Of a stretch of DNA of 64,000 nt, positions 1-64,000 are shown in pieces (positions within the stretch are counted from its first letter, which is position 1; every line of letters begins with the position of its first letter). A model generated the notes under the pieces. It was not told the DNA's origin and made no database searches. It was given only the letters and a program-made list of their open reading frames with translations. The DNA is from Nitrospirales bacterium. Lineage in GTDB: Bacteria > Nitrospirota > Nitrospiria > Nitrospirales > UBA8639. Location of the stretch: assembly GCA_965223765.1 (NCBI GenBank), contig OZ245016.1, forward strand, positions 594,654 to 658,653. Direction: 5' to 3'. The position numbers and the translations under genes were made by a program.

Positions 1-1047
1 GATTGGGCTGTTCCCTATAAAAAAGTACAACGAGTCATTAAATCCGTGAAAGTCAAATGGGTCGTCCTTTCAGACCTCAAACGCTTGGGATTCCCAATCG
101 ATAGGGCTGTGTTAGATCTTCCTCTCGAGGGACCTCATGGGACCACAATCCCATTCGTCGTGGATGCTGGAGGCTATATCCCCCACTCTACTCAGTGGTT
201 TGGGCCTGATGATCAAGACAAAGCTGCAGGGGTCGGCATAGACCAAGCTCAGAGCGCCTCCACCCTATCTGACGCCATCATGAAGCTCAATCGCGTGTTA
301 ATGATCGCCCCGGCAAACCAGCGGGCATTGAGTGTGTTTGCCGACAAACTCTACCAAGGATTCCTGAGTTACGGCGGCCGCCTACATGGCCTTCACATAG
401 CCGATGGCCGTCTTTCAAAGCGATTCAATGAGTTGTACTGGACAGTCCAGTCCCAAACTGATCGCTTTGATCTCTCATTGGGAATGGTCATTGGCGGAAA
501 GTCAGAGCCGACACCAGCCGATTATTTATACCGCATGATTCCAGTGATGGAAGCTTTGAGTTCACTCGAACCTGGGGATTTCGATAATCGCATTCGTCTG
601 GCTTCCACGTATCGCTGGACTAATGATCAAGTCGCCGCGCTATCGGCTCCACAAGAATTATTAGCAGAGGTTCCTGCCGAACAGAACGAAGTGCGTGCTG
701 CCGTGCTCTTAGAATTGGCCTGGGCCCGCATTGGGAAAGTCGCATGGAATCGTCATTACGACGATCCGGATATTCGCAAGGGCTATGAGACAGCCAAGCG
801 GGCGTTTGATCTGACCCAAGATCCCTTGAATAAGTTTACGGCCGCCTATGCTATGGCCTATAGCTTGGCCTTCCATGTGCCTCGAGATAACCAGGCTATG
901 TTTGGCCTTCTGCAACAGGCCAAGGATTGGCACAATAAGATTCCCGGAGCTACTCCGCAAAGTTGGGCCTATATGTTAGAGAACGATACGATGAAAGGAT
1001 TGGTTCAAAGCGATCCAACCTTCGAGACCCTTTTAGCGGCCCAATAA
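1..1047 (+). CDS. hypothetical protein, 5'-truncated by the window edge; helical C-terminus
   Basis: ORF 46..1047; frame stays open back to base 1 (DWAVPYKK...); no recognisable motif. Confidence 0.6.
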   Translation, partial: DWAVPYKKVQRVIKSVKVKWVVLSDLKRLGFPIDRAVLDLPLEGPHGTTIPFVVDAGGYIPHSTQWFGPDDQDKAAGVGIDQAQSASTLSDAIMKLNRVLMIAPANQRALSVFADKLYQGFLSYGGRLHGLHIADGRLSKRFNELYWTVQSQTDRFDLSLGMVIGGKSEPTPADYLYRMIPVMEALSSLEPGDFDNRIRLASTYRWTNDQVAALSAPQELLAEVPAEQNEVRAAVLLELAWARIGKVAWNRHYDDPDIRKGYETAKRAFDLTQDPLNKFTAAYAMAYSLAFHVPRDNQAMFGLLQQAKDWHNKIPGATPQSWAYMLENDTMKGLVQSDPTFETLLAAQ

Positions 1048-1092
1048 CAGCATCGTACAAGGCAATAGGCGCAGAGATTCACTTTCTAGCTG

Positions 1093-1116
1093 AGCAAGGG
1101 CATGATCGCCCTTGCT
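1093..1116 (+). terminator. hairpin, possible intrinsic terminator
   Basis: AGCAAGGGC-6nt-GCCCTTGCT perfect 9-bp stem followed by TTCT, just after the upstream stop. Confidence 0.4.
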
Positions 1117-2544
1117 TTCTGCCGTCCTCACTTTATGCCCCTTCTCGAAGACCTTATGGAATTGGACTTCCGCAAAAACCCCGCCATTCTGAGTAACATG
1201 CTGGATGTGATGGCTGACGGTGTGTTCACAGTGAATGCAAACGGACATATCGTGGCCTGGAGCATTGGCGCGGCGCGAATCACAGGGTATTCGAGTGACG
1301 ACGTCATCGGGCGTTCCTGTCACATGTTAGAAGGACAGAATTGTAAAGGGTTTCGCGTGCTGACGGAATTTCTAGAAAATCCCACGCCGTACCCCTGGGG
1401 AATCTGCAATCAAGAATGCAAGGTGTTATCGAAGGACGGACGAGAACTGTATCTCTACGGCAACGTATCTGTTCTTCGTGATGAACAAGGGCAAGTCGCT
1501 GGCGCGGTTGGAACGTTTACCGACCTGACGTCCTTCATTCTCAACAACCAAAAAATTGCGGTTTTAGAAGAACAGACAAAGTCACGAGATGCTTTTCAGC
1601 AACTCATTGGAAACAGTCCGGTCATGCAAGAAGTTTTTCGTCGCTTGCGGCTCGCCGCACAAAGCGATGTCTCAGTGCTTCTGACGGGCGAATCCGGAAC
1701 CGGCAAGGAACTAGCCGCACGGGCGATCCATGCCTTGAGTGCCAGAAACGAAAAGCCGTTTTTTGCCATTAACTGTTCAGCAATCCCAGAGCCATTACTC
1801 GAAAGTGAGTTGTTCGGACATGTAAAAGGAGCCTTCACAGGGGCTATTCGAGATAAGATCGGCGTATTTCAAGCCGCGGACGGCGGAACGCTCTTTCTCG
1901 ATGAAATCGGAGATACGAGTCCGCTACTTCAACTGAAGTTGCTTCGAGTGCTACAGGAAGGCGAAGTCCGACGAGTCGGCGATGACCGCCCCATTAACGT
2001 AAACGTCCGTCTGATTACCGCCACAAATCGAGATTTGCCGACATTAATGCGTACAGGCACATTGCGAGAAGATTTTTATTATCGCATACATGTATTTGAA
2101 ATTCGGTTGCCTCCTCTTCGAGAACGCCGTGCCGACATTCCACTGTTGGTCAATCACTTCATTCAAGAGCATGCCAAGGTCTTCAAGCGTGATATCACAG
2201 AAGTTGCGCAAGATGCATTGAAGCGTCTTCAGGAGCATGAGTGGCCGGGAAATGTCCGAGAACTCAAGAATGCCATTGAGCATGCCTTTGTGACGGTCAG
2301 AGGCAACTGCATTACTCTCTGGGACCTCCCACCCGAAATCCAGCGCCCGCTGGCTGTGCGGTCCTCGCTATCGCGTTCAACCCCATCCTCCTTGCTGGAT
2401 CCTGCGGAGGAAACCCGAATCCAAGATGCTCTAAGCCAGGCCAACGGTAACAAGACCGAGGCGGCAAAGCTTCTAGGGATAAGCCGGGTCACGCTTTGGA
2501 AAAAACTGAAACACCTTAACCTTCGATCTGTTGCCTTTACCTGA
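1102..2544 (+). CDS. sigma-54-dependent enhancer-binding protein (PAS + AAA+ + Fis HTH); true start may be 1129 or 1156
   Basis: PAS N-terminus, Walker A GESGTGKE, GAFTGA loop, LFLDEIGD, WPGNVRELKN, C-terminal NKTEAAKLLGISRVTLWKKL. Confidence 0.93.
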   Translation: MIALAFCRPHFMPLLEDLMELDFRKNPAILSNMLDVMADGVFTVNANGHIVAWSIGAARITGYSSDDVIGRSCHMLEGQNCKGFRVLTEFLENPTPYPWGICNQECKVLSKDGRELYLYGNVSVLRDEQGQVAGAVGTFTDLTSFILNNQKIAVLEEQTKSRDAFQQLIGNSPVMQEVFRRLRLAAQSDVSVLLTGESGTGKELAARAIHALSARNEKPFFAINCSAIPEPLLESELFGHVKGAFTGAIRDKIGVFQAADGGTLFLDEIGDTSPLLQLKLLRVLQEGEVRRVGDDRPINVNVRLITATNRDLPTLMRTGTLREDFYYRIHVFEIRLPPLRERRADIPLLVNHFIQEHAKVFKRDITEVAQDALKRLQEHEWPGNVRELKNAIEHAFVTVRGNCITLWDLPPEIQRPLAVRSSLSRSTPSSLLDPAEETRIQDALSQANGNKTEAAKLLGISRVTLWKKLKHLNLRSVAFT

Positions 2545-2563
2545 TCCTTCCGCATCACTTTAT

Positions 2564-2593
2564 GCGTTAATACGTTAAGGAAACAGTTAACGC
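2564..2593. promoter_or_regulatory. putative upstream activator sequence for the sigma-54 activator
   Basis: GCGTTAA-N16-TTAACGC inverted repeat containing AACAGTTAAC, about 120 bp upstream of the -24/-12 site. Confidence 0.6.
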
Positions 2594-2709
2594 CTTTGGT
2601 TCACGTTTTCCCATGTTACTGGTGATCTGGGACCATTCCATTCCTCATATTTATATTTAAGTATATGTTTTTATTAAAATTTTAATATCTTATGAACATG
2701 AAGGTACTA

Positions 2710-2725
2710 TGGTATAGATGTTGCT
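2710..2725 (+). promoter_or_regulatory. sigma-54 -24/-12 promoter
   Basis: TGGTATAGATGTTGCT (GG-N10-GC), preceded by an AT-rich tract. Confidence 0.8.
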
Positions 2726-2799
2726 GAACAACAGTTGCCAGTTGCCTAGCAATATGGCCAACATTGCAGGACTTATTACTTAACACGGGAGAGACCGGA

Positions 2800-4242
2800 A
2801 TGTTTCTGAAGCAGTTTTACTTACCCTGTTTGGCCCATGCTTCTTATATGGTTGCGGACGAGTCAAGTCACACAGCCATCATCGTGGATCCGCAACGAGA
2901 TATTGATCAGTATGTACAGGAGGCCCGTTCCCATGGATGCCAGATTCGTTACGTATTCCTTACTCATTTTCACGCGGATTTTTTGGCGGGGCATCTGGAA
3001 ATTCAGAAACTGACTGGTGCGGATATCTGTATGGGTTCTAACGCCCAAACCGATTTTTCTATCACCACATTTAAGGATGGCGAGGTCCTCGAGTTTGGAA
3101 CCGTCAAAATCAAGGTCTTGGAAACACCCGGCCATACACCAGAGAGTATTTCATTAGTCGTCTATGATCTCACTACCAGTTCTGAGCAACCACATAGCGT
3201 CCTGACCGGTGACACCCTATTCATTGGTGATGTAGGACGGCCCGACCTTATGGCATCTGTAGGACTCTCTGCCGAAAAGCTGGGTGGCCACTTATATGAT
3301 TCTCTTCGAAACCAATTGATGCCGTTGCCGGATGAAACCTTGGTGTACCCCGCTCACGGTGCGGGATCCATGTGTGGGAAAAATCTGAGTCGTGACACTG
3401 TTTCAACGATAGGCAAACAGCGACGGGAAAATTACGCGCTACAACCCATGACAAAAGATGAGTTTATTCGGTTAATCACCGCCGATCAGCCAGAAACGCC
3501 AGCCTATTTTGGTTATGACGCGCAGATGAATCGGAAAGCACACCAGACTCTGGAAGAGGTTGTGAGAAACAGTTACCGTCCCTTGAACATGGGTACCGTG
3601 TTGGACTATCAACGCAAGGGAGCGCACATTCTTGATGCCAGGGAGGCTGCTGATTATGCCCGAGGTCATCTAGAAGGGAGTCTCAATATTGGGTTAGAGG
3701 GAAAATTTGCGACATGGGCAGGCACGTTACTCGACATACGACGTCCGGTGGTGTTGATCACAACGCCCGGAACAGAAAAAGAAGCCATTGCTCGTTTAGG
3801 TCGTATTGGGTACGACCGAGTTGTAGGGTATGTGGAAGGCGGCATACACGCCTTCGTAGAACGACCTGACTTGATGCAACAGACCCACCGTATTTCGGCG
3901 CAACGCTTAGCGGAATTACTGACCACAAATGATTCCCCCACGGTAGTGGACGTCCGTACCGAAAAAGAATGGAACGCCGGACATATCGATTGGAGTATCA
4001 ATATTCCTTTGCCACACCTGGCCGAAGAGATTCATCGGATTCCTGAGAAATCACGGATAGTCGTACATTGTGTCAGTGGCTATCGATCATCCGCCGCCAT
4101 TGGAATTTTGGAGCAAGCCGGAAAATATGAACCCATGGATTTGATCGGTGGCTACGACGCCTGGATTACCACCTGGGGACACTCCAAACAGACGCATTCG
4201 TTAGAATGCACTACAAGTGGTACAGCAGAACGAACAACATGA
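2800..4242 (+). CDS. MBL-fold persulfide dioxygenase with pseudo-rhodanese and rhodanese domains (CstB/Blh-like)
   Basis: THFHADF metal motif, TPGHTPES, TGDTLFIGDVGRPDL, YPAHGAGSMCG, C-terminal HCVSGYRS; ATG 2800 with GGAGAG RBS. Confidence 0.88.
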   Translation: MFLKQFYLPCLAHASYMVADESSHTAIIVDPQRDIDQYVQEARSHGCQIRYVFLTHFHADFLAGHLEIQKLTGADICMGSNAQTDFSITTFKDGEVLEFGTVKIKVLETPGHTPESISLVVYDLTTSSEQPHSVLTGDTLFIGDVGRPDLMASVGLSAEKLGGHLYDSLRNQLMPLPDETLVYPAHGAGSMCGKNLSRDTVSTIGKQRRENYALQPMTKDEFIRLITADQPETPAYFGYDAQMNRKAHQTLEEVVRNSYRPLNMGTVLDYQRKGAHILDAREAADYARGHLEGSLNIGLEGKFATWAGTLLDIRRPVVLITTPGTEKEAIARLGRIGYDRVVGYVEGGIHAFVERPDLMQQTHRISAQRLAELLTTNDSPTVVDVRTEKEWNAGHIDWSINIPLPHLAEEIHRIPEKSRIVVHCVSGYRSSAAIGILEQAGKYEPMDLIGGYDAWITTWGHSKQTHSLECTTSGTAERTT

Positions 4243-4252
4243 GGAGAAGGCT

Positions 4253-4837
4253 ATGAACACTATACTCGACCATCAAGACACAGCAAATACGAATGCCACT
4301 CACAGCCGTACGAATTTGGGAAACGCCCCCGTGTATATTGACGTCAGAACGCCCCTGGAATTTGAGACGGTGCATATTCCCGAGGCCCGTAACATTCCTC
4401 TGCCAGAGCTCCATCGCTATTTAGGCGAACTCAAAACTCTTTCTGAAGACCACACCCTCATGTTGGTATGCCGCACACAAAATCGAGTCAAGATCGCCTA
4501 TGACTACCTCACGAATAACGGTCTCACCAATTGTGATATCCTCGAAGGGGGTATCACAGCCTGGATTGCACAGGACAAACCAGTGATCAGGGGACCTCAA
4601 CGACTCTCGCTCGAAGGGCAAGTGCGAGCGATCGCCGGGGGATTGATTCTGCTGGGAGTCGCAACGGGATTTTTGGTGCACAATGGGTTCTTTTTCTTAC
4701 CAGTCCTTGTCGGTGCTGGACTTCTCCATGCTGGATTAACAGATTCCTGTCTGATGGGCTTAGTACTCGCCAAACTTCCCATGAATACGACTGGAAATAC
4801 CCCCTCCTCAATTGAAAAGAAAGGAGGCCGGCCATGA
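4253..4837 (+). CDS. rhodanese + DUF2892 (YgaP-like) membrane protein
   Basis: IDVRTPLEF..HIP, active-site CRTQNR, LEGGITAW, C-terminal TM pair with GLTDSCLM; RBS GAGGAG before ATG 4253. Confidence 0.85.
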   Translation: MNTILDHQDTANTNATHSRTNLGNAPVYIDVRTPLEFETVHIPEARNIPLPELHRYLGELKTLSEDHTLMLVCRTQNRVKIAYDYLTNNGLTNCDILEGGITAWIAQDKPVIRGPQRLSLEGQVRAIAGGLILLGVATGFLVHNGFFFLPVLVGAGLLHAGLTDSCLMGLVLAKLPMNTTGNTPSSIEKKGGRP

Positions 4838-5055
4838 ATTGTCCACGATGTGAAGGTCTACTCATGAGCGATCAAGTGTTTCACTCAGCGGAAGCCCTCT
4901 ACATGTTATCGATTTGGCGGTGTTTGAACTGCGGCGAGGTGTTTGATTCCACTACCCTTCAAAATCGTACGAACCAGAACAAGAATGGGGCCCTGGCTCA
5001 TCCAAAGTCTACCCATTGGTCCGACGCCCGAAGCCCGTTGGCTATCAGAGGGTAG
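4834..5055 (+). CDS. small zinc-ribbon-like protein (CxxC...CxxC)
   Basis: MNCPRCEG...WRCLNCGE; ATGA overlap with upstream stop; GGAGG RBS. Confidence 0.7.
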   Translation: MNCPRCEGLLMSDQVFHSAEALYMLSIWRCLNCGEVFDSTTLQNRTNQNKNGALAHPKSTHWSDARSPLAIRG

Positions 5056-5123
5056 AAGACCTATAATTTTTCTCAGACAGATTCAGATTGGTCCGTTACA
5101 TCATCAACCATAAGGAGGTCTCA

Positions 5124-5642
5124 ATGCATCGTTCAATCCGTTCATATTGTGTCGTTGGCGCATTTAGCCTGTTCGCAATGGGGTGTATGACCACCCCAGC
5201 CATGAGCGACGGGCCTGGCCCAGCTCAAGGGTATGATATTCATGTTCAAGCCCCGCATCTGATGCCGGATGGGACACCTGGAGGACCATTTCATCACTAT
5301 TGCAAAGGAATTAGCGACAAGATTTTGCAATGTCTTCTGTTTGAAACCACAGAAGCCAATGCCCCCTTAGTGGCAATAGAGTACTTCGTCGCCAAAGATC
5401 TTTCACGAAAACTCCCGCTAATCCAATGGCATCGATACTTCCATGACCACAAGCAAGAAATTGCGACTGGTCGAGTGCAGATTCTCGACATTGAAGATCA
5501 AGAAAAAGTCAAAGCCATCGCTGATGCCGCGTCTAAGACCGATGGCGTCATTTATCATCTCTGGCAAAAAGGAAAAGAATTCCCCGATGGGACGGTCACG
5601 TACCCCCAGTCCCTAGGGCATATTTTCAACCAGCCGGAATAA
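5124..5642 (+). CDS. DUF1264/OBAP-like exported protein, possible lipoprotein
   Basis: HHYCK, QCLLF, AIEYFV, HDH motifs; signal peptide ending FAMGC; AAGGAGG RBS. Confidence 0.7.
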   Translation: MHRSIRSYCVVGAFSLFAMGCMTTPAMSDGPGPAQGYDIHVQAPHLMPDGTPGGPFHHYCKGISDKILQCLLFETTEANAPLVAIEYFVAKDLSRKLPLIQWHRYFHDHKQEIATGRVQILDIEDQEKVKAIADAASKTDGVIYHLWQKGKEFPDGTVTYPQSLGHIFNQPE

Positions 5643-5656
5643 CCATCTAGGCGAAA

Positions 5657-5679
5657 CGGGGGACCATTATGGTCCCCCG
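5657..5679. repeat. perfect 11-bp-arm inverted repeat
   Basis: CGGGGGACCAT-T-ATGGTCCCCCG between two genes. Confidence 0.75.
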
Positions 5680-5681
5680 CG

Positions 5682-6179
5682 TTGCCAGAGCATGGGGCCA
5701 TGACACCTCAAAAGTTTGCAAGAACAGTAGAGACTTGGGGACTCGTCCTGAGCATGATGAGCTATAGTCTCGTCGCCGTAGCAGCAGACCCAGCTGTCTT
5801 AACGCCACGAGTGCCGGCGGATCAAATGAAAGAAGTCCGAACCTGGACAAATCCGTTTCCGTCAACGTCGGAGAATATAGAAAAAGGCCGAAAGATTTTT
5901 CACGGAAAAGCATTTTGTGTCACCTGTCATGGACGTGACGGCAAAGGGCTCGGGAACATTCCCGGCTTGCGTGGAAAATTGCCTCGAAACTTTACGGATA
6001 CCACTTGGCAGGCAGCACGCACAGATGGGGAATTATTTTGGATCTTGAAAAATGGAAGCCCAGGAACAGATATGGCCTCCTTCGTGCCGCTGGTTCTCAG
6101 TGAACAGGAAGCTTGGTATGTGTTATTATATGTCAGAGCATTCGGTAACAAGGTATCGCTGGGAGAATCCACACCATGA
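5682..6179 (+). CDS. monoheme cytochrome c (start possibly 5700)
   Basis: signal peptide, CVTCH, distal Met in GSPGTDM. Confidence 0.85.
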   Translation: MPEHGAMTPQKFARTVETWGLVLSMMSYSLVAVAADPAVLTPRVPADQMKEVRTWTNPFPSTSENIEKGRKIFHGKAFCVTCHGRDGKGLGNIPGLRGKLPRNFTDTTWQAARTDGELFWILKNGSPGTDMASFVPLVLSEQEAWYVLLYVRAFGNKVSLGESTP

Positions 6180-6580
6180 CTGGCCTGCCCGCCCTTGCTT
6201 TTTCCAGTTGGCTCGTCTTCTCTTCTGTTCAGATTTCCAACCCAGCTCTTAGTTCTCTGCCACCCGAACCTGATGAAACTAGCCGGATCGATGAAATCTA
6301 CGACCAAGAATCCCGCCTATTTCTGTCTCTCTACTCCTTGAAAGGTAATGGAGAAGTCGACTACATCACGGGGCGTACCGTAGAAGGACATATCCGAAGT
6401 TCCTATGGGAATCCCGTCTACTATCTTCCTGAACACCCGATCTTCTATTGGTGGAACCACACCATGTGGAACGATCCCTTGTTAGATGGCGTCAATGGCA
6501 ATGAATTAGTGTATCAAGAAGATACTGAATTCGATGTGAGCCGCTACAAACCCTGCCTCTTCAATGGACAACCGTGTTAG
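6176..6580 (+). CDS. exported hypothetical protein
   Basis: ATGA overlap with the cytochrome gene, hydrophobic N-terminus. Confidence 0.65.
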   Translation: MTGLPALAFSSWLVFSSVQISNPALSSLPPEPDETSRIDEIYDQESRLFLSLYSLKGNGEVDYITGRTVEGHIRSSYGNPVYYLPEHPIFYWWNHTMWNDPLLDGVNGNELVYQEDTEFDVSRYKPCLFNGQPC

Positions 6581-6715
6581 AAGAAATCGTCTTCACTATT
6601 CTTGATCTGTCAGTAAACAACCCCCAGCTTTCCATATCAACAAAACCTAAAATAGGATTCTATGGAGAATAAACAACTGGAGAAAAAGGTTAGTGGAATT
6701 TTTGATCAATACAGA

Positions 6716-8341
6716 TTATTGGGTAAAGCATGTTATCGCTTTGCATAGAATCTGATCTGATTCTCCATAGTGCTCAATACTTTGCGTGAGAAGAAATTCT
6801 CCAGCTCGCATTACGTGTTCTGATCCGTACGCGCGCGTCAAGTCTTTACTTGCCAAGATATAACAAAGAGTGGCTCCGGCAAAAGCAACCGCACGTGGGG
6901 CCATTTGTGGCCACGAGTCACTGATTCCTCGTTGATAGGTATCAACGATGGTCTGGATGGTCGTATACCAAGAATTGTCTGCAGATGAATTTAAAGCCCA
7001 ATAGACGTAATGCCCAAGAAACATTCCCAGATCCAAAGCTGGGTCGCCCCAACTGGAGCTGCGTTCGAAGTCGATCACACCTATTTCCCCATCCCGGAAC
7101 AATACATTTTTAGGATGAAAATCCAGATGCAGAAAACAAGGTTGCGCGACTTGCTCGCTGGCAAGCTTGAGATTCTTCAGATTGCTAAATGTATCTATTG
7201 AGAACTTTTCTGATGGAAGGGCCACGGTATACAGATCGAGAATCGACTTCCAATGTTTCTGGTCGGCCTCTGGAGTACCCCATAGAACTGGGGCATGGGG
7301 TATCGTATGGCATTTCCTGAGAAATTGGCAGGCCTTGCTAGCGATGACTGGATCAAAAATGCCTCGCTGAAGGTTGTCTTGTAGCGAAGAGCCGTGGGGA
7401 CAGACTTCAGACAACACAACGATCCACGTCTTTTTATCAAAGTGAATCACTGTAGGAATTTCAAAATCCGTATTGAGATGCGTGGCCAACCATTTCAGGA
7501 CTTTCCGTTCGACTGAAAGACGTTCCCGGGGTTTCAGAGTGTGAGCTCCGCTCCACTCTTCTATTCCCAGAGCATCTCCAGCATACTTGATGAAGACAAC
7601 ACGTTCATCTTCGAGTCTGGCGCGAAATACCTGATCTGGTTTGTCTGATGATGAGCAAGATAGTTTTTTTATAGGCCCAAGATTGCTTCGGTTCATCACC
7701 GCATGAATTTTCGCTTGCACGATCGTCTGGAGTTCCAGGATACCTTCCTGGCAGATTGCCCAAATTTCTTCACGCTGCTGGCACGTGAGATGATTGGGAA
7801 GGGCTGAGAAGAATCTGCTCTTTCCAGCATCACCTTCAATGAGTGCGGTCCGTAAATCCGCTGAACGTACCGAATACGCGCCTGTTGGCGCTTGAATGAT
7901 GTTGGCATCAACTCCATATTGCCTCTCCAATTCTTCGAGCTTCCTAAATCGATCGTCACCCCGCTTGAGATCAGTCTCACCAAGACAAAACAATAGCGAA
8001 TCTCCATTCTGACAATGGGCAAAATACTTGAGTGCATGTCCAACAGCGGTGTGCGAGGCAATCTCTATTCGAACTTTCTCAAGATTCCCCAAGAAAAGCA
8101 GCCAAATTCGTCGGGCGATCGTGGCATCAAGAGCTAAAGTTGTTCCCGGGATTAATCGAGCCCGATTAGAAATAATAACCACGATTTCATCGATATCGGA
8201 TCGTGTCAGAAGATAACGCACTGCAGCATAGTGCGCGGCATGGGGGGGGCGAAAAGCGCCAGGATACAACGCGATGACACGTCCAGCTGATTTCTTTGTG
8301 GAGATAAATTCCGAGATCTGATGACTCATCGTGCGATTCAT
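6716..8341 (-). CDS. cytidylyltransferase-like domain fused to an APH/methylthioribose-kinase-like phosphotransferase
   Basis: N-terminal YPGAFRPPHAAH (HxGH-type); C-terminal HLDFHPKN...VIDFE...GDPALDLG. Confidence 0.75.
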   Translation of the reverse strand: MNRTMSHQISEFISTKKSAGRVIALYPGAFRPPHAAHYAAVRYLLTRSDIDEIVVIISNRARLIPGTTLALDATIARRIWLLFLGNLEKVRIEIASHTAVGHALKYFAHCQNGDSLLFCLGETDLKRGDDRFRKLEELERQYGVDANIIQAPTGAYSVRSADLRTALIEGDAGKSRFFSALPNHLTCQQREEIWAICQEGILELQTIVQAKIHAVMNRSNLGPIKKLSCSSSDKPDQVFRARLEDERVVFIKYAGDALGIEEWSGAHTLKPRERLSVERKVLKWLATHLNTDFEIPTVIHFDKKTWIVVLSEVCPHGSSLQDNLQRGIFDPVIASKACQFLRKCHTIPHAPVLWGTPEADQKHWKSILDLYTVALPSEKFSIDTFSNLKNLKLASEQVAQPCFLHLDFHPKNVLFRDGEIGVIDFERSSSWGDPALDLGMFLGHYVYWALNSSADNSWYTTIQTIVDTYQRGISDSWPQMAPRAVAFAGATLCYILASKDLTRAYGSEHVMRAGEFLLTQSIEHYGESDQILCKAITCFTQ

Positions 8342-8373
8342 GGATTGGCAGGAATAGGTGATAGAAGAAAAAG

Positions 8374-9867
8374 CTAGAAAGATAGTTGGATGTCGAAACG
8401 CGCTTCGAATGCGGGGTCATCATCAATGAAAGCTTTTCCTGGCATAAAATACCCTGTTCTGAGGCGGAACCGCATATTTTGAATGGCTCGAACCCCAACG
8501 ATAAGATCGATTTCTTTTCCAAGATCTTTGTTGGCGCCGTTTAGGTCGCCTCTGACATCGATATCTCGTAGCTCATCCGAACGCCAATTTTGTTTGTAGT
8601 AGTGGTAGACGATATCTATCGATGTTCTGGGAATGGGCCGAAAGCCAATGCCGACCGTATAGATGTGCATGTTGCTGAGTTCAGGATCGAATAGCACACC
8701 GTAATAGTCAAAGTTCACGACACCTCCGAACTTCCCTGAATTGTTCTGGAACCCAGTCTGCCGAAAATTTCGGTCATTTCCCTTTGATGAATCATTGTCA
8801 CCAGAGCCATATGCGAATCCCAGAGTGAAATACGGTTGGAAAGCAATCTTTCTAGCGATATACGTCGCCCCAACATCAAAGGCAAAACCTCTGATCGCCT
8901 GACCTTGTTGAGTCCCTCCTACAAATGCAGCATCGATCCAGTATCGAAGGCGGGGCTTAAAGAATTCTCTCAAGGTCCCGGATTCGAATAGATCGAATTT
9001 GAACTTCGGCCGTCCGTAGGAGCGAATGCCAACCCAAATCGGATTATCGTCGTTAGAGGATGTATCTTTCCTCTGCAAGACATAACTACTCAAGAATGAC
9101 TTTTGTTTTTGAGGCCCAATCACATATCCTGTTTCGAACAGGAGGTCAAACTGCCGGCGTTTTCGAAAAATATCATCGAAATAGCGATAATCTTCTTCTC
9201 GATCAAGGACTGGGGTTGAGATGGAAGTTTTGAAATGCCAGGGATCAGGGTCAAAGAAAAAACGAATGCCATCCAATTCTTCATTGAGATACCAGCGTCT
9301 TGGCTCAAAAAACTGTTGCCTTCCAACTCTCAGGGCAGATGGAATGGTAAATGGTAATGGAGCCTGAATGAAGAGCTCGTTTACTTGGGCCTCGACTCTG
9401 TTGACCTTCTCGACATTTTCCTGAAAGGTCAATTCATCTTCAATGCCCAACTCGGAAAAAAAATAAAACCCCTGAGGAAAAGTTAAGATAAAGTTCACAT
9501 CTAATCCGGGAGTGAAACGAAGACGATCTTGTTGATTGTTCTTGTCAAGATTGAGGTTGTCTTGCCAGGTGGTGTCTACATTCAATGCTCCTGTAAATGT
9601 CAGAAGGGTGTTGCCGATTGTCGCTTGAATTTGTGAATCGGGACGGAGTCTCTCGTCATCCCCACGCAGTGCGATGGCGTTGGTTTCTTTTTCGAGTTCT
9701 TTCTTTTGTTGGTCCGGGTCTGTTTCGACAGAAGGTGGAGGAGCCACAGTCGCGGCATGTACCATTTCAATTTTCCACCATGGAACATGATCGGAGCAGG
9801 CAAGGACTAAAACGTACAGAACTCCCAGAAGCCAGATGTTTGTTCGTCGAGACACGATGGACGTCAT
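8374..9867 (-). CDS. alginate export (AlgE-like) outer-membrane porin
   Basis: beta-strand pattern, VGRQQF...WY...DG, GSGD...FRQTGFQNN, DLGKEIDL, terminal Phe. Confidence 0.8.
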   Translation of the reverse strand: MTSIVSRRTNIWLLGVLYVLVLACSDHVPWWKIEMVHAATVAPPPSVETDPDQQKKELEKETNAIALRGDDERLRPDSQIQATIGNTLLTFTGALNVDTTWQDNLNLDKNNQQDRLRFTPGLDVNFILTFPQGFYFFSELGIEDELTFQENVEKVNRVEAQVNELFIQAPLPFTIPSALRVGRQQFFEPRRWYLNEELDGIRFFFDPDPWHFKTSISTPVLDREEDYRYFDDIFRKRRQFDLLFETGYVIGPQKQKSFLSSYVLQRKDTSSNDDNPIWVGIRSYGRPKFKFDLFESGTLREFFKPRLRYWIDAAFVGGTQQGQAIRGFAFDVGATYIARKIAFQPYFTLGFAYGSGDNDSSKGNDRNFRQTGFQNNSGKFGGVVNFDYYGVLFDPELSNMHIYTVGIGFRPIPRTSIDIVYHYYKQNWRSDELRDIDVRGDLNGANKDLGKEIDLIVGVRAIQNMRFRLRTGYFMPGKAFIDDDPAFEARFDIQLSF

Positions 9868-9976
9868 AACGTCGCTGGTCTGTAGGCTCTAGACACGCGC
9901 ATGACGTCCAAGAGTGGTTCGAAAAGTCTGCGCTGAACAGAAGAGTCTCTATAAAAACATGGCCGCATCTTGATTC

Positions 9977-11788
9977 TCACGTGACAGGTTCAGAGACCGA
10001 CGGATATTCGAACTCGGTTTGTTGGCGATAGAGCATACTGTAGTACCCATTCTGATTCTTAAGCGCTTCGTGTGTGCCTTGCTCAACGATTGCGCCATCC
10101 CGAAGAACAAGAATTTGATCAAACTGATCCATGCAAAAAAATTGGTGGGCGATAAATAGCGTCGTTTTCCCTTCTTGAACCTGTGCAATGGCTTTTCGGA
10201 TAAGAGTAGCCGATTCAATATCCACAGCCGATGTGGGTTCATCTAAGATGAGAATCGACGGACGTTTAATGAAGGCCCTGGCTAGGCAAATTCGCTGGCG
10301 TTGCCCGCCAGAGAGAGTGTTTCCTTTCTCTCCAACGATCGTGTCGTAGCCGTCCGAGAGCGCCATAATGAAGTCATGAGCATACGCTTGCTGGGCGGCA
10401 GTCTTCATTTCCTGAAGCGTCGCATCTGGTTTTCCATAGGAAATATTCTCGGCAATGCTGGCGCCAAATAGAACGGTATCCTGAAGCACAATGCCAATCT
10501 CGTGTCGTAATGACTCGCGCTGGTAATGCGTGATATCCACGCGATCGATCATGATATGTCCTTCCTGAGCATCATAGAGACGAAGGAGCAAGCTCACGAT
10601 CGTTGACTTCCCGGCTCCCGATGCGCCAACCAGCGCGACGCGTTGACCGGGAAGGATGTGAAACGAAATTTCGTTCAAAACGGTTTGATTCTTTTGGTAA
10701 CCAAAAGAGACCCGATCAAACGTCAGGTCTCCTTTCAGGTTACCAGCGGGTACAGCATGAGGGGCTTCCGTGATTTCGGGCTCGATCTCTAGCAGCTCGG
10801 CGATTCTCGTCGCACTCACCGACACCTTTGCAAACCTGGCGGAAAGCTTTCCTAAATCGCGGATAGGTTTGAAGAAGCTTCTGACATAGGCGACAAAGAT
10901 TAAGAGATCGCCGGGCAACATGCGGCCTTTCAAAACGTACCAGGCCCCAAAGAACACGGTGCAGGCGACTCCAATCGCGCTGATCAATGAGACCACCGTC
11001 GTAACAGCAGCCGAGGTTCTAGCTGTCTGAATGCCGGCTTCCAAATTCTTTGCACTTTCCTCTTCAAGACGGTCTTTTTCGTATTCTTCCCGTCCAAAAG
11101 CCTGTATGAGTGAGATAGAGGACAAGGCTTCGTTGACCCGTGAATGAATCTTTCCTTCCTGCCTGCGTTGGTATCGTACGGACGTCCTGATCTTCAGATT
11201 GAGAAGAAGGAGGATGCATCCGAGAACGGGCAGCGTCAAAAGGATGACGAGACTCAGTTCCCAGCTCAACATAAACATCACAATAGACATGCCAACCAGC
11301 ATGAGGACGTGGGCAATAGCCTTGAGTGCCCAGTCGGTAAACGCTTCTTTTAAGGTCGTCGTGTCATCCGAGAATTTCGTTAGAATCTCTCCAGTCGGCA
11401 CTCGATTGTGAAAAGAAAGAGACAGCCGTTGGAGATGCGCGAAGAGTTCTCTTCGCAACGTATAGACTAACTCGTGTCCGATTTTTGTGGTGGTATAGAT
11501 TTGGAAATAGGACAAGCTCCCACCCAGGATCGCGAAAAGCGCGATAGAGGCGGAGACAACGAAGAGGGGGAGAAGTGTTTCATCTTGTAAGAAGGCAGTC
11601 AAAAACGTCAGGGTCGGCGGCAATGGATTAGCCAAGAGTATGTAGTCAACCACGATTTTCAATGGCCATGGTGCTAGCAATTGTGTCGTGATCACTCCGA
11701 TGAGACACAAAGCTGCCAAACACAGTTTCCCTTTCACATTGAGCAGATGGGTAGAGATGATACCCCTGAAGGTACGACCATTAAGCAT
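9977..11788 (-). CDS. ABC exporter, fused permease/ATPase
   Basis: TM domain, Walker A GASGAGKS, LSGGQRQR signature, ILILDEPTS. Confidence 0.93.
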   Translation of the reverse strand: MLNGRTFRGIISTHLLNVKGKLCLAALCLIGVITTQLLAPWPLKIVVDYILLANPLPPTLTFLTAFLQDETLLPLFVVSASIALFAILGGSLSYFQIYTTTKIGHELVYTLRRELFAHLQRLSLSFHNRVPTGEILTKFSDDTTTLKEAFTDWALKAIAHVLMLVGMSIVMFMLSWELSLVILLTLPVLGCILLLLNLKIRTSVRYQRRQEGKIHSRVNEALSSISLIQAFGREEYEKDRLEEESAKNLEAGIQTARTSAAVTTVVSLISAIGVACTVFFGAWYVLKGRMLPGDLLIFVAYVRSFFKPIRDLGKLSARFAKVSVSATRIAELLEIEPEITEAPHAVPAGNLKGDLTFDRVSFGYQKNQTVLNEISFHILPGQRVALVGASGAGKSTIVSLLLRLYDAQEGHIMIDRVDITHYQRESLRHEIGIVLQDTVLFGASIAENISYGKPDATLQEMKTAAQQAYAHDFIMALSDGYDTIVGEKGNTLSGGQRQRICLARAFIKRPSILILDEPTSAVDIESATLIRKAIAQVQEGKTTLFIAHQFFCMDQFDQILVLRDGAIVEQGTHEALKNQNGYYSMLYRQQTEFEYPSVSEPVT

Positions 11789-13862
11789 TGGAAGCCTTCG
11801 ACTCGGAAAGCGGGACTATCCGTTGTTGGGTTTGCCAGAGTGTTTGAAAGGAATGGAATACGATATTGGGCCACTGCCGAAGTTCGGCAAGGAGCTGGTC
11901 CAAGAACAGGAACGCTTCCGTATCCATGACTTTGTGATGCAGCAGGATACCGATGAGGTCGAGTTCATGCATCTGCTTGAGGAAACACGTCGCGATGTCT
12001 TCCGGTCCTTTGAGCTGTGGGCCACCTTTCCAGGTGCAGAGATCGAGGGTCGTGGAAATTTCTGTAAATGAGTAGCCTGTGACAGGGGGTTTCCCGTTAT
12101 CTTTGGATAGGATATGGAACCCCAGTTCATCAAGGACCTGGAACGTATCGGTTGTACAACGATTCCAGGGTGGTGTGAATACCGGAAAGAATCGTATGGG
12201 AAATATGGATTCAAGGATGGTTTTCCCCTTGGCTATATCGTGCATTTGCTCTTGGAAAGAACGGCTTGGTCCAAACTCACATTTTCGGCCAACGTTCTCG
12301 TGATTGTGATGTGACAAGCCATGTTGGTTCAGACTCACGAGGGCGGAACTGATTCGGTTGCAATCCTTCAGAAACCGAATACCACCCGGAGTGAGTTTTT
12401 CTGGAATGATCTGAAGATTCAATGGAACATCGTACGAGAGTGTGATATCCCACAAATGCCGGAGAGATTCTTCGTCATCATCGATGTCGTCGTCTCGTAA
12501 AAAGACGTGAACGGTTTGACGAGTTTCGGCTAATCCTTCAAGTCCTCTTCGAAGGTGGTCTTGCCATTCGGACCTCGAGTCTGCGTGCCAGTCGAGTGTC
12601 TTCTGAACAAATGGAGCTGCAGCCTTGGACCACTCAATAAGCCCATCAAGTAGCAGTGGAATGTTTTTCGCACCTTGAATGTCAGGAAGAGATCGTGGAA
12701 GGCTTGCCTCTGTATCGAGTGTGTCCCGTATCGTTTTGGCCAGGTAAGCAGGTTGGAGTTTATCCGGGTCGAGGATGGTGACGATGCCCCGTTTCTGGAG
12801 TTTTTTGGCTCGAATGCGTTGTTCTTCGTTCCCTCTTCCCATGAAGGGGAGCACAAGAGCCCGGATGCCCGTTGAAATAATATTCATGCAGGTGTTGTAG
12901 CCAGCCATGCTGATCGAGAGATCGGCGTAGGTGAGATATGCCAGGAATCGGTTGGTATAGCGCTGCAGGACAATATAGGGTTTATTGCGGCAGCGTTGCT
13001 GCAGGTTCCTATAGTCCTCATCAGACATGTAGGGGCCCGCAAACATGATCAGCCGGTGTGGGAAAGACGATGTCAGCAAGTCACTAGCGATGATTATGCA
13101 TTCCATCAGTTCAGAGCCAACTCTTCCCCCACCGATGCTGGCAATAATAATAGGACTTTCTTCAGGACTTGCGGGAATATCCAGTAGTGACTGGGGGTGA
13201 GATGCCGAAGCGGTCTGCGAAACAAACCCGGTGTAGTGAATGTTGCATGTGAGCGCTGGTACCAGCGAAAACGTTTCCTCCAATGTCTGAAAGTCTGGAT
13301 CGGCATGAACAAGTAATAGGTCAAAATAACGATTCATCAGGGCGACAACCCATTCTTCATGTCTGGTCTGGTCTGATTTGCTCACCAGAATATCTCTCAA
13401 GCTGCAGACGACTTTAGTCTGTCCTCCTGACAATCTGACTCTTGCTAAAAGTGGCACAAGCTCACAGGCGAAACGTTTTCGGCCAAACGGAAACAGTTCG
13501 AGGATCAGCAGATCGGGTTGGATGCGCCCGTATGCCTGTAACATGAGTGCTCGGCGAGCTTTGATGATTTCCTCAACCGGTTGTTCGGAGTCTGCACCGG
13601 AAAGACCTTCAAATTCAGCATCGGATTTAAGGGGTGGAAGATTAATGATGTGGACCGGCGGCGGTACCGAGACATCTGATAATAATTCTCCCCCATTCAG
13701 AAAGTAGACGTCATAGTCTGTTAGCGCTCGGACAATCTCCAGGCTTCGAATCATGTGCCCCATTCCCAGAACATGTTGGCAATAAAACATAATTGTTTTC
13801 ATCATATTCCAATCATGCTCTTTTTGACGGTAAGCAGTGAAGCGATTCAGTCGCGATATCAC
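11781..13862 (-). CDS. GT-B glycosyltransferase (GT28-like) fused to a polysaccharide-deacetylase-like domain
   Basis: YCQHVLGMGH, ELFPFGR, SIGGGRVG, SMAGYNT; C-terminal FLRDDD...QHGLSHHNH...FTPPWN. Confidence 0.8.
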   Translation of the reverse strand: MISRLNRFTAYRQKEHDWNMMKTIMFYCQHVLGMGHMIRSLEIVRALTDYDVYFLNGGELLSDVSVPPPVHIINLPPLKSDAEFEGLSGADSEQPVEEIIKARRALMLQAYGRIQPDLLILELFPFGRKRFACELVPLLARVRLSGGQTKVVCSLRDILVSKSDQTRHEEWVVALMNRYFDLLLVHADPDFQTLEETFSLVPALTCNIHYTGFVSQTASASHPQSLLDIPASPEESPIIIASIGGGRVGSELMECIIIASDLLTSSFPHRLIMFAGPYMSDEDYRNLQQRCRNKPYIVLQRYTNRFLAYLTYADLSISMAGYNTCMNIISTGIRALVLPFMGRGNEEQRIRAKKLQKRGIVTILDPDKLQPAYLAKTIRDTLDTEASLPRSLPDIQGAKNIPLLLDGLIEWSKAAAPFVQKTLDWHADSRSEWQDHLRRGLEGLAETRQTVHVFLRDDDIDDDEESLRHLWDITLSYDVPLNLQIIPEKLTPGGIRFLKDCNRISSALVSLNQHGLSHHNHENVGRKCEFGPSRSFQEQMHDIAKGKTILESIFPIRFFPVFTPPWNRCTTDTFQVLDELGFHILSKDNGKPPVTGYSFTEISTTLDLCTWKGGPQLKGPEDIATCFLKQMHELDLIGILLHHKVMDTEAFLFLDQLLAELRQWPNIVFHSFQTLWQTQQRIVPLSESKASNA

Positions 13863-15189
13863 CCTGCCGAGCTAACGTCAGGTAATGCTCCATTCGTCGA
13901 TTCCACCCGGGTTGCAATTGAAGCAGTTCTCGACATGCCTTGCGGATGAGTTGAATCTGCATATGCCACCGCACTCTGTCTGGTGACATCTCCCAGTCCA
14001 CATGGCGCGCATAGGCTAGACAAAATGAGCGAGTCATGGGTGCAATGAAGTCGACCGCATAGTCGTAAAAATATAACTGTGCAAGAAAATCCGCCACGTC
14101 CTGAAGCGGATCACCTTGAGCCACATCATCAAAATCGCAGAGAACAATCCTGTGCTTGGAGAGCATTAACTGCTCAAGGTGGAAGTCGCCATGAATCACA
14201 GACGTTGGAGCTGATGAAAAGTCTGTTACCTGTTCTTCTAATTCAAGAAGGAAGGAGCACAGCGATTTCTTGTGTTCAGGGAATACCTGATAGATTTTGG
14301 CGGACTGTTTTCGAGCTTCAATCACTCGATCTTTGTGGCTCACAGTCCTCTCCATCATCAGGCGACTTTTATGAAAAACCGCCAGATTCTTGCCCACGAT
14401 TGTGAGCAAGTCATGAAAATTTGTGCGATTGATCATTCTGCGCAGGGGATAGCCATAGATGCCATCTTGCCAAACGGTATTGATCTCTTTCGTAAGCCCT
14501 AATGGTTTGGCAACCGTGAATCCACGGGAATTGGCGAGAGATTGCGACCAGAAATATTCATTCCGGTGAAACACACTCGTGCCACATTCATTGGCAAATG
14601 TCTTTGCATAGATGGCGTGGGCTGGCGAAGTAGATCGGGGGTTCTCGCGAAGGTCATATCGTATTGTACAGCGCGACTCCGGTTTGTACCGAACCAAATT
14701 GGGCCGAATGCCTCGATTTTTCTGCGACCAATCTAATGCGGATTTTCGTTCCATGGGAAGCGGTAACGTGTTTTCTACCGTCTGTATGTCTAGCAACTTT
14801 GGCAGATGATGTAGCTTTGGATCATTGGGAAACGCCCAGATAATCATGTCTAGGTTAGGTAGATGGACCAACGGTTTGCCGAATGCCGGAGATGTCAGAG
14901 GTGTAGGTGGAAGCTTTGTAAAAACTTTCTTGCTATGCCCTCCCATGTAGGCTCTGCCATACAACTTGAGCGGCTGTTGTCTATGAGCAGACATGTCGCT
15001 GATCTGTAAGAGGTATCCGATTCCCAAAAAAGTCTTATGTTGAAAGCCTTCTTTGAAGGATTGTTTCATAAGTAGATAGTCAATCTTGCATGAAGCAATC
15101 CTCAGCCTCCCATCCGAAAAACCTGGGAGGTGATCTTGGAAGAGCCCTCTCATGGTCTGAGCATCTTGAAATGATTGAAATCGTGTCAT
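13813..15189 (-). CDS. aminoglycoside-phosphotransferase-family kinase
   Basis: RYKPESRCTIRY, IHGDFHLEQ, CDFDD, GDPLQDVADF. Confidence 0.82.
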   Translation of the reverse strand: MTRFQSFQDAQTMRGLFQDHLPGFSDGRLRIASCKIDYLLMKQSFKEGFQHKTFLGIGYLLQISDMSAHRQQPLKLYGRAYMGGHSKKVFTKLPPTPLTSPAFGKPLVHLPNLDMIIWAFPNDPKLHHLPKLLDIQTVENTLPLPMERKSALDWSQKNRGIRPNLVRYKPESRCTIRYDLRENPRSTSPAHAIYAKTFANECGTSVFHRNEYFWSQSLANSRGFTVAKPLGLTKEINTVWQDGIYGYPLRRMINRTNFHDLLTIVGKNLAVFHKSRLMMERTVSHKDRVIEARKQSAKIYQVFPEHKKSLCSFLLELEEQVTDFSSAPTSVIHGDFHLEQLMLSKHRIVLCDFDDVAQGDPLQDVADFLAQLYFYDYAVDFIAPMTRSFCLAYARHVDWEMSPDRVRWHMQIQLIRKACRELLQLQPGWNRRMEHYLTLARQGDIATESLHCLPSKRA

Positions 15190-15194
15190 CTCAG

Positions 15195-15419
15195 TTAATC
15201 ACTAGTCAGAAATCTAGAAAAGAATATGGGAATGTTGAAAAAAGCCGCCAGCGGTGTTTTCTTGGTGAGCAACTCAGAAATCGTCTGCTCGATAATTTTG
15301 GATTTCTTGAGGATCTTATGGCTAATTTCTGCCAAGCTGCGTGTGGTAGATTTATACCGCTGTGCGGGAATGGTTAGAGCAGATTCACAATAGTCAGACT
15401 GGCGACCTAGCGTAGTCAT
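15195..15419 (-). CDS. possible small coupled ORF, 74 aa
   Basis: ATG overlaps the upstream TGA; stop is 5 nt before the next ATG, filling the operon gap; no recognisable motif. Confidence 0.35.
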   Translation of the reverse strand: MTTLGRQSDYCESALTIPAQRYKSTTRSLAEISHKILKKSKIIEQTISELLTKKTPLAAFFNIPIFFSRFLTSD

Positions 15420-16654
15420 AGCTGCCTCTCACTCTTGCTCCGAAAAAGATATTCCTGCGCGTGTAACACGTATTGTTTCGCGCACAATGCCCGGTTAGGG
15501 TGAATTTTGGATGTGGCGCGCAGCGCCTTTGCCAGCCACTTATGTGCACAATAGATATCTATGAGTGCCGGGTTGAGAGCAATCGCCATGGATTCATATC
15601 CATGAATAAAGGCTTTTTGGACTTCGACGAATCGACCCCGTCCTTTGTCTTTGAATGCAAGCTCAGTCAAAAATGAGGCAACATCATATTCACGGTCGCC
15701 ACATGCCATCCGATCAAAATCCACCAACCCCAATCCCGAGTCGCTGACTAACCACTGCTCTGGATGAAGGTCGGTGTGTAACGGTACAAGCTCTTGCCCA
15801 TTCCATCTCGCGTGAGCCAATTGTAAGTGGTTGAGTAAAGTCTCAACATCAGCCTGCAGATGAGGGTGATGCTGTGTAAGCATCGCACCATGCCTTCTGG
15901 CCTGCCTCAGCACAGTTTTGTTGTCGAATATGATGGTTGAGGATAGGCGACATTGATGAAGCGTCGCGATGGCTTCTCCTATCTTATAAGCCAGAGGAAG
16001 GCCTTTGGCTTCAAGGAGCTGGTGAATGGTAACGGGTGTTCCTGGTACCGTCTTTTGCCACAGTGTTCGCGTTGATCCATCCCATCCAACAGGTTCAGGC
16101 ACAGAAAACCCGAGTGCGCCTCGGTTTGCGACATCCCACAGAGCCATGCCATCCGTGTGAATTCTTTGTCCCACATCAGAATCAAACACCTTCGCAAATT
16201 CCGCGAAGCCGTGTGGGCCTGTCGAGAACTGGATCGTACATCGATGGTGAGGATGATAGTGAACGACGTGTGCCTGGTCACTTGTCATGAGAACATGGCG
16301 CAACATAGGGAGAGCCGGATCTTCAGGAAATCGTGTGAGTCGAAGCCACCCCATCCCGTTCATAAAGATCGTGGTTTCTTCAGCAGATGAAGGTGCCTGA
16401 AGATGTTGTGATAACTCAATCAGGCAAATGTGTTGCAGTTTATCTTGTGTCTGAAAAACAAGCGTGGCGTAGACCTCTTGATAGGGAGAGAATCTTCCTG
16501 ACATACGTGTCCAGATTCGATCTGGTCGCCACCACCCCAAGCGGCTTCCTCTCTCATTAATGGACTCAATAAAGAATTGATCGTCTGAAAGACGGCCGAT
16601 TTGATCGAGTGAACCGGCGTCGAGTAGATCAGGTATCTTTAGGACAGTCGTCAT
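15416..16654 (-). CDS. aminoglycoside-phosphotransferase-family kinase
   Basis: HYHPHHRCT, LHTDLHPEQ, VDFDR, GDREYDVASF. Confidence 0.8.
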   Translation of the reverse strand: MTTVLKIPDLLDAGSLDQIGRLSDDQFFIESINERGSRLGWWRPDRIWTRMSGRFSPYQEVYATLVFQTQDKLQHICLIELSQHLQAPSSAEETTIFMNGMGWLRLTRFPEDPALPMLRHVLMTSDQAHVVHYHPHHRCTIQFSTGPHGFAEFAKVFDSDVGQRIHTDGMALWDVANRGALGFSVPEPVGWDGSTRTLWQKTVPGTPVTIHQLLEAKGLPLAYKIGEAIATLHQCRLSSTIIFDNKTVLRQARRHGAMLTQHHPHLQADVETLLNHLQLAHARWNGQELVPLHTDLHPEQWLVSDSGLGLVDFDRMACGDREYDVASFLTELAFKDKGRGRFVEVQKAFIHGYESMAIALNPALIDIYCAHKWLAKALRATSKIHPNRALCAKQYVLHAQEYLFRSKSERQL

Positions 16655-18087
16655 AGGGATCGTTCCGAGGCTGGGACTAGAGGACCCCCAACCGAAAGGT
16701 ATTGACTGTCTGAAGTCAGGCGATCGATCAGCTTCACGATTCGTTCTATTTTTACGAAGGTTCCTGGTTTGGCCTTTTTAAGACAGCGATACACGCGTTC
16801 AATAACAAGCGCCGTTGCCACATACCATCGTAGGGCAGGTTCGGATACTTCCCAGTTCACCTGCCTTTGGTAACTTTGCAGAAAAACTTTGATGAGTTCA
16901 TCCATTCGAGATTCGGTTAGTCCCACTTCCAGGCCTTGATACAGGAGATAGGAGACGAAACTTCCCAGATCATGGAGTGGTAATCCGATTCCAATATCAT
17001 CGAGATCAATGATGGAAACCGATGTCCCGTCCACAACAAAATTTTTAAAATGTAAATCTCCATGTAAGGTGACAGCGTCGCCTTGTTCGAAGCGAGTAAC
17101 ATTGTTTTTGATAAATGCGACAATATTGTCAAGCGTCTTGATTGTATGAGGTTTCAGACCAGAGAGAGACGGCTTGAAATGCTCTAATTTGGCGAGGCGA
17201 TCTTCCAATATGATCGGTCGGGCTCCCTGAACTGATAAAGAATGAAGAATGGCGACCGTCCTTCCTGCATCTTCCACAAGTTTCGTAAAGTGCGGACTTT
17301 TCATGTTGTACTGCTGCAACGTCGTTCCTGGTACAGCAAGTTGCCATAGCACGTTTTTGGCGCAGTCATACCAAATAGGCTGCGCCATTCTGAATTCACC
17401 AAGTTTTCTTGCCTCGGTCTTCCAGAGGTCGGACATGACAGCATAGGCATGGTTGCCATGGTGTTTATCAGCATAGGTTTTCGCGTACAAAGTCATCGAT
17501 TTCTTTTTGGCCAATTCTCGGCTGTGCAGGTGAAGCATGACTTTCACGGTGCAGCTATACCTGGGGAGGTAATTCATGACTTCCGGCGAGACACGGAGAA
17601 TTGCCCAATCACCTCGAAAGGTATGGGTCAGCAGCTTGGGCAGCCATTGATCTCGTAAACGAGCGGGATCGGTCAGTTCAGGCAGAGCGGTAAGTTTGCG
17701 GTCATTCGGGAAACACCATATGACCATGTCCCATTCTGGTATATGGATTAAGGCTTTTCCGCATGTCGGGGATATCAGTGATTGGGCTCGTGCTTGGGTA
17801 TAACGAGACCATGAATCTCCAGGCTGAAAAATCTGGGCTGAATACAACTGGGCGAACACTTGTTGTGTACCGGTATCGTGAATACTGAGTTGATAGCAAA
17901 CGGTACAGGGTTTGGTCTGTTTGTATTTCACGTAGACTATCTCGCAGTCCGTGACTCTGAATCGGTGTCGTAGTTGTTCGCTCTCAAACAACAGGTCTTG
18001 AAATTTCTCCGACATCGTCGAAGCATCGAGCGCTTTCGACAGTTGAGGGAGTGTGTCATCAGATGGAATATCTCGAGCACCAATCAT
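16651..18087 (-). CDS. aminoglycoside-phosphotransferase-family kinase
   Basis: WCFPNDRKL, LHGDLHFKN, IDLDD, GLPLHDLGSF. Confidence 0.82.
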   Translation of the reverse strand: MIGARDIPSDDTLPQLSKALDASTMSEKFQDLLFESEQLRHRFRVTDCEIVYVKYKQTKPCTVCYQLSIHDTGTQQVFAQLYSAQIFQPGDSWSRYTQARAQSLISPTCGKALIHIPEWDMVIWCFPNDRKLTALPELTDPARLRDQWLPKLLTHTFRGDWAILRVSPEVMNYLPRYSCTVKVMLHLHSRELAKKKSMTLYAKTYADKHHGNHAYAVMSDLWKTEARKLGEFRMAQPIWYDCAKNVLWQLAVPGTTLQQYNMKSPHFTKLVEDAGRTVAILHSLSVQGARPIILEDRLAKLEHFKPSLSGLKPHTIKTLDNIVAFIKNNVTRFEQGDAVTLHGDLHFKNFVVDGTSVSIIDLDDIGIGLPLHDLGSFVSYLLYQGLEVGLTESRMDELIKVFLQSYQRQVNWEVSEPALRWYVATALVIERVYRCLKKAKPGTFVKIERIVKLIDRLTSDSQYLSVGGPLVPASERSL

Positions 18088-18146
18088 AAACAGCTCAGGA
18101 ATGTTTGAGGGATTTCAGAAGGTTCTTTTGCCATAAGACATCTGAG

Positions 18147-20153
18147 CTATCCAACCACATAGCGCCGGAGAAAAGTGTCCGCTCCATTCGTTCGAATCAA
18201 ACAGGTGGCTCCATCGTGCGCAAACCGGTCAAAGGCGTATTCTCCAGGGCATGAGGAATGCCTCACAAAATAATAGTCGTGAAAGATCTGGTCATCTCGC
18301 GAAATCTTGATGCACAGAGCCGAAGCCTGATTTGGCGTGCAGGAACGGTCATCGTGAAAAACAGGCAACTTCTGAACTGATATCCCGGGAGCCTCTGTTT
18401 TATAAGGCATGATAACCGTGTGGTAGCACATACTGGTTTGTCGGCTTGAGAGTTTCACGATAGGGGCTTGATGTTTTGTCCCATACATGCGAGAGATGTA
18501 GCTGTCTTGGATAGTAGGCTGAATGTTCGCGTCCAATGGTTGAGCGAGTATCAGATGGGGCGCATGAATAATGAGCGAATCATTCGAAGCGACACATGAG
18601 GTTTGCCCCCAGGCTTCATCCGAGAGATGAAAGAGCAGATCATAGTCATGAGGGTCTTCAGCGATGATAAGATCAGATAGAATCCAATAGTCTGGCAACA
18701 CAAAAAAGATCTTGCGTTCATGAATGACCCGATATTCATGGCTCTTTGCGATTCCATGGAGGAAGTCAAATCCTGGTTGCGTGGTGAATTTTTGTAATCG
18801 AAAATCTGGCTGGGGCCCTTTGATTTTAAATCGCGTTTTATCAAAGACATAGCGTGTTTGATTTTTTCCGTCGATCAGCACGGTGTTGTGCGCGGCAGTC
18901 TCCCGAAATCGAACGCGCCAATTGATCTGGCCTGATTCGTCATAGGTATAACGTCCTGGGTCAATGATTAAGGATTTTCCATAAGCGGCCATTTCAAAAC
19001 TCAGCAGATCAAAATGCCCATGATTTCCGGCGCCTAGGGGGCCACAATCGAATATCAAATAGCGCTCACCTTCGTAGGGTTCCGACCCATCCCCCCAGCC
19101 ACTGCGGAGAATATAGTAGCCACTATGACTGAATTCCTTGGATCTCTCCTGAGGCGGAGTTCCACGCACACCTTGTGAGGCTACATACCGAAACTCCTGA
19201 TTGCCGTAGAGTTGAAACCCCTGTTCCAGAAGATCCAAGAAATTTCGGCTATCTCCATCACCGAGTGAAGGAATGGTTCCGTCGGGTTTATGGACATAAA
19301 GGGAAAACTCCAAAGCTTTCTGAATCTTCTCATCGACAATGGCAGGAAAAGTGATTTGATTGAGTACGGCCAAACGTCGAACCCACAAAAAATTCTTGAG
19401 GACTAAGTGATGGTAGTCCGTGGATAGTTCGCAATGAACGCCGTCAGGCAACAGATCTGATTGGATGTTCTTGACGAGTTCCGTTTTCGCAAGCTCCAGC
19501 CAGTTAGATGCTTCACGAAGCTCTGGGAAGACGACTCCCGCAAGAAAGATAGAACAGAGCTCCAAGGTCCGGTGGTTGCGTGCAGGCGTGAGATGTGTAC
19601 ACAAATAACTGACTTGTTGGGACAGAGACGAGAGAAACTTCAGGTAAAAATCCGAGTCTATGCGAGCCGTGTGTTCCTGAGTCACGAAAAAGTAATGCGC
19701 AAAAATCCAGTTCTGAATTCGACGTCCCGCAACATCGCTAGGCAAAAAATTGAGTGGAACCAGATTTATCCAGGACTCTGTGAGTTCAACCCATTTATTG
19801 AGACATTTTTGATCTTGGGTGTCGCCAAAGGCCATTCCCAGGCCCACCGCGTAATAAAACTTGTGAAGTAAGATAAGCCATTCCACATCCTGACTTGGAT
19901 TTTGAAGCCACGGAATGGAACGAAGGTTATGATAGACTTCCCCGTTGAACTCGAATGTGTCATCAAGAATGTTTTCGATTTTTTCCCGTCGGGTTTCGAC
20001 AGGATCGATCACGGGGAAATAGGTGACAGATTCTCGGGAACGGAAATGTTCCAAAATGTCTTGAGGGGTCCATTGAGCATACGGTTCCTGAAAAATCGTC
20101 AATGCTGACTGATGCCATTGGCGTGAGGATGTGCGTGAACGTGTCAGTGGCAT
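18147..20153 (-). CDS. heparinase II/III-family polysaccharide lyase-like protein
   Basis: DGVHCELSTDYH, SGYYILRSGW, FDCGPLG..HGHFDLLSF, IDPGRYTY, AAHNTV. Confidence 0.87.
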   Translation of the reverse strand: MPLTRSRTSSRQWHQSALTIFQEPYAQWTPQDILEHFRSRESVTYFPVIDPVETRREKIENILDDTFEFNGEVYHNLRSIPWLQNPSQDVEWLILLHKFYYAVGLGMAFGDTQDQKCLNKWVELTESWINLVPLNFLPSDVAGRRIQNWIFAHYFFVTQEHTARIDSDFYLKFLSSLSQQVSYLCTHLTPARNHRTLELCSIFLAGVVFPELREASNWLELAKTELVKNIQSDLLPDGVHCELSTDYHHLVLKNFLWVRRLAVLNQITFPAIVDEKIQKALEFSLYVHKPDGTIPSLGDGDSRNFLDLLEQGFQLYGNQEFRYVASQGVRGTPPQERSKEFSHSGYYILRSGWGDGSEPYEGERYLIFDCGPLGAGNHGHFDLLSFEMAAYGKSLIIDPGRYTYDESGQINWRVRFRETAAHNTVLIDGKNQTRYVFDKTRFKIKGPQPDFRLQKFTTQPGFDFLHGIAKSHEYRVIHERKIFFVLPDYWILSDLIIAEDPHDYDLLFHLSDEAWGQTSCVASNDSLIIHAPHLILAQPLDANIQPTIQDSYISRMYGTKHQAPIVKLSSRQTSMCYHTVIMPYKTEAPGISVQKLPVFHDDRSCTPNQASALCIKISRDDQIFHDYYFVRHSSCPGEYAFDRFAHDGATCLIRTNGADTFLRRYVVG

Positions 20154-20163
20154 CGAGTTACCC

Positions 20164-21540
20164 TTAATCTACCTTCGGGGCGTATTCGATGGGGGTGCCG
20201 GGTTGAGTGAGTGGAGAAGGAGCGCTGTCAGGTCGGCCGACGCCTTTTTGCCCCGCATGAGACTGGAAGAGACGAGCCAACCCTGAGATATTGGATCGGG
20301 AATCGAACATGTGAAGGACTTTTTTTCTTCCCGCTTTGGCTAATGTTGTTCGAAGTTCTGAGTCGGTTAAAAGTTCTTCTAATGCATCAGCTAAGGCTCG
20401 CGCGTTTTTCTGAGGGACTAACAGGCCGTCTTGTCGGTGTGTGATAAGTTCTGGAATACCTGATACATCAGTCGAGACGATGGGAATTCCACAGGCCATG
20501 GCTTCTGCCAAGACATTCGGAATTCCATCTCGATCCCCATTATCTAAAACATGACAGGCTAACGTGAAAATCGAGGCCTGTTGATAGATTTTGCCTAGTT
20601 GATCTTGCGTGACCCCCGGTTTCAGGGTGAGCGTGTTATCCAGATAAAGCCTGTGTCTTAAGCTTTTGATATGAGATGTCTCTTCATCGAACTCTCCTAA
20701 AATCACACTCTGAAAACGATGTCCCCGTTGTTGGAGGATTCCCAAAGCTTCAACGAGATAGGAAAACCCCTTTTTCTTCACGTGACGCCCAACTGATAGA
20801 ATCACGGGAACGTCGGAGGGGGGGACGGAGGCTGGCAGGAACCGCCCAGTATTGACCCCGTGATACACCCGATGCACTTTGCCTGCATCCTGAGGGAATA
20901 ATCTTTGAAGATGCTCATGGTTAAATCCTGTGCAGGTGGCGACGAAGGTGGTTCGTTGCATCTTGATCGATAACAGGTTCCCAGGGTTTAACTTTGGCAA
21001 ATAAATATCTTTTGCGTGGGCAGTAAAGCTAAAAGGAATACCTGTAAGGGAACTGGCAAACATCGCCATCGTCGTGGCGCCATGACAAAAATGTGCATGG
21101 AGGTGACGAATCGAAGGTGACTGGATTACCTTATTGGCGATAAACCCAGCTCGAAAAAATTCTTTGTACATAGCCTTTTTGGGTTCAAGACCCCAGGTAT
21201 GACGAAGAGAGAAACTAAGCCAGATGGCTTCCATCAACACTTTCACATACTGTAGAGGGCGCTGGGAGAAGAGATGAAGATGAGCCAGGTAATAACGCGG
21301 AACGTTGGCCTTCAGCCACGGCCAAAACGATGAATCAATAGCAGTCGGTTCCTCAGGTAAATACGTGACGGGGCTTTGGATATTGTTGGCCACGAGTGAT
21401 GTTGTGGTCTCCCTGGGAAAGGCTGAAAAAATTTTGAAACGAAATCCCAAGCGTTCAAGTTCATGAATTTCATTCGTGATAAAGGCTTCAGAGTTTCGAG
21501 GAAACCCTTTGAGGATGTAGGCAATAGTAGAGTGGCTCAT
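20164..21540 (-). CDS. GT4 glycosyltransferase
   Basis: FPRNSEAFI, HLHAHF, SFTAHAKDIY, DRDGIPNVLAEAMA. Confidence 0.9.
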   Translation of the reverse strand: MSHSTIAYILKGFPRNSEAFITNEIHELERLGFRFKIFSAFPRETTTSLVANNIQSPVTYLPEEPTAIDSSFWPWLKANVPRYYLAHLHLFSQRPLQYVKVLMEAIWLSFSLRHTWGLEPKKAMYKEFFRAGFIANKVIQSPSIRHLHAHFCHGATTMAMFASSLTGIPFSFTAHAKDIYLPKLNPGNLLSIKMQRTTFVATCTGFNHEHLQRLFPQDAGKVHRVYHGVNTGRFLPASVPPSDVPVILSVGRHVKKKGFSYLVEALGILQQRGHRFQSVILGEFDEETSHIKSLRHRLYLDNTLTLKPGVTQDQLGKIYQQASIFTLACHVLDNGDRDGIPNVLAEAMACGIPIVSTDVSGIPELITHRQDGLLVPQKNARALADALEELLTDSELRTTLAKAGRKKVLHMFDSRSNISGLARLFQSHAGQKGVGRPDSAPSPLTQPGTPIEYAPKVD

Positions 21541-22736
21541 GGTAGTACGACTTGGTAATGCTCAGATGTTGATTGTTTTTCTTGAGCATCAGATGTGATT
21601 TGCTTGAAAAGATTGTGAATCACACCAATGTTCTTGGATACACAAAAATCCTCTTCCACGGTTCTTCTTGCCGCGGTGCCTAATCGTTTTCGATGCTTAG
21701 GGTTTTGGAGTAGCATTTTTAACACTTCAGCCAATGTTTCCGGTTCACCGGGCAGAGTCAAAATCCCATCGTGGCCATCATGGATGAGCTCAGGAATGCT
21801 GGCGATAGCCGTAGAAACGACTGGGAGACCCATCGCCATGGCTTCGACAAGGACATTGGGGATGCCATCACGGTCACCATCTTCGGCAATTTGACAAGGC
21901 AAGACGAAGACGGAGGTCTTCTGATACCAGTCGATAATGCCATTCTGCGGCATTTTCCCCAGGAGGCGAACACAATCACTGATGTCAAATTGGTGAATCA
22001 TCTGTTTCAGGCTCTGTTCGAGCGGGCCATAGCCCACCAGCACACATTGGAAGTGGCACCCAGCTCTTTTTAGTGAGGCACAGGCTTGAATGAGAACAGG
22101 GAACCCTTTTTTGGGACGGAACCGTCCGATGCTCAGAATTAGCGGGCGCGTTTCATCTCTACCAAAAATTTCTTGGGAGTTAGTATGGAACACATTCAGA
22201 TCCACCCCGTGGTAGACCCGATAAATTGGTATATCGGAATGGACGCATTCTTCCAGATAATTTTTGTTGTACTCGGTACAGGTCAGAACGAACTGTGCTC
22301 TAGTCACCTTACGCGATAAATCTTCCTTAGATGAAAGGAAGAGATCTTTGGCATGGGTGGTAAAGCTATAAGAGATTCCGGTGAGGGTATGTACCTGTAG
22401 GGCTACGTCGGTGGGTTCGGAGACATAATGAGCATGAAGATGTGTGATGCCATATTCATGAACCTTTTCAGTGACCCATTCGGTCCACAAGAATTGTTGG
22501 ATGACGTTCCCCTTTCCTCCATTGAATACAACAGGTCCATACAATACTGGAGCCTTGAGTTGACGAATATGTGGGTGTGTCTCTGTGTCAGAGGGGGGGC
22601 GTAAAGAGAGGACGACAAGATTCAGCCCGAGACGTTCTAGTTCCAGTATTTCTTGAAGAATAAATGTCTCCGACAGTTTCGGAAAAATCTTGACGAGATA
22701 CCCAATCGTTGGTACCGCGTTTGATGTAGATGACAT
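21537..22736 (-). CDS. GT4 glycosyltransferase
   Basis: FPKLSETFI, HLHAHY, SFTTHAKD, DRDGIPNVLVEAMA. Confidence 0.9.
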   Translation of the reverse strand: MSSTSNAVPTIGYLVKIFPKLSETFILQEILELERLGLNLVVLSLRPPSDTETHPHIRQLKAPVLYGPVVFNGGKGNVIQQFLWTEWVTEKVHEYGITHLHAHYVSEPTDVALQVHTLTGISYSFTTHAKDLFLSSKEDLSRKVTRAQFVLTCTEYNKNYLEECVHSDIPIYRVYHGVDLNVFHTNSQEIFGRDETRPLILSIGRFRPKKGFPVLIQACASLKRAGCHFQCVLVGYGPLEQSLKQMIHQFDISDCVRLLGKMPQNGIIDWYQKTSVFVLPCQIAEDGDRDGIPNVLVEAMAMGLPVVSTAIASIPELIHDGHDGILTLPGEPETLAEVLKMLLQNPKHRKRLGTAARRTVEEDFCVSKNIGVIHNLFKQITSDAQEKQSTSEHYQVVLP

Positions 22737-22759
22737 ATGAATCTGACTGCCTCATGCGA

Positions 22760-24082
22760 TCATGCGGGTTGTAGCAAGGCATGATGGAAGGGTTCTATAG
22801 GGTAATGTCTCTTTTGACTATCGGAACGAGCATGACCCCAGCTTCCATTCATTAATAAATTCAGGATAGCCATAGTAAGGGTGGGTAAGGCATTGAGGTT
22901 TACAGCAGGTCCAGGGGTTAGGTTTCTTAGATCGTGGGGTTGGCATAAAAGACCTTCTAATTTTTCACAGAAAGAATCTGGGTTGAGTTTGTCTGGATGA
23001 ATCGCTTGGAACCACCCTAATTTCGCCATGCGCTGGGCACGTATCCATTGTTCTTCAACGGGGCGCGTTCTTGGAATTACTAATGCTGGTTTGCGTAAGG
23101 AGAGTAATTCACAAATGGTTCCATACCCACCCATGGATACGGCTACATCTGCGGCATCTAGGTAACTCATCACATCATCGGAAAAAGTCAGTGTCCTGAG
23201 GGAAGGCCATTGAGAGGCTTGAAGCTCTAATTCAAGACGAGTGGCTTCGGGCATTTCTGGACCGAAAATCAGAGTGCTGTACACTCGCTTGTGTTGAGAT
23301 ATGCGTGGCATGCTTGCCAGGTATTGTTGAAAAAGCTGCACACCATCTTCCCCCCCTCCGGCAGTGACGAGCACCATTTGATCATCTGCCGTCAGGCCTA
23401 ATTTCTTTCTCATATGTTCTCGGGTATGTTGTCCTGACTCTCGACGGAGATATCCACAATATTGGGTTTTGAGTTGAAGCGCTGGCGGGAACTGATATTC
23501 TGAACAGGCTTTGAACACTTCTGGAGAGCCTAGTACAAAAATACGATCGTAATGGGCTTCGAGCGCTTGAAAGTATTTCTGCTTTTTCCAGATGGCTCGT
23601 GTTACCTGTGGACTATCCAGAATGTCACGCAACAAAAGTGTGACGATGGTTTCAGGATGATAGGTTTTTAAATGGGCTAACGCTGGCTCCAATTCATTCT
23701 CGACCCCATAGGGTTTTTTGTCGACGATGACCATGTCAGGTTGAAAATTTACTAATGCGGCGAGAATGAGCTCAGTTCGGAGTTTGACGATGTCCCGCGT
23801 ATGTTCCTTCAGATATTTTGGGCCATAGCCATTGCATTTTGTTCGGGAAAGACAGGGCAATTTAATATAGTCAACACCCTCTGGGATGCGAAAACTATGC
23901 ACCATTGGAGAACCAGAAATGATCAAAATGGACAGGTCGGGAATCGACTTCATGAGAAATTGGCAAATAGAGAGGGTTCGACGAATGTTTCCCAACCCAA
24001 AGGTATCGTGGGAATAAAAGACTACCCGCTTAGTGTTCGCATTGACCATGTCTTTGAATTTTTTGAGTGAATGGAGTTTCAT
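22760..24082 (-). CDS. GT-B glycosyltransferase (GT28-like), first gene of the glycan operon
   Basis: YSHDTFGLGNIRR, YIKLP, LRDILD, VTAGGGEDG, SMGGYGT, EQWIRA. Confidence 0.85.
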   Translation of the reverse strand: MKLHSLKKFKDMVNANTKRVVFYSHDTFGLGNIRRTLSICQFLMKSIPDLSILIISGSPMVHSFRIPEGVDYIKLPCLSRTKCNGYGPKYLKEHTRDIVKLRTELILAALVNFQPDMVIVDKKPYGVENELEPALAHLKTYHPETIVTLLLRDILDSPQVTRAIWKKQKYFQALEAHYDRIFVLGSPEVFKACSEYQFPPALQLKTQYCGYLRRESGQHTREHMRKKLGLTADDQMVLVTAGGGEDGVQLFQQYLASMPRISQHKRVYSTLIFGPEMPEATRLELELQASQWPSLRTLTFSDDVMSYLDAADVAVSMGGYGTICELLSLRKPALVIPRTRPVEEQWIRAQRMAKLGWFQAIHPDKLNPDSFCEKLEGLLCQPHDLRNLTPGPAVNLNALPTLTMAILNLLMNGSWGHARSDSQKRHYPIEPFHHALLQPA

Positions 24083-24107
24083 GATTGGTTCCTGCTTTCT
24101 TGATTAG

Positions 24108-24136
24108 TTAGACGACCCAACGAAGGAATAGTAAAC
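24108..24136 (-). promoter_or_regulatory. putative ECF sigma promoter of the glycan operon
   Basis: minus strand GTTTAC-N16-CGTCTAA, about 26 nt before ATG 24082; its TAA is also the stop codon of the upstream receiver gene. Confidence 0.72.
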
Positions 24137-24563
24137 CGGTACACAAACTATTGACGGTCATGGCCAAACCCGGGGTTCCTGAAAAGAAAGAGGGGGAGGA
24201 AGGAGGCTGTTTACTGGTCAATTGTTCAACGTTGGCCATCAATTCATCAAAAGCAAAAGGCTTTGGCAGGTAGCCATTGGCGCCGGCTATTTGGCTTTCG
24301 AGGAACATCTCTGAAGAATCTTTGGCGGTCATCACTAAGACAGGGATGGTGTGCTGCTGTTGTCGAAGTTTCCGGCAAAAATCCAATCCATTTTCTTCCC
24401 CCAGGAACACATCTAGGATGGCCAAGTCAAAGTTATCGATTTGTAGCAATTCCCATCCCTGACTGTGAGAAGTGGCCGTCGCTACGGAATGAGATTCCGC
24501 CTCGAGACCTCGTTTTAAAAACCGTAATATCCTCAAATCATCGTCTAGCAGTAGAATATTCAT
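24108..24563 (-). CDS. single-domain response regulator (receiver only)
   Basis: MNILLLDDD, AILDVFL (phospho-Asp), MTA, GANGYLPKPF; no DNA-binding domain. Confidence 0.85.
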   Translation of the reverse strand: MNILLLDDDLRILRFLKRGLEAESHSVATATSHSQGWELLQIDNFDLAILDVFLGEENGLDFCRKLRQQQHTIPVLVMTAKDSSEMFLESQIAGANGYLPKPFAFDELMANVEQLTSKQPPSSPSFFSGTPGLAMTVNSLCTGLLFLRWVV

Positions 24564-24613
24564 GGTTTTGGTTCCATCGCAGGTTGATAATGGGCAGACT
24601 ATAGCAATGCCAT

Positions 24614-24684
24614 ATGAAGGAGCCGTGAGGATAAGATGAAAGGTTGGTGAGAAGTACATGAGAATTTGATGAGAGCCTGATGGA
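24614..24684 (-). promoter_or_regulatory. array of seven OmpR/PhoB-type direct repeats, 11-bp period
   Basis: plus strand ATGAA, GTGAG, ATGAA, GTGAG, ATGAG, ATGAG, ATGGA at 24614, 24625, 24636, 24647, 24658, 24669, 24680. Confidence 0.7.
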
Positions 24685-24862
24685 TTCAGTCTTGTAATGA
24701 GATGGGGTCCCTCCTAAAGAGGGGTAGAAAAGGACGACTTGAATGTCATCAGGAAAAATTAACGTAGCGGCTTAAGGAGACGGACCGGCATAGACAACTC
24801 GGAAAACGAGAGATTAAGTTTAGAGGAAACTTAACAGCGAAGTGGTTGAAGAATACTTCTCT

Positions 24863-24938
24863 TGTCATGCCCGCAGTACCAAGCGGACATCCAGTGCTCA
24901 TGCAGAAAACCTAGATTCCCGCCTTCGCAGGAATGACA
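24863..24938. repeat. REP/RPE-like palindromic element
   Basis: TGTCATGCCCGC...CATCCAG...CTAGATTCCCGCCTTCGCAGGAATGACA, the GTCAT...ATGAC double-hairpin architecture. Confidence 0.65.
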
Positions 24939-25002
24939 TGGTTCCCAAAATTCCGACCGCTCCTGTCGTAAACTTCATCGGACATTGTCTGAGAGATATA
25001 AT

Positions 25003-25680
25003 CTAAGTTTCTACCATCGAAATTTTATAGCCGACGTCTCGCACTGTCTGAATGAGCTTCCGTGAAAACCCTTTGTCTATTTTATTACGCAAATAGCGAA
25101 TGTAGACATCCACGACATTAGTGGGCGTGTCGTAGTGGTATCCCCACACTTGTTCCAAAATCATCGTTCGGCTTAGGGGACGATTGGGGTGGGACATCAG
25201 ATATTCCAGTAAGGCAAATTCTTTGGCCGTCAGTGTAATGGGTAGTCCAGCTCGCGTGACTTCGTGTGTTTCTTTATTGAGGCAAAGGTCTTGAATATTG
25301 AGGGTGGTTGGAATGTCTTGATAATTGCCACGGCGGAGGAGTGCTTGGATCCTGGCCAGTAACTCTTCAAACGCAAAGGGCTTGGTTAAATAATCATCCG
25401 CTCCGGTTTGCAAACCTTCCACTTTATCCTGGAGCCCATCTCGTGCTGTCAGCATTAAGATGGGAGTATGAATCTTGTCTTTTCGTAAGATTCGACAAAT
25501 TTCCGTGCCATTCATCCCTGGGAGAAGAAGATCAAGAATAATCAGGGTATACGGATTTCTTCCATACTCCAGGCCTTCTTCTCCGTTGAGTGCGACATCC
25601 ACATGATATCCTTCGGCTTCTAGACCTCGTTTGACAAAACTGACAATGCGTTGGTCATCATCTACGAGGAGAAGATCCAT
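25003..25680 (-). CDS. OmpR-family response regulator
   Basis: REC domain (IILDLLLP, GADDYLTKPF) plus winged helix (LTAKEFALLEYL, NVVDVYIRYLR, IQTVRDVGY). Confidence 0.93.
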   Translation of the reverse strand: MDLLLVDDDQRIVSFVKRGLEAEGYHVDVALNGEEGLEYGRNPYTLIILDLLLPGMNGTEICRILRKDKIHTPILMLTARDGLQDKVEGLQTGADDYLTKPFAFEELLARIQALLRRGNYQDIPTTLNIQDLCLNKETHEVTRAGLPITLTAKEFALLEYLMSHPNRPLSRTMILEQVWGYHYDTPTNVVDVYIRYLRNKIDKGFSRKLIQTVRDVGYKISMVET

Positions 25681-25732
25681 TGAAATGGGTTATTTCAGAT
25701 TGGCAGTGTAGGTTCCTTGTTTTCTCTAGGGG

Positions 25733-25761
25733 TTAGACGGATGAACTTGGGAAAAGTAAAT
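25733..25761 (-). promoter_or_regulatory. putative ECF sigma promoter
   Basis: minus strand ATTTAC-N16-CGTCTAA, 53 nt upstream of ATG 25680. Confidence 0.65.
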
Positions 25762-25875
25762 GAACCTCTCCTCAGATCATCAAGGGAGGTTCTTGAACAA
25801 TGGAAGAATCTTGATTGTTGTGGGTCCTCTACGAAGGAACGGAGAGGGGGCTGGAGGAGAAGGGAGGGAGGAGGA

Positions 25876-26544
25876 TCACTCAGAAATCTTATAACCGATG
25901 TCACGAACCGTCTGGATCAGTTTTGGCGAAAAACCTTTATCTATCTTGTTCCGTAGATAGCGGATATACACATCGACGACATTGGTGAGTGGATCATGGT
26001 GTTGCCCCCACACCTGTTCAATAATCATGGTTCGGCTTAAGGGGCGGTTAGGACGAGACATGAGGTATTCCAACAACGCAAATTCTTTGGCCGTCAGTGA
26101 GATGGATTGTCGTCCTCTAGTGACCTCGCGGGTTTCTTTGTTTAAACACAGGTCGCCCACTTCGAGGACTGCGGATGTCTCTTGGTAGGTGCCTCGTCGG
26201 ATAAGAGCCTGGATTCGGGCTAGCAATTCTTCGAAGGCAAAAGGCTTCGTTAAATAATCGTCAGCACCAGTTTGAAGACCTTCAATCTTATCTTGAAGCG
26301 CATCTCGCGCCGTGAGCATTAAAATTGGGGTACGGATACCTTCTTGCCTTAGCGTCTGGCAAATTTCCTTTCCTGTAAGATCGGGTAAAAATATATCTAG
26401 AAGAATGACCCCATAATTTCCTCTTCCCGACTCTAACCCTTGCGGTCCAGTATTCGCTGTATCGACTTGAAAGCCTTCGGCCTCTAAGCCCCGTTTGACG
26501 AACTGGGTAATACGTTCATCATCCTCGATGAGGAGTAGTCTCAT
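25876..26544 (-). CDS. OmpR-family response regulator, close paralog of 25003..25680
   Basis: same REC and winged-helix motifs; overlaps the histidine kinase 3' end. Confidence 0.93.
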   Translation of the reverse strand: MRLLLIEDDERITQFVKRGLEAEGFQVDTANTGPQGLESGRGNYGVILLDIFLPDLTGKEICQTLRQEGIRTPILMLTARDALQDKIEGLQTGADDYLTKPFAFEELLARIQALIRRGTYQETSAVLEVGDLCLNKETREVTRGRQSISLTAKEFALLEYLMSRPNRPLSRTMIIEQVWGQHHDPLTNVVDVYIRYLRNKIDKGFSPKLIQTVRDIGYKISE

Positions 26545-28399
26545 GTAAGATCTCGTCAGCTACGGCTTGTTGGACAAAACGCAGGGTCACAGTAGTGCCT
26601 TTCTCTGGAAGACTGGAAAAACGAATTGTACCCCCATGAGCCTCAGTAATCCATTTGGCTATGGCTAAGCCCAGTCCGGCGCCAGGTTGGGTATGGTCTT
26701 TGATGCGATGCCCCCTGTAAAAGCGATCAAAAATATGAGGAAGGTCTTTTTCGGCAATACCTTGCCCTTGGTCCATGATCTCAATGGTCGTGTATCGGGA
26801 AACCGCGTTGAGACGTATCTGGATGTGACTATTGGAATCGGAATACTTGATCGCGTTATCCAGGAGAATGAGCAACAGTTGTTTCAACCGTTGAGGGTCA
26901 CCATAGATTCGGCTTGAGGCTAGAGGATCCATGAATGTGACTATGCTGTGTTTTTTCTGAGCCAGAATGGCGGCTTCCTGCAGCACGTCTTGTAAAAGAT
27001 TTTCGAGATCGACTTCCGTTTTGGTGATTTGAATCGTCCCGGTTTCTGAACGGGCGAGAAAGAGGAGATCACTCACTAGTTTATTCACTTCTTCTGTCAA
27101 TTGAACAATGCGTTCCAAGGAGGTTTTATAGTCCAGAATGGGTTTGTCTTTTCCCCTCAGAGTGACTTCGGCTTCTCCCCGAATGACGGTGAGGGGTGTG
27201 CGGAGTTCATGGCTGATGTCGGCAAAAAACTGTGACCGTAGTTGGTCGAGTTCTTTTAACCGGGCATTGGCTTTTTCCAATGCAGCCTGAGCCTTTTTCC
27301 GTTCTGTGATGTCCTGGGCCAAACAGGCAATGCCTTGAATGGTCCCATTGGTTTCCTTCATTGTGGCCGCCGAAATTAAAATGGGGACCAACGTTCCCAG
27401 TTTTGTCCGGTAACAGCTCTCGACATGGCCAAAACTGCCTTCTTTGAGCAATTGCCTCATCCGTTCTGGGGTCAAGAGATTCTGGGTGGGTGGGAATAGG
27501 ACTCCGATATGTTGGTTGATGAGTTCATCCCGTTGGTAGCCTAAGAGCTTCTCCGCCGAACGGTTCATTGATTGGATGATGCCCTCGTGATCCAAGACGA
27601 CTAAGCAGTCCAACATCGATCGTAAAATACTATCCAAGTATTCCTTTGAGACCGTGGTTTGATAAAGTCGTTCTGTCATTTGGTTGAAACCAGTGGCCAA
27701 TTTCCCTAACTCGTCAGTTGCATGAACTGGTACGGATACATCCAGTTGGCCTGAGGCCACTTGTTGAATAGCGCTTGTAAGGGGCTCAATAATTTTGAGA
27801 GATTGGCGGAGTAGAAGGACTAAAATGCTTCCTCCGAATAACGTCGTGAGACCATTGATCACAAGGGTTTGTTGGAGAAGATTCTTGAGTCGCTCTTCCA
27901 GTGGATTGCGATCAAGCAGAATTCGTATCCATCCAATAAATAGTTGGGAATCTTGTGGACCAGGAATATCAGGATGAGAGTCAGGGCTTCGACGAATCAC
28001 CACGTTGATGAATTGGGATATTGATGCACCCTCATGGAGCATGGTGTCTTGCTGAAAGACCGGGGCCATACTGGGTAATTCAATCTCTGATTCAGTCAAT
28101 TCCACGATAGAAGATTCAATCCAGAGGGATTGAGAAGCGTCGTATGCGAGAACAGCTAACACCCCTTCTGCCTCTCCGAGAGATTGTAAGAGTGAGGTAA
28201 ATCCTTCAACGTCTTGTGTGTGATAATAGATTCTTGATTCAGAGGCGATCGCTTTGGCCAGTTCTCGCCCACGGATATGGAATTCCTCGAACATGGCCTC
28301 TCGCGTGGCCTGATAGGTGAAATAAGTCAAAACGCCGATGGCACCGATTAAGATAATCAGCGCGATAGCCAATAGTTTTTGCCACAAGCGAAAATGCAT
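26519..28399 (-). CDS. sensor histidine kinase (2 TM, periplasmic domain, HAMP, PAS, HisKA, HATPase)
   Basis: DELGKLATGFNQM, ADISHELRTPL, LLDNAIKYS, DQGQGI, GAGLGLAI. Confidence 0.93.
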   Translation of the reverse strand: MHFRLWQKLLAIALIILIGAIGVLTYFTYQATREAMFEEFHIRGRELAKAIASESRIYYHTQDVEGFTSLLQSLGEAEGVLAVLAYDASQSLWIESSIVELTESEIELPSMAPVFQQDTMLHEGASISQFINVVIRRSPDSHPDIPGPQDSQLFIGWIRILLDRNPLEERLKNLLQQTLVINGLTTLFGGSILVLLLRQSLKIIEPLTSAIQQVASGQLDVSVPVHATDELGKLATGFNQMTERLYQTTVSKEYLDSILRSMLDCLVVLDHEGIIQSMNRSAEKLLGYQRDELINQHIGVLFPPTQNLLTPERMRQLLKEGSFGHVESCYRTKLGTLVPILISAATMKETNGTIQGIACLAQDITERKKAQAALEKANARLKELDQLRSQFFADISHELRTPLTVIRGEAEVTLRGKDKPILDYKTSLERIVQLTEEVNKLVSDLLFLARSETGTIQITKTEVDLENLLQDVLQEAAILAQKKHSIVTFMDPLASSRIYGDPQRLKQLLLILLDNAIKYSDSNSHIQIRLNAVSRYTTIEIMDQGQGIAEKDLPHIFDRFYRGHRIKDHTQPGAGLGLAIAKWITEAHGGTIRFSSLPEKGTTVTLRFVQQAVADEILHETTPHRG

Positions 28400-28404
28400 G
28401 GGAA

Positions 28405-28845
28405 TTAGTCACCCTCCTCCTGGAGAATGAATACGACTTTGACGTTGTCATTAACCTTTGACAGACTTACGTACCCAATGGCCCCTTCAATGGCAGACAC
28501 AAAACGGATGACGGCTTCCTCGGATCGCTGGATGAGACTTTGGACGGCTACCGGAGTTCCCTGTCTGAAAAATTGTTGGTTGGATTTGGCGTTGAGTACT
28601 TTCTCATAAAATACGCCTCGAACAGGGGAGGCAATCTCCCGGTTGACCAATTTGATTCGACCCCCATCTGACCAATGGAGTTCCTCTCCCCGATACATCG
28701 CGGCAATGTTCGTTTTTGTCAGAGACGTGACTGGATTGTTGTTGTTCACGATGACGGCTAAAGATTCCGCCTGGGCTAACGAACCGCTCCATAAGCTGAT
28801 TGCTAGGATCCAACTCATAAACCGGTAGAGGTGTTTGCAAGGCAT
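28405..28845 (-). CDS. small periplasmic binding-protein-like protein (phosphate-SBP-like family)
   Basis: signal peptide; AVIVNNNNPV..LTK...W.DG..I.L; V..FV....GAIGYV. Confidence 0.72.
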   Translation of the reverse strand: MPCKHLYRFMSWILAISLWSGSLAQAESLAVIVNNNNPVTSLTKTNIAAMYRGEELHWSDGGRIKLVNREIASPVRGVFYEKVLNAKSNQQFFRQGTPVAVQSLIQRSEEAVIRFVSAIEGAIGYVSLSKVNDNVKVVFILQEEGD

Positions 28846-28863
28846 GTGTAACCAGATAGATGT

Positions 28864-30147
28864 TTAAAACAACCAGGCGATTGACGCGATGAAGCCATTC
28901 CAGTTCTTTCGCTCAATGCCGCCGTTATTGATTTGGTATTCAGTTTTGAGGACGTAGTTTTCTATAGGGCGATAATTTAAGCCTGCGGTAAATCGATCTT
29001 CCGTCAAATTGCCACTGCCTGCCTTCGTTGTAATGCGAGCATGGTCATATCGGCCGACAAGCGTGAACGTGGGGTGAGTATAGGGTTCTCCCAAAAAAGT
29101 CTGATCCAAAAAACGCGGCCAGAAGTGATAATTGACTTGGACATAATATCCATATAACCGAGAAGGGGTTCGGGATCCTTGGATGTCAAAATGCGCGAAC
29201 TCTCCCTTGAATTCAAAGTCTTCCCAGAACGGGACACCTCGAGGTTTCAATTCCAAATCCACGTCAAAACCAGTGATCGTTTTTCCATTCCTGGGGCTTG
29301 AGGCTCCACGATATCCACTCACCCCTATTTCATATTGATCAGCAAGCTTTACAGTGGCTCGCCCGACCACAGCTTTTTGTCCATTGTTATCTCGGGTCAA
29401 CGGAGATCTGGCATCTTGAAGGCCGCCGTTAGTGGGAGAAAATTGATCAGTCAGTCCATTAATCACTGCGACTTCATAGGTGCTCACTATATTGGAAGAC
29501 CAAGGGACAAGGCCGAAGAGACTTGCTCCCAAATCCCCCCATGTTGTGGGAACAATTTGGCGGGCAACCAGTGGTCGATCGGTCAAGTCGCGTCTGGGAT
29601 CAAAATGGTCTAAATTAAATTTTCCAAACGGGACCAACACAACCCCTCCCCGTAAATTGATCCATTTGGCGATAAGCAGATCAACGTAGGCTTGTTCCGC
29701 ATGAACTTCTCCTTCAGGAATGCCGAGATCAATTTCATTATAAAAACGAATGCGGTCATGAATTTGTCCAGCAATGAGGACTTCGAGTTTGCCTTCGAAA
29801 GAGGTTTTTGCTCCGGCGAACGTTTCGAATTCAACAGCTCCATATCCTCCGAGGATAACCCGTTGGGAAATGTCATCCAGAATGGAGTTTTGTTGCATTT
29901 CAAGGGCCTCCACGCGGTCCTTCAGGGCTTGAATGTCCTGTTCATACACGTCTTCTTTTTTCACCATTTGAGACTGAGCGGCATCGGAGGTTTGTTCTTG
30001 GGCACCAAATCCCCAGGATGGGCTCAGCATGATTCCCAATACGGTTACACAGAGCCACAAACGAATGTATGGGTTTCGGACGAACCTTGATGGGGATGAA
30101 TTTGCGATATGAGATTGATGGTCGAGTAAAACGTTAAGACATACCAT
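28864..30147 (-). CDS. outer-membrane porin with N-terminal coiled coil
   Basis: EQAYVD, PFGKFN, DRPLV, PTTW.DLG, AGLNYRP, terminal AWLF; ATG 30147 overlaps the upstream TAA. Confidence 0.75.
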   Translation of the reverse strand: MVCLNVLLDHQSHIANSSPSRFVRNPYIRLWLCVTVLGIMLSPSWGFGAQEQTSDAAQSQMVKKEDVYEQDIQALKDRVEALEMQQNSILDDISQRVILGGYGAVEFETFAGAKTSFEGKLEVLIAGQIHDRIRFYNEIDLGIPEGEVHAEQAYVDLLIAKWINLRGGVVLVPFGKFNLDHFDPRRDLTDRPLVARQIVPTTWGDLGASLFGLVPWSSNIVSTYEVAVINGLTDQFSPTNGGLQDARSPLTRDNNGQKAVVGRATVKLADQYEIGVSGYRGASSPRNGKTITGFDVDLELKPRGVPFWEDFEFKGEFAHFDIQGSRTPSRLYGYYVQVNYHFWPRFLDQTFLGEPYTHPTFTLVGRYDHARITTKAGSGNLTEDRFTAGLNYRPIENYVLKTEYQINNGGIERKNWNGFIASIAWLF

Positions 30148-30800
30148 TAGGAAGACCTCTTGAAAATTGGAGCGATGATCCAATGTGGGAAATGATGAGT
30201 GGAATGAGAGGAGGGGGCAAATAGGTGTTGGCCATGCCGAGGAGAAAATTTCCAATGATGAGTTGGTGGACGCGTTTGATTGGCCGGACTATCAAAGTCG
30301 GGTTGTTGAAGTTCTTGAATAATGAGATGAAGCTCATTCTGATGAATAAAACAGAATCCCTTGGTGTAGAGATCGCTAGTTTGTTCATTACGTGCTCTGA
30401 AAGCGATAACTTCTTCAGGAAGAGCTTGCCTAAAAGCTTTAGGGAGTTCCGAGGCCAGAAGACTTAATTGATATTCTGTAAAGGTGGAATGTTGGTTCCC
30501 CATATGGGAGGAAAACAGTTCGCTTTGGCGATAATAAATATTATGTAAAAGCTCTCGAAGTTGAGTGGTCTCAAGATCAGCAGGGTGGGAAAGATTGGTG
30601 ACGATGGGATACCCGCTTGGCCATTCCTGAAGATCAACCCATTCGGTCTCGGTTTGGTATATGGACAGATGAACCGGTGAGCCACAGGAGACGAGAAACA
30701 TGAGAGTGAGGCATATGCTCACCACAAAGACGGAACGAACAATTTTGGTGTAAGGGGGCCGGGAAAGATGGGCTTTAATGTTGTGCGCGGAGACTAGCAT
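30147..30800 (-). CDS. putative lipoprotein
   Basis: lipobox-like FLVSC after a hydrophobic stretch; head of the porin-SBP-HK-RR operon. Confidence 0.6.
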   Translation of the reverse strand: MLVSAHNIKAHLSRPPYTKIVRSVFVVSICLTLMFLVSCGSPVHLSIYQTETEWVDLQEWPSGYPIVTNLSHPADLETTQLRELLHNIYYRQSELFSSHMGNQHSTFTEYQLSLLASELPKAFRQALPEEVIAFRARNEQTSDLYTKGFCFIHQNELHLIIQELQQPDFDSPANQTRPPTHHWKFSPRHGQHLFAPSSHSTHHFPHWIIAPIFKRSS

Positions 30801-31033
30801 CCCAATTCACGCGAACGAAGCACCATAGCCAAATTCCTAATGTCGCAGTGCGTGAAAGGTTGGCTGAAATGTATGTCGTCCATTTCAGGGGCATCTCTAG
30901 ATAAACCACTCGAGTTGGATCATCATATTACTATAAGGTCAAAACTCTTTGCATGTTATGAATTCTATCTAGGCGAGGGAGAAGGCCCCATCAGAACAGA
31001 CACAACTGCAATGACCATTGCCGTCTCATTCTA

Positions 31034-31081
31034 ATGAGGAAAAATGAGAAATCCATGAGAAAAAGATGACAATTACATTAA
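31034..31081 (-). promoter_or_regulatory. OmpR/PhoB-type direct-repeat array
   Basis: plus strand ATGAG, ATGAG, ATGAG, ATGAC, ATTAA at 31034, 31044, 31055, 31066, 31077 (spacing 10, 11, 11, 11); same motif as 24614..24684. Confidence 0.62.
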
Positions 31082-31126
31082 AACCCCTGATCTGGGTCTC
31101 CTCGCAATGAGGTTGCTTCCGTACCG

Positions 31127-31159
31127 TTTGACAAAGCCCAGAGAGTGGGCTTTGTCAAA
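31127..31159. terminator. hairpin, likely terminator
   Basis: TTTGACAAAGCCCA-5nt-TGGGCTTTGTCAAA perfect 14-bp stem overlapping the stop of 31155..31616. Confidence 0.7.
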
Positions 31160-31616
31160 TGCCTTGCCGACCTTCACGCCGGTCGTCCCGTCGTCCAAGG
31201 CTTCGATGCTCTCTTCGATCTTCTCGTCTGCCCAATCGTCGGTCTTCGCGTCGATCGGCTCGTCGGTCTAGTTGGCGATCTTCACGTCGGTCGTTTCGTC
31301 TATCGAGTCTCCGATCTTGTTGCCTGTCCTCTCGTCGATCCATTCTCTGGTCTCCGCGTCGCCCTTCTCGTCTTGTGAGACGGCGATCTTCTCGTTTATC
31401 GGCTTGTCGCATGCGGTTATCCTCATAGCGACGTGATGCACGAGAATAGTCTGAGTAACCAACACCTGACCCTGTGTCCGTCGAACCACGCCTTGAGTCC
31501 ACCGACCCCTTGCCTGAATTAAGGGACCCAGGTCCGGAATTACCCTCATGAGCGATAGCTGCTGTGCCTAAGAGCATGAGGAACGAGGTAGTGAGTATGA
31601 TGATCTTTGGTGTCAT
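31155..31616 (-). CDS. exported low-complexity Arg/Asp repeat protein
   Basis: GGAGG RBS, signal peptide, NSGPGSLNSG linker, then about 80 aa of (RREDRRxD)n. Confidence 0.7.
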   Translation of the reverse strand: MTPKIIILTTSFLMLLGTAAIAHEGNSGPGSLNSGKGSVDSRRGSTDTGSGVGYSDYSRASRRYEDNRMRQADKREDRRLTRREGRRGDQRMDRREDRQQDRRLDRRNDRREDRQLDRRADRREDRRLGRREDRREHRSLGRRDDRREGRQGI

Positions 31617-31753
31617 AAAACCTCCTTCTGGAATTATTGAGTAAAGCGATGTCATTGCAGCAGTCATGAATGTCTCTCGATACGCGAACTCGTCATTCCT
31701 AATCTGTGTGGGCTTTGTACTAGCTAAATCACCGATTCTTCCGTATTGTTTTA

Positions 31754-31783
31754 CTTAGACGACTGAAATGCGCACCCGTAAAC
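31754..31783 (-). promoter_or_regulatory. putative ECF sigma promoter (divergent)
   Basis: minus strand GTTTAC-N16-CGTCTAAG upstream of the repeat-protein gene. Confidence 0.7.
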
Positions 31784-31923
31784 CAGTGGTGCTGTCGAAA
31801 ATGAAAAACCCGAAAGAAAGATTGTTAATTAAAGTGGGGAAACTTGCTGCCAGAGGTTTCTCTTTCTTAAGGTTTTTCGCCATAACTATTGAAAACCCTG
31901 ATGGTTGGAGTCTGTTAGGTTTC

Positions 31924-31954
31924 GTTTACCGTTCAAGGTCATGACACGTCTAAT
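31924..31954 (+). promoter_or_regulatory. putative autoregulatory ECF sigma promoter
   Basis: GTTTAC-N17-CGTCTAAT, about 60 nt upstream of the sigma ATG. Confidence 0.72.
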
Positions 31955-32013
31955 TTTGCAACAAGCTGACCTTCTGAGGAGTTGCATGCAGGGGAGCCGA
32001 TGGAGTTATCCCC

Positions 32014-32604
32014 ATGGATGACTCCTTGGAGAGTCAGAAGGAAGCTCGGCTCATTGTTCGATGTCAGCAAGGCGATCAAGAAGCGATCAGTCTATTGATT
32101 GAGAGATATGGAGATCGTGTTGTCAACGTGATTGGTCGAATCATCGCCAATCCAACCGACGCGCATGACGTGGCTCAAGAGACGTTTGTCGCAGCGTTCA
32201 AGGCCATTGGCAACTTTCGAGCCGATAGCCGGTTTTCGACCTGGATTCATCGAATTGCGGTCAATAAAGCTAAGGACTACCTACGCGTGCAAGGCCGACG
32301 GCAACATAGAGAAGCACCGACCAGCGGCGACAAAGACGGACAGAACTCCGTCTTGGAAATTAGCGATGAACGAACACCAGAGCATGAAGCGTCAGAAAAG
32401 CAGATGGCTTATCATATGGAACAAGCCATTCAAGGATTGTCTCCGCTCTATCGAGAAGCATTCGTGCTCAAACATGTGGAAGGGATGGACTATGAGGAAA
32501 TGGTTGAGGTACTTGGAGTCGGAAAAGATGTCCTGAAAATGCGAGTCTATAAAGCCAGAATCAAACTATCTAAAGAGTTGATGTGGCTCAAGGAGGATGT
32601 ATGA
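32014..32604 (+). CDS. ECF RNA polymerase sigma factor
   Basis: DAHDVAQETFVAAF, FSTWIHRIAVN (region 2), LSPLYREAFVLKHVEGMDYEEM...RVYKAR (region 4). Confidence 0.92.
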   Translation: MDDSLESQKEARLIVRCQQGDQEAISLLIERYGDRVVNVIGRIIANPTDAHDVAQETFVAAFKAIGNFRADSRFSTWIHRIAVNKAKDYLRVQGRRQHREAPTSGDKDGQNSVLEISDERTPEHEASEKQMAYHMEQAIQGLSPLYREAFVLKHVEGMDYEEMVEVLGVGKDVLKMRVYKARIKLSKELMWLKEDV

Positions 32605-33338
32605 CCATGGGACAGCATTTAGATATCCACGACGATGAGGAAGAGTTGAACGATCGAGATTGGTTGGTTCAACGCTTTGTCGATCAAGATCTCTTACCAC
32701 AAGAACGGATCGAATTTTTACGGGAGATGGATCGTGATCCAATCTTGCGTCGACAGGTGTTGGCAACTGAGCAGATACTGTTGCAGGCCACTCAACTACC
32801 TCGAACGACAGCATCGGTTGGATTGAAGGAGCAGGTCTTACAACAGCTGCTTTCTTCCAACAAGACTAACAGGAAATGGTGGGAATCAGCATGGTCGATG
32901 TTGTTTGCACCCCGTGTATTGGAATGGAATCCAGCAATCGCCTTGACTGCGGCATGCTTGCTGGTTGGCGTGCTCTGGATGATCAAGCCGTCGACAATTC
33001 CCGATGACCCCACCGTCACACCCCCTACAGCTTTCGTCAAGACTCGTGAGTCAGGGGATGCTCAGAGCCTAGTCATGGTTCGACTCGTTTTATTAGCACC
33101 CCAAGCCCAATCAGTGGCTGTGGCAGGAGATTTTAATGGCTGGAAGCCTGAAGAAACTCCCTTGCAACCTACAGAAGGTGGAGCCTGGACGGTGACGTTA
33201 CAGGTTCATCCGGGCCGATATCACTACATGTTTGTTGTCGATGATGAGTCTTGGGTCACTGATCCCTTTGCAGGTGAATATAGTGCTGACGGGTTTGGGG
33301 CCAAAAATGCGATCTTGGATGTCTCTCATGTTCTTTAA
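32601..33338 (+). CDS. putative anti-sigma factor with a C-terminal glycogen-binding (CBM48/AMPK-beta E-set) domain
   Basis: ATGA overlap with sigma; cytoplasmic N-terminus, one TM, then APQAQSVAVAGDFNGW...GRYHYMFVVD..WVTDP...DGFGAKN. Confidence 0.85.
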   Translation: MTMGQHLDIHDDEEELNDRDWLVQRFVDQDLLPQERIEFLREMDRDPILRRQVLATEQILLQATQLPRTTASVGLKEQVLQQLLSSNKTNRKWWESAWSMLFAPRVLEWNPAIALTAACLLVGVLWMIKPSTIPDDPTVTPPTAFVKTRESGDAQSLVMVRLVLLAPQAQSVAVAGDFNGWKPEETPLQPTEGGAWTVTLQVHPGRYHYMFVVDDESWVTDPFAGEYSADGFGAKNAILDVSHVL

Positions 33339-33388
33339 ATGCCATCCCACTTGCAGGAGAGGAAGCTGTTGGATACTCTCTGGAAGAT

Positions 33389-33769
33389 ATGAGGTGCTTC
33401 CGGGGATTAGGGTTACGGTTTGGTTGCTTCATGGTTGCAGGAGTAGCCTGCGGGTTGTTCAACGCTTGCGGGTCTTTTCCGTCTGTTCCTCTTACTCCTT
33501 ATCAAGTCAATGGAGGTGTGGAGTTTTCTCTGGTTGTCTCCGATGCTGAATCGGTAGCGGTCGTAGGAAATTTTAATGGGTGGTCACATACGGCCCATCC
33601 ATTGGCTCAAGTAGAAGAGGACTTCTGGTCGGGAACGGTGCCATTATCTCGTGGTGAGCATGTATTTATGTTTGTGGTGAACGACGAGGAATGGGTGGTT
33701 CCCCCGCTGGCGGATGACTATGTTGATGATGGATTTGGACAGAAAAATGGCGTTGTCGTCGTGCCGTAG
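33389..33769 (+). CDS. stand-alone glycogen-binding (E-set/CBM48-like) lipoprotein
   Basis: lipobox-like FNAC; AESVAVVGNFNGW, GEHVFMFVVND.EWV.PP, DDGFGQKN. Confidence 0.82.
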   Translation: MRCFRGLGLRFGCFMVAGVACGLFNACGSFPSVPLTPYQVNGGVEFSLVVSDAESVAVVGNFNGWSHTAHPLAQVEEDFWSGTVPLSRGEHVFMFVVNDEEWVVPPLADDYVDDGFGQKNGVVVVP

Positions 33770-33778
33770 CCATGCAAG

Positions 33779-34771
33779 GTGAAGCGCAGACCATTAGATG
33801 ATCAAAAAATTATGCGTAGACTGAAAACCTTTGCAATCGGATTCGTGAGTCTCGTGGCGATCATTCTGCCATATGTCAGTCACGCTGCGTCGTTACCTGC
33901 TCAAGACGTGCAGGACATTAATATGTTAGGGCAGACAAGAGGCCATGCGCCAGAATCCATCAACCGTCTTCTAGACCATGCCAAGCGAGCACTTGACCAA
34001 GGGCTACCAGAACGGCCTGTGGTGAATAAGATAAAGGAAGGTCTGGCGAAGGGGGCCCCGCCGGAACGCATACGGCCGGTCATTCGAGATATGGTCGATC
34101 GTCTTCGTAAGGCTCGAGATATGCTACGGGAGATGGCACCAGAGAGATCGAGAAAAAGCAGCCCAGAGGGTTCACGAGCAACTGAGGTGATGGCAGAAGC
34201 TTTGGGGCGGGGAGTGACCATTGACGAAATACGGTCTCTCAATCGTTCCAGAGGAAAAGGGGCGGTGAGTCGTGAAGCTTTGGCTTTTGGTGCAAAAGGG
34301 TTAGCTCTAACGAAAGAAGGTGGCTTAAAAGCTCCTGAAACGCTTCCGGTCGTTGGGGAAGCCATTCGGCAAGGGTTTCGAGCCAATGAATTGCTCGATC
34401 TTGGTAGGGAAATGAAAAAGCGTGGAAAAGAGTTTCGGACAGACCGCAACCGACTGCGAGATCTTAAGAGAGCGGTAGAGCGGGGAGAACGCGCAGAAAA
34501 AATCTTCGAGCGAGACCGGCGATCCAGTTCAGGACGAGGTCGGGGTGGAGAGCGGTTGTCCAGAGAGGATCGTGATACATCAAAAAATCCGGATCACGAT
34601 CGAACCCGCCGCGATGACCGATCTGGAAAAGGCAGAGGTCGTGATCGCATCGAATCTCGAGAGCGAATCGATCGGGGGCGAGACTCTCGAGGAAGCTCTG
34701 ATGCTCAACGGGATAGCCGAGATCAAGGACGGGACTCGAGTGGGCGAGGGCGAGGCGGGCGAGATGATTAG
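33779..34771 (+). CDS. exported hypothetical protein, helical core with R/D/G-rich disordered tail
   Basis: signal peptide; GLPERPVVNKIKEGLAKGAP; C-terminal RDRD/SSGRGRGG repeats. Confidence 0.7.
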   Translation: MKRRPLDDQKIMRRLKTFAIGFVSLVAIILPYVSHAASLPAQDVQDINMLGQTRGHAPESINRLLDHAKRALDQGLPERPVVNKIKEGLAKGAPPERIRPVIRDMVDRLRKARDMLREMAPERSRKSSPEGSRATEVMAEALGRGVTIDEIRSLNRSRGKGAVSREALAFGAKGLALTKEGGLKAPETLPVVGEAIRQGFRANELLDLGREMKKRGKEFRTDRNRLRDLKRAVERGERAEKIFERDRRSSSGRGRGGERLSREDRDTSKNPDHDRTRRDDRSGKGRGRDRIESRERIDRGRDSRGSSDAQRDSRDQGRDSSGRGRGGRDD

Positions 34772-34774
34772 GGC

Positions 34775-35719
34775 TTAGAATCGGAATCGGATTCCGCCTG
34801 AGAAACCAAAATCTGCCGCACTTTTCGAGAGTCCGACAAAGCCACCTACATTCATTCCAATCGCGCGAGTTATGCGGTAACGAATATCGCCATAGACATC
34901 TCTTGCGTGAGGAATGCCTTTCACGACAGCTCGATATTCTTCATAAAATACACTCGTGCGTAATTTGTCGGTCAGGTAATATCCCAGACCCACATCGTAA
35001 TTCCATTGGTTTCGAAAATTCCGGCCCTTGGGGTCGCCAAGAATAGTATAGCCTCCATCTAGATACAAAATAAGGTCTCGGGTTAAGGCCTTAGCGGCCT
35101 CGCCACCAAACCCATAGTCAAATTCGCCAGTCCCTAAACCCTTATCTTCGTCGGCCGTCGGGAATTTTACTCGACCGGTGAGGTTCACCGATGGAATCCA
35201 ATCTTGTTCATCGATGAGATAGTAGCGCGTAGCAAGTGTAATATCTCCTAATCCACTCTCTGTTTGCTTGTCTCTTTTTGTGGTTGTGGTGATAGGACCG
35301 GAATCGTCATCATCAACTTCGTCATCATCGGATGGTCCGCTACTGCCGGAGCCACTGTTGCTACTTCCCGGTCCACTGTTATCGCTGCCGGAACCACTGT
35401 TACTCCCCCCGCCGCCACTTCGGTCACCACCAATAAAGGTCACGGAGCCATCACTGGTAATCCGGACATAGGGAACCGTAACCGACAGTTCTCCAAAACT
35501 GAATAAGCGTTTGATAGCGAAAGGGACATAGGTCACCGTAGTCGTCGTGTCGGTTCCATAATCACCTCGGCTATAGGAAGGATTGACTGAGATCTGCCAG
35601 TTTTGTGCACTCTCTTCAGCAAGGAGACGGGGTGGGAACAACAGAATGGGTATCAATAGTAGACAGTACAACCCTCCAGCCCAAGCCAAAAAAGTCCTAT
35701 CAGAACTTCTATAGCGCAT
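34775..35719 (-). CDS. outer-membrane beta-barrel 'transporter'-like protein with a G/S/D-rich insertion
   Basis: AAGGAG RBS; YSRGDYG, SGLGDITL, KFPTADEDKGLGTGEFD, terminal FRF; internal GGGSNSGSGSDNSGPGSSNSG...DDDE. Confidence 0.75.
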   Translation of the reverse strand: MRYRSSDRTFLAWAGGLYCLLLIPILLFPPRLLAEESAQNWQISVNPSYSRGDYGTDTTTTVTYVPFAIKRLFSFGELSVTVPYVRITSDGSVTFIGGDRSGGGGSNSGSGSDNSGPGSSNSGSGSSGPSDDDEVDDDDSGPITTTTKRDKQTESGLGDITLATRYYLIDEQDWIPSVNLTGRVKFPTADEDKGLGTGEFDYGFGGEAAKALTRDLILYLDGGYTILGDPKGRNFRNQWNYDVGLGYYLTDKLRTSVFYEEYRAVVKGIPHARDVYGDIRYRITRAIGMNVGGFVGLSKSAADFGFSGGIRFRF

Positions 35720-35881
35720 AAACACTCGACTCCTTGTGGTGATTGGTATGATAGGTATTATTTGATCAGGCAGCAAGACAAGATCTAGAACTGTTATCGG
35801 TTTGACCATAAAGTCTTCATGGGGGCTTCGAGAAACAAGAAATATCGCTATGGAGTAGATAATTCAATTGGCTGTCTGCAT

Positions 35882-35910
35882 TTAGACATTCTAAAGATCC
35901 AATGGTAAAC
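35882..35910 (-). promoter_or_regulatory. putative ECF sigma promoter
   Basis: minus strand GTTTAC-N16-TGTCTAA upstream of the beta-barrel gene. Confidence 0.65.
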
Positions 35911-36094
35911 ACCATCTAAGTTCTCGGATTCCAGAAGGCGTATCATACCTGGATAGAGAACAGACCACTCGTTGGTCACAACCAGTAGCTCTTGTATACT
36001 GTTTCTGAACCGAGGGTCACACATCGGATGATGATATTGGGATACCGGCGAGTAGACAATAAATATATTATATCAATTCCTGACCCTATACTTA

Positions 36095-36766
36095 ATGGAG
36101 ATGGTCATCATGTCTGATGAATACACATACGAAGAGTTACAGAAACTCGTTGATACGTTAACGGAAAGGGTTGAGAAAGCTGAGAAGTTTTGCCGAAGTT
36201 TCTTTGAAAATAGCCATTCCATTATGGTCATTATTCACCCAGAGACCGGAAAGCTTCTCGACGCCAATAGGACAGCCTGCGAATACTATGGCTATACCAA
36301 ACGGGAACTCACGAATATGAAGATCATGGAGATCAACATGCTTCCTCAAGACCAAGTATTTGAGAAAATGCAGGAAGCTCAAAGAGGGCAACAGAAGCAT
36401 TTTATCTTTCGCCATAGACTGTCGAGCGGAGAAATAAAAGATGTTGAAGTCTTTAGTGGACCGATTACCAAAGATGGTGAAGAAGTGTTGTATTCCATTA
36501 TCCATGATATTTCTGAACGGAAAACACACGAACGAGAGAGAGAACACCTCATTACGAAACTTGAGCAAGCCCTTGCTGAAATAACGACCCTACGAGGGAT
36601 CCTACCTATCTGTGCAACTTGCAAAAAGATTCGGGACGACAAAGGCTATTGGAGTCAAATCGAAACGTATATTCGGACTCATTCAGAAGTAGAGTTTACT
36701 CATGGGATTTGCCCGGAATGCGAAGGAAAAAGTTACTCAAGCTTAAATAAATCTGGTGGTAACTGA
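36095..36766 (+). CDS. PAS-domain protein with Cys/His-rich C-terminal tail
   Basis: PAS (DANRTACEYYGY); LPICATCKKIRDDKGYW...FTHGICPEC. Confidence 0.85.
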   Translation: MEMVIMSDEYTYEELQKLVDTLTERVEKAEKFCRSFFENSHSIMVIIHPETGKLLDANRTACEYYGYTKRELTNMKIMEINMLPQDQVFEKMQEAQRGQQKHFIFRHRLSSGEIKDVEVFSGPITKDGEEVLYSIIHDISERKTHEREREHLITKLEQALAEITTLRGILPICATCKKIRDDKGYWSQIETYIRTHSEVEFTHGICPECEGKSYSSLNKSGGN

Positions 36767-37083
36767 AGGCGTAATTAGCTCAAGCTCACTCGGCAATGGA
36801 CAGCTAATTCATCACAATGATGTATGTTCCATTTGTCACATTGAATGGAATACTCAGTTATTCTCCAGCCACAGAAATCCCATGAAAAAAAGAACAGATT
36901 ATTCCTTCACACATCTGGGCCTCTGCCATAATGAAAAATTTCTATTTCGTTTTTGCATGATTCAACACTGACTTTCAGGCTTTCTCCGAACCTGTCTCAG
37001 GTGATGGCCATATCACTGAAAGTGTCTTAATCAAAAACAAGGGTTCGGTAAAATCAGTTAGCGGAATTGTTAACCCTCACTAC

Positions 37084-37109
37084 TTAACTGTTAACGATTT
37101 TGCGTTAAC
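37084..37109. promoter_or_regulatory. putative upstream activator sequence
   Basis: TTAACTGTTAAC plus a second GCGTTAAC, about 108 bp upstream of the -24/-12 site. Confidence 0.6.
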
Positions 37110-37202
37110 TAGTCTGTTCTATCTCCTCATTGTTTTCGAGTTTTATTCTATAAATCATTGTTTTTAAAGTAAAAATATAGAGATATTCCTCAACATGGTT
37201 TA

Positions 37203-37218
37203 TGGCCCCAGCCTTGCT
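37203..37218 (+). promoter_or_regulatory. sigma-54 -24/-12 promoter
   Basis: TGGCCCCAGCCTTGCT. Confidence 0.75.
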
Positions 37219-37289
37219 GAATGGGTCTGAATAATTCAATTTCAAGTTACGAAAAGGCCTTCAGAATCAAAGTGACTTCAATGCGATGG

Positions 37290-37506
37290 GAAGGGTCAAA
37301 GTACGTCCAGGAAGGCCGCTGACTGCCTGGCTCGTCTCGAAGAGCGACTCCATTGTATTACGCGTGGAGCGTTCCTTCTGTACGTGAGCGCTCACGGCCC
37401 GAAGAGGGCTTTCGTTTGGTCCGTCCTCTTAGGCGGGATCGTTGCTGTGAGCCCGAAGGTCCGGAAAATTGCGAGAATGCCACTGGCGGATTTTTTCAGA
37501 GGCTCC
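37290..37506. repeat. MITE-like dispersed repeat in the 5' leader
   Basis: ends GTCCAGGAAGGCCGC... and ...GCGAGAATGCCACTGGCGGATTTTTTCAG resemble a Nitrospira-type repeat as I recall it (unverified); internal palindromes such as GTGAGCGCTCAC. Confidence 0.4.
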
Positions 37507-37536
37507 TTGTTACAAGGAGGTTCGAGGGATGGAGCT

Positions 37537-39207
37537 ATGAAACTACAAAAGATTGTTATCGTTGGGGGAGTGGCTGGCGGAGCCAGTGCAGCCGCGAAGG
37601 CCCGCCGAACGAACGAAACGGCCGACATTACCATTTTTGAAAAAGGCCCCTATGTGTCCTTTGCTAACTGCGGGCTTCCCTATTATGTTGGAGAAACGAT
37701 TCAGGATCGGGATGAACTCTTGCTGCAAACGCCGGAGCGATTTTGGAAACGATTTCGTGTTCAAGTCCACGTCTTACACGAGGTCCTAAAAATTGACCGG
37801 GTGACAAAGCAGGTCAGCGTAAAAAATATCATTTCAGAAGAAGTGACATCCCACCCATATGACAAATTAATTCTGGCTCCGGGAGCTGGAGCAATCGTGC
37901 CAAAAATTCCTGGCATTCAGGCCAAGAATATTTTTTCCGTCAAAACTGTTCCTGACTCGGATAGAATTAAATCGTTTCTTCACGACCACCCCTCCCAGAA
38001 GGCATTAGTCATTGGTGGTGGCTTTATCGGACTGGAAACGGCCGAAGCCTTGGCGAATCGAGGGCTAGCGGTGACCATCGTTGAGAAAGCTCCGCACATT
38101 CTCCCCCCTTTTGATTCAGACATGGCAAGACTTGTTGCCCACCACATAAAAGAGAAAGGGCTGGCCATCATCACCGGCGATGGTATTGCAGGATTTCGTC
38201 AAGATGGGGAGTTCGCCCATGAAGCTGCATTAGAAAGCGGGAAACGGCTCCCCATGGATCTTGCCATCCTCTCAATTGGCGTTCGTCCGGAATTGAAACT
38301 TGCACGAGAGGCCGGCCTGGAAATTGGTGCGTCAGGGGGGATTGCCGTCAATGCACGACAGCAAACATCTGATCCCGATATCTATGCGGCAGGAGATGCT
38401 GTTGAAACCACGCATTTGATCACAGGGAGACAAACACGCATTCCCTTAGCAGGACCAGCCAATAAACAAGGAAGGGTCGCCGGTGCAAATGCCGCGGGAA
38501 GAGATTTACAATTCGATGGAGCGTTAGGTACCGCTATCGTTGAAATAATGGGTATCACCGCTGCCAAAACAGGGTTGACTGGTCAGGAAGCCGAGAGGCA
38601 TGGGTTACAATTTTTCGTCTCAGTCACTCACCCGTTAGATCACGCCGGATACTATCCCGGTGCTGAAGCCCTCCATATGAAATTAGTGGTAGAAGAAGAA
38701 ACCGGAAAACTTCTGGGCGCCCAAATTGTGGGTGAACAGGGAGTGGACAAACGGATTGATGTGCTGGCCACAGCATTACATGCCAAGATGAGAGTCCAGG
38801 ATTTGGAGCAACTGGATTTGGCCTATGCCCCACAATTTAATTCAGCCAAAGGTCCGGTCATCATGGCAGGATTTGTGGCGGCCAATACCCTACGAGGGGA
38901 AGTGACGATCATCACCGGGGAAGAATTGAAAAAAAGACTCGAAGCAAACGCATCGCTTCAATTGTTAGATGTCCGAACTCCAGGTGAATATCAAAAAACC
39001 CACCTACCTCAAGCCCGCCTGGTTCCGGTGGATGATCTCAGAGATCACCTCCAAGATTTGGATCCTACCCAAGAAACCGTCGTCTATTGCCGCGTAGGAT
39101 TACGCGGCTATCTTGCCGCACGTATTCTCCTCCAACATGGCTTTACGAACGTCTCAAATCTTACCGGTGGAATACTCAGTTACTCTCCATCTACAGAAAA
39201 ATCTTGA
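37537..39207 (+). CDS. CoA-disulfide/persulfide reductase with C-terminal rhodanese (CoADR-RHD/Npsr-like)
   Basis: GGVAGG, SFANCGLPY, GGGFIGLE, YAAGDA, DLAYAPQF, rhodanese YCRVGLRG. Confidence 0.9.
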   Translation: MKLQKIVIVGGVAGGASAAAKARRTNETADITIFEKGPYVSFANCGLPYYVGETIQDRDELLLQTPERFWKRFRVQVHVLHEVLKIDRVTKQVSVKNIISEEVTSHPYDKLILAPGAGAIVPKIPGIQAKNIFSVKTVPDSDRIKSFLHDHPSQKALVIGGGFIGLETAEALANRGLAVTIVEKAPHILPPFDSDMARLVAHHIKEKGLAIITGDGIAGFRQDGEFAHEAALESGKRLPMDLAILSIGVRPELKLAREAGLEIGASGGIAVNARQQTSDPDIYAAGDAVETTHLITGRQTRIPLAGPANKQGRVAGANAAGRDLQFDGALGTAIVEIMGITAAKTGLTGQEAERHGLQFFVSVTHPLDHAGYYPGAEALHMKLVVEEETGKLLGAQIVGEQGVDKRIDVLATALHAKMRVQDLEQLDLAYAPQFNSAKGPVIMAGFVAANTLRGEVTIITGEELKKRLEANASLQLLDVRTPGEYQKTHLPQARLVPVDDLRDHLQDLDPTQETVVYCRVGLRGYLAARILLQHGFTNVSNLTGGILSYSPSTEKS

Positions 39208-39350
39208 AAAACGGAACCGATTATTCCTGCACACCTCTGGCTTAGAGGCCTGCCTAGAACTTTCAACTGTTTGTTGACTGATTCCACACAAAAGAATTCA
39301 CTTCAATTAGAGTTTTGGGGAAATCAGTTAGCTGAACCGTTAAGACCAAC

Positions 39351-39362
39351 TTAACAGTTAAC
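39351..39362. promoter_or_regulatory. putative upstream activator sequence
   Basis: TTAACAGTTAAC, 109 bp upstream of the -24/-12 site. Confidence 0.6.
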
Positions 39363-39470
39363 ATTCCTTCCTTAACTATTCTCTTCTATCTCCTCATGAT
39401 TTTTCGAGTTTTATTCTATAACTAATTGTTTTCAAAATAAAATATCGGACATATTTTTGAACGTGAATTA

Positions 39471-39486
39471 TGGTACCAGGCTTGCT
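39471..39486 (+). promoter_or_regulatory. sigma-54 -24/-12 promoter
   Basis: TGGTACCAGGCTTGCT. Confidence 0.8.
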
Positions 39487-39532
39487 GAATAGAGAAATAG
39501 GACGATTACAAACAATCAGCAGGGAGGGAATT

Positions 39533-39745
39533 ATGTTGAGAAATGTTGGAGAGACAGAAAAGGGAATTCGACTGGTGTTAGGAGGACTTCTTCTTGTGGC
39601 GACCTTCGTTCTCGATTTGCCCACTTGGGGGACGGCCACATTGGGTGTGATTGGGATTGTGGCCTTAGTGACTGGAGCGATGGGGTACTGCCCGGCTTGG
39701 ACCATTTTTGGAATTAATACATGCCGGACTAAGTCTACAACCTAA
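39533..39745 (+). CDS. DUF2892 (YgaP-like) small membrane protein
   Basis: NVGETEKGIRLVLG, two TMs, TG...YCPAW..FGINTC; GGAGG RBS. Confidence 0.85.
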   Translation: MLRNVGETEKGIRLVLGGLLLVATFVLDLPTWGTATLGVIGIVALVTGAMGYCPAWTIFGINTCRTKSTT

Positions 39746-39760
39746 CCAGATGATTAATTC

Positions 39761-40339
39761 ATGAAACCGACTTACACATCAATTCCAGCTCAAAGAAACA
39801 CGCCAGGAAAAGAACAGACAACCTCCATTAGTGGATGGGCGACTCCACTCCTCATGTCCTTCTTTCTGAGCGTACCCACTGCATTGGCACAGCAGCATGG
39901 GCATCAGCAGATGATGATGCCCAGAGTGCCAGCAGATAAATTAGAAGAAGCCCGAGCCTTGAGGAACCCATTGACAGCTTCACCGAGTATCATTGAACAG
40001 GGGAAATTCATTTATGAAGGCAAAGGCACCTGTATGAATTGCCATGGCGTCAATGGCCGTGGGGATGGGCCAGGCGCGGCCACCCTCAATCCACCGCCAC
40101 GCGTATTTCGCTCCCATGGATTTTGGCGACATCGAACGGAAGGTGAAATCTTTTGGGTCATCAAACACGGGTCCCCTGGAACAGCCATGATTCCTTTTGG
40201 TGGGATACTCACAGATGAAGAAATCTGGACGGTCATGCTGTATGAAAGGAGTTTTGCCAGTGGTTCGCCTGGCGGAAGAGGTCCTCGCCAGGGGCGACGA
40301 GGCGGGGGTGGAATGGGCCACGGTCATCATAGGCGATAA
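39761..40339 (+). CDS. monoheme cytochrome c, paralog of 5682..6179
   Basis: PRVPAD, CMNCH, EGEIFWVIKHGSPGTAM. Confidence 0.85.
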   Translation: MKPTYTSIPAQRNTPGKEQTTSISGWATPLLMSFFLSVPTALAQQHGHQQMMMPRVPADKLEEARALRNPLTASPSIIEQGKFIYEGKGTCMNCHGVNGRGDGPGAATLNPPPRVFRSHGFWRHRTEGEIFWVIKHGSPGTAMIPFGGILTDEEIWTVMLYERSFASGSPGGRGPRQGRRGGGGMGHGHHRR

Positions 40340-40394
40340 CCCTGTTCTCCACTCGAATGTACCATACTGCAGTAGGTCCAAAAGGAAACAGACG

Positions 40395-41093
40395 ATGAAT
40401 TGTCATTATGCAAAACAACAAATTCTACATTGGTTTGGTGCGATTATTGGGGGCGCCATGTTTGTGTTGTGGGGGACAGTTCCTACGTTCTCAGCCGAAA
40501 CCCAGTTACCCGTGGATGGAAAACAACTTGTCCAGGCTCGATGTGTAAGTTGCCATCGTATCAAGGGGTTGCCTTCACCACGATCTGCTAAGAATGCCCC
40601 AGATTTAATTTGGGCAGGGAGTAAATACCAACACACCTGGTTGGTTCGTTGGCTACAAGACCCGAAAGAAAAACTCTATCCTGTTGGCTATGATTTTAAC
40701 TTCAAACGAAAAGGGCCACACATGGCCATCTCCGCTGCCGAAGCAAGAAAGGTGGCAAACTTTCTCGGCACGTTGAAGGATGTACGTGTCACAGAAGGCC
40801 TGATGAAATCAGGGACGCCACAAGAGCTGTCCCGCGGGAAACAACTCTACCGTGAGCACGGATGCCAAAATTGCCATCGGACACCCGCTAACAACAAGCG
40901 AGGCTATACCGGAGGCACCTCAAGTACCTCTCTAGTCAACATGGGCAATCGGCTACAAGGTGATTGGGTCTACCGATTTAATCTTAATCCCGATGATTTT
41001 GTGCCGGAGAGTGGAGCGTATATTCCCAATCCTTTGCTTCCCGATTCCGATATCTATGCGATCACGGCCTATATGATGACCTTTGGGAATTAA
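40395..41093 (+). CDS. diheme cytochrome c
   Basis: CVSCH and CQNCH; signal peptide; AGGA RBS before ATG 40395. Confidence 0.85.
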   Translation: MNCHYAKQQILHWFGAIIGGAMFVLWGTVPTFSAETQLPVDGKQLVQARCVSCHRIKGLPSPRSAKNAPDLIWAGSKYQHTWLVRWLQDPKEKLYPVGYDFNFKRKGPHMAISAAEARKVANFLGTLKDVRVTEGLMKSGTPQELSRGKQLYREHGCQNCHRTPANNKRGYTGGTSSTSLVNMGNRLQGDWVYRFNLNPDDFVPESGAYIPNPLLPDSDIYAITAYMMTFGN

Positions 41094-41142
41094 CCTAGCA
41101 TATTCTGTGTGTGAACATGCCCCAGGAAGGAGAGATCTAGAA

Positions 41143-41514
41143 ATGGCGAAAGGGATTAAGGCGAAGGTTAGGCTACCATTGATCAACCTGATGACCGTGC
41201 TCGGTATATTGTGGATAATCGGGACAGCCCCTGCAGCTGGTAATGGAGATCCTGAAAAAGGCAAAGATCTCTTTCGAGAAAATTGTCAGCATTGCCACGG
41301 ATTTTCCGGGAAGGGGGATGGTGAAATGGCTTCATACCTCACCCCGCCTCCATCTGATCTGGGAAGCCAGACAACGCAAGCCAAGTCTGATGCAGAGTTA
41401 AAGAAGGTTATTCTTAAGGGAAAAGAAGGAACCGCGATGGCTGGGTTTGAAGGGGCCTTAGAAGACTCGCAACTGAATAATCTATTGGCCTACCTTCGAT
41501 CACTCAAGTCGTAA
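41143..41514 (+). CDS. monoheme cytochrome c
   Basis: CQHCH, GTAMAGF. Confidence 0.85.
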   Translation: MAKGIKAKVRLPLINLMTVLGILWIIGTAPAAGNGDPEKGKDLFRENCQHCHGFSGKGDGEMASYLTPPPSDLGSQTTQAKSDAELKKVILKGKEGTAMAGFEGALEDSQLNNLLAYLRSLKS

Positions 41515-41569
41515 GATTGTCAACATTGAGACTTCATTCCTTATAGACCCTGCGAAAGGAAGTCCGACC

Positions 41570-42184
41570 ATGAAAGCTAAGACCACTTCGTTAAAGGCAA
41601 CAGGCGTAGTGGGTTCTGTGTTCATCATGCTGACTGTTGGGATAGCTTTGGCTGACCTCAGTCAACATGAACAGGCTGCGGTAAAAGTCACGGGAACCTT
41701 TCTACAAGAATTGAGTACGGCCATGAAACAGGAAATGGGAAAAGGAGGGCCATTAGAGGCCATTAAGGTTTGTGGAGAATTGGCTCCGGAAATTGCCAAC
41801 CGCTTATCACGAGAAAATGGATGGCGAGTCACGCGTGTGGGGACTCGAGTACGGAACCCCTTGCTTGGAACGCCGGATGCGTGGGAGCAGAAAATCCTTG
41901 GAGAGTTTTCCACACGTGCCGCAAAAGGAGAAGCCCTGAACACAATGACGCACAGCGAAGTGGTATCAGAGCCTGATGGAGAATATTTTCGATTCATGCA
42001 ACCGATTGCTGTTCAGCCCCAATGCCTTCTCTGTCATGGTCCGGCCGAAACCATTCCAGAGTCGATCAAGAAGGTCTTACATACCCACTACCCCTTCGAT
42101 GCGGCCACGGGATATAAAGCCGGAGATCTACGGGGAGCCGTGAGTATCAAGCAGCCACTGACTTCGGCACCAACCGGAGGATAA
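41570..42184 (+). CDS. Tll0287-like (DUF3365) heme c protein
   Basis: AIKVC, RVGTRVRNP, PDAWE, FRFMQPI, CLLCHG, GYKAGDLRGAVS. Confidence 0.85.
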   Translation: MKAKTTSLKATGVVGSVFIMLTVGIALADLSQHEQAAVKVTGTFLQELSTAMKQEMGKGGPLEAIKVCGELAPEIANRLSRENGWRVTRVGTRVRNPLLGTPDAWEQKILGEFSTRAAKGEALNTMTHSEVVSEPDGEYFRFMQPIAVQPQCLLCHGPAETIPESIKKVLHTHYPFDAATGYKAGDLRGAVSIKQPLTSAPTGG

Positions 42185-42216
42185 AGACATTTTCCTTTCA
42201 GACATATATTGAACAA

Positions 42217-42228
42217 TTAACTGTTAAC
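42217..42228. promoter_or_regulatory. putative upstream activator sequence
   Basis: TTAACTGTTAAC, 97 bp upstream of the -24/-12 site. Confidence 0.6.
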
Positions 42229-42324
42229 CCTTAACACCCTCTTTCTTTAAGCGTGCCATTCTCTTTTGAGGTTTGCAAAGTATTGAAGATTAAAAGTTTT
42301 TCTGGTTCTATTTTTTGTACAATT

Positions 42325-42340
42325 TGGTGCTGATTTTGCT
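42325..42340 (+). promoter_or_regulatory. sigma-54 -24/-12 promoter
   Basis: TGGTGCTGATTTTGCT. Confidence 0.75.
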
Positions 42341-42440
42341 TTAACATTTATTGCTAATGTGAACGAGAGAAATATTTGTCAAAAATAATATTGAAATTTT
42401 TTGGCTTTCTGCTTTTCTCAAATAAGGGAGGTTAATCAAG

Positions 42441-43865
42441 ATGAAACAAAAAAGATCACTGAATCAAGAATTTCATAGTCCACTTCTTGGGTTCACGTTG
42501 AGTGTCTTGCTCTTTTTTGTTTTTCCCTTATCTATTTCTGCTAATCCTCAGGAGATAGAGTCCCTGATTAAAGATACCTGTTCAACTTGCCATAAATTTG
42601 AGGGAAAGGAAGAGAGCCGGTTTAATTTGAAAGCCCCGGACTTGATGTGGGGTGGAAGCAAGTACCAACGGGATTGGCTCATTCGTTGGCTCACCGGAAA
42701 AGAACCATTGTTGTATGCGAAAAATTATCGCTGGGATCTCAAGCAGGACCCTGATCCCCATATGACGGTGACTGAAGAAAAAGCCAATTCCATTGCCGAT
42801 TATTTTGAAAAAAATCTCATTGACTCCCGTGTCACTGTTGGGGCCTTTGATCTCTCCAAGGTGACAAAACGCGATGCCGAAGTAGGGGCAGTGATTTATA
42901 AAGCCCATGCCTGCATCGGCTGCCACACCATTCAAGAAAATGGTCAACTGGTCGGCGGGCCACAAAGTGCCAATTTGGCAGATTCCGGAAATCGGTACAA
43001 TGAAGATTGGTTGTTTCGATTTGGGATCAATCCCCAAGACTATGTGCCACATAGTGGAGAGTTTTTGGCTGATGCTACCGAACCTCAGTTACGAAGTGTC
43101 ATCGGCTATTTAATGACGCTTGGCGTGAAAGACTTCAAATTCTATGAACCTTGGACTAGCACTGAGTTTGCTCAACCCAATGTAGATCGGGGATCGGGGA
43201 TCTACAAAGAATATTGCTCGCAATGTCATGGCGCGGAAGGAAAAGGCGATGGACCAGCGGCATCGGGTTTGAGTCCAAAACCTGCCGTGCATGCCAACAT
43301 TCCTTTCGAAAAGCTCCCAATGGAATATCTCTATAATGTGATTAACTTTGGTGGACCAAGTGTGGGTAAATCGGCCAATATGCCTTATTGGGGACTGACC
43401 ATTGGACAACAGGGCGTCGCTGATGTCATTGCCTATCTTAAAGCAACGTTTAAAGGTGGGGCAGAGGTGGCACAAGCTGGAGGCGGAACTGGACCTTCAG
43501 GCGTCTGTCCACAACCACGCAAGACTAAACGTGCTCCCGGCAAATTCCGGAACATGGAAAACCCTCTGGCGCAGAATGCCGAGAACATTAAGGCCGGCGA
43601 GACCTTGTTTCAACAAACTGCAAAACCACTAACCTGCATGAACTGTCATGGCGCACAAGGAGACGGCGAAGGACCGATGGGAGCTGCCTTAGATCCTCGT
43701 CCAAGGAATTTCACCTGTGCGGAAACCATGAAAGATATTTCTGATGGTCAAATGTTCTGGATCATTAAAAACGGATCCGTTGGAACTGGGATGATGGCCT
43801 TTTCTGGAATGCCCGATAATCAAATTTGGCAAGTGATTCAGTATATCCGAACATTAGCCAAGTAA
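42441..43865 (+). CDS. tetraheme cytochrome c (four class-I-like domains)
   Basis: CSTCH, CIGCH, CSQCH, CMNCH; signal peptide. Confidence 0.88.
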   Translation: MKQKRSLNQEFHSPLLGFTLSVLLFFVFPLSISANPQEIESLIKDTCSTCHKFEGKEESRFNLKAPDLMWGGSKYQRDWLIRWLTGKEPLLYAKNYRWDLKQDPDPHMTVTEEKANSIADYFEKNLIDSRVTVGAFDLSKVTKRDAEVGAVIYKAHACIGCHTIQENGQLVGGPQSANLADSGNRYNEDWLFRFGINPQDYVPHSGEFLADATEPQLRSVIGYLMTLGVKDFKFYEPWTSTEFAQPNVDRGSGIYKEYCSQCHGAEGKGDGPAASGLSPKPAVHANIPFEKLPMEYLYNVINFGGPSVGKSANMPYWGLTIGQQGVADVIAYLKATFKGGAEVAQAGGGTGPSGVCPQPRKTKRAPGKFRNMENPLAQNAENIKAGETLFQQTAKPLTCMNCHGAQGDGEGPMGAALDPRPRNFTCAETMKDISDGQMFWIIKNGSVGTGMMAFSGMPDNQIWQVIQYIRTLAK

Positions 43866-43911
43866 GCGTTCGACGAATCATCTGGGCTGCGCCCTAACGA
43901 GGATTCACTGC

Positions 43912-45498
43912 ATGCTGCCACCTTCAACAAAATTCAACACAACTCCTAAAAATAATACACAGGCTCTTGATGAACTTGAAAGGCATCATGCTCTGATCTT
44001 GGAAGCTGCTGGTGAAGGCATTTTTGGCCTGGATCTTGAGGGACGCCATACCTTTGTGAATCCAGCTGCTGCCAAAATGTTGGGGTACGAACCTCAAGAA
44101 CTGGTGGGACAACCAAGCCATTCTCTCTGGCACCACACCAAACCCAATGGGAGTCCATACCCTAAAGAAGATTGCCCGATTTATCGTGCATATAAAGATG
44201 GGCAAGTCCATCAGGGCGACAATGAGGTGTTTTGGAGGAAGGACGGCACGAGTTTTCCTGCTGAATACACTAGTACTCCGATTCGTGACCAAAATGGCCT
44301 CCTAGTAGGGGCCGTTGTGGTCTTTCAAGATATCACCTATCGCCGACAATGCGAGAAAGCTATAGAAAATTTTCGTCGGCAGAATGACTTAATCTTACAA
44401 GCCGCCGGGGAAGGCATTTTCGGACTGGACCTTGAAGGTCGGCATACGTTCGTCAATCCCGCTGCCAGTCGATTGTTGGGCTATGAACCTGGAGAGTTAT
44501 TAGGAAAGCCGAGTCATCGCACCTGGCATCATACAAGGGCTGACGGCTCGCCGTATCCAACAGAAGAATGCCCAATCTATAAAGCCTACAAAGATGGGCA
44601 GGTTCATCAAGGAGAAGAAGAGGTCTTTTGGAAAAAAGATGGATCATCCTTTCCTGCTCAATATACAAGCACCCCCATATGGGATGAAAACCAAAACTTG
44701 GTTGGTGCCGTCGTCACGTTCCAAGATATCACCGAAAAAAAGCGAATGGCTGCTCAATTATTAGAGGAAGCCAAATTAGCGGAAGTCACTCGGGTCCTTG
44801 GCGATATCGGACACGACATCAAAAACATGTTGATGCCGGTCTTGTCAGGAGCCGCTCTGTTAAAAGATGAATTAGAGGAGCAGTTTCCTCAATTGGTTCA
44901 GGCGCAGGGCAAAGGAGTCGAAACCGCTTATACGAATAGTGTGGATCTCTTAACGATGATGGACAGGAATGCGAGACGCATCCAGGTTCGGGTTCGAGAG
45001 ATTGCCGATGCCGTGAAAGGTGTCACGAGTCCCCCGCACTTCCAGAGCTGTGAGATCACCCACATTGTCGAAAGCGTCTACGAAACCCTCCGTGTTTATG
45101 CCGCAGAGAAGAATATTGTACTCTTAACTTCCAAGCTCGACAGGCTTCCTTCGATTGAATGCGACGAGCAGAGACTCTTTAATGCATTATACAATCTCGT
45201 CAACAATGCGATTCCTGAAGTTCCGTCTGGAGGATCAATTACCATTCTCGGGTCTCATCACCAACCATCAGACACGATCGATTTGATCGTCGCAGACACA
45301 GGGCGAGGAATGCCCCCGGAAGTTCGGGACCGGCTGTTTACGTCAGCGGCCATCAGCACAAAAAAAGAAGGAACCGGGCTTGGCACGAAAATCGTCAAGG
45401 ACGTGATTGATATTCACAAAGGCACAATTTGGGTTGACAGTGAACCCGGGAAAGGCACACAGTTCCATCTCCAATTGCCTATTTCGCAGCATGTGTAA
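43912..45498 (+). CDS. cytoplasmic PAS-PAS histidine kinase
   Basis: two near-duplicate PAS/PAC domains, GHDIKNML, LYNLVNNA, DTGRGM, GTGLGT. Confidence 0.9.
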   Translation: MLPPSTKFNTTPKNNTQALDELERHHALILEAAGEGIFGLDLEGRHTFVNPAAAKMLGYEPQELVGQPSHSLWHHTKPNGSPYPKEDCPIYRAYKDGQVHQGDNEVFWRKDGTSFPAEYTSTPIRDQNGLLVGAVVVFQDITYRRQCEKAIENFRRQNDLILQAAGEGIFGLDLEGRHTFVNPAASRLLGYEPGELLGKPSHRTWHHTRADGSPYPTEECPIYKAYKDGQVHQGEEEVFWKKDGSSFPAQYTSTPIWDENQNLVGAVVTFQDITEKKRMAAQLLEEAKLAEVTRVLGDIGHDIKNMLMPVLSGAALLKDELEEQFPQLVQAQGKGVETAYTNSVDLLTMMDRNARRIQVRVREIADAVKGVTSPPHFQSCEITHIVESVYETLRVYAAEKNIVLLTSKLDRLPSIECDEQRLFNALYNLVNNAIPEVPSGGSITILGSHHQPSDTIDLIVADTGRGMPPEVRDRLFTSAAISTKKEGTGLGTKIVKDVIDIHKGTIWVDSEPGKGTQFHLQLPISQHV

Positions 45499-45623
45499 GC
45501 TGGCTATCGTGAAAGGGTGAATAATAATTTTTAGGATTTCGGATCGCATCCTTTCTCTGTTCAAACCACGAAGGTCGCTGAAAAGACCAGATATCCTTTG
45601 CTCGAAGTACTCCCAGTCCCATC

Positions 45624-46871
45624 ATGAGCGATAGTACGTTTGCCTTCTCCAGTGGACTAACCCGTAGACGGTTTCTCCAGACCGCGATAATTTCAGGCGG
45701 GCTAGCTATGCTTGGGAAGAATACAGCTGACGCAACATCGGCCTCCAATATCCAGCTTCCCTTTGCACGAGGGCACCGACCTCTCGTGGCCTTTCCCGAA
45801 AAGCGTCCGTTGATGGTGATGACCACGAGGCCGCCTCAATTAGAGACTCCGTTTTCGGTGTTTAACGATTCTGTATTTACTCCTAACGATGCATTTTTTG
45901 TTCGTTGGCATTTAGCGAATATTCCAACTGAGATTGCCCTCGAGAGCTTTCGCTTGACCGTTCGAGGACGTGTCAGAAATCGGCTTTCGTTGACTCTCAA
46001 AGACTTAAAAGAAAAATTTGAACCCAGAGAAATTGCGGCCGTCTGCCAATGTGCAGGCAATAGTCGAGGGTTTTCTGATCCCCGAGTGGCAGGAGGACAG
46101 TGGGGGCATGGTGCGATGGGGAATGGGCGGTGGAGGGGAGTGCGGTTGCGCGACTTGTTGGAACAAGCCCAATTAGAAAATGATGCCAAACATATTCGGT
46201 TCGACGGCATGGATCGTCCAGTGACCGATGCGACCCCCGATTTTCTGAAGTCACTGCCCCTTGATGCTGCGACTGCGAACCAGGTGCTGGTTGCTTATGC
46301 CATGAATGGCGAGCCTCTCCCCTTCCTCAATGGCTATCCACTCCGCTTGGTTGTTCCGGGATGGTACGCCACGTACTGGGTGAAGATGCTGAATGATATC
46401 GAAGTGCTCAACGAGGAAGACCAGAATTTCTGGATGAATCCCGCATACCGGATTCCTGATAATGCCTGTGGGTGTGTAGACCCCGGTGAGACGGCTAGGA
46501 AACAGATTCCAATATCTACGATGACGGTTCGATCGTTTATCACGAGTCCTCAAGATGGAGATACCGTGTTAGGAAACACTCACGTAAAAATCAAAGGGAT
46601 CGCGTTCGATCAAGGTTATGGCATTGATCGGGTACTAGTATCACTAGATGGCGGAAACAATTGGAAAGCCGCCCAATTAGGAAATGATTATGGAAATTTT
46701 TCTTTCCGTCCATGGGAAATTCCGGTGTTCTTAAAGCCTGGGCAGCAGTATCACCTGCAGTCCCTAGCAATTAATCGCATTGGCGAATCCCAACAATTCC
46801 ACCCCAAATGGAATCCCCAGGGGTATTTACGCAATGCGGTTGAGACCATTCGTATTTCTACACAAGGGTAA
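45624..46871 (+). CDS. sorA: molybdopterin sulfite dehydrogenase subunit (SorA-like, sulfite oxidase family)
   Basis: Tat motif LTRRRFLQ, ETPF, FFVRWH, CQCAGNSR (Moco Cys), NGYPLRLVVPGWYATYWVK. Confidence 0.85.
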   Translation: MSDSTFAFSSGLTRRRFLQTAIISGGLAMLGKNTADATSASNIQLPFARGHRPLVAFPEKRPLMVMTTRPPQLETPFSVFNDSVFTPNDAFFVRWHLANIPTEIALESFRLTVRGRVRNRLSLTLKDLKEKFEPREIAAVCQCAGNSRGFSDPRVAGGQWGHGAMGNGRWRGVRLRDLLEQAQLENDAKHIRFDGMDRPVTDATPDFLKSLPLDAATANQVLVAYAMNGEPLPFLNGYPLRLVVPGWYATYWVKMLNDIEVLNEEDQNFWMNPAYRIPDNACGCVDPGETARKQIPISTMTVRSFITSPQDGDTVLGNTHVKIKGIAFDQGYGIDRVLVSLDGGNNWKAAQLGNDYGNFSFRPWEIPVFLKPGQQYHLQSLAINRIGESQQFHPKWNPQGYLRNAVETIRISTQG

Positions 46872-46878
46872 GCTTCTC

Positions 46879-47238
46879 GTGATACGCCATTGGCTAGTTC
46901 CCTTCCTTATTATATGTACCTTTCTCATGGGTTTATTCCTACCGTCCTGGGCCGAACAACCCGTCAACTTGACAGAGACTTTTGCCTTGCCAGCCGATCC
47001 TTTTTTCTTTCAGCCTGGCAAAGGCCAAGCAATAGCAAATACCTATTGCCTCATTTGCCACTCCGCCGATTACATCTATATGCAACCTAAGCATTCAAAA
47101 ACGAAATGGCAGGCGATCATCACCAAAATGCAACAGGTCTTCGGATGTCCCATCCCCGACGATCAGATTGGATCATTGGCTACTTACCTCTTCGAGCAGA
47201 ATACCGTAGCCATTTCGTCATCATCTTACTCGCGCTAA
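46879..47238 (+). CDS. sorB: monoheme cytochrome c subunit (SorB-like); start could be 46834
   Basis: CLICHSADY..MQP...W...I.KM...FGCPI directly after the SorA-like gene. Confidence 0.75.
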   Translation: MIRHWLVPFLIICTFLMGLFLPSWAEQPVNLTETFALPADPFFFQPGKGQAIANTYCLICHSADYIYMQPKHSKTKWQAIITKMQQVFGCPIPDDQIGSLATYLFEQNTVAISSSSYSR

Positions 47239-47351
47239 CGTCACCTACTTCGCAAGCTCATGAAGCCACCAACAAGTTGTCACCTCATTCGGATAGTCCG
47301 GGCCATAGCCAACCGGCTAAGAAGATCATAGCCCAGCGCACTGCTGTCGAT

Positions 47352-48583
47352 ACCCGTATGGTCAAAAGACTTATGCAGCTTGGCAGTAATAGTATTTCAA
47401 TAGACCACCCAACCTTTCCCGAGTACCAATCGTTTGACGGCCCCCACATTCTTTGTACACTAGCGGTATCAGCAACTCATTACCTTTGCCCTGGTGATTG
47501 CGTTCTTGATGATAGTGAACCGCATACTCTTTGAGCACCTGCCGAAGAGCACCCTCTCCAAATAAAATGACCTTAGACAAGGCTTCTTCCTTCACTGACC
47601 TCACCCATCGCTCTGCGTAGGCATTCAGATTCGGACTCCGTGGAGGAAGTTTGATCGATGTGACCTGAGCAGCTTTGAGTGTGTTCTGAAAGTTCACCCC
47701 GTACTTGGCATCTCGGTCATGGAGTAACCGTTGACCTGGAGCCAAGAATTCCCCTTCTGCCATGGTGACATTGCGTGCCATCTGAATCATCCATGCCGCA
47801 TTGGGGTTTGGTGTCAGGCCAGCAAGATGGACCTTGCGACTCTCTACCTGGATAAAAAACAAGATGTAATAGGTCACTAACCCACTCCTCGTCCAAACTT
47901 CCGCAGTAAAGAAATCAGTCGCGGCTAAGAGATCCCAGTGAGAACGAATAAACTCGGACCATGTGGTGGTTTTTTTTCGCTCTGCTATGGGAGGAAGGTG
48001 ATGCCGTCTTAAAATATTGCCGACTGTTTGGTCGTTAACACTATATCCAATATTCTTCAATACACCGACAATACGATCATACCCCCATGTGCGATTCTCT
48101 TCCGCCAATTGGACAATCAAGTCCTCAATGGCGGAATCAATCCGTGGCCTTCCTCTTTTGGAATGGTGCCTTGACCCATCGGACTTTTTCGCAATGAGTT
48201 TCCGATGCCAAGCCAGTAAAGTCGCCGGTTTCACCACTGATACGATTTCTGTTAGGGCCTGTTTTCCGAGCCGTTTACCAATTTCGGCCAGAGTGATGCG
48301 TTCCCTATCAGTGAGACGTACTCGGCCCGCTATCTGGTTGCGCAAAATACGGTTTTCTGCAACCAGATATTCATTTCGCGCCAACAGCTCTTGGTCAACA
48401 GTTCCTGTGATATAGGCCAGCAGTGTTTTCCACTCCATAGTTCCTCCGCTTGTTCATGTTCACGTTCTTGTTGATGTGGAGTATCCGGCATCAGGACGGG
48501 ACAGGACAAGCGTAAGGAAAGGGCTAGGGTAGCGAGAGAAATCCTGAGGAAACAACGCGTTCGAGTTTTTTGACCATACGAGT
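47352..48583 (-). mobile_element. IS-like element carrying an rve/integrase-core DDE transposase
   Basis: 16-bp TIRs ACCCGTATGGTCAAAA / TTTTGACCATACGAGT flanking ORF 47371..48438; no obvious TSD. Confidence 0.75.
47371..48438 (-). CDS. integrase-core (DDE) transposase
   Basis: ATDFFT, LLHDRDAKY, PRSPNLNAYAERWVRSVKEE, HYHQERNHQG, LGGLLKYY. Confidence 0.9.
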   Translation of the reverse strand: MEWKTLLAYITGTVDQELLARNEYLVAENRILRNQIAGRVRLTDRERITLAEIGKRLGKQALTEIVSVVKPATLLAWHRKLIAKKSDGSRHHSKRGRPRIDSAIEDLIVQLAEENRTWGYDRIVGVLKNIGYSVNDQTVGNILRRHHLPPIAERKKTTTWSEFIRSHWDLLAATDFFTAEVWTRSGLVTYYILFFIQVESRKVHLAGLTPNPNAAWMIQMARNVTMAEGEFLAPGQRLLHDRDAKYGVNFQNTLKAAQVTSIKLPPRSPNLNAYAERWVRSVKEEALSKVILFGEGALRQVLKEYAVHYHQERNHQGKGNELLIPLVYKECGGRQTIGTRERLGGLLKYYYCQAA

Positions 48584-48675
48584 CTGGCTCCGGCAGTCAC
48601 GCCTTTTAGAAATGCCTCTGCCTGTTTAGTTGCCAAGTGATAGTAGGCAATTGAACACACCCGTGCTATAAATGG

Positions 48676-48966
48676 ATGGAGAGTAACAGGCCATGGCTTT
48701 TGTCAGGAAGGACCACTCCCTGCGTGAGCACGCGTGAACACAATGAGCGGAAATTTCCCAACTGGCAGGAACTCACTGCCGGCAGACGACGGTATTGGCT
48801 AGATGTGCTCGGCCGTCACGGCTGGAAAGCCCGGTACGTGAAAGAGGTTGACGCCACGGAAGTGACAGTGCGATTTTATCAAGAAATCTACAACGAAGAG
48901 GGGGCCCTCGTCGAGGTGCACGAGAAGTATCCCATTGACCACGGCCATCAGAAGGTAAAACCATGA
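48676..48966 (+). CDS. small hypothetical protein (true start possibly GTG near 48725)
   Basis: ATGA overlap with the next gene; YWLDV.GRHGWKARYVKEVD...FYQEIY. Confidence 0.65.
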   Translation: MESNRPWLLSGRTTPCVSTREHNERKFPNWQELTAGRRRYWLDVLGRHGWKARYVKEVDATEVTVRFYQEIYNEEGALVEVHEKYPIDHGHQKVKP

Positions 48967-49229
48967 ACCAGATCATTACTCGGCAAATTGTTGCAGACCA
49001 ACTCGCCGCCTACCTCCAGCATGAGCTGTCGCTCCCTGAACTCGTGACCTGGGCCGAATCAACACTGATGGAGGGGGAGTTTGAGTCGGAACATCTCACG
49101 GCCATTCGCGATGTGGTGGCCCGCCTCGGCGTGGCCGACGTCCGGGCTTTCGGCCTGACCTGGGACGACTGCGAGCAACTCCTGAAGCAGCTCGGGTATG
49201 CAGCGCATGTCCACATCGAAGTTGCGTAA
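48963..49229 (+). CDS. small acidic helical hypothetical protein
   Basis: 88 aa, translationally coupled to the upstream ORF. Confidence 0.7.
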   Translation: MNQIITRQIVADQLAAYLQHELSLPELVTWAESTLMEGEFESEHLTAIRDVVARLGVADVRAFGLTWDDCEQLLKQLGYAAHVHIEVA

Positions 49230-49367
49230 TCCTCATTGAGGACACGCCCGGCTCTCCGCTTCGAACCACCGCGCTTGCCGGTTTTCGCCAGTATCTCCCA
49301 ACACAATACATGCTTCCCTTTTTAGTTGCGTGGTTTCATTCAATCTATGTGCGTGTCGTTTCTTTCA

Positions 49368-49470
49368 GGGCGGCGGCCGAGGGCGGAGCGGAGGCCCGCA
49401 TCGGGCCGCAGCCGTCCGCAGGCCGACAGGGGGCGGGCGACTGAGTCGCCTCGAGGCTGAGCCAACAAGG
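49368..49470. repeat. GC-rich repeat R, copy 1
   Basis: 65-nt core 49406..49470 matches 51376..51440 with 1 mismatch; contains GGCGACT-G-AGTCGCC palindrome. Confidence 0.85.
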
Positions 49471-50619
49471 TGTCCCTTCTATTTATCCATCCATCGTCCT
49501 CAAATAGCCCTCTAGTCCTCACGCCGCGCGGCGAGTATACCTGTGGTGCAAGCCTCCGACCATCGGAATGGCGTTGATCTTCCCCATTTCGAGTGTCTCG
49601 TTCTCTCGTTCTTCTGGGGCATCTTTATTGAGAGAAAGATGAGTCCGACTCCCGTGGTAATACGCCAAATAACTTCGTAAGATCCGATGAAGGTGCGATG
49701 TGTTCAAGATGATCAGATGGTCGAGACACTCTCGGCGCACTGAGCCAATGAGTCGCTCGACATACGGATTCTGCCACGGGGATCGTGGAGCGGTGCACAC
49801 TTGCTCAATACCCATTCCATCAACCCTGCGCCGAAATGCACTCCCGTAGATGCTATCCCGATCCCGCAAGACATACGTTGGAGCCGTGTCATAGGGAAAG
49901 GCCTCAACAATCTGTTGGGCCGTCCATTCAGCCGTGGGATGTTCAGTAATGGCGAAATGCAGTACTGACCGCCGCTCATGGGACACCACCAGAAAAACAT
50001 AAAGCACACGAAACGTCGCCGTGGGAACAGTCAAAAAATCCATGGAGACCAGGTCAGGCGCATGATTCTTCAGAAAAGTCTTCCATGATTGAGAGGGAGG
50101 CTTCCGAGGCCGAATCATGTATTTGGAGACGGTGGCTTGTGAGAGATGAATGTCGAGCTTCAGTAGCTCCCCGTGAATCCGCGGGGCTCCCCACAACGGA
50201 TTGGCCTGACTCATATTTCGGATAAGTTCCTTGACCTTTGGATCAATAAAGGGCCGTCCGAGCTTTTCGCCTCGACTTTTCCAGATCCAGAAGAGTCGGA
50301 ACCCCTGCCGGGGCCACCGGAGGACTGTCTGAGGTTGCACAATGATGAGGGCCTTAGACCAGTGACTCCAAAATTGTGAGGCCATGACCCAGAACAGTCG
50401 ATCAGCGCAAGTCAGTTGTGGGCGTTTAGCTGACCTCTTTAGCACCACCAACTGTTGCCGAAGCACAAGATTCTCGAAGAGCAGCTGCTGTCGAGTCTTA
50501 AAGACGGAGAGAAGCATGTTTCCAGCCCATTTCAGTATTGTCATCATGGCTGGAAATGGTGCCTGCGTAGACAAAAAATATTCAAGTATTTCAACATGGA
50601 TGAATTAATAGAAGGGACA
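49471..50619 (-). mobile_element. IS-like element (TG...CA), copy 1
   Basis: TIRs TGTCCCTTCTATTTATCCATC / GATGAATTAATAGAAGGGACA. Confidence 0.85.
49519..50574 (-). CDS. integrase-core (DDE) transposase
   Basis: NPLWGAPRIHGELLKL, SMDFLTV, LRDRDSIYG, SPWQNPYVERLIGSVRRECLDH. Confidence 0.9.
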   Translation of the reverse strand: MSTQAPFPAMMTILKWAGNMLLSVFKTRQQLLFENLVLRQQLVVLKRSAKRPQLTCADRLFWVMASQFWSHWSKALIIVQPQTVLRWPRQGFRLFWIWKSRGEKLGRPFIDPKVKELIRNMSQANPLWGAPRIHGELLKLDIHLSQATVSKYMIRPRKPPSQSWKTFLKNHAPDLVSMDFLTVPTATFRVLYVFLVVSHERRSVLHFAITEHPTAEWTAQQIVEAFPYDTAPTYVLRDRDSIYGSAFRRRVDGMGIEQVCTAPRSPWQNPYVERLIGSVRRECLDHLIILNTSHLHRILRSYLAYYHGSRTHLSLNKDAPEERENETLEMGKINAIPMVGGLHHRYTRRAA

Positions 50620-50710
50620 CTCTTCGTGCCCTCGAAGCAGGACTTGCATTTGTCCTAATTTTCTTGTAGTTCTGTACCAACAGGCCCCAACACTTTCAGG
50701 AGGATACCCT

Positions 50711-50932
50711 ATGACCCGTCTTGAACAACTGGTGAAAGAACTCCCTCCCAATCTGCAACGTGAGGTCGAAGACTTCGCGCAGTTTTTAGTGGACAAGCGC
50801 CACGCTCCTCCCCCACGCCGGTTTCTGCAGCAAGACTGGGCGGGAGGCTTGCGGGAGTTTCGTGAGCAATATTCCGCCTTGGACCTCCAACGGCAAGGCC
50901 TGGCGTGGCGTGGCAATGCCTCATGTACTTGA
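50711..50932 (+). CDS. DUF2281-like antitoxin
   Basis: LPPNLQREVEDFAQFL...QDWAGGLREFREQYSALDLQ; AGGAGG RBS; overlaps the PIN gene. Confidence 0.75.
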   Translation: MTRLEQLVKELPPNLQREVEDFAQFLVDKRHAPPPRRFLQQDWAGGLREFREQYSALDLQRQGLAWRGNASCT

Positions 50933-51318
50933 TTGATACCAACATCTGGCTGGAACGCCTCCTGGACCAAGCCCAAGCGCCTGCCGTCGGGCAATTCCTC
51001 GCTCAAACGCCCACCGATACGTTGTTTCTCACCGACTTTGCCTTACATTCCCTGGCCGTCATTCTCTTGCGTCTGAAGCAACCTGAGGTCTGGCGCATGT
51101 TCTTACAGGACACCATGATTCAGGGTCGGGTCGGCGTGCTCTCCCTGACATCGGATGAGTTAGTGCCCCTTCATGCCGTCATGACGCAACACGGGTTAGA
51201 CTTTGACGATGCCTACCAATATGCCGTCGCCGAACGCGACGCGCTCACCCTCGTGAGTTTCGATACCGACTTTGATCGAACCCCGCGGGGCCGCAAGATA
51301 CCCGCCGATCTTCTCTAA
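50923..51318 (+). CDS. vapC: PIN-domain VapC-like toxin
   Basis: MYLIDTNIWLE, LDFDDAYQY, LVSFDTDFD. Confidence 0.85.
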   Translation: MYLIDTNIWLERLLDQAQAPAVGQFLAQTPTDTLFLTDFALHSLAVILLRLKQPEVWRMFLQDTMIQGRVGVLSLTSDELVPLHAVMTQHGLDFDDAYQYAVAERDALTLVSFDTDFDRTPRGRKIPADLL

Positions 51319-51355
51319 CCTTCTTATCCATTTATTCTTTCTTTAGTGGCTCTTG

Positions 51356-51440
51356 GGGCGGCGGCCAGCCGCTGACCGCAGCCGTCCGTAGGCCGACAGG
51401 GGGCGGGCGACTGAGTCGCCTCGAGGCTGAGCCAACAAGG
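51356..51440. repeat. GC-rich repeat R, copy 2
   Basis: near-identical to the core of copy 1; again directly abuts the IS end. Confidence 0.85.
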
Positions 51441-51686
51441 TGTCCCTTCTATTTATTATCCATCCATCGTCCTCAAATAGCCCTCTAGTCCTCACGCCGC
51501 GCGGCGAGTATACCTGTGGTGCAAGCCTCCGACCATCGGAATGGCGTTGATCTTCCCCATTTCGAGTGTCTCGTTCTCTCGTTCTTCTGGGGCATCTTTA
51601 TTGAGAGAAAGATGAGTCCGACTCCCATGGTAATACGCCAAATAACTTCGTAAGATCCGATGAAGGTGTGAGGTTGCCCCTCTTTA

Positions 51687-52043
51687 GTGGACCCCAGGAA
51701 GTATGGTAGGAAGGGTTCACTAAAACAGGAGGGAGACAAGATGCAGACCATTCCGCATCGACAGTACACGAAGGAATTCCAGGACGCGGCGGTGAATCAA
51801 GTTCTGGAAGGGGGCCGCTCGCTTGCCGAGGTGGCCCGCCGTTTGGAGATGTCCGACAAAACCTTGGGGAATTGGGTTCGACGTGTGCGGCGTGGGCAAC
51901 CGCTCGCCCACGGAGGACGGCCACCTGAAGTGACGGACGTGCAGGCGGAGCTGTCCCGCCTGCGCACCGAAAACGCGCAGTTGAAGCTCGACCGGGAAAT
52001 CTTAAAAAAGGCGGCGGCGTACTTCGTGAGAGAGTCGCGGTGA
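51687..52043 (+). CDS. IS3 transposase OrfA (HTH); likely start 51741
   Basis: RQYTKEFQDAAV, SLAEVARRLEMSDKTLGNWV, EILKKAAAYF. Confidence 0.88.
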   Translation: MDPRKYGRKGSLKQEGDKMQTIPHRQYTKEFQDAAVNQVLEGGRSLAEVARRLEMSDKTLGNWVRRVRRGQPLAHGGRPPEVTDVQAELSRLRTENAQLKLDREILKKAAAYFVRESR

Positions 52044-52888
52044 GGTACGCCTGGATTCAGCACGATCGCGACGTGTATCCGGTCGATCGGAGCTGTTTCT
52101 TATTTGGAGTGGCGCGCAGTGGGTATTATGCCTGGCAGGAGCGGCATCGTCGGCATCGGCAGTGTTACGGGAGTCCCCGCATGACAGCTGATCTGCGGGC
52201 CGCAGGGTGGCGAGTGAATCGGAAACGGATTGCTCGAGTAATGCGGCAGGCGGGCATCCGGGCTCGCGGACGCTGTCGGCGGCGGTATACCACCCAATCC
52301 CAGCATCCGTATCCGATCGCGCCCAATCGGTTAGCCCAACAATTTACCGTGGTCGCGCCCAATCGGGTCTGGGTGACTGACATCACCTATGTGGCGACGA
52401 AGGAAGGATGGGTGTATGTGGCACTCGTGCTGGACCTGTTTTCTCGGAAATTGGTGGGCTGGGCGCTGGAAGCTTTTGTCGATACGCGGTTAACGCTGGC
52501 CGCGTTGCGCATGGCCCTTGGCTGGCGACAGCCGGATACGACGCTCATGCATCACTCTGATCGAGGTGTGCAATATGCCGCGGCAGCCTATCGTACGGTG
52601 CTAGAAGGACACGGCATCACGCGCTCGATGAGCCGGAGAGGTAATTGTTATGATAATGCTCCGATGGAATCGGCCAATGGGACGTTGAAAACCGAACGGG
52701 TCTACCAGCAGCAGTACCAGACGCGAGCAGAAGCCAAAGCAGATCTCATCGAGTATATCGGGTATTACAACACAGAACGTCGCCATTCGGCATTAGGGTA
52801 TCTGAGTCCAGCAGAGTTTGAACGGCAGTGGCAGAGCCTCCAACAGCCAGCAGCGGCGCCGTCGACCGCCGAACAGGGGGATGCCTAG
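52040..52888 (+). CDS. IS3 transposase OrfB (DDE), apparently shortened near the N-terminus
   Basis: YGSPR, WVTDITY, HHSDRGVQY, GNCYDNAPMES, YNTERRHSALGYLSP. Confidence 0.88.
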   Translation: MRYAWIQHDRDVYPVDRSCFLFGVARSGYYAWQERHRRHRQCYGSPRMTADLRAAGWRVNRKRIARVMRQAGIRARGRCRRRYTTQSQHPYPIAPNRLAQQFTVVAPNRVWVTDITYVATKEGWVYVALVLDLFSRKLVGWALEAFVDTRLTLAALRMALGWRQPDTTLMHHSDRGVQYAAAAYRTVLEGHGITRSMSRRGNCYDNAPMESANGTLKTERVYQQQYQTRAEAKADLIEYIGYYNTERRHSALGYLSPAEFERQWQSLQQPAAAPSTAEQGDA

Positions 52889-53908
52889 GTATGGACCGAA
52901 GGGCGATCGCCCGTTATCGGGCAAATATGAAGGCCAAATTTTTCATGGAAACCTGGTGTCCACTTTTTGGGGGAAAGATCAGTGCGATGTGTTCAAGATG
53001 ATCAGATGGTCGAGACACTCTCGGCGCACTGAGCCAATGAGTCGCTCGACATACGGATTCTGCCACGGGGATCGTGGAGCGGTGCACACTTGCTCAATAC
53101 CCATTCCATCAACCCTGCGCCGAAATGCACTCCCGTAGATGCTATCCCGATCCCGCAAGACATACGTTGGAGCCGTGTCATAGGGAAAGGCCTCAACAAT
53201 CTGTTGGGCCGTCCATTCAGCCGTGGGATGTTCAGTAATGGCGAAATGCAGTACTGACCGCCGCTCATGGGACACCACCAGAAAAACATAAAGCACACGA
53301 AACGTCGCCGTGGGAACAGTCAAAAAATCCATGGAGACCAGGTCAGGCGCATGATTCTTCAGAAAAGTCTTCCATGATTGAGAGGGAGGCTTCCGAGGCC
53401 GAATCATGTATTTGGAGACGGTGGCTTGTGAGAGATGAATGTCGAGCTTCAGTAGCTCCCCGTGAATCCGCGGGGCTCCCCACAACGGATTGGCCTGACT
53501 CATATTTCGGATAAGTTCCTTGACCTTTGGATCAATAAAGGGCCGTCCGAGCTTTTCGCCTCGACTTTTCCAGATCCAGAAGAGTCGGAACCCCTGCCGG
53601 GGCCACCGGAGGACTGTCTGAGGTTGCACAATGATGAGGGCCTTAGACCAGTGACTCCAAAATTGTGAGGCCATGACCCAGAACAGTCGATCAGCACAAG
53701 TCAGTTGTGGTCGTTTAGCTGACCTCTTTAGCACCACCAACTGTTGCCGAAGCACAAAATTCTCGAAGAGCAGCTGACGTTGAGTCTTAAAGACAGAGAG
53801 AAGCATGTTTCCAGCCCATTTCAGTATTGTCATCATGGCTGGAAATGGTGCCTGCGTAGACAAAAACATTCAAGTATTTCAACGCAGATGAGTTAATAGA
53901 AGGGATAA

Positions 53909-54029
53909 GTCGACTACCTCAATAACCGTCCCAGGAAAACACGAGGGTATCGAACCCCCAACCAATTATTTCACAAGCACTTCGTCCCGCTGGTGGAGCA
54001 GGACATTGCACTTACTCCTTGAATTCAAG
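53909..54029 (+). pseudogene. 3' stub of an IS30-family transposase with right end
   Basis: translates VDYLNNRPRKTRGYRTPNQLF...IALTP*, followed by TGAATTCAAG. Confidence 0.7.
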
Positions 54030-54049
54030 TATGACCCCTTTTCCAAAAT

Positions 54050-54721
54050 CTAAAATCGAGAATCACACCAGTGCGATTGGGAGGTGTATTCTTGTGCACG
54101 GGCTCGAACCCCCCTCACGTAGGATTTTTGGTCTTGATCTGAAATTAATAATTCCAGTTCATCGAGTGCGTTTTTCGCCGCTTGATTGCACATATATGAA
54201 AGGCCGAAAACGGCAACTCTGAAGATCCCCCCTCTCCGGTCTTTAGCAATTTTCAACAGTACGGGCACGTCCTGGGGATCGTCAAACCGTGAAAGGGCAT
54301 CGACGGCATCCATGGCAAGGTCATTCTCCCGCGCTTCAATCAACGAACGTACATATTGATGCGCCTTTTCGAGATTCATGTCAATTCTTTCATTCATCTG
54401 TGCTTGAACCAAAATATCCACCATACTCACGCGGATGATCGGTTGGTGTATCACCTCCCACGGAAGACCGGGGTATTTATCTTTACGGGCCTCCCAAAGG
54501 TCTTGAATGAAGGGCAAGATTTCACCCTGGTCGTACGTGGCCTTTATCTCGTTCAGGGCCTGAAGAATTTGATACTGATTTTTCGTCTGTAATTCTTCAG
54601 TCAACGTGGGAACATCCCACGACCGTTCGCTTCGCTCTGGGGCAGCGATAGTCGTGTTGCTCACCAAATACGAAACAAGGAGGAGAGACAGACGCACTCC
54701 TAGTAGACTCTTGACGTTCAC
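54050..54721 (-). CDS. exported HEAT-repeat-like protein, candidate immunity protein
   Basis: signal peptide; AVDALSRFDDPQDVPVLLKIA...AVFGL. Confidence 0.6.
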   Translation of the reverse strand: MNVKSLLGVRLSLLLVSYLVSNTTIAAPERSERSWDVPTLTEELQTKNQYQILQALNEIKATYDQGEILPFIQDLWEARKDKYPGLPWEVIHQPIIRVSMVDILVQAQMNERIDMNLEKAHQYVRSLIEARENDLAMDAVDALSRFDDPQDVPVLLKIAKDRRGGIFRVAVFGLSYMCNQAAKNALDELELLISDQDQKSYVRGVRARAQEYTSQSHWCDSRF

Positions 54722-54818
54722 GAGAGCTCCTATCTGTTCCGAGAACCAAATCGACCGCTACCGGTATTAGGCTATGGGCCATGAGGGCTTGCCACTAAGC
54801 CATCCCGTTAGGGATTGT

Positions 54819-55100
54819 TCAGAAAGTCCCCCCGCCGCCAGTCTCCCTTACCTCATGTCGTTCAAAAGGCGTTGTCCGTATTAATCTTTCATGTCGGCCA
54901 AGAAACTGGTTAATTGTAATTGGAAATGTAAAAACTTCTTTCTCCCCACAGGGCCCCTCCTTTTCTTCTTTACATTCAAAAAATACATCCTGAAACTCCT
55001 TAATCACCTCGAACACGTTTTCCACTCCGATTGTCACTTCTATCGTAACACCTGTCAAGACTGCGGCTAAAGGGGAGGAAGACGTAAACAGAACAGGCAC
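54819..55100 (-). pseudogene. possible orphan toxin C-terminal remnant
   Basis: open frame without a good RBS, directly after a boundary motif and just before the candidate immunity gene. Confidence 0.35.
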
Positions 55101-55116
55101 GGAGCGAGGGGAGGAA

Positions 55117-55145
55117 CTATCTCATAAAACAAGTGACTTGACCCC
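55117..55145 (-). repeat. cassette-boundary motif copy
   Basis: plus strand CTATCTCATAAAACAAGTGACTTGACCCC. Confidence 0.55.
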
Positions 55146-55227
55146 CTATTCCACGCCTGCTAGCTACATAAACAAATCGACCTTCCGCAATATGAGGCGC
55201 AGTTAAAGAGGGCCAGAGATGTGGTGT

Positions 55228-55243
55228 TGCAAGACCTGACCCC
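55228..55243 (-). repeat. cassette-boundary motif copy
   Basis: plus strand TGCAAGACCTGACCCC. Confidence 0.55.
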
Positions 55244-55426
55244 AAGCGTTGTACTTTGCCTTTCTCGCCTCACCTTTTTCATGTTTTGGCAAATTTGCTG
55301 GATTTTTGTTTTTTGTGTGTTCAGAAGATTCAAACGTGGAAGGCACCTCGGCCCCACTCTCTGAGATAGAAGGGACAGGCAGCTTGAGGAGGCGAGCGGC
55401 TAAAGGCGAGAAAGTAGAGAGAATAT

Positions 55427-55448
55427 CATGAAGCAAGCAACCTGCCGC
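55427..55448 (-). repeat. cassette-boundary motif copy (degenerate)
   Basis: plus strand CATGAAGCAAGCAACCTGCCGC abutting the stop of 55449..55769. Confidence 0.5.
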
Positions 55449-55769
55449 TTATCCTTCTTTTGTTGGATAAAACGAGACAAATATCTCCTCATTTTTTTCC
55501 TCCCAATATGTTTGCATATTTTTATCCTTAGCATAGGTATAAATGCTCCAGAAGACAGACAGCCGTAGACATTTCCAAAAAAGGAAAAACTTTTTTATTT
55601 TAGATGGAGGACCTTCCGCAAGCTCACGAAAATCTTTTCCCCAAATCTTAGTTTTTTTTAACTTATTAACGATTGGCCCTTTTACTTGAACGACGAAAGG
55701 CTGTCCATTCTGAATAGCTTCATAGGCATGATCAAAAAAATTTTCCCCTGGATAAAAAATCGTTTCCAT
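55449..55769 (-). CDS. candidate immunity protein
   Basis: AT-rich 106-aa ORF starting 8 nt after the orphan Rhs C-terminal stop. Confidence 0.6.
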   Translation of the reverse strand: METIFYPGENFFDHAYEAIQNGQPFVVQVKGPIVNKLKKTKIWGKDFRELAEGPPSKIKKFFLFWKCLRLSVFWSIYTYAKDKNMQTYWEEKNEEIFVSFYPTKEG

Positions 55770-55777
55770 AATGACAT

Positions 55778-56251
55778 TTAACCTCCATCGCCATCCTCCC
55801 CACCACCTGAGGCAGCTGCTTCACACGCTACTTTTACAAGAAAGCAGGCCCCAACACACACTTTCTGAAATTTCTTTGGGCAAGCATTCTTGCAGCCTGC
55901 AAGACATTTTTCAAAAATACTTTGGCAGAAACCTCGTGAGCTTTTTGGTGGTTTCTTAACAGGAGGTTTGCTCCCCTTTGGTTCTTGAAGAGTACCACTT
56001 TTACTTTTGGATTGATCAGGATTTTTGGGATCAAACGTTTTTCCAGTCGTAGGATCATAGACCTTAACATCAGAAGACTTCCCTGAATTGCCCCCTTTTG
56101 AACTAGACGCCTGCCTACCGGTGGCATCAATGAGATTGACAGGATTGTTGCGCACATACCGGTAAAGATTCTTATCTGCTGAACTGAATTCGATGGGGTC
56201 TTCCCCAAGAAATCTTCCAGCATTCTGATCGAAGTACCGAGCTCTGTAGAA
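55778..56251 (-). pseudogene. orphan Rhs core end plus C-terminal toxin domain (Cys-rich tip)
   Basis: FYRARYFDQNAGRFLGEDPI...NLYRYVRNNPVNLIDATG, then a K/P/S-rich linker and CQSIFEKCLAGCKNAC...CVGAC. Confidence 0.8.
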
Positions 56252-56584
56252 AACAGCTCGGCCCGACGATCCCCGTCGTACCCACAGTCGATTTCCTCAA
56301 TGCGATTCCCCACTTAGCCGCCGTTTTTTCTCGTGGCACCTCCCACTTTAAAAATTTTCGCCCAGACGCGATTTTTAGCTTAGCAACAACAGCGAATTAT
56401 GGCGAGGAAAGGATGAAGCGTGCACCACGAAATCAGCTGCAGAAGATTTTGGATGGGGTCGATACGCTGGCTTCGCAGACGAGGCAACGCTCCGCGTTGC
56501 GAGGATAAGTGGCTAAAGGGCATGGGATAGCAAGTCAGCAATGACCCCACATGTGAATCCGCGGAGGAATGGAGAGAAGCAAAT

Positions 56585-56612
56585 CTATCTCATGAAGCAA
56601 ACAACCTGACCC
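56585..56612 (-). repeat. cassette-boundary motif copy
   Basis: plus strand CTATCTCATGAAGCAAACAACCTGACCC, 6 nt from the stop of 56619..56846. Confidence 0.55.
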
Positions 56613-56618
56613 TTTAAC

Positions 56619-56846
56619 TTAGAGTTTTTCAGATTCCTGACGTTTTTTAATTTTATGGATAATCCAGAGACCAAGTAGAGCTGCAGAAAAACTGCATAAA
56701 GTGCCAAACCAAAAAGAATAATTTAATTTCCCATCATTGAATTGGATAATGATGGCTACGACTAGTGGAGCAATTACAAAAGATGCGATTATCTGATACA
56801 TCTTTCGAAACGCCGTTTTTTGTTCTTTTGTTCCTTGGTCGGCCAT
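56619..56846 (-). CDS. small two-TM protein, candidate immunity protein
   Basis: 75 aa, two hydrophobic helices, downstream of the Rhs gene. Confidence 0.55.
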   Translation of the reverse strand: MADQGTKEQKTAFRKMYQIIASFVIAPLVVAIIIQFNDGKLNYSFWFGTLCSFSAALLGLWIIHKIKKRQESEKL

Positions 56847-57045
56847 AAAAATTCACATGTTACCTTAAGCAGCCTCTGAGAAGGTCAGTTGCAAAATCGA
56901 GTGTTCTTTCAATCCACTCCATTATGCATAACTTTGGGGGAGTTACCGTTTAACCTTATTTTTTGTGAGTCATATAATAAGCTATCTGCCCGTCAGGTTT
57001 AATCAAACAACTCGAGACGAAAAATTATCGTGCAATCAGACTCAT

Positions 57046-58395
57046 TTAAAAACCTGAAGTTTGTCCAACGGCGTTCCCAAATAAACCAAAACCTGTAGTA
57101 CCTATACCTTGCAATCCCGCGGTAAAATTAGAGAGAGCAGAATTCCCACCTGCTAATTTAGTAAGTTGCCCAAATCTAAATGAAGTACTGGCGCCTAGAC
57201 CAGCTCCAATGGCGGAACTAAAATTGAGACAGTCAAATGCTCCTTCCCCCTGGGCTAGATTCGTCGAAATCTGGGCAGCTAGGTCGACTGCTCCGGCAAA
57301 TACCCCTGCCGCCGCAGAGGTAGAAATTCTTGCGGACGTTAACGCCCCAGTGGCCCCGCCAGCCGCAATATTAGCTACAGTTTGCCCTAGTGAGGCCCCT
57401 TGTGCCAGCGAACCCACGAAAGCACTCGTACCACCAAATATTGCTCCAGCAATTGCGAGAGGATTTTCTCCTCTTGGATCATTCAGATTAACCGGATTAT
57501 TCAACACATAGCGATAGAGGTTCTGGTCCCCACCTCTGAAGCGGATGGGATCTTCACTCAGGAATCTGCCGAGCTGTGCGTCGTAGTATCTTGCTCTGTA
57601 GAAGTATAACCCCGATTCACCATCATATTCTCGGCCGGTATAGCTAAAGGGTTGACTCACCGCCTCAGCAACAGACAGTCTTCTCCCATAACTATCATAC
57701 ACATACGAGTTGGCAATGGTCCCAGAACTATCCGTTAAGTGTGTAACTGAGCCCTGGTGGTTGCTGTGGTAGTAGAAAAAGCCTTGCCCGGCTTTCTGTA
57801 AGACCAACGGTTGATCCACTTGATCGCCGTGAGAATACCGCGCGGTGAACGTATTGCTGCCGTCGTATTCTAAGAGAATATCCTCGCCATCGTAGACATA
57901 CCGAGTGATGGTACCTGCGACATTCTTCTCAATGCGCCGCCCCAGTCCATCATACTTGTACGTCACAGTGGTACTATCGGGCCGATCAATCTGAATGAGT
58001 TGATCTTGCGCATCCCAAGTGTACGTGGTCACGTCCGTGGGAATGGCTTTATTGGTCTTGGTCTGCAGATTCCCATTGTTGTCGTAGGTGTACGTGAATT
58101 GGTCATCTTCCAAGAGCCGATTCAGGTCATCATGATTGTGGCTGGATGAAAGGAACGAGGTGGTCCGGTTGCCGACCAAATCGTAATCATAGCTTTCCGC
58201 ATTCGCGACAGAGCCGCCTGATGTCAACCGTTGCAACGCATCATAGGCATGGGACCGATTCTCACTGGGCGTCACCTGATCCAAAATGTCCAGAATGTTG
58301 CCCACCGGAAACCACATCGCCAGCAGCATCAGCCCCTCAAAGATCTGCCGGACATGCTTGGCGAGCCAATGATCTTGTTTGCCTGTCGTGCGCAT
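57046..58395 (-). CDS. 5'-truncated Rhs/YD-repeat protein with a Gly/Ala-rich C-terminal toxin domain
   Basis: YD repeats, YTGREYDGESGLYFYRARYYDAQLGRFLSEDP...NNPVNLNDPRG; ATG 58395 has an AAGGAG RBS, but the first 29 aa are not Rhs-like. Confidence 0.85.
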   Translation of the reverse strand: MRTTGKQDHWLAKHVRQIFEGLMLLAMWFPVGNILDILDQVTPSENRSHAYDALQRLTSGGSVANAESYDYDLVGNRTTSFLSSSHNHDDLNRLLEDDQFTYTYDNNGNLQTKTNKAIPTDVTTYTWDAQDQLIQIDRPDSTTVTYKYDGLGRRIEKNVAGTITRYVYDGEDILLEYDGSNTFTARYSHGDQVDQPLVLQKAGQGFFYYHSNHQGSVTHLTDSSGTIANSYVYDSYGRRLSVAEAVSQPFSYTGREYDGESGLYFYRARYYDAQLGRFLSEDPIRFRGGDQNLYRYVLNNPVNLNDPRGENPLAIAGAIFGGTSAFVGSLAQGASLGQTVANIAAGGATGALTSARISTSAAAGVFAGAVDLAAQISTNLAQGEGAFDCLNFSSAIGAGLGASTSFRFGQLTKLAGGNSALSNFTAGLQGIGTTGFGLFGNAVGQTSGF

Positions 58396-58535
58396 TATCC
58401 ACTCCTTTGCATCAGAGCCTTCAGAACTTCCCCTCTCGTTCGCCCCTCTCACGCGGCGTGTGCGGGGAGGGCGAGGGAACACCGTAGCGTTGGAGTGATA
58501 CCAGTTTTGTGAAAAAAGCAAAATCCGGCCTTTTC

Positions 58536-58555
58536 CTCAACGAGATCTCGTTGAG
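58536..58555. repeat. perfect 20-bp palindrome
   Basis: CTCAACGAGATCTCGTTGAG. Confidence 0.8.
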
Positions 58556-58793
58556 AAGAACTACGTATCATCGCCGATACATGATTGTCTACGTTGGGAG
58601 CGTCATGATCGAACGATAGCCTGAGTTTCGATCTGGAGTGCGAGGTCCCGGCTCGGTATCACCTGCTGGAAAATGCTCACAGATTCAATGAGTTTGGTTC
58701 CTCAATTCCTCCTCGCGCGCTCCCGATCCAGGTTAAGCATCATTCTTGCCTCAGTCCTCACCCTAGACTCAGACACACAACCCCGGAGGCCAC

Positions 58794-59264
58794 ATGTCCG
58801 ACCAATCGACAACACGCTCGCCATCTGTGGTGGTGACGCCCCAAGAACATCGCGTGTTGGTCTTGCTCAAGGACGGCTGGACGATCGCGCAATTGGCGGC
58901 GGCCTTGGCGCTGCAGCCCGCGACGGTGGAGTCGTATCTCCGCAGCCTCTACCGGAAAACGGGGTTGTCGAGACGGGAAGCACTCCTCTGGTGGTGGGAG
59001 TCAGTCGCACGGGACGACCCGACTGGACCAATGAGAACGCCGAGGAACCTTCGCTTCATCACGCGATCTAGACCCAGCCCATGCGAGCCATGTGGTGAAG
59101 ATCACAAGGCCCAGCAACCGACTGCAGAATTGAGAAGCAACAAGACGAGAATGGGCGATGCCAAAAACGCAGACAGCACAAGAAACGGCAACGCTCACGT
59201 AACGGCATCAACCGGAAAGCCCAGGAACCTCATTCGTCAGAGTTCAGGTTCGCGAATTTCGTAA
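58794..59264 (+). CDS. LuxR/GerE-type HTH protein; C-terminal half may be read-through
   Basis: GGAGG RBS; TPQEHRVLVLLKDGWTIAQLAAALALQPATVESYLRSLYRKTG. Confidence 0.65.
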   Translation: MSDQSTTRSPSVVVTPQEHRVLVLLKDGWTIAQLAAALALQPATVESYLRSLYRKTGLSRREALLWWWESVARDDPTGPMRTPRNLRFITRSRPSPCEPCGEDHKAQQPTAELRSNKTRMGDAKNADSTRNGNAHVTASTGKPRNLIRQSSGSRIS

Positions 59265-59438
59265 GGGTTCTGGGCTCTTGACACATGTATGACTTGAAAT
59301 TGCATTAGTCAACAGTCCCAATTCCCCATTGAGAGCTACAACGCTCTATCTTGTTTCTTGATCAACCTTCCCCATACAATATTCTTAAGAATCCCCCTCC
59401 TCAGTTACTTATTCATTTCAGGACAGGAGGTATCTATT

Positions 59439-59684
59439 GTGAGAAACGTCTATTCAGGATTCATTATCAGTCTGGCGATGTTTGGCCTAACGGCCTGTGA
59501 AAGCACCGGAGGAAATGTGGGACTCGGCGTGTTAGGCGGAGCTGCAGGCGCTGCGGGCGGATATGAGTTACACCTCAATCATCAAAAAGACCGGGTTGAA
59601 CAAGACTTTAAGGATAAGAAGATTGATGAGAAAGAGCGAGATATTCGGTTAGATCAGATTAAGCGAGACTCGTTACTTCAATAA
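59439..59684 (+). CDS. small glycine-zipper lipoprotein
   Basis: AGGAGG RBS, GTG start, lipobox LTAC, GLGVLGGAAGAAGGY. Confidence 0.75.
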   Translation: MRNVYSGFIISLAMFGLTACESTGGNVGLGVLGGAAGAAGGYELHLNHQKDRVEQDFKDKKIDEKERDIRLDQIKRDSLLQ

Positions 59685-59716
59685 ACACTGACAACATCTA
59701 AGTTTTCACCGATTTA

Positions 59717-59754
59717 CTCCGAAGAAAAGAGCTCAAGCACTCTTTTCTTCGGAG
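59717..59754. terminator. 15-bp perfect hairpin
   Basis: CTCCGAAGAAAAGAG-8nt-CTCTTTTCTTCGGAG after the lipoprotein gene. Confidence 0.7.
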
Positions 59755-59864
59755 ATTCCGTCGATAACCCGTACCTACCGCCTTCTGTAACATTAGAACA
59801 TTTGGCTCGTACCAACCCGTAAAAGTTCATTCTTGCTATTTAACATCACACATCGTCTCGTGTA

Positions 59865-60653
59865 ATGGATCCCTCTTTGCTGCTAGCGTTGCTGTCAGGG
59901 GGATTCGTCGGTCTATTGCTGGGAGCCACGGGTGGAGGTGGCTCACTCATGGCCATTCCTCTTCTCGTGTATGTCGTCGGAGTCCCTGTCCAAAAAGCCA
60001 GTGCGATGTCGTTGATCGTCGTAGGCTATTCCGCGTTGTTCGGGGCATGGCAAGAACATCGACAACAACACGTCCATATTCCTGCCGCCATTGTGTTTAG
60101 CTTAACCGGGGTGATTGGCGCATGGATTGGAGCACAGGGGCATCAACTGGTTTCGGAAACGATTGTCTTATTTTTGTTCGGCAACCTACTCATGTTTATG
60201 AGTGTCTGGACGTTCTGGCAACATCAGAAGGATGAGAGTCAACATACTATGTCGGGATGTGCTAAATATTTTTCTTGGCCCTGTGCATTTAGGGCATCCG
60301 CAATTGGATGGGGGGTTGGATTGCTCACTGGATTTTTCGGAATAGGTGGAGGGTTTCTCATTGTTCCAGCTCTCATGATCCTTTTAGAGTTTCCCATACG
60401 GCTTGCGATAGGTACGTCTTTTTTGATCATCGCCCTCATTTCGATAGGTGGGGTATTCGGACATTTGCATCTAGCCTCGTTGGATTGGCTCTTAACGGGG
60501 TTAGTGTTAATTGGTAGTGTCCTGGGGTTAGTCTTTGGATCGAGAGTAGCACGGTCCATTCCCTCTCATCATTTGAGACGATGCATTGCGATTCTGATTG
60601 GTATCATCGGATTGGGGTTAATCCTCGATAATGGTTGGCATCTCATCTTTTAA
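59865..60653 (+). CDS. TauE/SafE-family sulfite exporter
   Basis: GLLLGATGGGGSLMAIP and second repeat GLLTGFFGIGGGFLIVP, AIGTS. Confidence 0.9.
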   Translation: MDPSLLLALLSGGFVGLLLGATGGGGSLMAIPLLVYVVGVPVQKASAMSLIVVGYSALFGAWQEHRQQHVHIPAAIVFSLTGVIGAWIGAQGHQLVSETIVLFLFGNLLMFMSVWTFWQHQKDESQHTMSGCAKYFSWPCAFRASAIGWGVGLLTGFFGIGGGFLIVPALMILLEFPIRLAIGTSFLIIALISIGGVFGHLHLASLDWLLTGLVLIGSVLGLVFGSRVARSIPSHHLRRCIAILIGIIGLGLILDNGWHLIF

Positions 60654-60724
60654 GATATGGTGTTAAGAAAAATCCCCACATGCACTCCCTTTCCTTCACA
60701 CAGCGCGAAGTTGAGAAAACCGCA

Positions 60725-62449
60725 CTATGGAATATTGGGGCCAGGTTTCGTCTCTACCCTCACCTGGTTCGTTCGTTCATAATAATCTGTCCGTAGATCA
60801 TCCAGCGCTACTTCGACTTCCGGTGCTTCAACTCCCATATGAAGTAAGGCTTCGCGCGAAAGTTCTATGCTAGCTTCCAGGGTCTCTGAAGCGGTGAAGT
60901 GAGCCCCAAGTGCTTTAAGGGCCTGACATTTCATCATGTCGTGCCCGCGTACAAAAATAGGAATGTCAGGATAGGAGGCATGAAGAGTAGAAACCACTCG
61001 CTCAGTTATCTCAAAGTCATCAATAGCCACGATGACAAGAGGGGCATCCGCAACACCGGCCGCTCGAAAAACTTCGGCACGTGTAAGATCTCCGAAATAC
61101 ACCGGTTTTCCTTCTGAGCGCTCGCGATCCACCAGAGCGGCATTACTATCGATGGCTACATACGGCACCTTCATAGACTCCAAAATAAAGCCGACCTTAC
61201 GGCCCATTCGTCCAAAACCAATAAGGAGGACGGGCTTGGCATCTTGCTCTATCCTGCCAATTTCAAACTCGGGCATGGGAGTGCTCCCTTCACGAATAGA
61301 GGAAAAGATCCGGTACGCGGCGCGCTCTAGAGCTGGGGTGGCCAGCATACTCAGAAGGACAATAATCAGAAGATGTTGAAAATACGTTTCATCTAACAAC
61401 CCCATGCCTTTTGCTAAGGCGAACAGTACCAAGGCGAATTCACCACTTTGAGCTAGGAGCAAGGCTATCGAAATCGATGTCTTTTTTTCTATGCCAAACA
61501 CACGTGACAAAGGCCAGAGTGTGAGAAATTTCCCAGCAAGTAAGACCACCACAATACATACAAGGACAAGAGGGTTCGCAAAAAAGAGGGAGAGATTGAT
61601 GGACATGCCCATGGACATAAAAAACAGCCCAAGCAATAAACCCCGAAAAGGCTGGATCTCGGCGATAATTTGGTGGCGATACGATGAATCGGCAATCAAG
61701 AGGCCAGCGGTAAATGCCCCCATAGCCATGGAGAGGCCAATACGTTCCATGACGTACGCTGAGCCCAACACCAACAGTAACGCTGATGCGGTAAATATTT
61801 CTGGAGAACTATACCGGGCCAGTTTATTCAGGATGGGGTTCAAAATGTAGCGGGCAATTGTAATAATGAGAACGAGAATGAGAATCCCTTCAGCGGCTGC
61901 AAAAAACACATCTTCCGCGGTGGTTAACTCCGGTGTGGCCATCAAAGACACAAAAGCCAGAAGTGGCACAACCGCCAGATCTTGTAACAGTAAGACGGCC
62001 ACAGCGGGTCTGCCGTATTCTGAAGAAAGCATCTTTCGTTCCGTGAGCAGTTGAAGGACAAACGCAGTTGAAGACAGAGCTAACGCCGATCCAATTAACA
62101 GCGAAATCCCCAACGAAGTATGAAGGATTGCATGGGCACTGATTGTGATCATCCCTCCAGTGATGAAAACCTGCAGCGATCCCAGCCCTAACACTAGTCC
62201 CTTCATCTTCCAAAGACGAGAGGGATTAATTTCTATCCCAATCACAAACAACAGGAGCACAACGCCCAGCTCCGCAAGGTGCGCAATCTCATCATAATTC
62301 TCGATAAATCCTAGCCCCGATGGCCCTAAGACAATCCCCGCCACCAAAAATCCCGGGATCGCCCCGAGACCTAGGGCTTGAAACAACGGGACCGCAATCA
62401 CCGCCGCAGCTAGCAGCACAATCGTGTCAGTCAAATATTCCGTATTCAT
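60725..62449 (-). CDS. CPA2 cation:proton antiporter with TrkA-N domain (KefB/KefC-like)
   Basis: LAELGVVLLLFVIGIE, LALSSTA, LLLQDLA, FRGLLLGLFF, GEFALV, IGFGRMG. Confidence 0.9.
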   Translation of the reverse strand: MNTEYLTDTIVLLAAAVIAVPLFQALGLGAIPGFLVAGIVLGPSGLGFIENYDEIAHLAELGVVLLLFVIGIEINPSRLWKMKGLVLGLGSLQVFITGGMITISAHAILHTSLGISLLIGSALALSSTAFVLQLLTERKMLSSEYGRPAVAVLLLQDLAVVPLLAFVSLMATPELTTAEDVFFAAAEGILILVLIITIARYILNPILNKLARYSSPEIFTASALLLVLGSAYVMERIGLSMAMGAFTAGLLIADSSYRHQIIAEIQPFRGLLLGLFFMSMGMSINLSLFFANPLVLVCIVVVLLAGKFLTLWPLSRVFGIEKKTSISIALLLAQSGEFALVLFALAKGMGLLDETYFQHLLIIVLLSMLATPALERAAYRIFSSIREGSTPMPEFEIGRIEQDAKPVLLIGFGRMGRKVGFILESMKVPYVAIDSNAALVDRERSEGKPVYFGDLTRAEVFRAAGVADAPLVIVAIDDFEITERVVSTLHASYPDIPIFVRGHDMMKCQALKALGAHFTASETLEASIELSREALLHMGVEAPEVEVALDDLRTDYYERTNQVRVETKPGPNIP

Positions 62450-62628
62450 AAGTAAATTCTCATCTATTACCCATCTCCTGACAAGAGAAATCTTCTTGTC
62501 AGAATCTAAACGTACTCAATCAATTCCAGTATTAAAAACTTATACGATTACAGTTGAACTAATGACCTATGGCGTCATGCCATTCATGAGGAAGGGGATG
62601 AAAAGCAGGCGATCCCCACCATATACTT

Positions 62629-62822
62629 GCCGGGTTTCGCCCGGACGCTCGAGCTACTTTTCTCCCGGGAAAGGTAGCCAAAACCATGTTGGCCGTGGTG
62701 TGGCCCTTCGGGTCCTACGCGGTTCGCCAACACCGGTGGCGCGCAAACTCGCTACGCTCAAACAGTGTGCGCCTTTTTCCCGGGGTCGGCTTCACTGCTC
62801 AGCCACATCACCAGGCCAGGGA
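62629..62822. repeat. MITE/REP-like palindromic element
   Basis: GCCGGGTTTCGCCCGG hairpin, GCTACTTTT..GGGAAAGGTAGC hairpin, AACTCGCTACGCTCAAACAG; partial second hairpin at about 62876..62893. Confidence 0.5.
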
Positions 62823-63012
62823 AGACTATTGAAGTAAGGATATTGAATGATTGGATCAACCCATGTTCTGTGTTTCCGGGTTTCGACCCGGCAACCCTCG
62901 GAAGGCCAATAATGGCTTGGCAATAGAAGTGAGATGCAAATATTAGGAAGTTAAATGGAAGAACTATATTAATAGACGATACAGGGTTGAAACCTATGGC
63001 GTGGTTAAAAAG

Positions 63013-64000
63013 TTATGAAGGAATTTTTTCATCTTGAACAGGTCGGAATAATAACATCACATCACCTGACTCCAGACGTTGCCCATCTTGGAATTCCCAG
63101 GGAGATAACGTCGTGCCATGCCGATAGACTCTGAGCAACACATCTGGCTGTAAATCGTTGGCCGTTTTTCCCACATCGTCCTCTTCCACTGTTCGCTCGA
63201 CAATTTTGACCTGTCCACCCGCTGTCAGAAAATCCTCCAAATAGTCAGCCAGGTACTTCTGGTCCACGGCGGCAGCTAACATATAGCCTCCGTATGTGGC
63301 CGGGGAAATAATGGTTTGTGCGCCTCCCTGGCGAAAAAGTTTGACGTTTTCTTCTTCCTTCGCACTCACAATGACTCGGCATTCGGTATTGAGGTTTCGA
63401 ACCGTCAATAGGATAAGTGCATTCGTGTCGTCGCGACCGGAGGCAATAATGACGGCTTTGGCTGCCCTCAAGAATGCACCATGTTGTAACAACCCTTCCT
63501 GAGTAGCATCGCCTTTAAGAGCGACCACCCCTAATTCCACAGCCGTTCGTACTCGATCGTCTCTGGGGTCGATGACGACGATATGTTCGGGGTCAGTTCC
63601 TTTGGCGAGTAATTCTTTAACCGCCGAATAGCCGGTGTGTCCGAACCCACAGACGACGACATGGTCACTTAAATTTGATTGGAGTTTTGCCATGCGAAAT
63701 ACCTCAGTAAATTTTCGAAGTGCTAATTGATACGCAGTGCCTAAAAAAATTACCCAAATAAATATTCTGACCGGCGTGACCACCAGGGCATCAATCATTC
63801 TCGCCCGGGGTGTCACGGGAACAATATCCCCATAGCCAACCGTTGTAACGGTTACCATCGTGAAATACACCACATCAGTGAACGACATGTGTCCATCATT
63901 CTGATCTCTTAGTCCCTCACGATCCAGCCACAGGAGGCCGATCAACATTCCAAATAGGAAAAGGACCATCCCCAGTCTGATTAACAAGGTACGAATGGGA
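63013..64000 (-). CDS. potassium channel protein (2-TM pore + RCK/TrkA-N), 5'-truncated by the window edge
   Basis: YFTMVTVTTVGYGD selectivity filter, VVCGFGHTG; frame open to base 64000. Confidence 0.9.
   Translation of the reverse strand, partial: PIRTLLIRLGMVLFLFGMLIGLLWLDREGLRDQNDGHMSFTDVVYFTMVTVTTVGYGDIVPVTPRARMIDALVVTPVRIFIWVIFLGTAYQLALRKFTEVFRMAKLQSNLSDHVVVCGFGHTGYSAVKELLAKGTDPEHIVVIDPRDDRVRTAVELGVVALKGDATQEGLLQHGAFLRAAKAVIIASGRDDTNALILLTVRNLNTECRVIVSAKEEENVKLFRQGGAQTIISPATYGGYMLAAAVDQKYLADYLEDFLTAGGQVKIVERTVEEDDVGKTANDLQPDVLLRVYRHGTTLSPWEFQDGQRLESGDVMLLFRPVQDEKIPS

What the first reader, a model, noticed from the sequence alone, without database searches (positions are those of the whole stretch)
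2564..42340. Sigma-54 sulfur regulon with a shared TTAACWGTTAAC enhancer motif
Seen: four GG-N10-GC promoters (2710, 37203, 39471, 42325) each have TTAACWGTTAAC or a 10/12 variant 97-120 bp upstream, with an AT-rich spacer. They head the dioxygenase-rhodanese operon, the CoA-persulfide reductase, the DUF2892-cytochrome operon and the tetraheme cytochrome. Established: enhancer-binding proteins act from such sites via DNA looping. Inference: the PAS-NtrC at 1102-2544 is the activator, and two loci 35 kb apart form one sulfide/persulfide-responsive regulon.
Basis: partly seen in the sequence, partly recalled or inferred. Interest (0 to 1): 0.72.

Follow-up and report, generated by a model that had tools for sequence, protein, structure and literature searches.

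The report
Sigma-54 sulfur regulon with GTTAAC enhancers
A marine Nitrospira-type nitrite oxidiser appears to switch on four sulfur-detoxifying/oxidising gene units through one sigma-54 activator that binds clusters of GTTAAC upstream of each promoter; the wiring is conserved in about 75 related genomes, but what the activator senses is still only inferred.

Summary
The exact 12-mer TTAACWGTTAAC was found three times in the 3.79 Mb genome on the strand scanned. All three copies lie 97-109 bp upstream of good sigma-54 promoters (TGG-N9-TTGCT) at 37203, 39471 and 42325. The fourth promoter (2710) has a degenerate copy.

Among 626 sigma-54-like sites genome-wide, these four have the most TTAAC/GTTAA pentamers upstream. 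The true element is an array of 3-5 GTTAAC-like hexamers.

In 65 of 76 Nitrospirales loci tested, the orthologous activator gene is followed by such an array and then by a sigma-54 promoter. The arrays sit at -150 to -95 from the TGG. An IHF-like, AT-rich spacer lies between them and the promoter.

In genus-mates the two "distant" loci form one cluster of about 17 kb. Here a block of about 30 kb (glycan/ECF genes, by earlier notes) splits them.

So the regulon and its activator are well supported, though only by inference. The sulfide/persulfide signal rests on gene content alone. The sensor is a LOV-like PAS domain with four invariant cysteines and without the flavin-binding residues.

The closest analogue is FisR. 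I class this as a new variant of a known kind.

The parts
46..1047 (+). Conserved 333-aa protein of unknown function, always just upstream of the activator gene in relatives
   Evidence: No Pfam family. 74-81% identical and syntenic in L117-L119.
1102..2544 (+). Sigma-54 enhancer-binding protein: LOV-like PAS with four invariant Cys (C73, C81, C102, C106), an AAA+ domain with GAFTGA, and a Fis-type HTH. The likely true start is M19 at 1156.
   Evidence: Pfam PAS_9, Sigma54_activat 1e-68, AAA_lid_14 and HTH_8. Sequence. Cys invariant in 76/76 orthologues and recognition helix SRVTLWKK invariant. It is the only EBP in the window, out of 20 in the genome.
2567..2591 (+). Upstream activating array 1 (degenerate): GTTAAT-ac-GTTAAG-gaaaca-GTTAAC
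   Evidence: It aligns with the consensus GTTAACnnGTTAA[CG]TTAACnGTTAAC found at this position in orthologous loci.
2710..2725 (+). Sigma-54 promoter P1, TGGTATAGATGTTGCT
2800..6580 (+). Operon 1: persulfide dioxygenase with two rhodanese domains (2800-4242), rhodanese-YgaP membrane protein (4217-4837), 73-aa Cys-rich protein, DUF1264, monohaem cytochrome c, 134-aa protein
   Evidence: Pfam. HFHADF and the rhodanese CVSGYR loop. The same gene order is found in relatives.
37057..37109 (+). Upstream activating array 2: GTTAGC-N6-GTTAAC-N8-CTTAAC-t-GTTAAC-N8-GTTAAC
   Evidence: the densest pentamer cluster in the genome, 7 hits.
37151..37163 (+). IHF-like site TAAATCATTGTTT in the AT-rich spacer
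   Evidence: The same element at -52 occurs in about 45% of 70 aligned promoters. Three HU/IHF-family genes are in the genome.
37203..37218 (+). Sigma-54 promoter P2, TGGCCCCAGCCTTGCT
37537..39207 (+). CoA-disulfide-reductase-type flavoprotein with a C-terminal rhodanese (CoA-persulfide/polysulfide reductase type). The ORF opens at 37384; the likely start is M52.
   Evidence: Pyr_redox_2 4e-61 plus Rhodanese. TIGR03385 474 bits. SFANCGLPY and CRVGLR active-site motifs.
39327..39376 (+). Upstream activating array 3: GTTAGC-N6-GTTAAG-N5-CTTAAC-a-GTTAAC-N8-CTTAAC
   Evidence: Conserved upstream of the DUF2892 gene in G007/G017.
39419..39431 (+). IHF-like site TAACTAATTGTTT
39471..39486 (+). Sigma-54 promoter P3, TGGTACCAGGCTTGCT
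39533..42184 (+). Operon 3: DUF2892/YgaP-like membrane protein, three c-type cytochromes (1, 2 and 1 haem), Tll0287-like haem protein
   Evidence: Pfam. CxxCH counts.
42210..42235 (+). Upstream activating array 4: TGAAC-aa-TTAAC-t-GTTAAC-c-CTTAAC (7-bp period)
42325..42340 (+). Sigma-54 promoter P4, TGGTGCTGATTTTGCT
42441..47238 (+). Operon 4: tetrahaem cytochrome c (42441-43865), double-PAS histidine kinase (43912-45498), SorA-type sulfite dehydrogenase (45624-46871), SorB-like monohaem cytochrome
   Evidence: Pfam. SorA 591 bits against a cut-off of 600. 4 CxxCH. The same genes are clustered with the activator in relatives.

Best explanation
The 1102-2544 gene encodes a sigma-54 enhancer-binding protein specific to a branch of Nitrospirales.

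Proposed mechanism:
- Its Fis-type HTH binds arrays of GTTAAC-like hexamers with a TTAAC-N-GTTAAC core. The arrays lie about 95-150 bp upstream of the -24 element of four sigma-54 promoters.
- An AT-rich, IHF-like spacer bends the DNA. The AAA+ ring, with its GAFTGA loop, can then contact sigma-54 holoenzyme and open the promoter.
- The N-terminal LOV-like PAS domain with four invariant cysteines gates the ATPase.
- The most likely input is reactive sulfur (sulfide-derived persulfide or polysulfide) acting on those cysteines, as in FisR.

The regulon makes a route from persulfide to sulfite to sulfate: a persulfide dioxygenase-rhodanese, rhodaneses, a CoA-persulfide reductase type enzyme, SorAB and eleven c-type haems.

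Status of each step:
- Shown: the sites, their genome-wide uniqueness, their conservation next to the activator gene, and the single-cluster ancestry.
- Inferred: binding by this protein (about 0.8), co-induction (about 0.75), and sulfur as the signal (about 0.55).
For: Sites and uniqueness.

Activator domains, GAFTGA and Walker A. There is one rpoN and 20 EBPs in the genome, and only this EBP lies in the window.

Phylogenetic footprint:
- In 65 of 76 orthologue loci a sigma-54 promoter with 3-9 TTAAC/GTTAA pentamers follows the activator's stop codon.
- Pentamer coverage peaks at 80% at -130..-121 and is about 0 elsewhere. An IHF-like site sits at -52, and AT content is 85% at -40..-21.

Co-occurrence:
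- The composite pattern occurs in 11/18 and 12/17 genus genomes.
- It occurs in 1/12 and 6/88 genomes of other families, which lack the activator in the 12 that were checked.
- The reversed-pattern control gives 0/31 and 3/151 genomes.
- CoADR homologues in genomes without the activator have no arrays (L095/L096).

Single cluster in relatives, with 2-4 composite sites each.

Recognition helix SRVTLWKK is invariant in 76 orthologues. It is also present in a 51%-identical hydrothermal-vent homologue that again precedes a persulfide dioxygenase gene. No other EBP in the genome has this helix.

The distance from core to promoter falls in steps of about 11 bp: 104, 115, 116 and 126 in the window, with modes near 103/115/126/138 in 68 cores.

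Sensor cysteines.

Precedent for a sigma-54 sulfide sensor: FisR (PMC7315123; Li 2017, cited in PMC12170894).
Against: - There are no binding or expression data.
- Promoters P2 and P3 are paralogous, and orthologous promoters are not independent observations.
- Array 1 in this genome is degenerate (10/12 core).
- The cluster also carries a PAS histidine kinase. In one relative a response regulator sits behind an array promoter, so a second regulatory layer exists.
- One paralogous EBP has a similar helix, GRSTLWRKVK.
- The signal is inferred from gene content only. The PAS resembles LOV domains, and four cysteines could equally hold a metal or Fe-S cluster.
- No SQR stands in these units, so the source of persulfide is unclear.
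Confidence: 0.7

Rival explanations
1. The regulon and activator are the same, but the input is redox state, O2 or NO, sensed by a metal, Fe-S cluster or flavin held by the LOV-like PAS. Sulfur chemistry on the cysteines is not the trigger. The sulfur genes would then be switched on under hypoxic or reducing conditions, where sulfide is expected.
For: - Best sequence and fold matches are LOV domains, and C73 aligns with the photoactive Cys.
- Four invariant Cys is the usual number for a cluster or Zn site.
- The AF2 model has low confidence exactly around the Cys segments, as is usual for cofactor sites.
- PAS Fe-S and flavin redox sensors that feed regulators are known (NreB, cited in PMC9918477; NifL from my own knowledge).
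Against: - Both phosphate-binding Arg and both Gln of the LOV flavin pocket are replaced. The pocket Asn after C102 varies in distant homologues.
- The Cys spacing C-x7-C-x20-C-x3-C is unlike NreB's.
- Two distant homologues keep only three Cys. C73 and C106 are the only ones present in all, which fits a dithiol switch.
- Every regulated unit is a sulfur or cytochrome function.
Confidence: 0.2
2. A different protein binds the GTTAAC arrays. Candidates are the paralogous EBP with the helix GRSTLWRKVK, or an unidentified response regulator fed by the cluster's PAS histidine kinase. The adjacent activator would serve only operon 1, or something else.
For: - Assignment rests on adjacency and co-occurrence only.
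- There are 20 EBPs in the genome, and one has a similar helix.
- A histidine kinase is conserved in the cluster, and a response regulator sits behind an array promoter in G008.
Against: - Arrays start within tens of bp of the activator's stop codon in 65 of 76 loci.
- Arrays and activator share the same phyletic range.
- The recognition helix is invariant, as is the hexamer.
- The histidine kinase lies downstream of an array promoter, so it is a target rather than the master.
Confidence: 0.07
3. The shared motif is a by-product of promoter duplication and common descent. It has no role as a binding site.
For: P2 and P3 are paralogous along about 190 bp. Orthologous intergenic regions are related by descent.
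Against: - The hexamers are conserved while the flanks diverge down to 70% protein identity.
- P1 and P4 share nothing with P2/P3 except the hexamers, the spacer type and the promoter.
- Positions are sharply fixed.
- The pattern is absent from the rest of the genome.
Confidence: 0.03

Closest known systems
FisR of Cupriavidus pinatubonensis JMP134 and Acinetobacter baumannii (sigma-54 activator of sulfide-oxidising genes)
   Same: - It is a sigma-54 enhancer-binding protein with an N-terminal sensor, an AAA+ domain and a Fis-type HTH.
- Its gene lies next to a persulfide dioxygenase operon headed by a sigma-54 promoter.
- In Cupriavidus, regulatory-domain cysteines sense sulfane sulfur (PMC7315123, PMC12170894, PMC12754779).
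   Different: - Here the sensor is a LOV-like PAS with a C-x7-C-x20-C-x3-C set. Orthology of the sensor domains could not be tested because no FisR sequence was at hand.
- There is no sqr in the units.
- The regulon has four promoters and includes CoA-persulfide reductase, SorAB and many cytochromes.
- The gene is co-directional with its target, not divergent as in A. baumannii.
- The GTTAAC array motif is not reported for FisR in the papers I could read.
LOV (light-oxygen-voltage) PAS domains, such as Chloroflexus Cagg_3753 and short LOV proteins
   Same: - Best sequence match (E 2e-7) and best fold match (TM about 0.8 to the targets).
- The Cys is at the photoactive position of G-x-N-C-R-F-L-Q-G.
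- N- and C-terminal helices are present.
   Different: - The motif is G-x-S-C-H-x-L-E-G.
- The two Arg that hold the FMN phosphate are lost, and the I-beta Gln is Phe.
- A five-residue insert carries C106.
- Three extra invariant Cys are present.
CstR-controlled cst / CoAPR systems of Staphylococcus and Enterococcus, and SqrR/BigR regulons
   Same: The output genes are of the same type: a persulfide dioxygenase-rhodanese fusion, rhodaneses, and a CoADR-rhodanese persulfide reductase.
   Different: Those systems are sigma-70 units released by dithiol repressors. Here activation goes through sigma-54 and a distant enhancer.
NreBC of Bacillus licheniformis (PAS kinase that senses sulfide for sqr-pdo)
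   Same: A PAS sensor controls sulfide and persulfide oxidation genes (PMC9918477).
   Different: That is a two-component system with a sigma-70 promoter. Its PAS is proposed there to use haem. No relation was tested here.

Membership tests
Bacterial enhancer-binding protein (NtrC/NifA class) with its sigma-54 promoter | Sigma-54 interaction AAA+ domain with Walker A and the GAFTGA loop | tested here: met
   PF00158 1.1e-68 over residues 168-334. GESGTGKE and GAFTGA are present in the sequence.
Bacterial enhancer-binding protein (NtrC/NifA class) with its sigma-54 promoter | C-terminal Fis-type HTH | tested here: met
   PF02954 2.6e-13, residues 435-470.
Bacterial enhancer-binding protein (NtrC/NifA class) with its sigma-54 promoter | rpoN in the genome, and -24 GG / -12 GC promoters in front of the target genes | tested here: met
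   One Sigma54_DBD gene at 199 bits. Four TGG-N9-TTGCT sites lie in intergenic DNA.
Bacterial enhancer-binding protein (NtrC/NifA class) with its sigma-54 promoter | Upstream activating sites about 100-200 bp from the promoter, bound by the protein | tested here: inconclusive
   Conserved, position-fixed arrays are shown. Binding itself cannot be tested with these tools.
FisR-type sulfide/sulfane-sulfur sensor | Gene next to a persulfide dioxygenase operon with a sigma-54 promoter | tested here: met
   Window. Roughly half of the 80 related loci have the dioxygenase directly downstream. The same holds in a distant homologue.
FisR-type sulfide/sulfane-sulfur sensor | Induction by sulfide or polysulfide | not testable with these tools
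FisR-type sulfide/sulfane-sulfur sensor | Regulatory domain homologous to that of FisR, with its sensing cysteines | not tested
The papers say these cysteines are not conserved even between Cupriavidus and Acinetobacter (PMC7315123).
FisR-type sulfide/sulfane-sulfur sensor | sqr co-regulated with pdo | tested here: not met
   No SQR among the Pfam-annotated genes of the four units; the only flavoprotein is the CoADR-rhodanese. SQR is reported lacking in N. marina and rare in lineage IV (PMC8115632, PMC12342949).
LOV photosensor | PAS fold of LOV type with Cys at the adduct position | tested here: met
   phmmer to 6rhg at 2.4e-7, with C73 aligned to the LOV Cys. Foldseek top hits are all LOV, probability 1.00. 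The model has mean pLDDT of only 71.
LOV photosensor | Flavin-binding motif GXNCRFLQ plus the second Arg, two Asn and the I-beta Gln | tested here: not met
   The motif is SCH[MI]LEG. Both Arg are replaced and the I-beta Gln is Phe. The Asn after C102 varies (N/D/E/R) in distant homologues.
NreB-type Fe-S PAS | C-x2-C-x11-C-x2-C cluster motif (from my own knowledge of NreB) | tested here: not met
   The spacing here is C73-x7-C81-x20-C102-x3-C106.
CoA-disulfide reductase-rhodanese (CoA-persulfide / polysulfide reductase type) | CoADR fold with a redox Cys, plus a C-terminal rhodanese with a catalytic Cys | tested here: met
   TIGR03385 474 bits, below the equivalog cut-off of 579. Pyr_redox_2 plus Rhodanese. 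SFANCGLPY and CRVGLR motifs.
SorA sulfite dehydrogenase | NCBIfam SorA equivalog score | tested here: inconclusive
   591.2 bits against a cut-off of 600, over the full length. Followed by a monohaem SorB-like gene.

The most novel reading that the evidence does not exclude
A LOV-derived PAS domain has lost its flavin pocket. It has been rebuilt around four cysteines, including the former photoactive one, into a sensor of reactive sulfur or of an Fe-S/redox state.

This sensor drives a dedicated, enhancer-controlled route from persulfide to sulfite to sulfate that feeds c-type cytochromes. Marine lineage IV Nitrospira would then use reduced sulfur as a regulated electron source and not merely detoxify it.
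Probability: 0.2. Interest if true: 0.8.

Novelty: new variant of a known kind. Interest (0 to 1): 0.55.

Why it matters
Nitrospirales are the main nitrite oxidisers in many habitats. Whether they use reduced sulfur is stated as open in the literature (PMC8115632, PMC12342949).

A conserved, dedicated sigma-54 regulon gives a concrete handle on that question. It provides one activator to delete or express, four promoters to fuse to reporters, and a defined DNA motif for predicting the regulon in any genome of the group.

It also adds a second, apparently unrelated sensor design to the only known activator-type sulfur sensor, FisR. And it shows a LOV-type scaffold used without its flavin residues.

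Tried and rejected
- Geometry of the four cysteines: the AF2 model had mean pLDDT 71 and below 60 around the Cys segments. No coordinates are exposed to scripts. I could not tell whether the four Cys form one site.
- Rfam scan of the whole window for leaders or riboswitches in the long 5' regions: no match.
- Sigma-70-like promoters or terminators in 36-48.5 kb: fewer than in shuffles, so uninformative.
- NCBIfam gave no equivalog for the activator; the best was PrdR at 378 bits against a cut-off of 795.
- The strict pattern TTAACNGTTAA-N95-125-TGGN9TGC misses the arrays of the small-genome sister genus, where hexamers are spaced by 2 and 8 bp. It under-counts and should not be read as absence.
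- Further regulon members in this genome: the pentamer-cluster scan and the promoter scan found none beyond the four.
- Literature: no paper in the library describes this regulon or motif in Nitrospira.
- A direct FisR comparison was not possible because no sequence was at hand.
- Light sensing was considered and set aside because the flavin-binding residues are missing.

Full report
**Observation**

All four promoters read TGG-N9-TTGCT. Three also share ATGG...TTGCTGAA.

The 12-mer TTAACWGTTAAC is exact at 37084, 39351 and 42217, and 10/12 at 2580. It ends 108, 109, 97 and 119 bp before the TGG. GG-N10-GC alone is not enriched in the window (117 against 122 expected), so the promoters by themselves prove nothing.

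The combination, however, is unique:
- The exact 12-mer was found three times in the 3.79 Mb genome on the strand scanned, and all three are here.
- Of 626 sites matching TGGCAC-N5-TTGCW at 9/11 or better, these four carry 7, 5, 4 and 5 TTAAC/GTTAA pentamers at -60..-220. No other site has more than 3.
- A genome-wide search for pentamer clusters returns the same four places as the densest or most compact clusters, and no convincing fifth.

Two corrections apply. First, the P2 and P3 regions align as paralogues along about 190 bp, so they are duplicates. Second, the 12-mer is only the core of arrays of three to five GTTAAC-like hexamers. For example, array 2 reads GTTAAC-N8-CTTAAC-t-GTTAAC-N8-GTTAAC and is itself symmetric.

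**Genes**

The window lies in a Nitrospirales genome (48.6% GC, one contig). The literature places sorAB-bearing Nitrospirales largely in marine lineage IV (PMC12342949).

The 1102-2544 product is PAS + sigma-54 AAA+ (GAFTGA) + HTH_8.

The four regulated units are:
- P1 heads a persulfide dioxygenase with two rhodanese domains, a rhodanese-YgaP membrane protein, a small Cys protein, DUF1264, a cytochrome c and a 134-aa protein.
- P2 heads a CoADR-rhodanese flavoprotein with both catalytic cysteines.
- P3 heads DUF2892, four haems in three cytochromes, and a Tll0287-like haem protein.
- P4 heads a tetrahaem cytochrome, a double-PAS histidine kinase, and SorA/SorB.

The genome has one rpoN and 20 enhancer-binding proteins. 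Only one of these lies in the window.

**Comparative evidence**

A scan of one genome per species found 78 Nitrospirales loci and one Planctomycetota locus with an orthologue of the activator, at 63-90% identity.

Of 76 loci that could be tested, 65 show a sigma-54 promoter (TGGCAYA-N4-[TA]TGC) within 450 bp after the activator's stop codon. Between stop codon and promoter lie 3-9 TTAAC/GTTAA pentamers. The genome-wide density of these pentamers is 0.0011 per bp.

The usual layout is GTTAAC-nn-GTTAA[CG]-TTAAC-n-GTTAAC-G, often followed by N8-GTTAAC. The degenerate array 1 of this window (GTTAAT-ac-GTTAAG-GAAAC-a-GTTAAC) fits it with two changes.

I aligned 70 promoters on the TGG:
- Pentamer coverage is 80% at -130..-121, 22-61% from -150 to -95, and about 0 elsewhere.
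- An IHF-like YAA-N4-TTGDTW sits at -52 in about 45%.
- AT content peaks at 85% at -40..-21.
- Three HU/IHF-type genes are present in the genome.

This is the textbook enhancer-bend-promoter layout.

The gene behind the promoter is the dioxygenase in about half of the loci. In the rest it is the next gene of the same operon (rhodanese-YgaP, DUF1264 and so on).

**One cluster, split here**

In genus-mates the activator and the CoADR-rhodanese gene lie only 8-11 kb apart. Three such regions (L117-L119) hold every component in one block of about 17 kb, with 2-4 array-plus-promoter composites each. The components are the unknown 333-aa gene, the activator, operon 1, the histidine kinase, the reductase, the tetrahaem cytochrome and SorAB.

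In the window a block of about 30 kb (6.7-36 kb) separates the two halves. Earlier notes read this block as glycan/ECF genes. IS-type integrase genes with identical repeats follow the second half. The "35 kb apart" in the finding is therefore a recent rearrangement of a single unit, which supports a common function.

**Co-occurrence**

The strict composite pattern was tested in two genome samples.

| Group | Relatives sample | Order sample |
|---|---|---|
| Genomes of the same genus with the pattern | 11 of 18 | 12 of 17 |
| Genomes of other families with the pattern | 1 of 12 | 6 of 88 |
| Genomes matching the reversed-pattern control | 0 of 31 | 3 of 151 |

- The activator's PAS domain is present in 16 of 18 genus genomes and in none of the 12 genomes of other families that were searched.
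- The hits in other families are single sites, and those I could read look like coding sequence.
- CoADR homologues in two genomes without the activator have no arrays (L095/L096).
- The sister genus with small genomes has the activator at about 70% identity and GTTAAC arrays with other spacings. The strict pattern misses those.

**Who binds**

This is inferred.
- The recognition helix SRVTLWKK is invariant in 76 orthologues, as is the hexamer.
- None of the other 19 EBPs in the genome has this helix. The nearest is GRSTLWRKVK.
- A homologue from a hydrothermal-vent metagenome, 51% identical in the PAS domain, has the same helix. It is again followed by a persulfide dioxygenase gene, with GTTAAC and GTTCAC hexamers in between.

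The core-to-promoter distances in the window are 104, 115, 116 and 126 bp. In 68 cores from 98 distinct composites they pile up near 103, 115, 126 and 138. This suggests face-of-helix phasing. Many of these promoters are related by descent, so I treat it as suggestive only.

**The sensor**

Four cysteines (C73, C81, C102, C106) are invariant in 76 of 76 orthologues. They lie in G-x-S-C-H-x-L-E-G-x-N-C-K-G-F and P-W-G-I-C-N-Q-E-C-K-V.

The nearest solved relatives by sequence and by fold are LOV domains, and C73 aligns with the photoactive cysteine. The residues that hold the flavin are mostly gone: both Arg are replaced and the I-beta Gln is Phe. In distant homologues the pocket Asn also varies.

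In eight more distant representatives the architecture, where it can be seen, is again PAS-AAA+ (several are fragments). Five keep all four Cys. Two keep only three. One is frame-disrupted past C81. C73 and C106 are present in all seven that can be read at those positions. That fits a dithiol switch of the SqrR/CstR/FisR kind, but a metal or Fe-S site is not excluded.

The structure model is of middling quality, with its lowest confidence at the Cys segments. I could not measure distances.

**Comparison with known systems**

The logic is that of FisR, the sigma-54 activator of sulfide-oxidising genes in Cupriavidus and Acinetobacter (PMC7315123; PMC12170894; PMC12754779). The outputs resemble the cst/CoAPR sets of Firmicutes.

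The differences are the LOV-like four-Cys sensor, the GTTAAC arrays, the lack of sqr, the multi-promoter regulon with SorAB and eleven haems, and the host.

Papers on Nitrospira note SorAB and the open question of sulfur use, but describe no such regulon (PMC8115632, PMC12342949).

**Verdict**

- The regulon and activator reading is well supported by inference (about 0.8).
- The sulfur signal is plausible (about 0.55).
- This is a new variant of a known kind.

Noticed in passing
window 47371-53869: Four rve-type integrase/transposase ORFs lie directly after the sulfur cluster: 47371-48438(-), 49519-50574(-), 52040-52888(+) and 52979-53869(-). There are 100%-identical repeats at 49693-49992 = 52982-53281, and 49483-49701 is 99% identical to 51456-51674. 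They look like nested or interrupted IS copies and may have mediated the split of the ancestral cluster.
   Followed up: partly
window 6716-36000: The block between the two sulfur loci is absent from the corresponding place in three genus-mates, where p134 and the CoADR-rhodanese gene are 1.4-5.2 kb apart. Earlier notes read this block as glycan/ECF genes. It is therefore an insertion or rearrangement in this genome.
   Followed up: partly
window 36095-36766: A 223-aa PAS protein ends in a Cys-rich tail, LPICATCKKIRDDKGYWSQIETYIRTHSEVEFTHGICPEC. It has no counterpart in the relatives' clusters L117-L119.
   Followed up: no
window 43912-45498: The histidine kinase has two near-identical PAS repeats, each with SH..WHHT..DGSPYP.E.CPIY.AYKDGQVHQG. 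No receiver gene lies beside it here. In G008 (L119 about 14150; L087) a response-regulator gene sits directly behind a GTTAAC-array/sigma-54 promoter, so the regulon may include a second regulatory tier.
   Followed up: partly
window 46-1047: A 333-aa protein with no Pfam family is 74-81% conserved and always sits immediately upstream of the activator gene in relatives. Its function is unknown.
   Followed up: partly
window 37036-37225 and 39304-39493: The two promoter regions are paralogues. The closest relative (G007) has only a weak array before its reductase gene but a good one before DUF2892. This suggests that a copy of the DUF2892 promoter was recruited to the reductase gene in this genome.
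   Followed up: partly
window 37229-37537: The leader between the predicted P2 start site and the likely start codon of the reductase (M52 of the ORF) is unusually long, about 300 nt. It has no Rfam match.
   Followed up: partly
window 4834-5055 and 6176-6580: Two small conserved proteins of operon 1 have no family. One is 73 aa with CPRC...CLNC, resembling a zinc ribbon. The other is 134 aa, has a signal-like N-terminus and ends in C-x6-C. Both are syntenic in relatives.
   Followed up: no

What the first reader, a model, noticed from the sequence alone, without database searches (positions are those of the whole stretch)
6716..24082. Candidate undescribed phospho-glycan synthesis/export pathway
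Seen: one co-oriented, tightly packed run of GT28-like, 2x GT4, heparinase-like lyase, 3x APH kinase, GT28-deacetylase fusion, ABC exporter, AlgE-like porin and nucleotidyltransferase-kinase. Established: AlgE-type porins export anionic polymers, and lyases and deacetylases accompany synthase-type EPS systems. Kinase plus nucleotidyltransferase makes NDP-activated donors. No Wzx/Wzy/Wzc, Wzm/Wzt, GT2 synthase or initiating phosphoglycosyl transferase is recognisable here. Inference: a non-canonical route to a phosphorylated or anionic oligosaccharide or glycoconjugate that leaves via ABC plus porin.
Basis: partly seen in the sequence, partly recalled or inferred. Interest (0 to 1): 0.85.

Follow-up and report, generated by a model that had tools for sequence, protein, structure and literature searches.

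The report
Conserved uncharacterised glycan synthesis-export operon
A nitrite-oxidiser-type Nitrospirota genome carries a tightly packed 12-gene operon (sugar transferases, a heparinase-like enzyme, four small-molecule kinases, a deacetylase, an ABC exporter and an alginate-type outer-membrane pore). The same gene set recurs across several phyla, matches no described polysaccharide pathway, and most likely makes and secretes an unknown acidic sugar compound.

Summary
Window 6716-24659 (minus strand) is one co-oriented operon: receiver protein, MurG-like GT, two GT4, a cytoplasmic PL12/heparinase-III-like enzyme with its Asn/Tyr/His triad intact, three APH-fold kinases, a MurG-like GT fused to a CE4-like (DUF2334) deacetylase, an MsbA/NdvA-type ABC half-transporter, an AlgE homologue, and a PPAT/NadD-like adenylyltransferase fused to a fourth APH kinase.

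No Wzx/Wzy, ABC-2, GT2 synthase or phosphoglycosyl transferase was found here. None turned up among the related-cluster accessory genes I sampled either.

The genes are strongly co-conserved. The fusion protein has 348 relatives in about 186,000 species genomes. In 47 loci with full flanks the ABC exporter is present in 46, GT4 in 42, APH in 39 and Hep in 33. These loci come from Nitrospirota (including comammox Nitrospira), Acidobacteriota, Chloroflexota, Desulfobacterota and others. An outer-membrane barrel follows the ABC only in diderms.

An ECF-sigma promoter motif sits directly upstream (6 copies genome-wide, 4 at this locus).

No characterised pathway or paper was found. The product chemistry is inferred, not shown: uronate-containing, de-N-acetylated, possibly phosphorylated.

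The parts
24108..24136 (-). ECF-sigma-type promoter motif GTTTAC-N16-CGTCTAA, 20 nt upstream of the first GT start codon
   Evidence: Sequence. The pattern occurs 4x in the window against 0.04 expected. It occurs 6x in the whole 3.79 Mb genome, 4 of them at this locus. The same motif lies 88 nt before the GT28a homologue in L015 and L054.
24108..24659 (-). Receiver-only response regulator; first gene of the co-oriented run. The likely true start is the ATG at 24563.
   Evidence: Pfam Response_reg 9.9e-26. Homologue (f26) directly upstream of GT28a in 4 Nitrospira loci.
22760..24082 (-). GT28a: soluble MurG-like GT-B glycosyltransferase; core gene
   Evidence: Glyco_tran_28_C 1.7e-12. The family profile hits MurG structures at 8e-11. 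No TM segment. 31-55% identical homologues at the head of related clusters.
21537..22736 (-). GT4a: retaining GT-B glycosyltransferase; accessory copy
   Evidence: Glycos_transf_1 6.6e-38; EpsE-like at 179 bits, below cut-off.
20164..21540 (-). GT4b: retaining GT-B glycosyltransferase; core gene
   Evidence: Glycos_transf_1 9.3e-35. 45-74% identical across phyla.
18147..20153 (-). Hep: cytoplasmic PL12 / heparinase-III-like enzyme
   Evidence: Hepar_II_III_N 2.7e-42 and Hepar_II_III_C 3.4e-35. The family profile matches heparinase III 4MMI at 7e-57. N193, Y247 and H378/H380 align with the NHR, YH and H motif residues of heparinase III and are invariant in 23 homologues. No signal peptide.
16651..18087 (-). 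K1: APH-fold small-molecule kinase with a ~130-aa N-terminal cap
   Evidence: APH 4.5e-15. HGDLHFKN and IDLD motifs. AF2 pLDDT 90. Foldseek returns only APH-type small-molecule kinases, TM 0.4-0.5. The profile's best hit is methylthioribose kinase. Directly follows Hep in 35 of 38 cases.
15416..16654 (-). K2: APH-fold kinase with an HxDxxxxQ variant motif, found only in the closest relatives. It sits where sister clusters carry a histidine phosphatase.
   Evidence: APH 5.7e-15; motif; maps.
13813..15189 (-). K3: APH-fold kinase with a family-wide HGDFHxxQ variant; always just upstream of the GT28-deacetylase gene
   Evidence: APH 1.3e-10; alignment A2; motif; maps.
11781..13862 (-). GT28D: MurG-like GT fused to a CE4-like (DUF2334) deacetylase; core gene. 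The two parts are separate genes in Acidobacteriota and Alphaproteobacteria.
   Evidence: Glyco_tran_28_C 1.3e-11 plus DUF2334 7.8e-5. The motifs FFRDDD, QHGWxHxNHE, TPPWNR and LHH are invariant. Split genes seen.
9977..11788 (-). Type-I ABC exporter half-transporter (MsbA/NdvA/HlyB-like, no peptidase domain); core gene
   Evidence: ABC_membrane 1.4e-47 and ABC_tran 5.9e-36. Below every NCBIfam equivalog cut-off. Present in 46 of 47 full-flank loci.
8374..9867 (-). AlgE-like outer-membrane beta-barrel with a signal peptide
   Evidence: Alginate_exp 6e-35. The profile matches AlgE structures at 7e-21. N-terminal hydrophobic segment. Follows the ABC in 20 of 22 Nitrospirota loci and in none of 4 Chloroflexota loci.
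6716..8341 (-). NK4: PPAT/NadD-like adenylyltransferase domain (residues 1-200) fused to an APH-fold kinase; accessory gene
   Evidence: APH 2.8e-15. Weak NadD hits. Invariant PGAFRPPHxAH and TxxxxR..LR motifs. AF2 pLDDT 88, and all top 50 Foldseek hits are PPAT or NadD. Found in 14 of 80 loci.
32014..33338 (+). ECF sigma factor and its TM anti-sigma with a CBM48 domain; probable regulator of the operon
   Evidence: RpoE-like 4e-43. CBM_48 6e-12. An autoregulatory copy of the motif lies at 31924-31953. The same sigma/anti-sigma block is adjacent to the cluster in 7 Nitrospira loci.

Best explanation
The region is an ECF-sigma-controlled operon of a widespread, uncharacterised cluster family.

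Shown:
- A conserved core of three soluble GT-B glycosyltransferases (MurG-like GT28a, GT4b, and a second MurG-like GT) with a CE4-like deacetylase and a type-I ABC exporter.
- An add-on module of a cytoplasmic PL12-like enzyme followed by APH-fold kinases.
- An outer-membrane barrel after the ABC in diderms only.

Inferred mechanism:
1. The glycosyltransferases assemble, in the cytoplasm and without an undecaprenyl-phosphate primer, a short hetero-oligosaccharide or glycoside. It contains a 4-linked hexuronic acid and an N-acetylhexosamine. The acceptor is probably a small phosphorylated metabolite.
2. The CE4 domain de-N-acetylates the hexosamine.
3. The PL12-like enzyme abstracts the C5 proton of the uronate, acting either by beta-elimination (trimming or release) or as an epimerase.
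4. K1, K2 and K3 phosphorylate the acceptor or the glycan.
5. NK4 converts a sugar or alcohol into its phosphate and then into an ADP-activated donor, in an HldE-like two-step reaction.
6. The anionic product is pumped across the inner membrane by the NdvA/MsbA-like ABC.
7. It leaves through the AlgE-like pore.

Expression is driven by an ECF sigma whose anti-sigma carries a periplasmic glycan-binding CBM48.
For: - Domain content and cytoplasmic location of all enzymes.
- Catalytic signatures are kept: Hep N/Y/H triad, CE4 motifs, kinase HxD...N/Q plus DxD, and the nucleotidyltransferase HxxH and TxxxxR motifs and fold.
- Co-conservation and order across phyla.
- Hep and APH co-occur: both present in 32 loci, neither in 7, one alone in 8. 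Hep is followed directly by APH or a second Hep in 35 of 38 cases.
- The outer-membrane barrel after the ABC is AlgE-like in Nitrospirota, TBDR-like in Acidobacteriota and absent in Chloroflexota.
- No PGT, flippase, polymerase or ligase was found in the window operon or among the related-cluster accessory genes tested. Those found were methyltransferase, pyruvyl-transferase-like, extra GT4, histidine phosphatase, SDR epimerase and radical SAM.
- Uronate theme: a UDP-sugar dehydrogenase and a PF14099 polysaccharide lyase sit beside the homologous three-GT core in rhizobia. Two NDP-sugar dehydrogenases are encoded elsewhere in this genome.
- A histidine phosphatase occurs in kinase-free versions, which points to a phosphorylated acceptor.
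- ECF motif statistics.
Against: - No product has been seen, so every chemical step is inferred from family membership.
- MurG-like GTs and MsbA/PglK-like ABCs classically act on lipid-linked substrates, so a lipid acceptor is not excluded.
- The kinases resemble no sugar kinase more than antibiotic, steroid or peptide kinases.
- A cytoplasmic lyase in a biosynthetic route is unusual.
- Alginate_exp barrels also occur in unrelated contexts.
- The phosphatase in sister clusters suggests the phosphate may not stay on the product.
Confidence: 0.5

Rival explanations
1. Lipid-linked glycan or glycolipid route. The MurG-like GTs extend an undecaprenyl-PP-sugar (primed by a WecA-type enzyme encoded elsewhere) or a diacylglycerol or other membrane lipid. 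The MsbA/PglK-like ABC flips the finished glycolipid, which then decorates LPS, a protein or the membrane. On this reading the porin is only a neighbour.
For: - The nearest structural relatives of GT28a are MurG and, more weakly, MGDG synthase.
- The ABC scores best against MsbA models and also hits PglK.
- R. etli annotators called the GT28a homologue 'membrane-anchored'.
Against: - None of the GTs has a TM segment.
- No PGT, ligase, oligosaccharyltransferase or polymerase occurs in the window operon or among the related-cluster genes tested.
- An outer-membrane barrel directly follows the ABC in 20 of 22 Nitrospirota loci, and a different barrel follows it in 5 of 13 Acidobacteriota loci, which is unnecessary for a lipid.
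- SBP_bac_5 solute-binding proteins or importers accompany the core in Acidobacteriota and Alphaproteobacteria.
Confidence: 0.2
2. Small secreted glycoside: a pseudo-oligosaccharide natural product, signal, or compatible-solute-type glycoside. Phosphorylation is transient, serving to make the acceptor or to keep the product inactive until export as in streptomycin, rather than being a feature of an anionic glycan.
For: - A histidine phosphatase lies between K1 and K3 in many sister clusters, and next to GT4 in kinase-free versions.
- The GT4 + phosphatase + deacetylase logic resembles sucrose-P, glucosylglycerate and mycothiol routes (named from established knowledge).
- APH kinases and paired type-I ABC exporters are typical of aminoglycoside clusters.
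- Cognate SBP_bac_5 importers suggest re-uptake of a small molecule.
- Accessory methyltransferase and radical SAM genes occur in related clusters.
Against: - No cyclitol synthase, aminotransferase or other scaffold enzyme is conserved.
- A PL12-like enzyme with an intact uronate-lyase triad and an AlgE-type pore fit an acidic oligo- or polysaccharide better.
- This window's own cluster has four kinases and no phosphatase.
Confidence: 0.2
3. Catabolic or salvage locus. The porin and transporter bring in uronate-containing oligosaccharides, the cytoplasmic lyase degrades them, the kinases and adenylyltransferase recycle the released sugars, and the 'GTs' act as phosphorylases.
For: - Cytoplasmic exolytic lyases such as oligo-alginate lyase 3A0O are weak relatives of Hep.
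- APH-fold anomeric kinases (NahK, AmgK, MtnK) work in salvage (for the hits; function from established knowledge).
- TBDR and SBP neighbours occur in Acidobacteriota.
Against: - Three to four GT-B transferases form the most conserved core.
- The ABC has the exporter fold with no cognate SBP in Nitrospirota.
- No KduI, KduD, KdgK or KdgA-type genes for unsaturated uronates appear in the window operon or among the related-cluster genes tested.
- These are chemolithoautotroph hosts.
Confidence: 0.05

Closest known systems
Cyclic beta-1,2-glucan system (NdvB/Cgs synthase plus NdvA/ChvA ABC exporter) of Rhizobiaceae and Brucella
   Same: A lipid-carrier-independent, cytoplasmically made glycan is exported by a type-I (MsbA-like) ABC half-transporter. 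The ABC here scores 375 bits on the glucan-exporter model. In that system the products become anionic through later substitution.
   Different: There is no GT84/NdvB-type synthase. Here there are several single-domain GT-B enzymes, a lyase-like enzyme, kinases, a deacetylase and a dedicated outer-membrane pore.
Alginate secretion (Alg8/44/K/E with AlgG, AlgL, AlgX)
   Same: The outer-membrane barrel is a true AlgE homologue. The system contains a uronate-directed lyase- or epimerase-type enzyme.
   Different: There is no Alg8-type GT2 synthase, Alg44, AlgK or AlgX. The lyase-like enzyme is PL12-like and cytoplasmic, not PL5 and periplasmic. An ABC exporter replaces the synthase channel.
Heparosan / heparan-sulfate logic (K5 KfiA-D; animal EXT, NDST, C5-epimerase, O-sulfotransferases)
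   Same: The set combines inverting and retaining GTs, an N-deacetylase, an enzyme of the family that recognises GlcNAc-alpha-1,4-GlcA (heparinase III), and several enzymes that add anionic groups.
   Different: All enzyme families differ (GT28/GT4 versus GT2/GT45/GT47/GT64). The modifiers are kinases rather than sulfotransferases. There is no KpsMT. The resemblance is conceptual and untested.
HldE (heptose kinase / ADP-heptose synthase) and AmgK-MurU
   Same: NK4 joins a kinase to a PPAT/NadD/CTP_transf_like-fold nucleotidyltransferase, the same two-step logic that yields an ADP- or NDP-sugar.
   Different: The kinase half is APH-fold rather than ribokinase-fold, and the domain order is reversed. 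MurU has a different nucleotidyltransferase fold. The substrate is unknown.
Homologous three-GT loci of Alphaproteobacteria (R. etli CIAT652 pA redA/redB, S. meliloti 1021 pSymB 837-841 kb, Ruegeria sp. TM1040 megaplasmid)
   Same: They share GT28a-GT4-GT28 in the same order at 31-36% identity. R. etli has a type-I ABC exporter. Ruegeria has a deacetylase and a histidine phosphatase. The rhizobial loci have a UDP-sugar dehydrogenase and a polysaccharide lyase beside the core.
   Different: They have no APH kinases, no PL12 enzyme and no AlgE-like pore, and they add an Opp-like SBP_bac_5 importer. Their function could not be traced in the searchable literature.

Membership tests
Wzx/Wzy-dependent polysaccharide pathway | Initiating phosphoglycosyl transferase, Wzx flippase, Wzy polymerase, Wzc/Wza | tested here: not met
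   Pfam and NCBIfam scans of all 12 operon proteins show none. None appeared among the accessory genes of related clusters that were sampled.
ABC-transporter-dependent (Wzm/Wzt, KpsMT) pathway | ABC-2-type permease with a separate ATPase, plus PCP/OPX proteins | tested here: not met
   The only transporter is a fused ABC_membrane+ABC_tran type-I exporter. No Wza or KpsD/E-like protein is present.
Synthase-dependent alginate-type system | AlgE-type outer-membrane porin | tested here: met
   Alginate_exp 6e-35. The family profile matches AlgE structures at 7e-21 over about 285 profile positions.
Synthase-dependent alginate-type system | Processive GT2 synthase with co-polymerase and a TPR lipoprotein (Alg8/Alg44/AlgK) | tested here: not met
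   No GT2, PilZ or TPR protein occurs in the operon.
PL12 heparinase III family | Hepar_II_III N- and C-terminal domains with the catalytic Asn/Tyr/His | tested here: met
   Domains at 2.7e-42 and 3.4e-35. Match to 4MMI at 7e-57, with N193, Y247 and H378/H380 aligned to its NHR, YH and H motif residues and invariant in the family. Their assignment as the catalytic Asn/Tyr/His is recalled from the literature.
PL12 heparinase III family | Secreted or periplasmic degradative enzyme acting on heparan sulfate | tested here: not met
   There is no signal peptide or TM segment. The gene is embedded in a biosynthetic operon. Activity is not testable here.
CE4 metal-dependent de-N-acetylases | Motifs MT1 (DD), MT2 (HxxxH), MT3 (RxPxx) and MT5 (LxH) | tested here: met
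   FFRDDD, QHGWxHxNHE, TPPWNR and LHH are invariant or nearly so in 15 sequences. The Pfam hit is only DUF2334, below cut-off.
APH/choline-kinase-like small-molecule kinases | Brenner motif HxDxxxxN plus the DxD (DFG-equivalent) motif and an N-lobe Lys | tested here: met
   K1 and NK4 are canonical. K2 and K3 have Gln in place of Asn. Invariant Lys K203 (K1) and K196 (K3). The fold is confirmed for K1.
LPS-core kinase / LPS core clusters (WaaP-type) | Association with GT9 heptosyltransferases or the Kdo transferase; restriction to LPS-bearing bacteria | tested here: not met
   No GT9 or GT30 is present. The cluster also occurs in Chloroflexota without an outer-membrane barrel.
HldE-like bifunctional kinase/adenylyltransferase | Nucleotidyltransferase domain with the HxGH-type motif and second signature | tested here: met
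   PGAFRPPHxAH and TxxxxRxTxLR are invariant. All top 50 structural neighbours are PPAT or NadD.
HldE-like bifunctional kinase/adenylyltransferase | Ribokinase-fold kinase domain acting on heptose phosphate | tested here: not met
   The kinase half is APH-fold.
Anti-phage defence systems (PADLOC) | Match to any defence-system protein model | tested here: not met
   0 hits for 10 proteins. The Pfam hits to GT4-conflict and TCAD9 are below cut-off.

The most novel reading that the evidence does not exclude
This may be a fifth, lipid-carrier-independent way for bacteria to make and secrete an acidic glycan. Soluble GT-B enzymes would build a glycosaminoglycan-like (hexuronate / de-N-acetylated hexosamine) oligosaccharide in the cytoplasm. 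Its charge pattern would be written by a set of APH-fold kinases, with phosphate in place of the sulfate of heparan sulfate, and edited by a PL12-like C5-acting enzyme. A type-I ABC exporter coupled to an AlgE-like pore would then expel it, under control of a glycan-sensing ECF sigma/anti-sigma pair. The system is present in Nitrospira (including comammox), Acidobacteriota and Chloroflexota.
Probability: 0.2. Interest if true: 0.85.

Novelty: new variant of a known kind. Interest (0 to 1): 0.62.

Why it matters
Nitrospira (including complete ammonia oxidisers), Blastocatellia and Anaerolineae are abundant in soils, sand filters, wastewater biofilms and the ocean. Their matrix and surface glycans are almost unknown.

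This cluster is conserved and horizontally mobile. It combines enzyme families never described together: MurG-like GTs without a lipid primer, a cytoplasmic heparinase-III-like enzyme, multiple APH kinases, and an ABC exporter paired with an AlgE pore. If it makes a secreted phospho- or uronate-glycan, that would add a new assembly and export logic to bacterial glycobiology. It would also give functions to DUF2334 and to a large uncharacterised APH clade, and explain an ECF sigma regulon with a CBM48 anti-sigma.

Distant homologues in genetically tractable S. meliloti, R. etli and Ruegeria make the question directly testable.

Tried and rejected
- **Conserved precursor peptide (RiPP or glycopeptide reading).** The only sizeable gap (15189-15416) holds a 74-aa ORF that is absent from the closest relatives. 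The ABC has no C39 peptidase domain. Rejected.
- **Defence system.** PADLOC gave no hits.
- **LPS-core reading.** No GT9 or GT30 is present, and the cluster occurs in Chloroflexota.
- **Specific kinase assignment by structure.** The K1 model is confident, but Foldseek gives only generic APH neighbours such as TvaE, Rv3168, steroid kinase, PsiK, NahK and MtnK. Maltokinase is not favoured. No substrate call was possible.
- **Literature.** Ten searches found no description of the cluster (DUF2334; heparinase plus Nitrospira; heparinase plus APH plus GT plus ABC; redA/redB; Clr regulon). These were (rejected for syntax). The Clr-regulated pSymB polysaccharide cluster of PMC5498481 is a different locus. 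Bittinger & Handelsman 2000 (PMC94469) could not be read.
- **Promoter and terminator scan.** It gave nothing above shuffles.
- **Exact-protein context look-up for the window protein.** It is not on record.

Full report
**Observation**

ORF listing shows an unbroken minus-strand run from 24659 down to 6716. Most neighbours overlap or are up to 60 nt apart. The exceptions are one 110-nt gap and one 227-nt gap.

Pfam and NCBIfam assign, in transcription order:

| Coordinates | Assignment |
|---|---|
| 24108-24659 | receiver-only response regulator |
| 22760-24082 | MurG-like GT (Glyco_tran_28_C), "GT28a" |
| 21537-22736 and 20164-21540 | two GT4 enzymes |
| 18147-20153 | heparinase II/III N+C protein, "Hep" |
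| 16651-18087, 15416-16654, 13813-15189 | three APH-fold kinases (K1, K2, K3) |
| 11781-13862 | second MurG-like GT fused to DUF2334, "GT28D" |
| 9977-11788 | fused ABC_membrane/ABC_tran exporter |
| 8374-9867 | Alginate_exp barrel |
| 6716-8341 | 541-aa protein with a C-terminal APH domain, "NK4" |

No protein matches Wzx, Wzy, Wzc, ABC-2, GT2 synthase or phosphoglycosyl-transferase families. A hydropathy scan finds TM segments only in the ABC protein and a signal-like segment only in the barrel. Every enzyme, including the heparinase-like one, is cytoplasmic.

**Are the parts functional?**

- **Hep.** The Hep family is very conserved (54% mean column identity over 23 sequences from five phyla). 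Its profile matches heparinase III structures at E = 7e-57. The alignment puts N193, Y247 and H378/H380 on the NHR, YH and H motif residues of heparinase III, all invariant. I recall these as the catalytic Asn/Tyr/His of that enzyme. The chemistry of uronate C5-proton abstraction is therefore probably retained.
- **DUF2334 domain.** It keeps the CE4 motif set FFRDDD, QHGWxHxNHE, TPPWNR and LHH, which supports a metal-dependent deacetylase.
- **Kinases.** K1 and NK4 have canonical HxDxxxxN and DxD kinase motifs. K2 and K3 carry a family-wide Gln in place of Asn.
- **K1 structure.** A confident AlphaFold model of K1 (pLDDT 90) resembles only generic APH-type small-molecule kinases. Its profile's best sequence hits are methylthioribose kinase, the ACAD11 kinase domain, amicoumacin kinase and N-acetylhexosamine 1-kinase. 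No substrate can be read from this.
- **NK4 N-terminal domain.** The first 200 residues have invariant PGAFRPPHxAH and TxxxxR..LR motifs. They fold (pLDDT 88) into a structure whose top 50 PDB neighbours are all phosphopantetheine or nicotinate-mononucleotide adenylyltransferases. The "nucleotidyltransferase-kinase" call is thus verified. The logic parallels HldE: phosphorylate, then adenylylate.
- **Barrel.** It is a genuine AlgE homologue (7e-21 to AlgE structures).
- **ABC.** It sits below every NCBIfam equivalog cut-off. It scores similarly on the MsbA, glucan-exporter, HepA and HlyB models.

**Co-conservation**

A scan of about 186,000 species genomes with the GT-deacetylase fusion found 348 relatives. 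Eighty loci were fetched. tblastn with all window proteins and an all-against-all clustering of locus ORFs show the same order repeatedly. That order is GT28a, GT4(s), Hep, K1, (His phosphatase), K3, GT28 + deacetylase, ABC.

Among 47 loci with full flanks:
- ABC is present in 46, GT4 in 42, APH in 39 and Hep in 33.
- Hep and APH co-occur: both in 32, neither in 7, one alone in 8.
- Hep is directly followed by a kinase or a second Hep in 35 of 38 cases.

The minimal form is GT28a-GT4-GT28-deacetylase-ABC. It is common in Blastocatellia, where the deacetylase is a separate gene.

The hosts are Nitrospirota (marine lineages, Manganitrophaceae, many freshwater and comammox Nitrospira MAGs), Acidobacteriota, Chloroflexota, Desulfobacterota, a Phycisphaeraceae, a Trueperaceae and others. 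A tree of the GT domain groups sequences broadly by phylum. However, it splits Nitrospirota into at least two clades separated by Chloroflexota and Desulfobacterota sequences. This indicates old residence plus lateral transfer.

Within the window's own genus, only 4 of 25 genomes carry the cluster. It is therefore accessory.

**Export**

An outer-membrane barrel immediately follows the ABC gene in 20 of 22 Nitrospirota loci, where it is AlgE-like. A CarboxypepD_reg/TonB-receptor-like barrel is present in 5 of 13 Acidobacteriota loci and directly follows the ABC gene in the locus examined. No barrel does so in 4 Chloroflexota loci. This pattern is what a soluble product crossing two membranes predicts. 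It is hard to reconcile with a purely lipid-anchored product.

**Accessory genes**

Accessory genes seen inside related clusters are:
- a branch-1 histidine phosphatase (15 loci, plus a second family in Desulfobacterota);
- extra GT4-like genes;
- a methyltransferase;
- a pyruvyl-transferase-like protein;
- an SDR epimerase;
- a radical-SAM enzyme.

No primer transferase, flippase, polymerase or ligase turned up among the genes tested.

**Distant relatives in cultured bacteria**

A tblastn against plasmids found the same three-GT core (31-36% identity, same order) in three cultured groups:
- Rhizobium: R. etli CIAT652 pA, where the first two genes are annotated redA and redB.
- Sinorhizobium: S. 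meliloti 1021 pSymB 837-841 kb.
- Roseobacters: the Ruegeria sp. TM1040 megaplasmid.

In these the core sits beside an Opp-like SBP_bac_5 ABC importer. In rhizobia it also sits beside a UDP-sugar dehydrogenase, a PF14099 polysaccharide lyase, an adenylate cyclase and a Crp-type regulator. R. etli adds a type-I ABC exporter. Ruegeria adds a histidine phosphatase, a deacetylase and a methyltransferase, but no kinase.

Two inferences follow:
1. A uronic acid is a recurrent ingredient. This matches the PL12-like enzyme here, and this genome has two NDP-sugar dehydrogenases elsewhere.
2. A phosphorylated intermediate exists even where no kinase is encoded. The acceptor is therefore probably a phosphorylated small metabolite, as in the sucrose-P, glucosyl-3-phosphoglycerate or GlcNAc-inositol-P routes. 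The kinases of the Nitrospirota, Chloroflexota and Acidobacteriota versions may make that acceptor, or may decorate the glycan.

I could not find any paper on redA/redB or on the pSymB locus.

**Regulation**

The sequence GTTTAC-N16-CGTCTAA lies 20 nt before the GT28a start codon.
- The pattern occurs four times in the window against 0.04 expected.
- It occurs only six times in the 3.79-Mb genome.
- Four of those six are at this locus: before the operon, before an OmpR-type regulator, before a small exported protein, and before the ECF sigma gene 32014-32604.
- That sigma's anti-sigma carries a CBM48 domain.
- The sigma/anti-sigma block also neighbours the cluster in seven freshwater Nitrospira loci.
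- A similar motif precedes GT28a in two of them.

This confirms and extends an earlier first-reader note.

**Interpretation**

The evidence supports a real, conserved, non-canonical glycan or glycoside synthesis-and-export system. My preferred model (about 50%) runs as follows:
1. Cytoplasmic, primer-lipid-independent assembly of a short acidic oligosaccharide that contains a 4-linked hexuronate and a de-N-acetylated hexosamine.
2. Tailoring by the PL12-like enzyme and the kinases.
3. An ADP-activated donor supplied by NK4.
4. Export through the NdvA/MsbA-like ABC and the AlgE-like pore.
5. ECF control of expression.

Rivals are a lipid-linked glycan flipped by the ABC (about 20%), a small glycoside with only transient phosphorylation (about 20%), and a catabolic or salvage locus (about 5%). 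The word "phospho" remains the weakest part.

**Novelty and limits**

No characterised system combines these families. The nearest analogies are the cyclic-glucan NdvA export step, the AlgE pore of alginate, the HldE two-step activation and, conceptually, heparosan or heparan modification.

Nothing chemical was observed. The library of papers is incomplete, so an unindexed description cannot be ruled out.

Noticed in passing
window 15196-15418 (minus): A 74-aa ORF exactly fills the only large intergenic gap, between K2 and K3, and its ATG overlaps the K2 stop. It has no homologue in the closest related clusters, so it is probably not a gene.
   Followed up: yes
window 24108-24136, 25733-25761, 31755-31783, 31924-31953; genome C1:546870 and C1:1375014: The ECF-type motif RTTTAC-N16/17-CGTCTAA occurs only 6 times in the 3.79 Mb genome, 4 of them at this locus. 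One other site precedes a 379-aa secreted repeat protein. The last lies inside a T2SS/T4P ATPase-like gene and is probably chance.
   Followed up: partly
window 13813-16654 (K2, K3): K2 and the whole K3 family replace the Mg-binding Asn of the APH Brenner motif (HxDxxxxN) with Gln. K1 and NK4 keep Asn.
   Followed up: partly
L091 (Ruegeria sp. TM1040), L092 (R. etli CIAT652 pA), L093/L094 (S. meliloti pSymB 837-841 kb): A homologous GT28a-GT4-GT28 core occurs in cultured Alphaproteobacteria, always next to an Opp-like SBP_bac_5 ABC importer. In rhizobia it also sits next to a UDP-sugar dehydrogenase, a PF14099 polysaccharide lyase, a cyclase and a Crp-type regulator. The R. etli genes are annotated redA/redB, and I could not trace the source of those names.
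   Followed up: partly
L044, L059, L064, L073, L075: MAG contigs labelled Heliomicrobium/Heliobacteriaceae carry the Acidobacteriota-type cluster (SBP5 ... TBDR barrel) and nest within Acidobacteriota in the GT tree. This indicates mislabelled bins or recent transfer.
   Followed up: no
window 24108-24659: The receiver gene's longest ORF (183 aa) starts 32 codons upstream of a better start, MNILLLDDD at 24563. The Pfam receiver domain begins at residue 35.
   Followed up: no
L065/L089 and other Acidobacteriota loci: The GT28 and DUF2334 parts are separate genes with overlapping stop and start codons in Acidobacteriota, Desulfobacterota and Alphaproteobacteria. They are fused in Nitrospirota and Chloroflexota, a clean gene fusion or fission event.
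   Followed up: partly
L011-L016, L018, L019, L021, L023, L025-L028, L030, L031, L039, L040, L051, L056, L084, L085: Many Nitrospirota versions insert two or three further genes: f10 (weak polysaccharide-deacetylase-like), f11 or f13 (truncated GT4-like), and f7 (386 aa, no Pfam match, weak GWxTD-domain hit). These are absent from this window. Their function is unknown.
   Followed up: partly

Follow-up and report, generated by a model that had tools for sequence, protein, structure and literature searches.

Several enzymes that place a kinase and a nucleotidyltransferase in a single chain have been described. HldE combines a sugar kinase with an adenylyltransferase of the HxGH class (PF01467) and makes an ADP-sugar for the envelope glycan. 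NadR and RibF each join an HxGH adenylyltransferase to a kinase whose product it uses, leading to NAD and FAD, respectively. The opposite order is found in CoA synthase, where PPAT is followed by DPCK, and in PAPS synthase, where ATP sulfurylase is followed by APS kinase. MurU is a MurNAc-1-P uridylyltransferase of the GlmU/RmlA-type fold and not an HxGH enzyme. In sugar salvage, the APH-family kinase AmgK phosphorylates free MurNAc or GlcNAc at the anomeric carbon, MurU then makes the NDP-sugar, and the pair constitutes an optional salvage bypass (PMC5371407). FKP of Bacteroides is a bifunctional salvage enzyme that carries L-fucokinase and GDP-fucose pyrophosphorylase in one chain (PMC11982464).

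Here we describe a protein encoded in a stretch of 64,000 nucleotides of a Nitrospirales bacterium (the window). Like HldE, it holds a kinase and a nucleotidyltransferase of the HxGH class in a single polypeptide, and the original prediction for this gene was right to draw on HldE as an analogy of function. The kinase of HldE has the ribokinase/PfkB fold and is N-terminal, whereas that of the fusion has the APH/protein-kinase-like fold and is C-terminal; moreover, the two steps of HldE are not consecutive, with a phosphatase acting between them, and the fusion has no sequence membership in HldE. AmgK and MurU are separate proteins, unlike the single chain of the fusion, and FKP is built from a GHMP kinase and a GlmU-type pyrophosphorylase, both folds being unlike those found here. 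The kinase of NadR is of the P-loop type and that of RibF has the riboflavin-kinase fold, both in cofactor metabolism, in contrast to the APH-fold kinase of the fusion. By analogy, the fusion may work like HldE, FKP, NadR, RibF or the AmgK/MurU pair, but it belongs to none of these families. We found no description of the fusion or of its cluster in the literature. The concept of a kinase joined to a nucleotidyltransferase is known, a recurrent solution that is not overturned here, while what is new is the combination of folds, together with the subfamily of nucleotidyltransferases.

The fusion is the last gene of a glycan operon

The open reading frame of the fusion (P0001) occupies positions 6716..8341 of the minus strand and codes for 541 aa plus stop. 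It starts 32 nt past the stop codon of the gene of an AlgE-like porin (8374-9867), and a scan of the gap between the two for promoters and terminators gave no site above shuffle expectation. As its downstream neighbour (6176-6580, plus strand) is convergent, the fusion closes a series of co-oriented genes starting at 24082. The upstream genes of the same operon (8374..24082, all on the minus strand) were assigned by Pfam; beyond the porin, they encode an ABC exporter (9977-11788), a GT28C-DUF2334 protein (11781-13862), three APH kinases (13813-15189, 15416-16654 and 16651-18087), a heparinase II/III-like protein (18147-20153), two GT4 glycosyltransferases (20164-21540 and 21537-22736) and a GT28-like glycosyltransferase (22760-24082).

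A full-length AlphaFold model, built from an alignment of 33 homologues (A1), reached a pLDDT of 90.6 and a pTM of 0.87. In the databases, the protein is named only "phosphotransferase", and its recognition as a fusion exposes a nucleotidyltransferase half that had been overlooked behind this name. The genome of the window is a single 3.79-Mb contig with one copy of the fusion. A replacement of the housekeeping NadD or CoaD was considered and rejected, because three canonical PF01467 (cytidylyltransferase-like) genes, not individually identified, are present elsewhere in the genome. A part in anti-phage defence was also rejected, with no PADLOC match for the fusion or three neighbours.

The N-terminal domain resembles adenylyltransferases of the NadD/PPAT type

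The N-terminal domain extends over residues 20-205 (7727..8284, minus strand), and is supported by the model, by Foldseek and by profile comparison with the PDB. Searches with the single sequence brought no Pfam or NCBIfam model to its cut-off on this domain: PF01467 scored 12.1 bits (E 0.23) and missed its gathering cut-off of 21 bits, the NCBIfam models of NadD (TIGR00482 and NF000846) scored 15-21 bits against cut-offs of 112-329 (E 1.6e-4 to 0.2), and phmmer against the PDB was likewise sub-threshold. Detection of the domain required profiles and structure prediction. A profile made from 27 N-terminal domains cut from their loci (A2) matched the NadD structures 2h29 (5e-4), 1kam and 4s1o in the PDB, together with VPA0413 (3h05). 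In this alignment, GAFRPPHAAH falls on the GxFxPxHxxH signature, and both signature motifs line up in the NadD structures. The second motif is RSADLR (residues 159-164; 7850..7867, minus strand; VRSADLR in the profile), the counterpart of the ISxTxxR motif of NadD and PPAT, which lines up with "ISSTMIR" of NadD 2h29 and with "IRSTDIR" of VPA0413 3h05.

Foldseek with the full-length model returned kinase matches only, and for this reason the N-terminal domain was modelled separately (residues 20-206; pLDDT 94.7). Against the PDB, the best matches of this model were NadD (1kaq/1kam) and PPAT (6b7b/1b6t), with E values of 6e-6 to 1e-4; matches to NadD, PPAT and the NMNAT of Plasmodium had a Foldseek probability of 1.0 and TM scores of 0.5-0.7. 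All of the top 50 matches are adenylyltransferases, and ATP sulfurylase is absent among these 50. The model has the Rossmann-like alpha/beta fold of the HxGH/cytidylyltransferase-like group (PF01467 clan), with a (H/T)xxH motif after strand 1 and a second motif of the ISxTxxR type. A protein of a sister clade (P0143) passes PF01467 (23.2 bits) and matches the N-terminal domain at an E value of 1e-21; since the domain itself fails PF01467, its link to this family is transitive only. Taken together, the profile and the predicted structure identify the domain as an HxxH nucleotidyltransferase of the NadD/PPAT type, belonging to a subfamily without annotation. NadD/NMNAT and PPAT (CoaD), with which the motifs align, are its nearest solved relatives in both fold and sequence; unlike them, it replaces the Asp of FDP by a basic residue and carries distinct SNRxR and GDDRF motifs, and its scores fall well short of the NadD and PPAT thresholds.

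The alignment of the 33 homologues shows how closely this half is maintained. The FRPPHAAH motif, at residues 30-37 (8231..8254, minus strand), is the nucleotide-binding GxFxPxHxxH signature with H34 and H37, and the surrounding residues 24-41 read ALYPGAFRPPHAAHYAAV. SNRAR (residues 58-62; 8156..8170, minus strand), in which R60 and R62 are invariant, may form a phosphate-binding loop after strand 2. Besides these two arginines, A24, P27, G28, A29, F30, P32, H34, H37, G121, D124, R131, F132, L163 and R164 are invariant, and across about 70 homologue clusters [YF]PGAFRPPH is near-invariant, a degree of sequence conservation that marks FRPPHAAH as no chance occurrence. A census of the HxxH stretch in the 33 sequences gave HAAH 20 times, HKVH three times, HRAH, HQAH and HANH twice each, and others; within the family the third position can be A, V or N, whereas the sister clade has Gly there. 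The "HAAH variant" of the original prediction is thus present as a motif, but it is one state of a variable pair and not a special variant. Mean pairwise identity among the 33 homologues is 52% in the nucleotidyltransferase domain vs 39% in the kinase, and as the nucleotidyltransferase half is the more conserved of the two, it is under selection.

The C-terminal domain is a small-molecule kinase of the APH fold

Residues 220-541 (6719..7684, minus strand) form a small-molecule kinase domain of the APH fold, similar to MtnK and PsiK by Pfam, Foldseek and profile. Pfam APH (PF01636) covers residues 271-448 with an E value of 2.8e-15 and 57.2 bits, above its cut-off of 23.2. The catalytic loop (HxDxxxxN) is HLDFHPKN (residues 405-412; 7106..7129, minus strand) with D407 as the catalytic residue; IDFE (residues 423-426; 7064..7075, minus strand) provides the metal-binding D424 and E426, the equivalent of DFG/DxE; and the pair formed by the Lys of strand 3 and the Glu of helix C is K252 and E278. 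In the 33 homologues K252, E278, D424, E426, G432 and D433 are invariant. D407 is kept in 31 of them, the other two (P0007 and P0015) carrying Asn, an exception without explanation.

Foldseek of the full-length model gave 5-methylthioribose kinase (2pun) as best match, with an E value of 1.8e-12 and a TM score of 0.67 on the target, followed by LxmK and PsiK, while aminoglycoside and macrolide kinases came only later. The profile of the 33 homologues, compared with PDB sequences, agreed in finding the MtnK of Arabidopsis (2pyw, 2e-6) and PsiK (2.2e-6). The more specific models were not reached: the MtnK equivalog TIGR01767 gave 24.6 bits vs a cut-off of 275, and LxmK, the kinase of class V lanthionine synthetases (NF038156), gave 47 bits vs 315 (E 1.7e-12), with neither the LxmY/LxmX partners nor a precursor peptide in the operon. 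Thiamine kinase and CotS are also among the sub-threshold NCBIfam matches. MtnK and the 4-hydroxytryptamine kinase PsiK are hence the nearest solved relatives, with the catalytic loop and a DxE-type metal site in common, but identity to them is about 15-17% and the setting of the fusion is a glycan cluster, not methionine salvage. These results bear out the original prediction of an HxGH-superfamily domain joined to an APH/MtnK-like kinase by HMM, profile, model and Foldseek, the structure search that it had proposed having placed the N-terminal domain with NadD/PPAT and the kinase nearest to MtnK.

With the other three APH kinases of the operon, the kinase of the fusion has only the catalytic core in common. 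We also considered whether the N-terminal extensions of these three hide the same nucleotidyltransferase domain; this was rejected, as the common part is limited to the catalytic core.

The two halves appear to travel together, mostly next to a conserved cluster

Full-length homologues form about 70 clusters. In a scan of species genomes, full-length copies were found in Nitrospirales, Nitrospira, Methylococcaceae, Methylomonas, Burkholderiales, Nitrosomonas and Rhodocyclaceae, and further in Acidobacteria, Acidimicrobiia and other Gammaproteobacteria, among them the isolate Motiliproteus sediminis HS6; Caldilineaceae carry copies too. A search with the N-terminal domain alone, which covered 1.8 billion representatives, first returned fusions of 500-560 aa, which make up most of the close matches, and the few short ones may be fragments. 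The species-genome scan gave no close kinase-only relative, kinase-only matches being at about 30% identity or less. From these sequence searches, the fusion of the two halves looks obligate, and they appear to travel together.

Linkage was assessed by tblastn of 11 operon proteins against 24 fusion-bearing loci. The operon gene set adjoins the fusion in 19 of these 24, from at least six phyla or classes, and comprises a GT28-like gene, two GT4 genes, a heparinase II/III-like gene, one to three APH kinases, GT28C-DUF2334 and the ABC exporter, plus the AlgE-like porin in diderms; the place of the fusion within the cluster differs between loci. In the remaining five loci the fusion lies among unrelated neighbours, with the GT28/DUF2334 pair elsewhere in the genome in 5/5 and the heparinase in 4/5. 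All genomes checked for it thus have the GT28/GT4/heparinase/APH/ABC/AlgE-porin cluster along with the fusion.

The converse is not true. In a phylum sample of 301 genomes, the cluster marker (GT28C-DUF2334 at >50% identity) is present in 11 and the N-terminal domain in two, the genome of the window and one other (G271); two genomes of the same genus, each 98% complete, lack the domain, and no genome of this sample has the domain without the marker. A search with the whole protein found no homologue of the fusion in five of the nine genomes that have the marker and lack the domain. Absence of the fusion from homologous clusters, which the original prediction had named as speaking against it, is therefore in part the case. 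Two clusters without the fusion were inspected (G036 and G189), and both have the order GT28, GT4, GT4, heparinase, APH, APH, GT28C-DUF2334, ABC and porin. As a side observation, the slot that the fusion takes in a related locus (L004) is occupied in G036 by a histidine phosphatase, an unknown protein and two more GT-like genes.

As clusters without it exist, the fusion is an optional accessory and not the core supply of a donor, so that the activation "for the GTs" of the original prediction cannot be an essential one. No glycosyltransferase specific to fusion-bearing clusters was found, and so no dedicated consumer of an activated product (NDP-X) was picked out. The fusion looks like a module for an optional decoration or for salvage.

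Proposed reaction and alternative explanations

A kinase fold nearest to the small-molecule kinase MtnK, an intact domain of the adenylyltransferase type and an apparently obligate fusion of the two led us to a reading to which we give an even chance, that of a cytoplasmic, bifunctional enzyme which activates a small hydroxyl compound in two steps: phosphorylation, followed by transfer of an NMP, probably AMP. The resulting NDP-X would serve either salvage or the addition of an optional residue. In the first step, the C-terminal kinase would phosphorylate a sugar-like substrate with ATP; as in MtnK, AmgK and related enzymes, the hydroxyl concerned may be anomeric or primary. In the second, the N-terminal HxxH domain would join this phosphate to the alpha-phosphate of an NTP, giving NDP-X and releasing pyrophosphate; ATP is the most likely NTP because the top structural neighbours are all adenylyltransferases. 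NDP-X could then supply the secreted glycan or glycolipid of the GT28/GT4/kinase/ABC/AlgE operon with an optional residue or decoration, or alternatively the enzyme might recycle that residue in a salvage shunt like those of AmgK/MurU or FKP. We infer the substrate, the nucleotide, the user of the product and the step order, the order of the reactions being an assumption.

Several observations count against this two-step reading. Homologous clusters work without the fusion, and no glycosyltransferase sets the fusion-bearing ones apart. NadD and PPAT, the neighbours of the N-terminal domain, act on ribotide or pantetheine phosphates and not on sugar-1-phosphates; its sister clade sits in phage-like proteins and not in sugar metabolism; and two of the 33 homologues have Asn for the catalytic Asp of the kinase.

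A more far-reaching version, which we consider unlikely, is that a new branch of HxxH adenylyltransferases, related to phage proteins, forms with a kinase of the APH fold an undescribed route to a non-canonical ADP-linked donor for an optional substituent. This donor could be an ADP-pentose or ADP-sugar or, with the steps reversed, a phospho-adenylyl compound similar to PAPS or CoA, and the substituent would sit on a phospho-glycan or glycolipid that nitrifiers and methanotrophs secrete.

Reversal of the steps is an explanation in its own right, if an improbable one: a phosphorylated or anionic substrate would be adenylylated first and the product then phosphorylated, giving a phospho-adenylyl donor. 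Fusions of an HxxH nucleotidyltransferase and a kinase that work in this manner are established (CoA synthase and PAPS synthase), and PPAT is among the top structural neighbours of the N-terminal domain. Two of its motif features point the same way: where NadD and PPAT have Asp, it carries R31 (alternatively K or Q), and HxAH is reminiscent of the HRAH of ATP sulfurylase. However, the kinase resembles enzymes such as MtnK and PsiK, whose substrates are small free alcohols and sugars, and not the P-loop 3'-kinases of nucleotides, a sulfotransferase or comparable consumer was not found in the cluster, and the adenylyltransferases that make up the 50 best Foldseek matches include no ATP sulfurylase.

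With similar reserve we consider that the glycan or glycolipid itself is the target of the kinase, while the N-terminal domain nucleotidylates that phosphate or merely binds a nucleotide in a regulatory or scaffolding role. The operon contains several APH kinases, whose presumed substrate is its product, the fusion is optional, as expected of a decorating enzyme, and the two homologues with Asn in the catalytic loop keep an intact N-terminal domain. On the other hand, nothing beyond the catalytic core connects the kinase of the fusion to the other operon kinases, HxxH nucleotidyltransferases of this fold are known solely for small phospho-substrates, and the invariant catalytic residues speak against a purely structural domain.

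Still less probable is a salvage of dinucleotides in the manner of NadR, as in the conversion of nicotinamide riboside to NMN and NAD, by a riboside kinase and a mononucleotide adenylyltransferase only loosely tied to the glycan cluster. NadD/NMNAT enzymes are the best matches of the N-terminal domain in sequence and fold, ribose derivatives are ligands of MtnK-like kinases, the sister clade has phage relatives with an unverified annotation as NMN adenylyltransferase, and the gene stands apart from the cluster in the five loci with unrelated neighbours. Nevertheless, the NadD models remain far below their cut-offs on this domain, the genome has its three canonical PF01467 genes elsewhere, and the gene was never seen without the cluster marker and is missing from 299 of the 301 phylum genomes, which would be odd for cofactor salvage.

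The least likely explanation, given the conservation, and in our view a very improbable one, is that the protein is an APH kinase whose N-terminal extension is a degenerate, catalytically dead remnant, a possibility foreseen in the original prediction: although no curated model passes its threshold and the Gly at the third position of HxGH is lost, the domain is the better-conserved half and keeps all its catalytic signature residues (H34, H37 and R164 are among its invariant motif positions), its confident model superposes on active adenylyltransferases, and active enzymes of the superfamily also vary at the third position.

Recognition of the nucleotidyltransferase half offers a testable entry into the chemistry of a conserved, uncharacterised glycan-export cluster of nitrifiers (Nitrospirota, Nitrosomonas), methanotrophs and others, and the biofilm matrix of these carriers matters for wastewater treatment and the nitrogen cycle. 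The pairing of folds would be a new one for sugar activation in one chain and could serve the enzymatic synthesis of NDP-sugars.

Relatives of the N-terminal domain in large and phage proteins

Other members of the N-domain subfamily occur by themselves or in the middle of proteins of 600-2000 aa, and the fusion gives a cellular foothold to a nucleotidyltransferase subfamily otherwise seen in large proteins of the phage type. Both clades have FxPPHxxH, SxxxR, GExD...D.RF, an xxTxxR motif and a C-terminal LPxHL...W helix, and the second Arg of SNRAR is kept in the sister clade as well. This clade has phage relatives, the best viral structural match reaching a TM score of 0.83 with an rmsd of 2.2 Å. 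A kinase hidden in the N-terminal 415 aa of sister-clade proteins was considered and rejected (hhalign probability 0.3%). The large proteins have an N-terminal region with a KxDG motif that resembles, by eye only, motif I of RNA ligases, and they sometimes carry a 2H phosphoesterase or DUF5661 domain.

The operon as a probable accessory island

Searches for the GT28C-DUF2334 marker of the cluster and for the fusion found neither in two genomes of the same genus as the host (G159 and G222, each 98% complete), nor in any of 24 genomes of the same family. The operon, 17 kb long (window 6716-24082, minus strand), therefore looks like an accessory island, which was probably acquired horizontally.

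In a Nitrosomonas MAG, genes for a UDP-glucose/GDP-mannose dehydrogenase and for an NAD-dependent epimerase come after the cluster (L001:13501-16068), which hints that a uronic acid is part of the cluster product. Between its two APH kinases (L086:12081-16115), the fusion-less cluster of the marker-positive genome G036 has two extra GT-like genes along with genes for a histidine phosphatase (His_Phos_1) and for an unknown protein of 321 aa; the fusion occupies this position in the related locus L004. The cultured isolate Motiliproteus sediminis HS6 encodes a fusion at 31% identity (L030) that lies apart from the cluster, with genes for RTX, MCP and Mtr cytochrome proteins around it; the GT28 and DUF2334 genes are on a different contig, and a search for the heparinase gave no clear homologue. 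This isolate may be the carrier most tractable for genetics.

Kinase and nucleotidyltransferase domains

Only the catalytic core is common to the fusion kinase and the operon's three stand-alone APH kinases (window 13813-18087; about 25-31% identity across 70-120 residues), and a nucleotidyltransferase-like N-terminus was sought in all three of the latter and found in none. In two close homologues of the fusion from Nitrospirales MAGs (53-54% identity), P0007 and P0015 (L007:10001-11563), the kinase catalytic Asp is replaced by Asn (loops NLNFHPKN and NLNFQPKN), and the nucleotidyltransferase motifs are unbroken; this Asn could mean that the kinase half is a pseudokinase, or it could be an assembly variant.

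Searching with the N-terminal domain revealed a sister clade (P0143-P0214) of large, metagenomic or phage-type proteins of 600-2000 aa, together with standalone forms of 180-380 aa. The large proteins carry in their N-terminal region an EKxDGxN (KxDG) motif that, by eye, resembles RNA-ligase motif I, followed by the nucleotidyltransferase domain (approximately residues 410-600) and sometimes by a 2H (LigT) phosphoesterase or DUF5661. The top viral structural match had a TM of 0.83. Sister-clade proteins may represent an RNA-repair or NAD-linked module.
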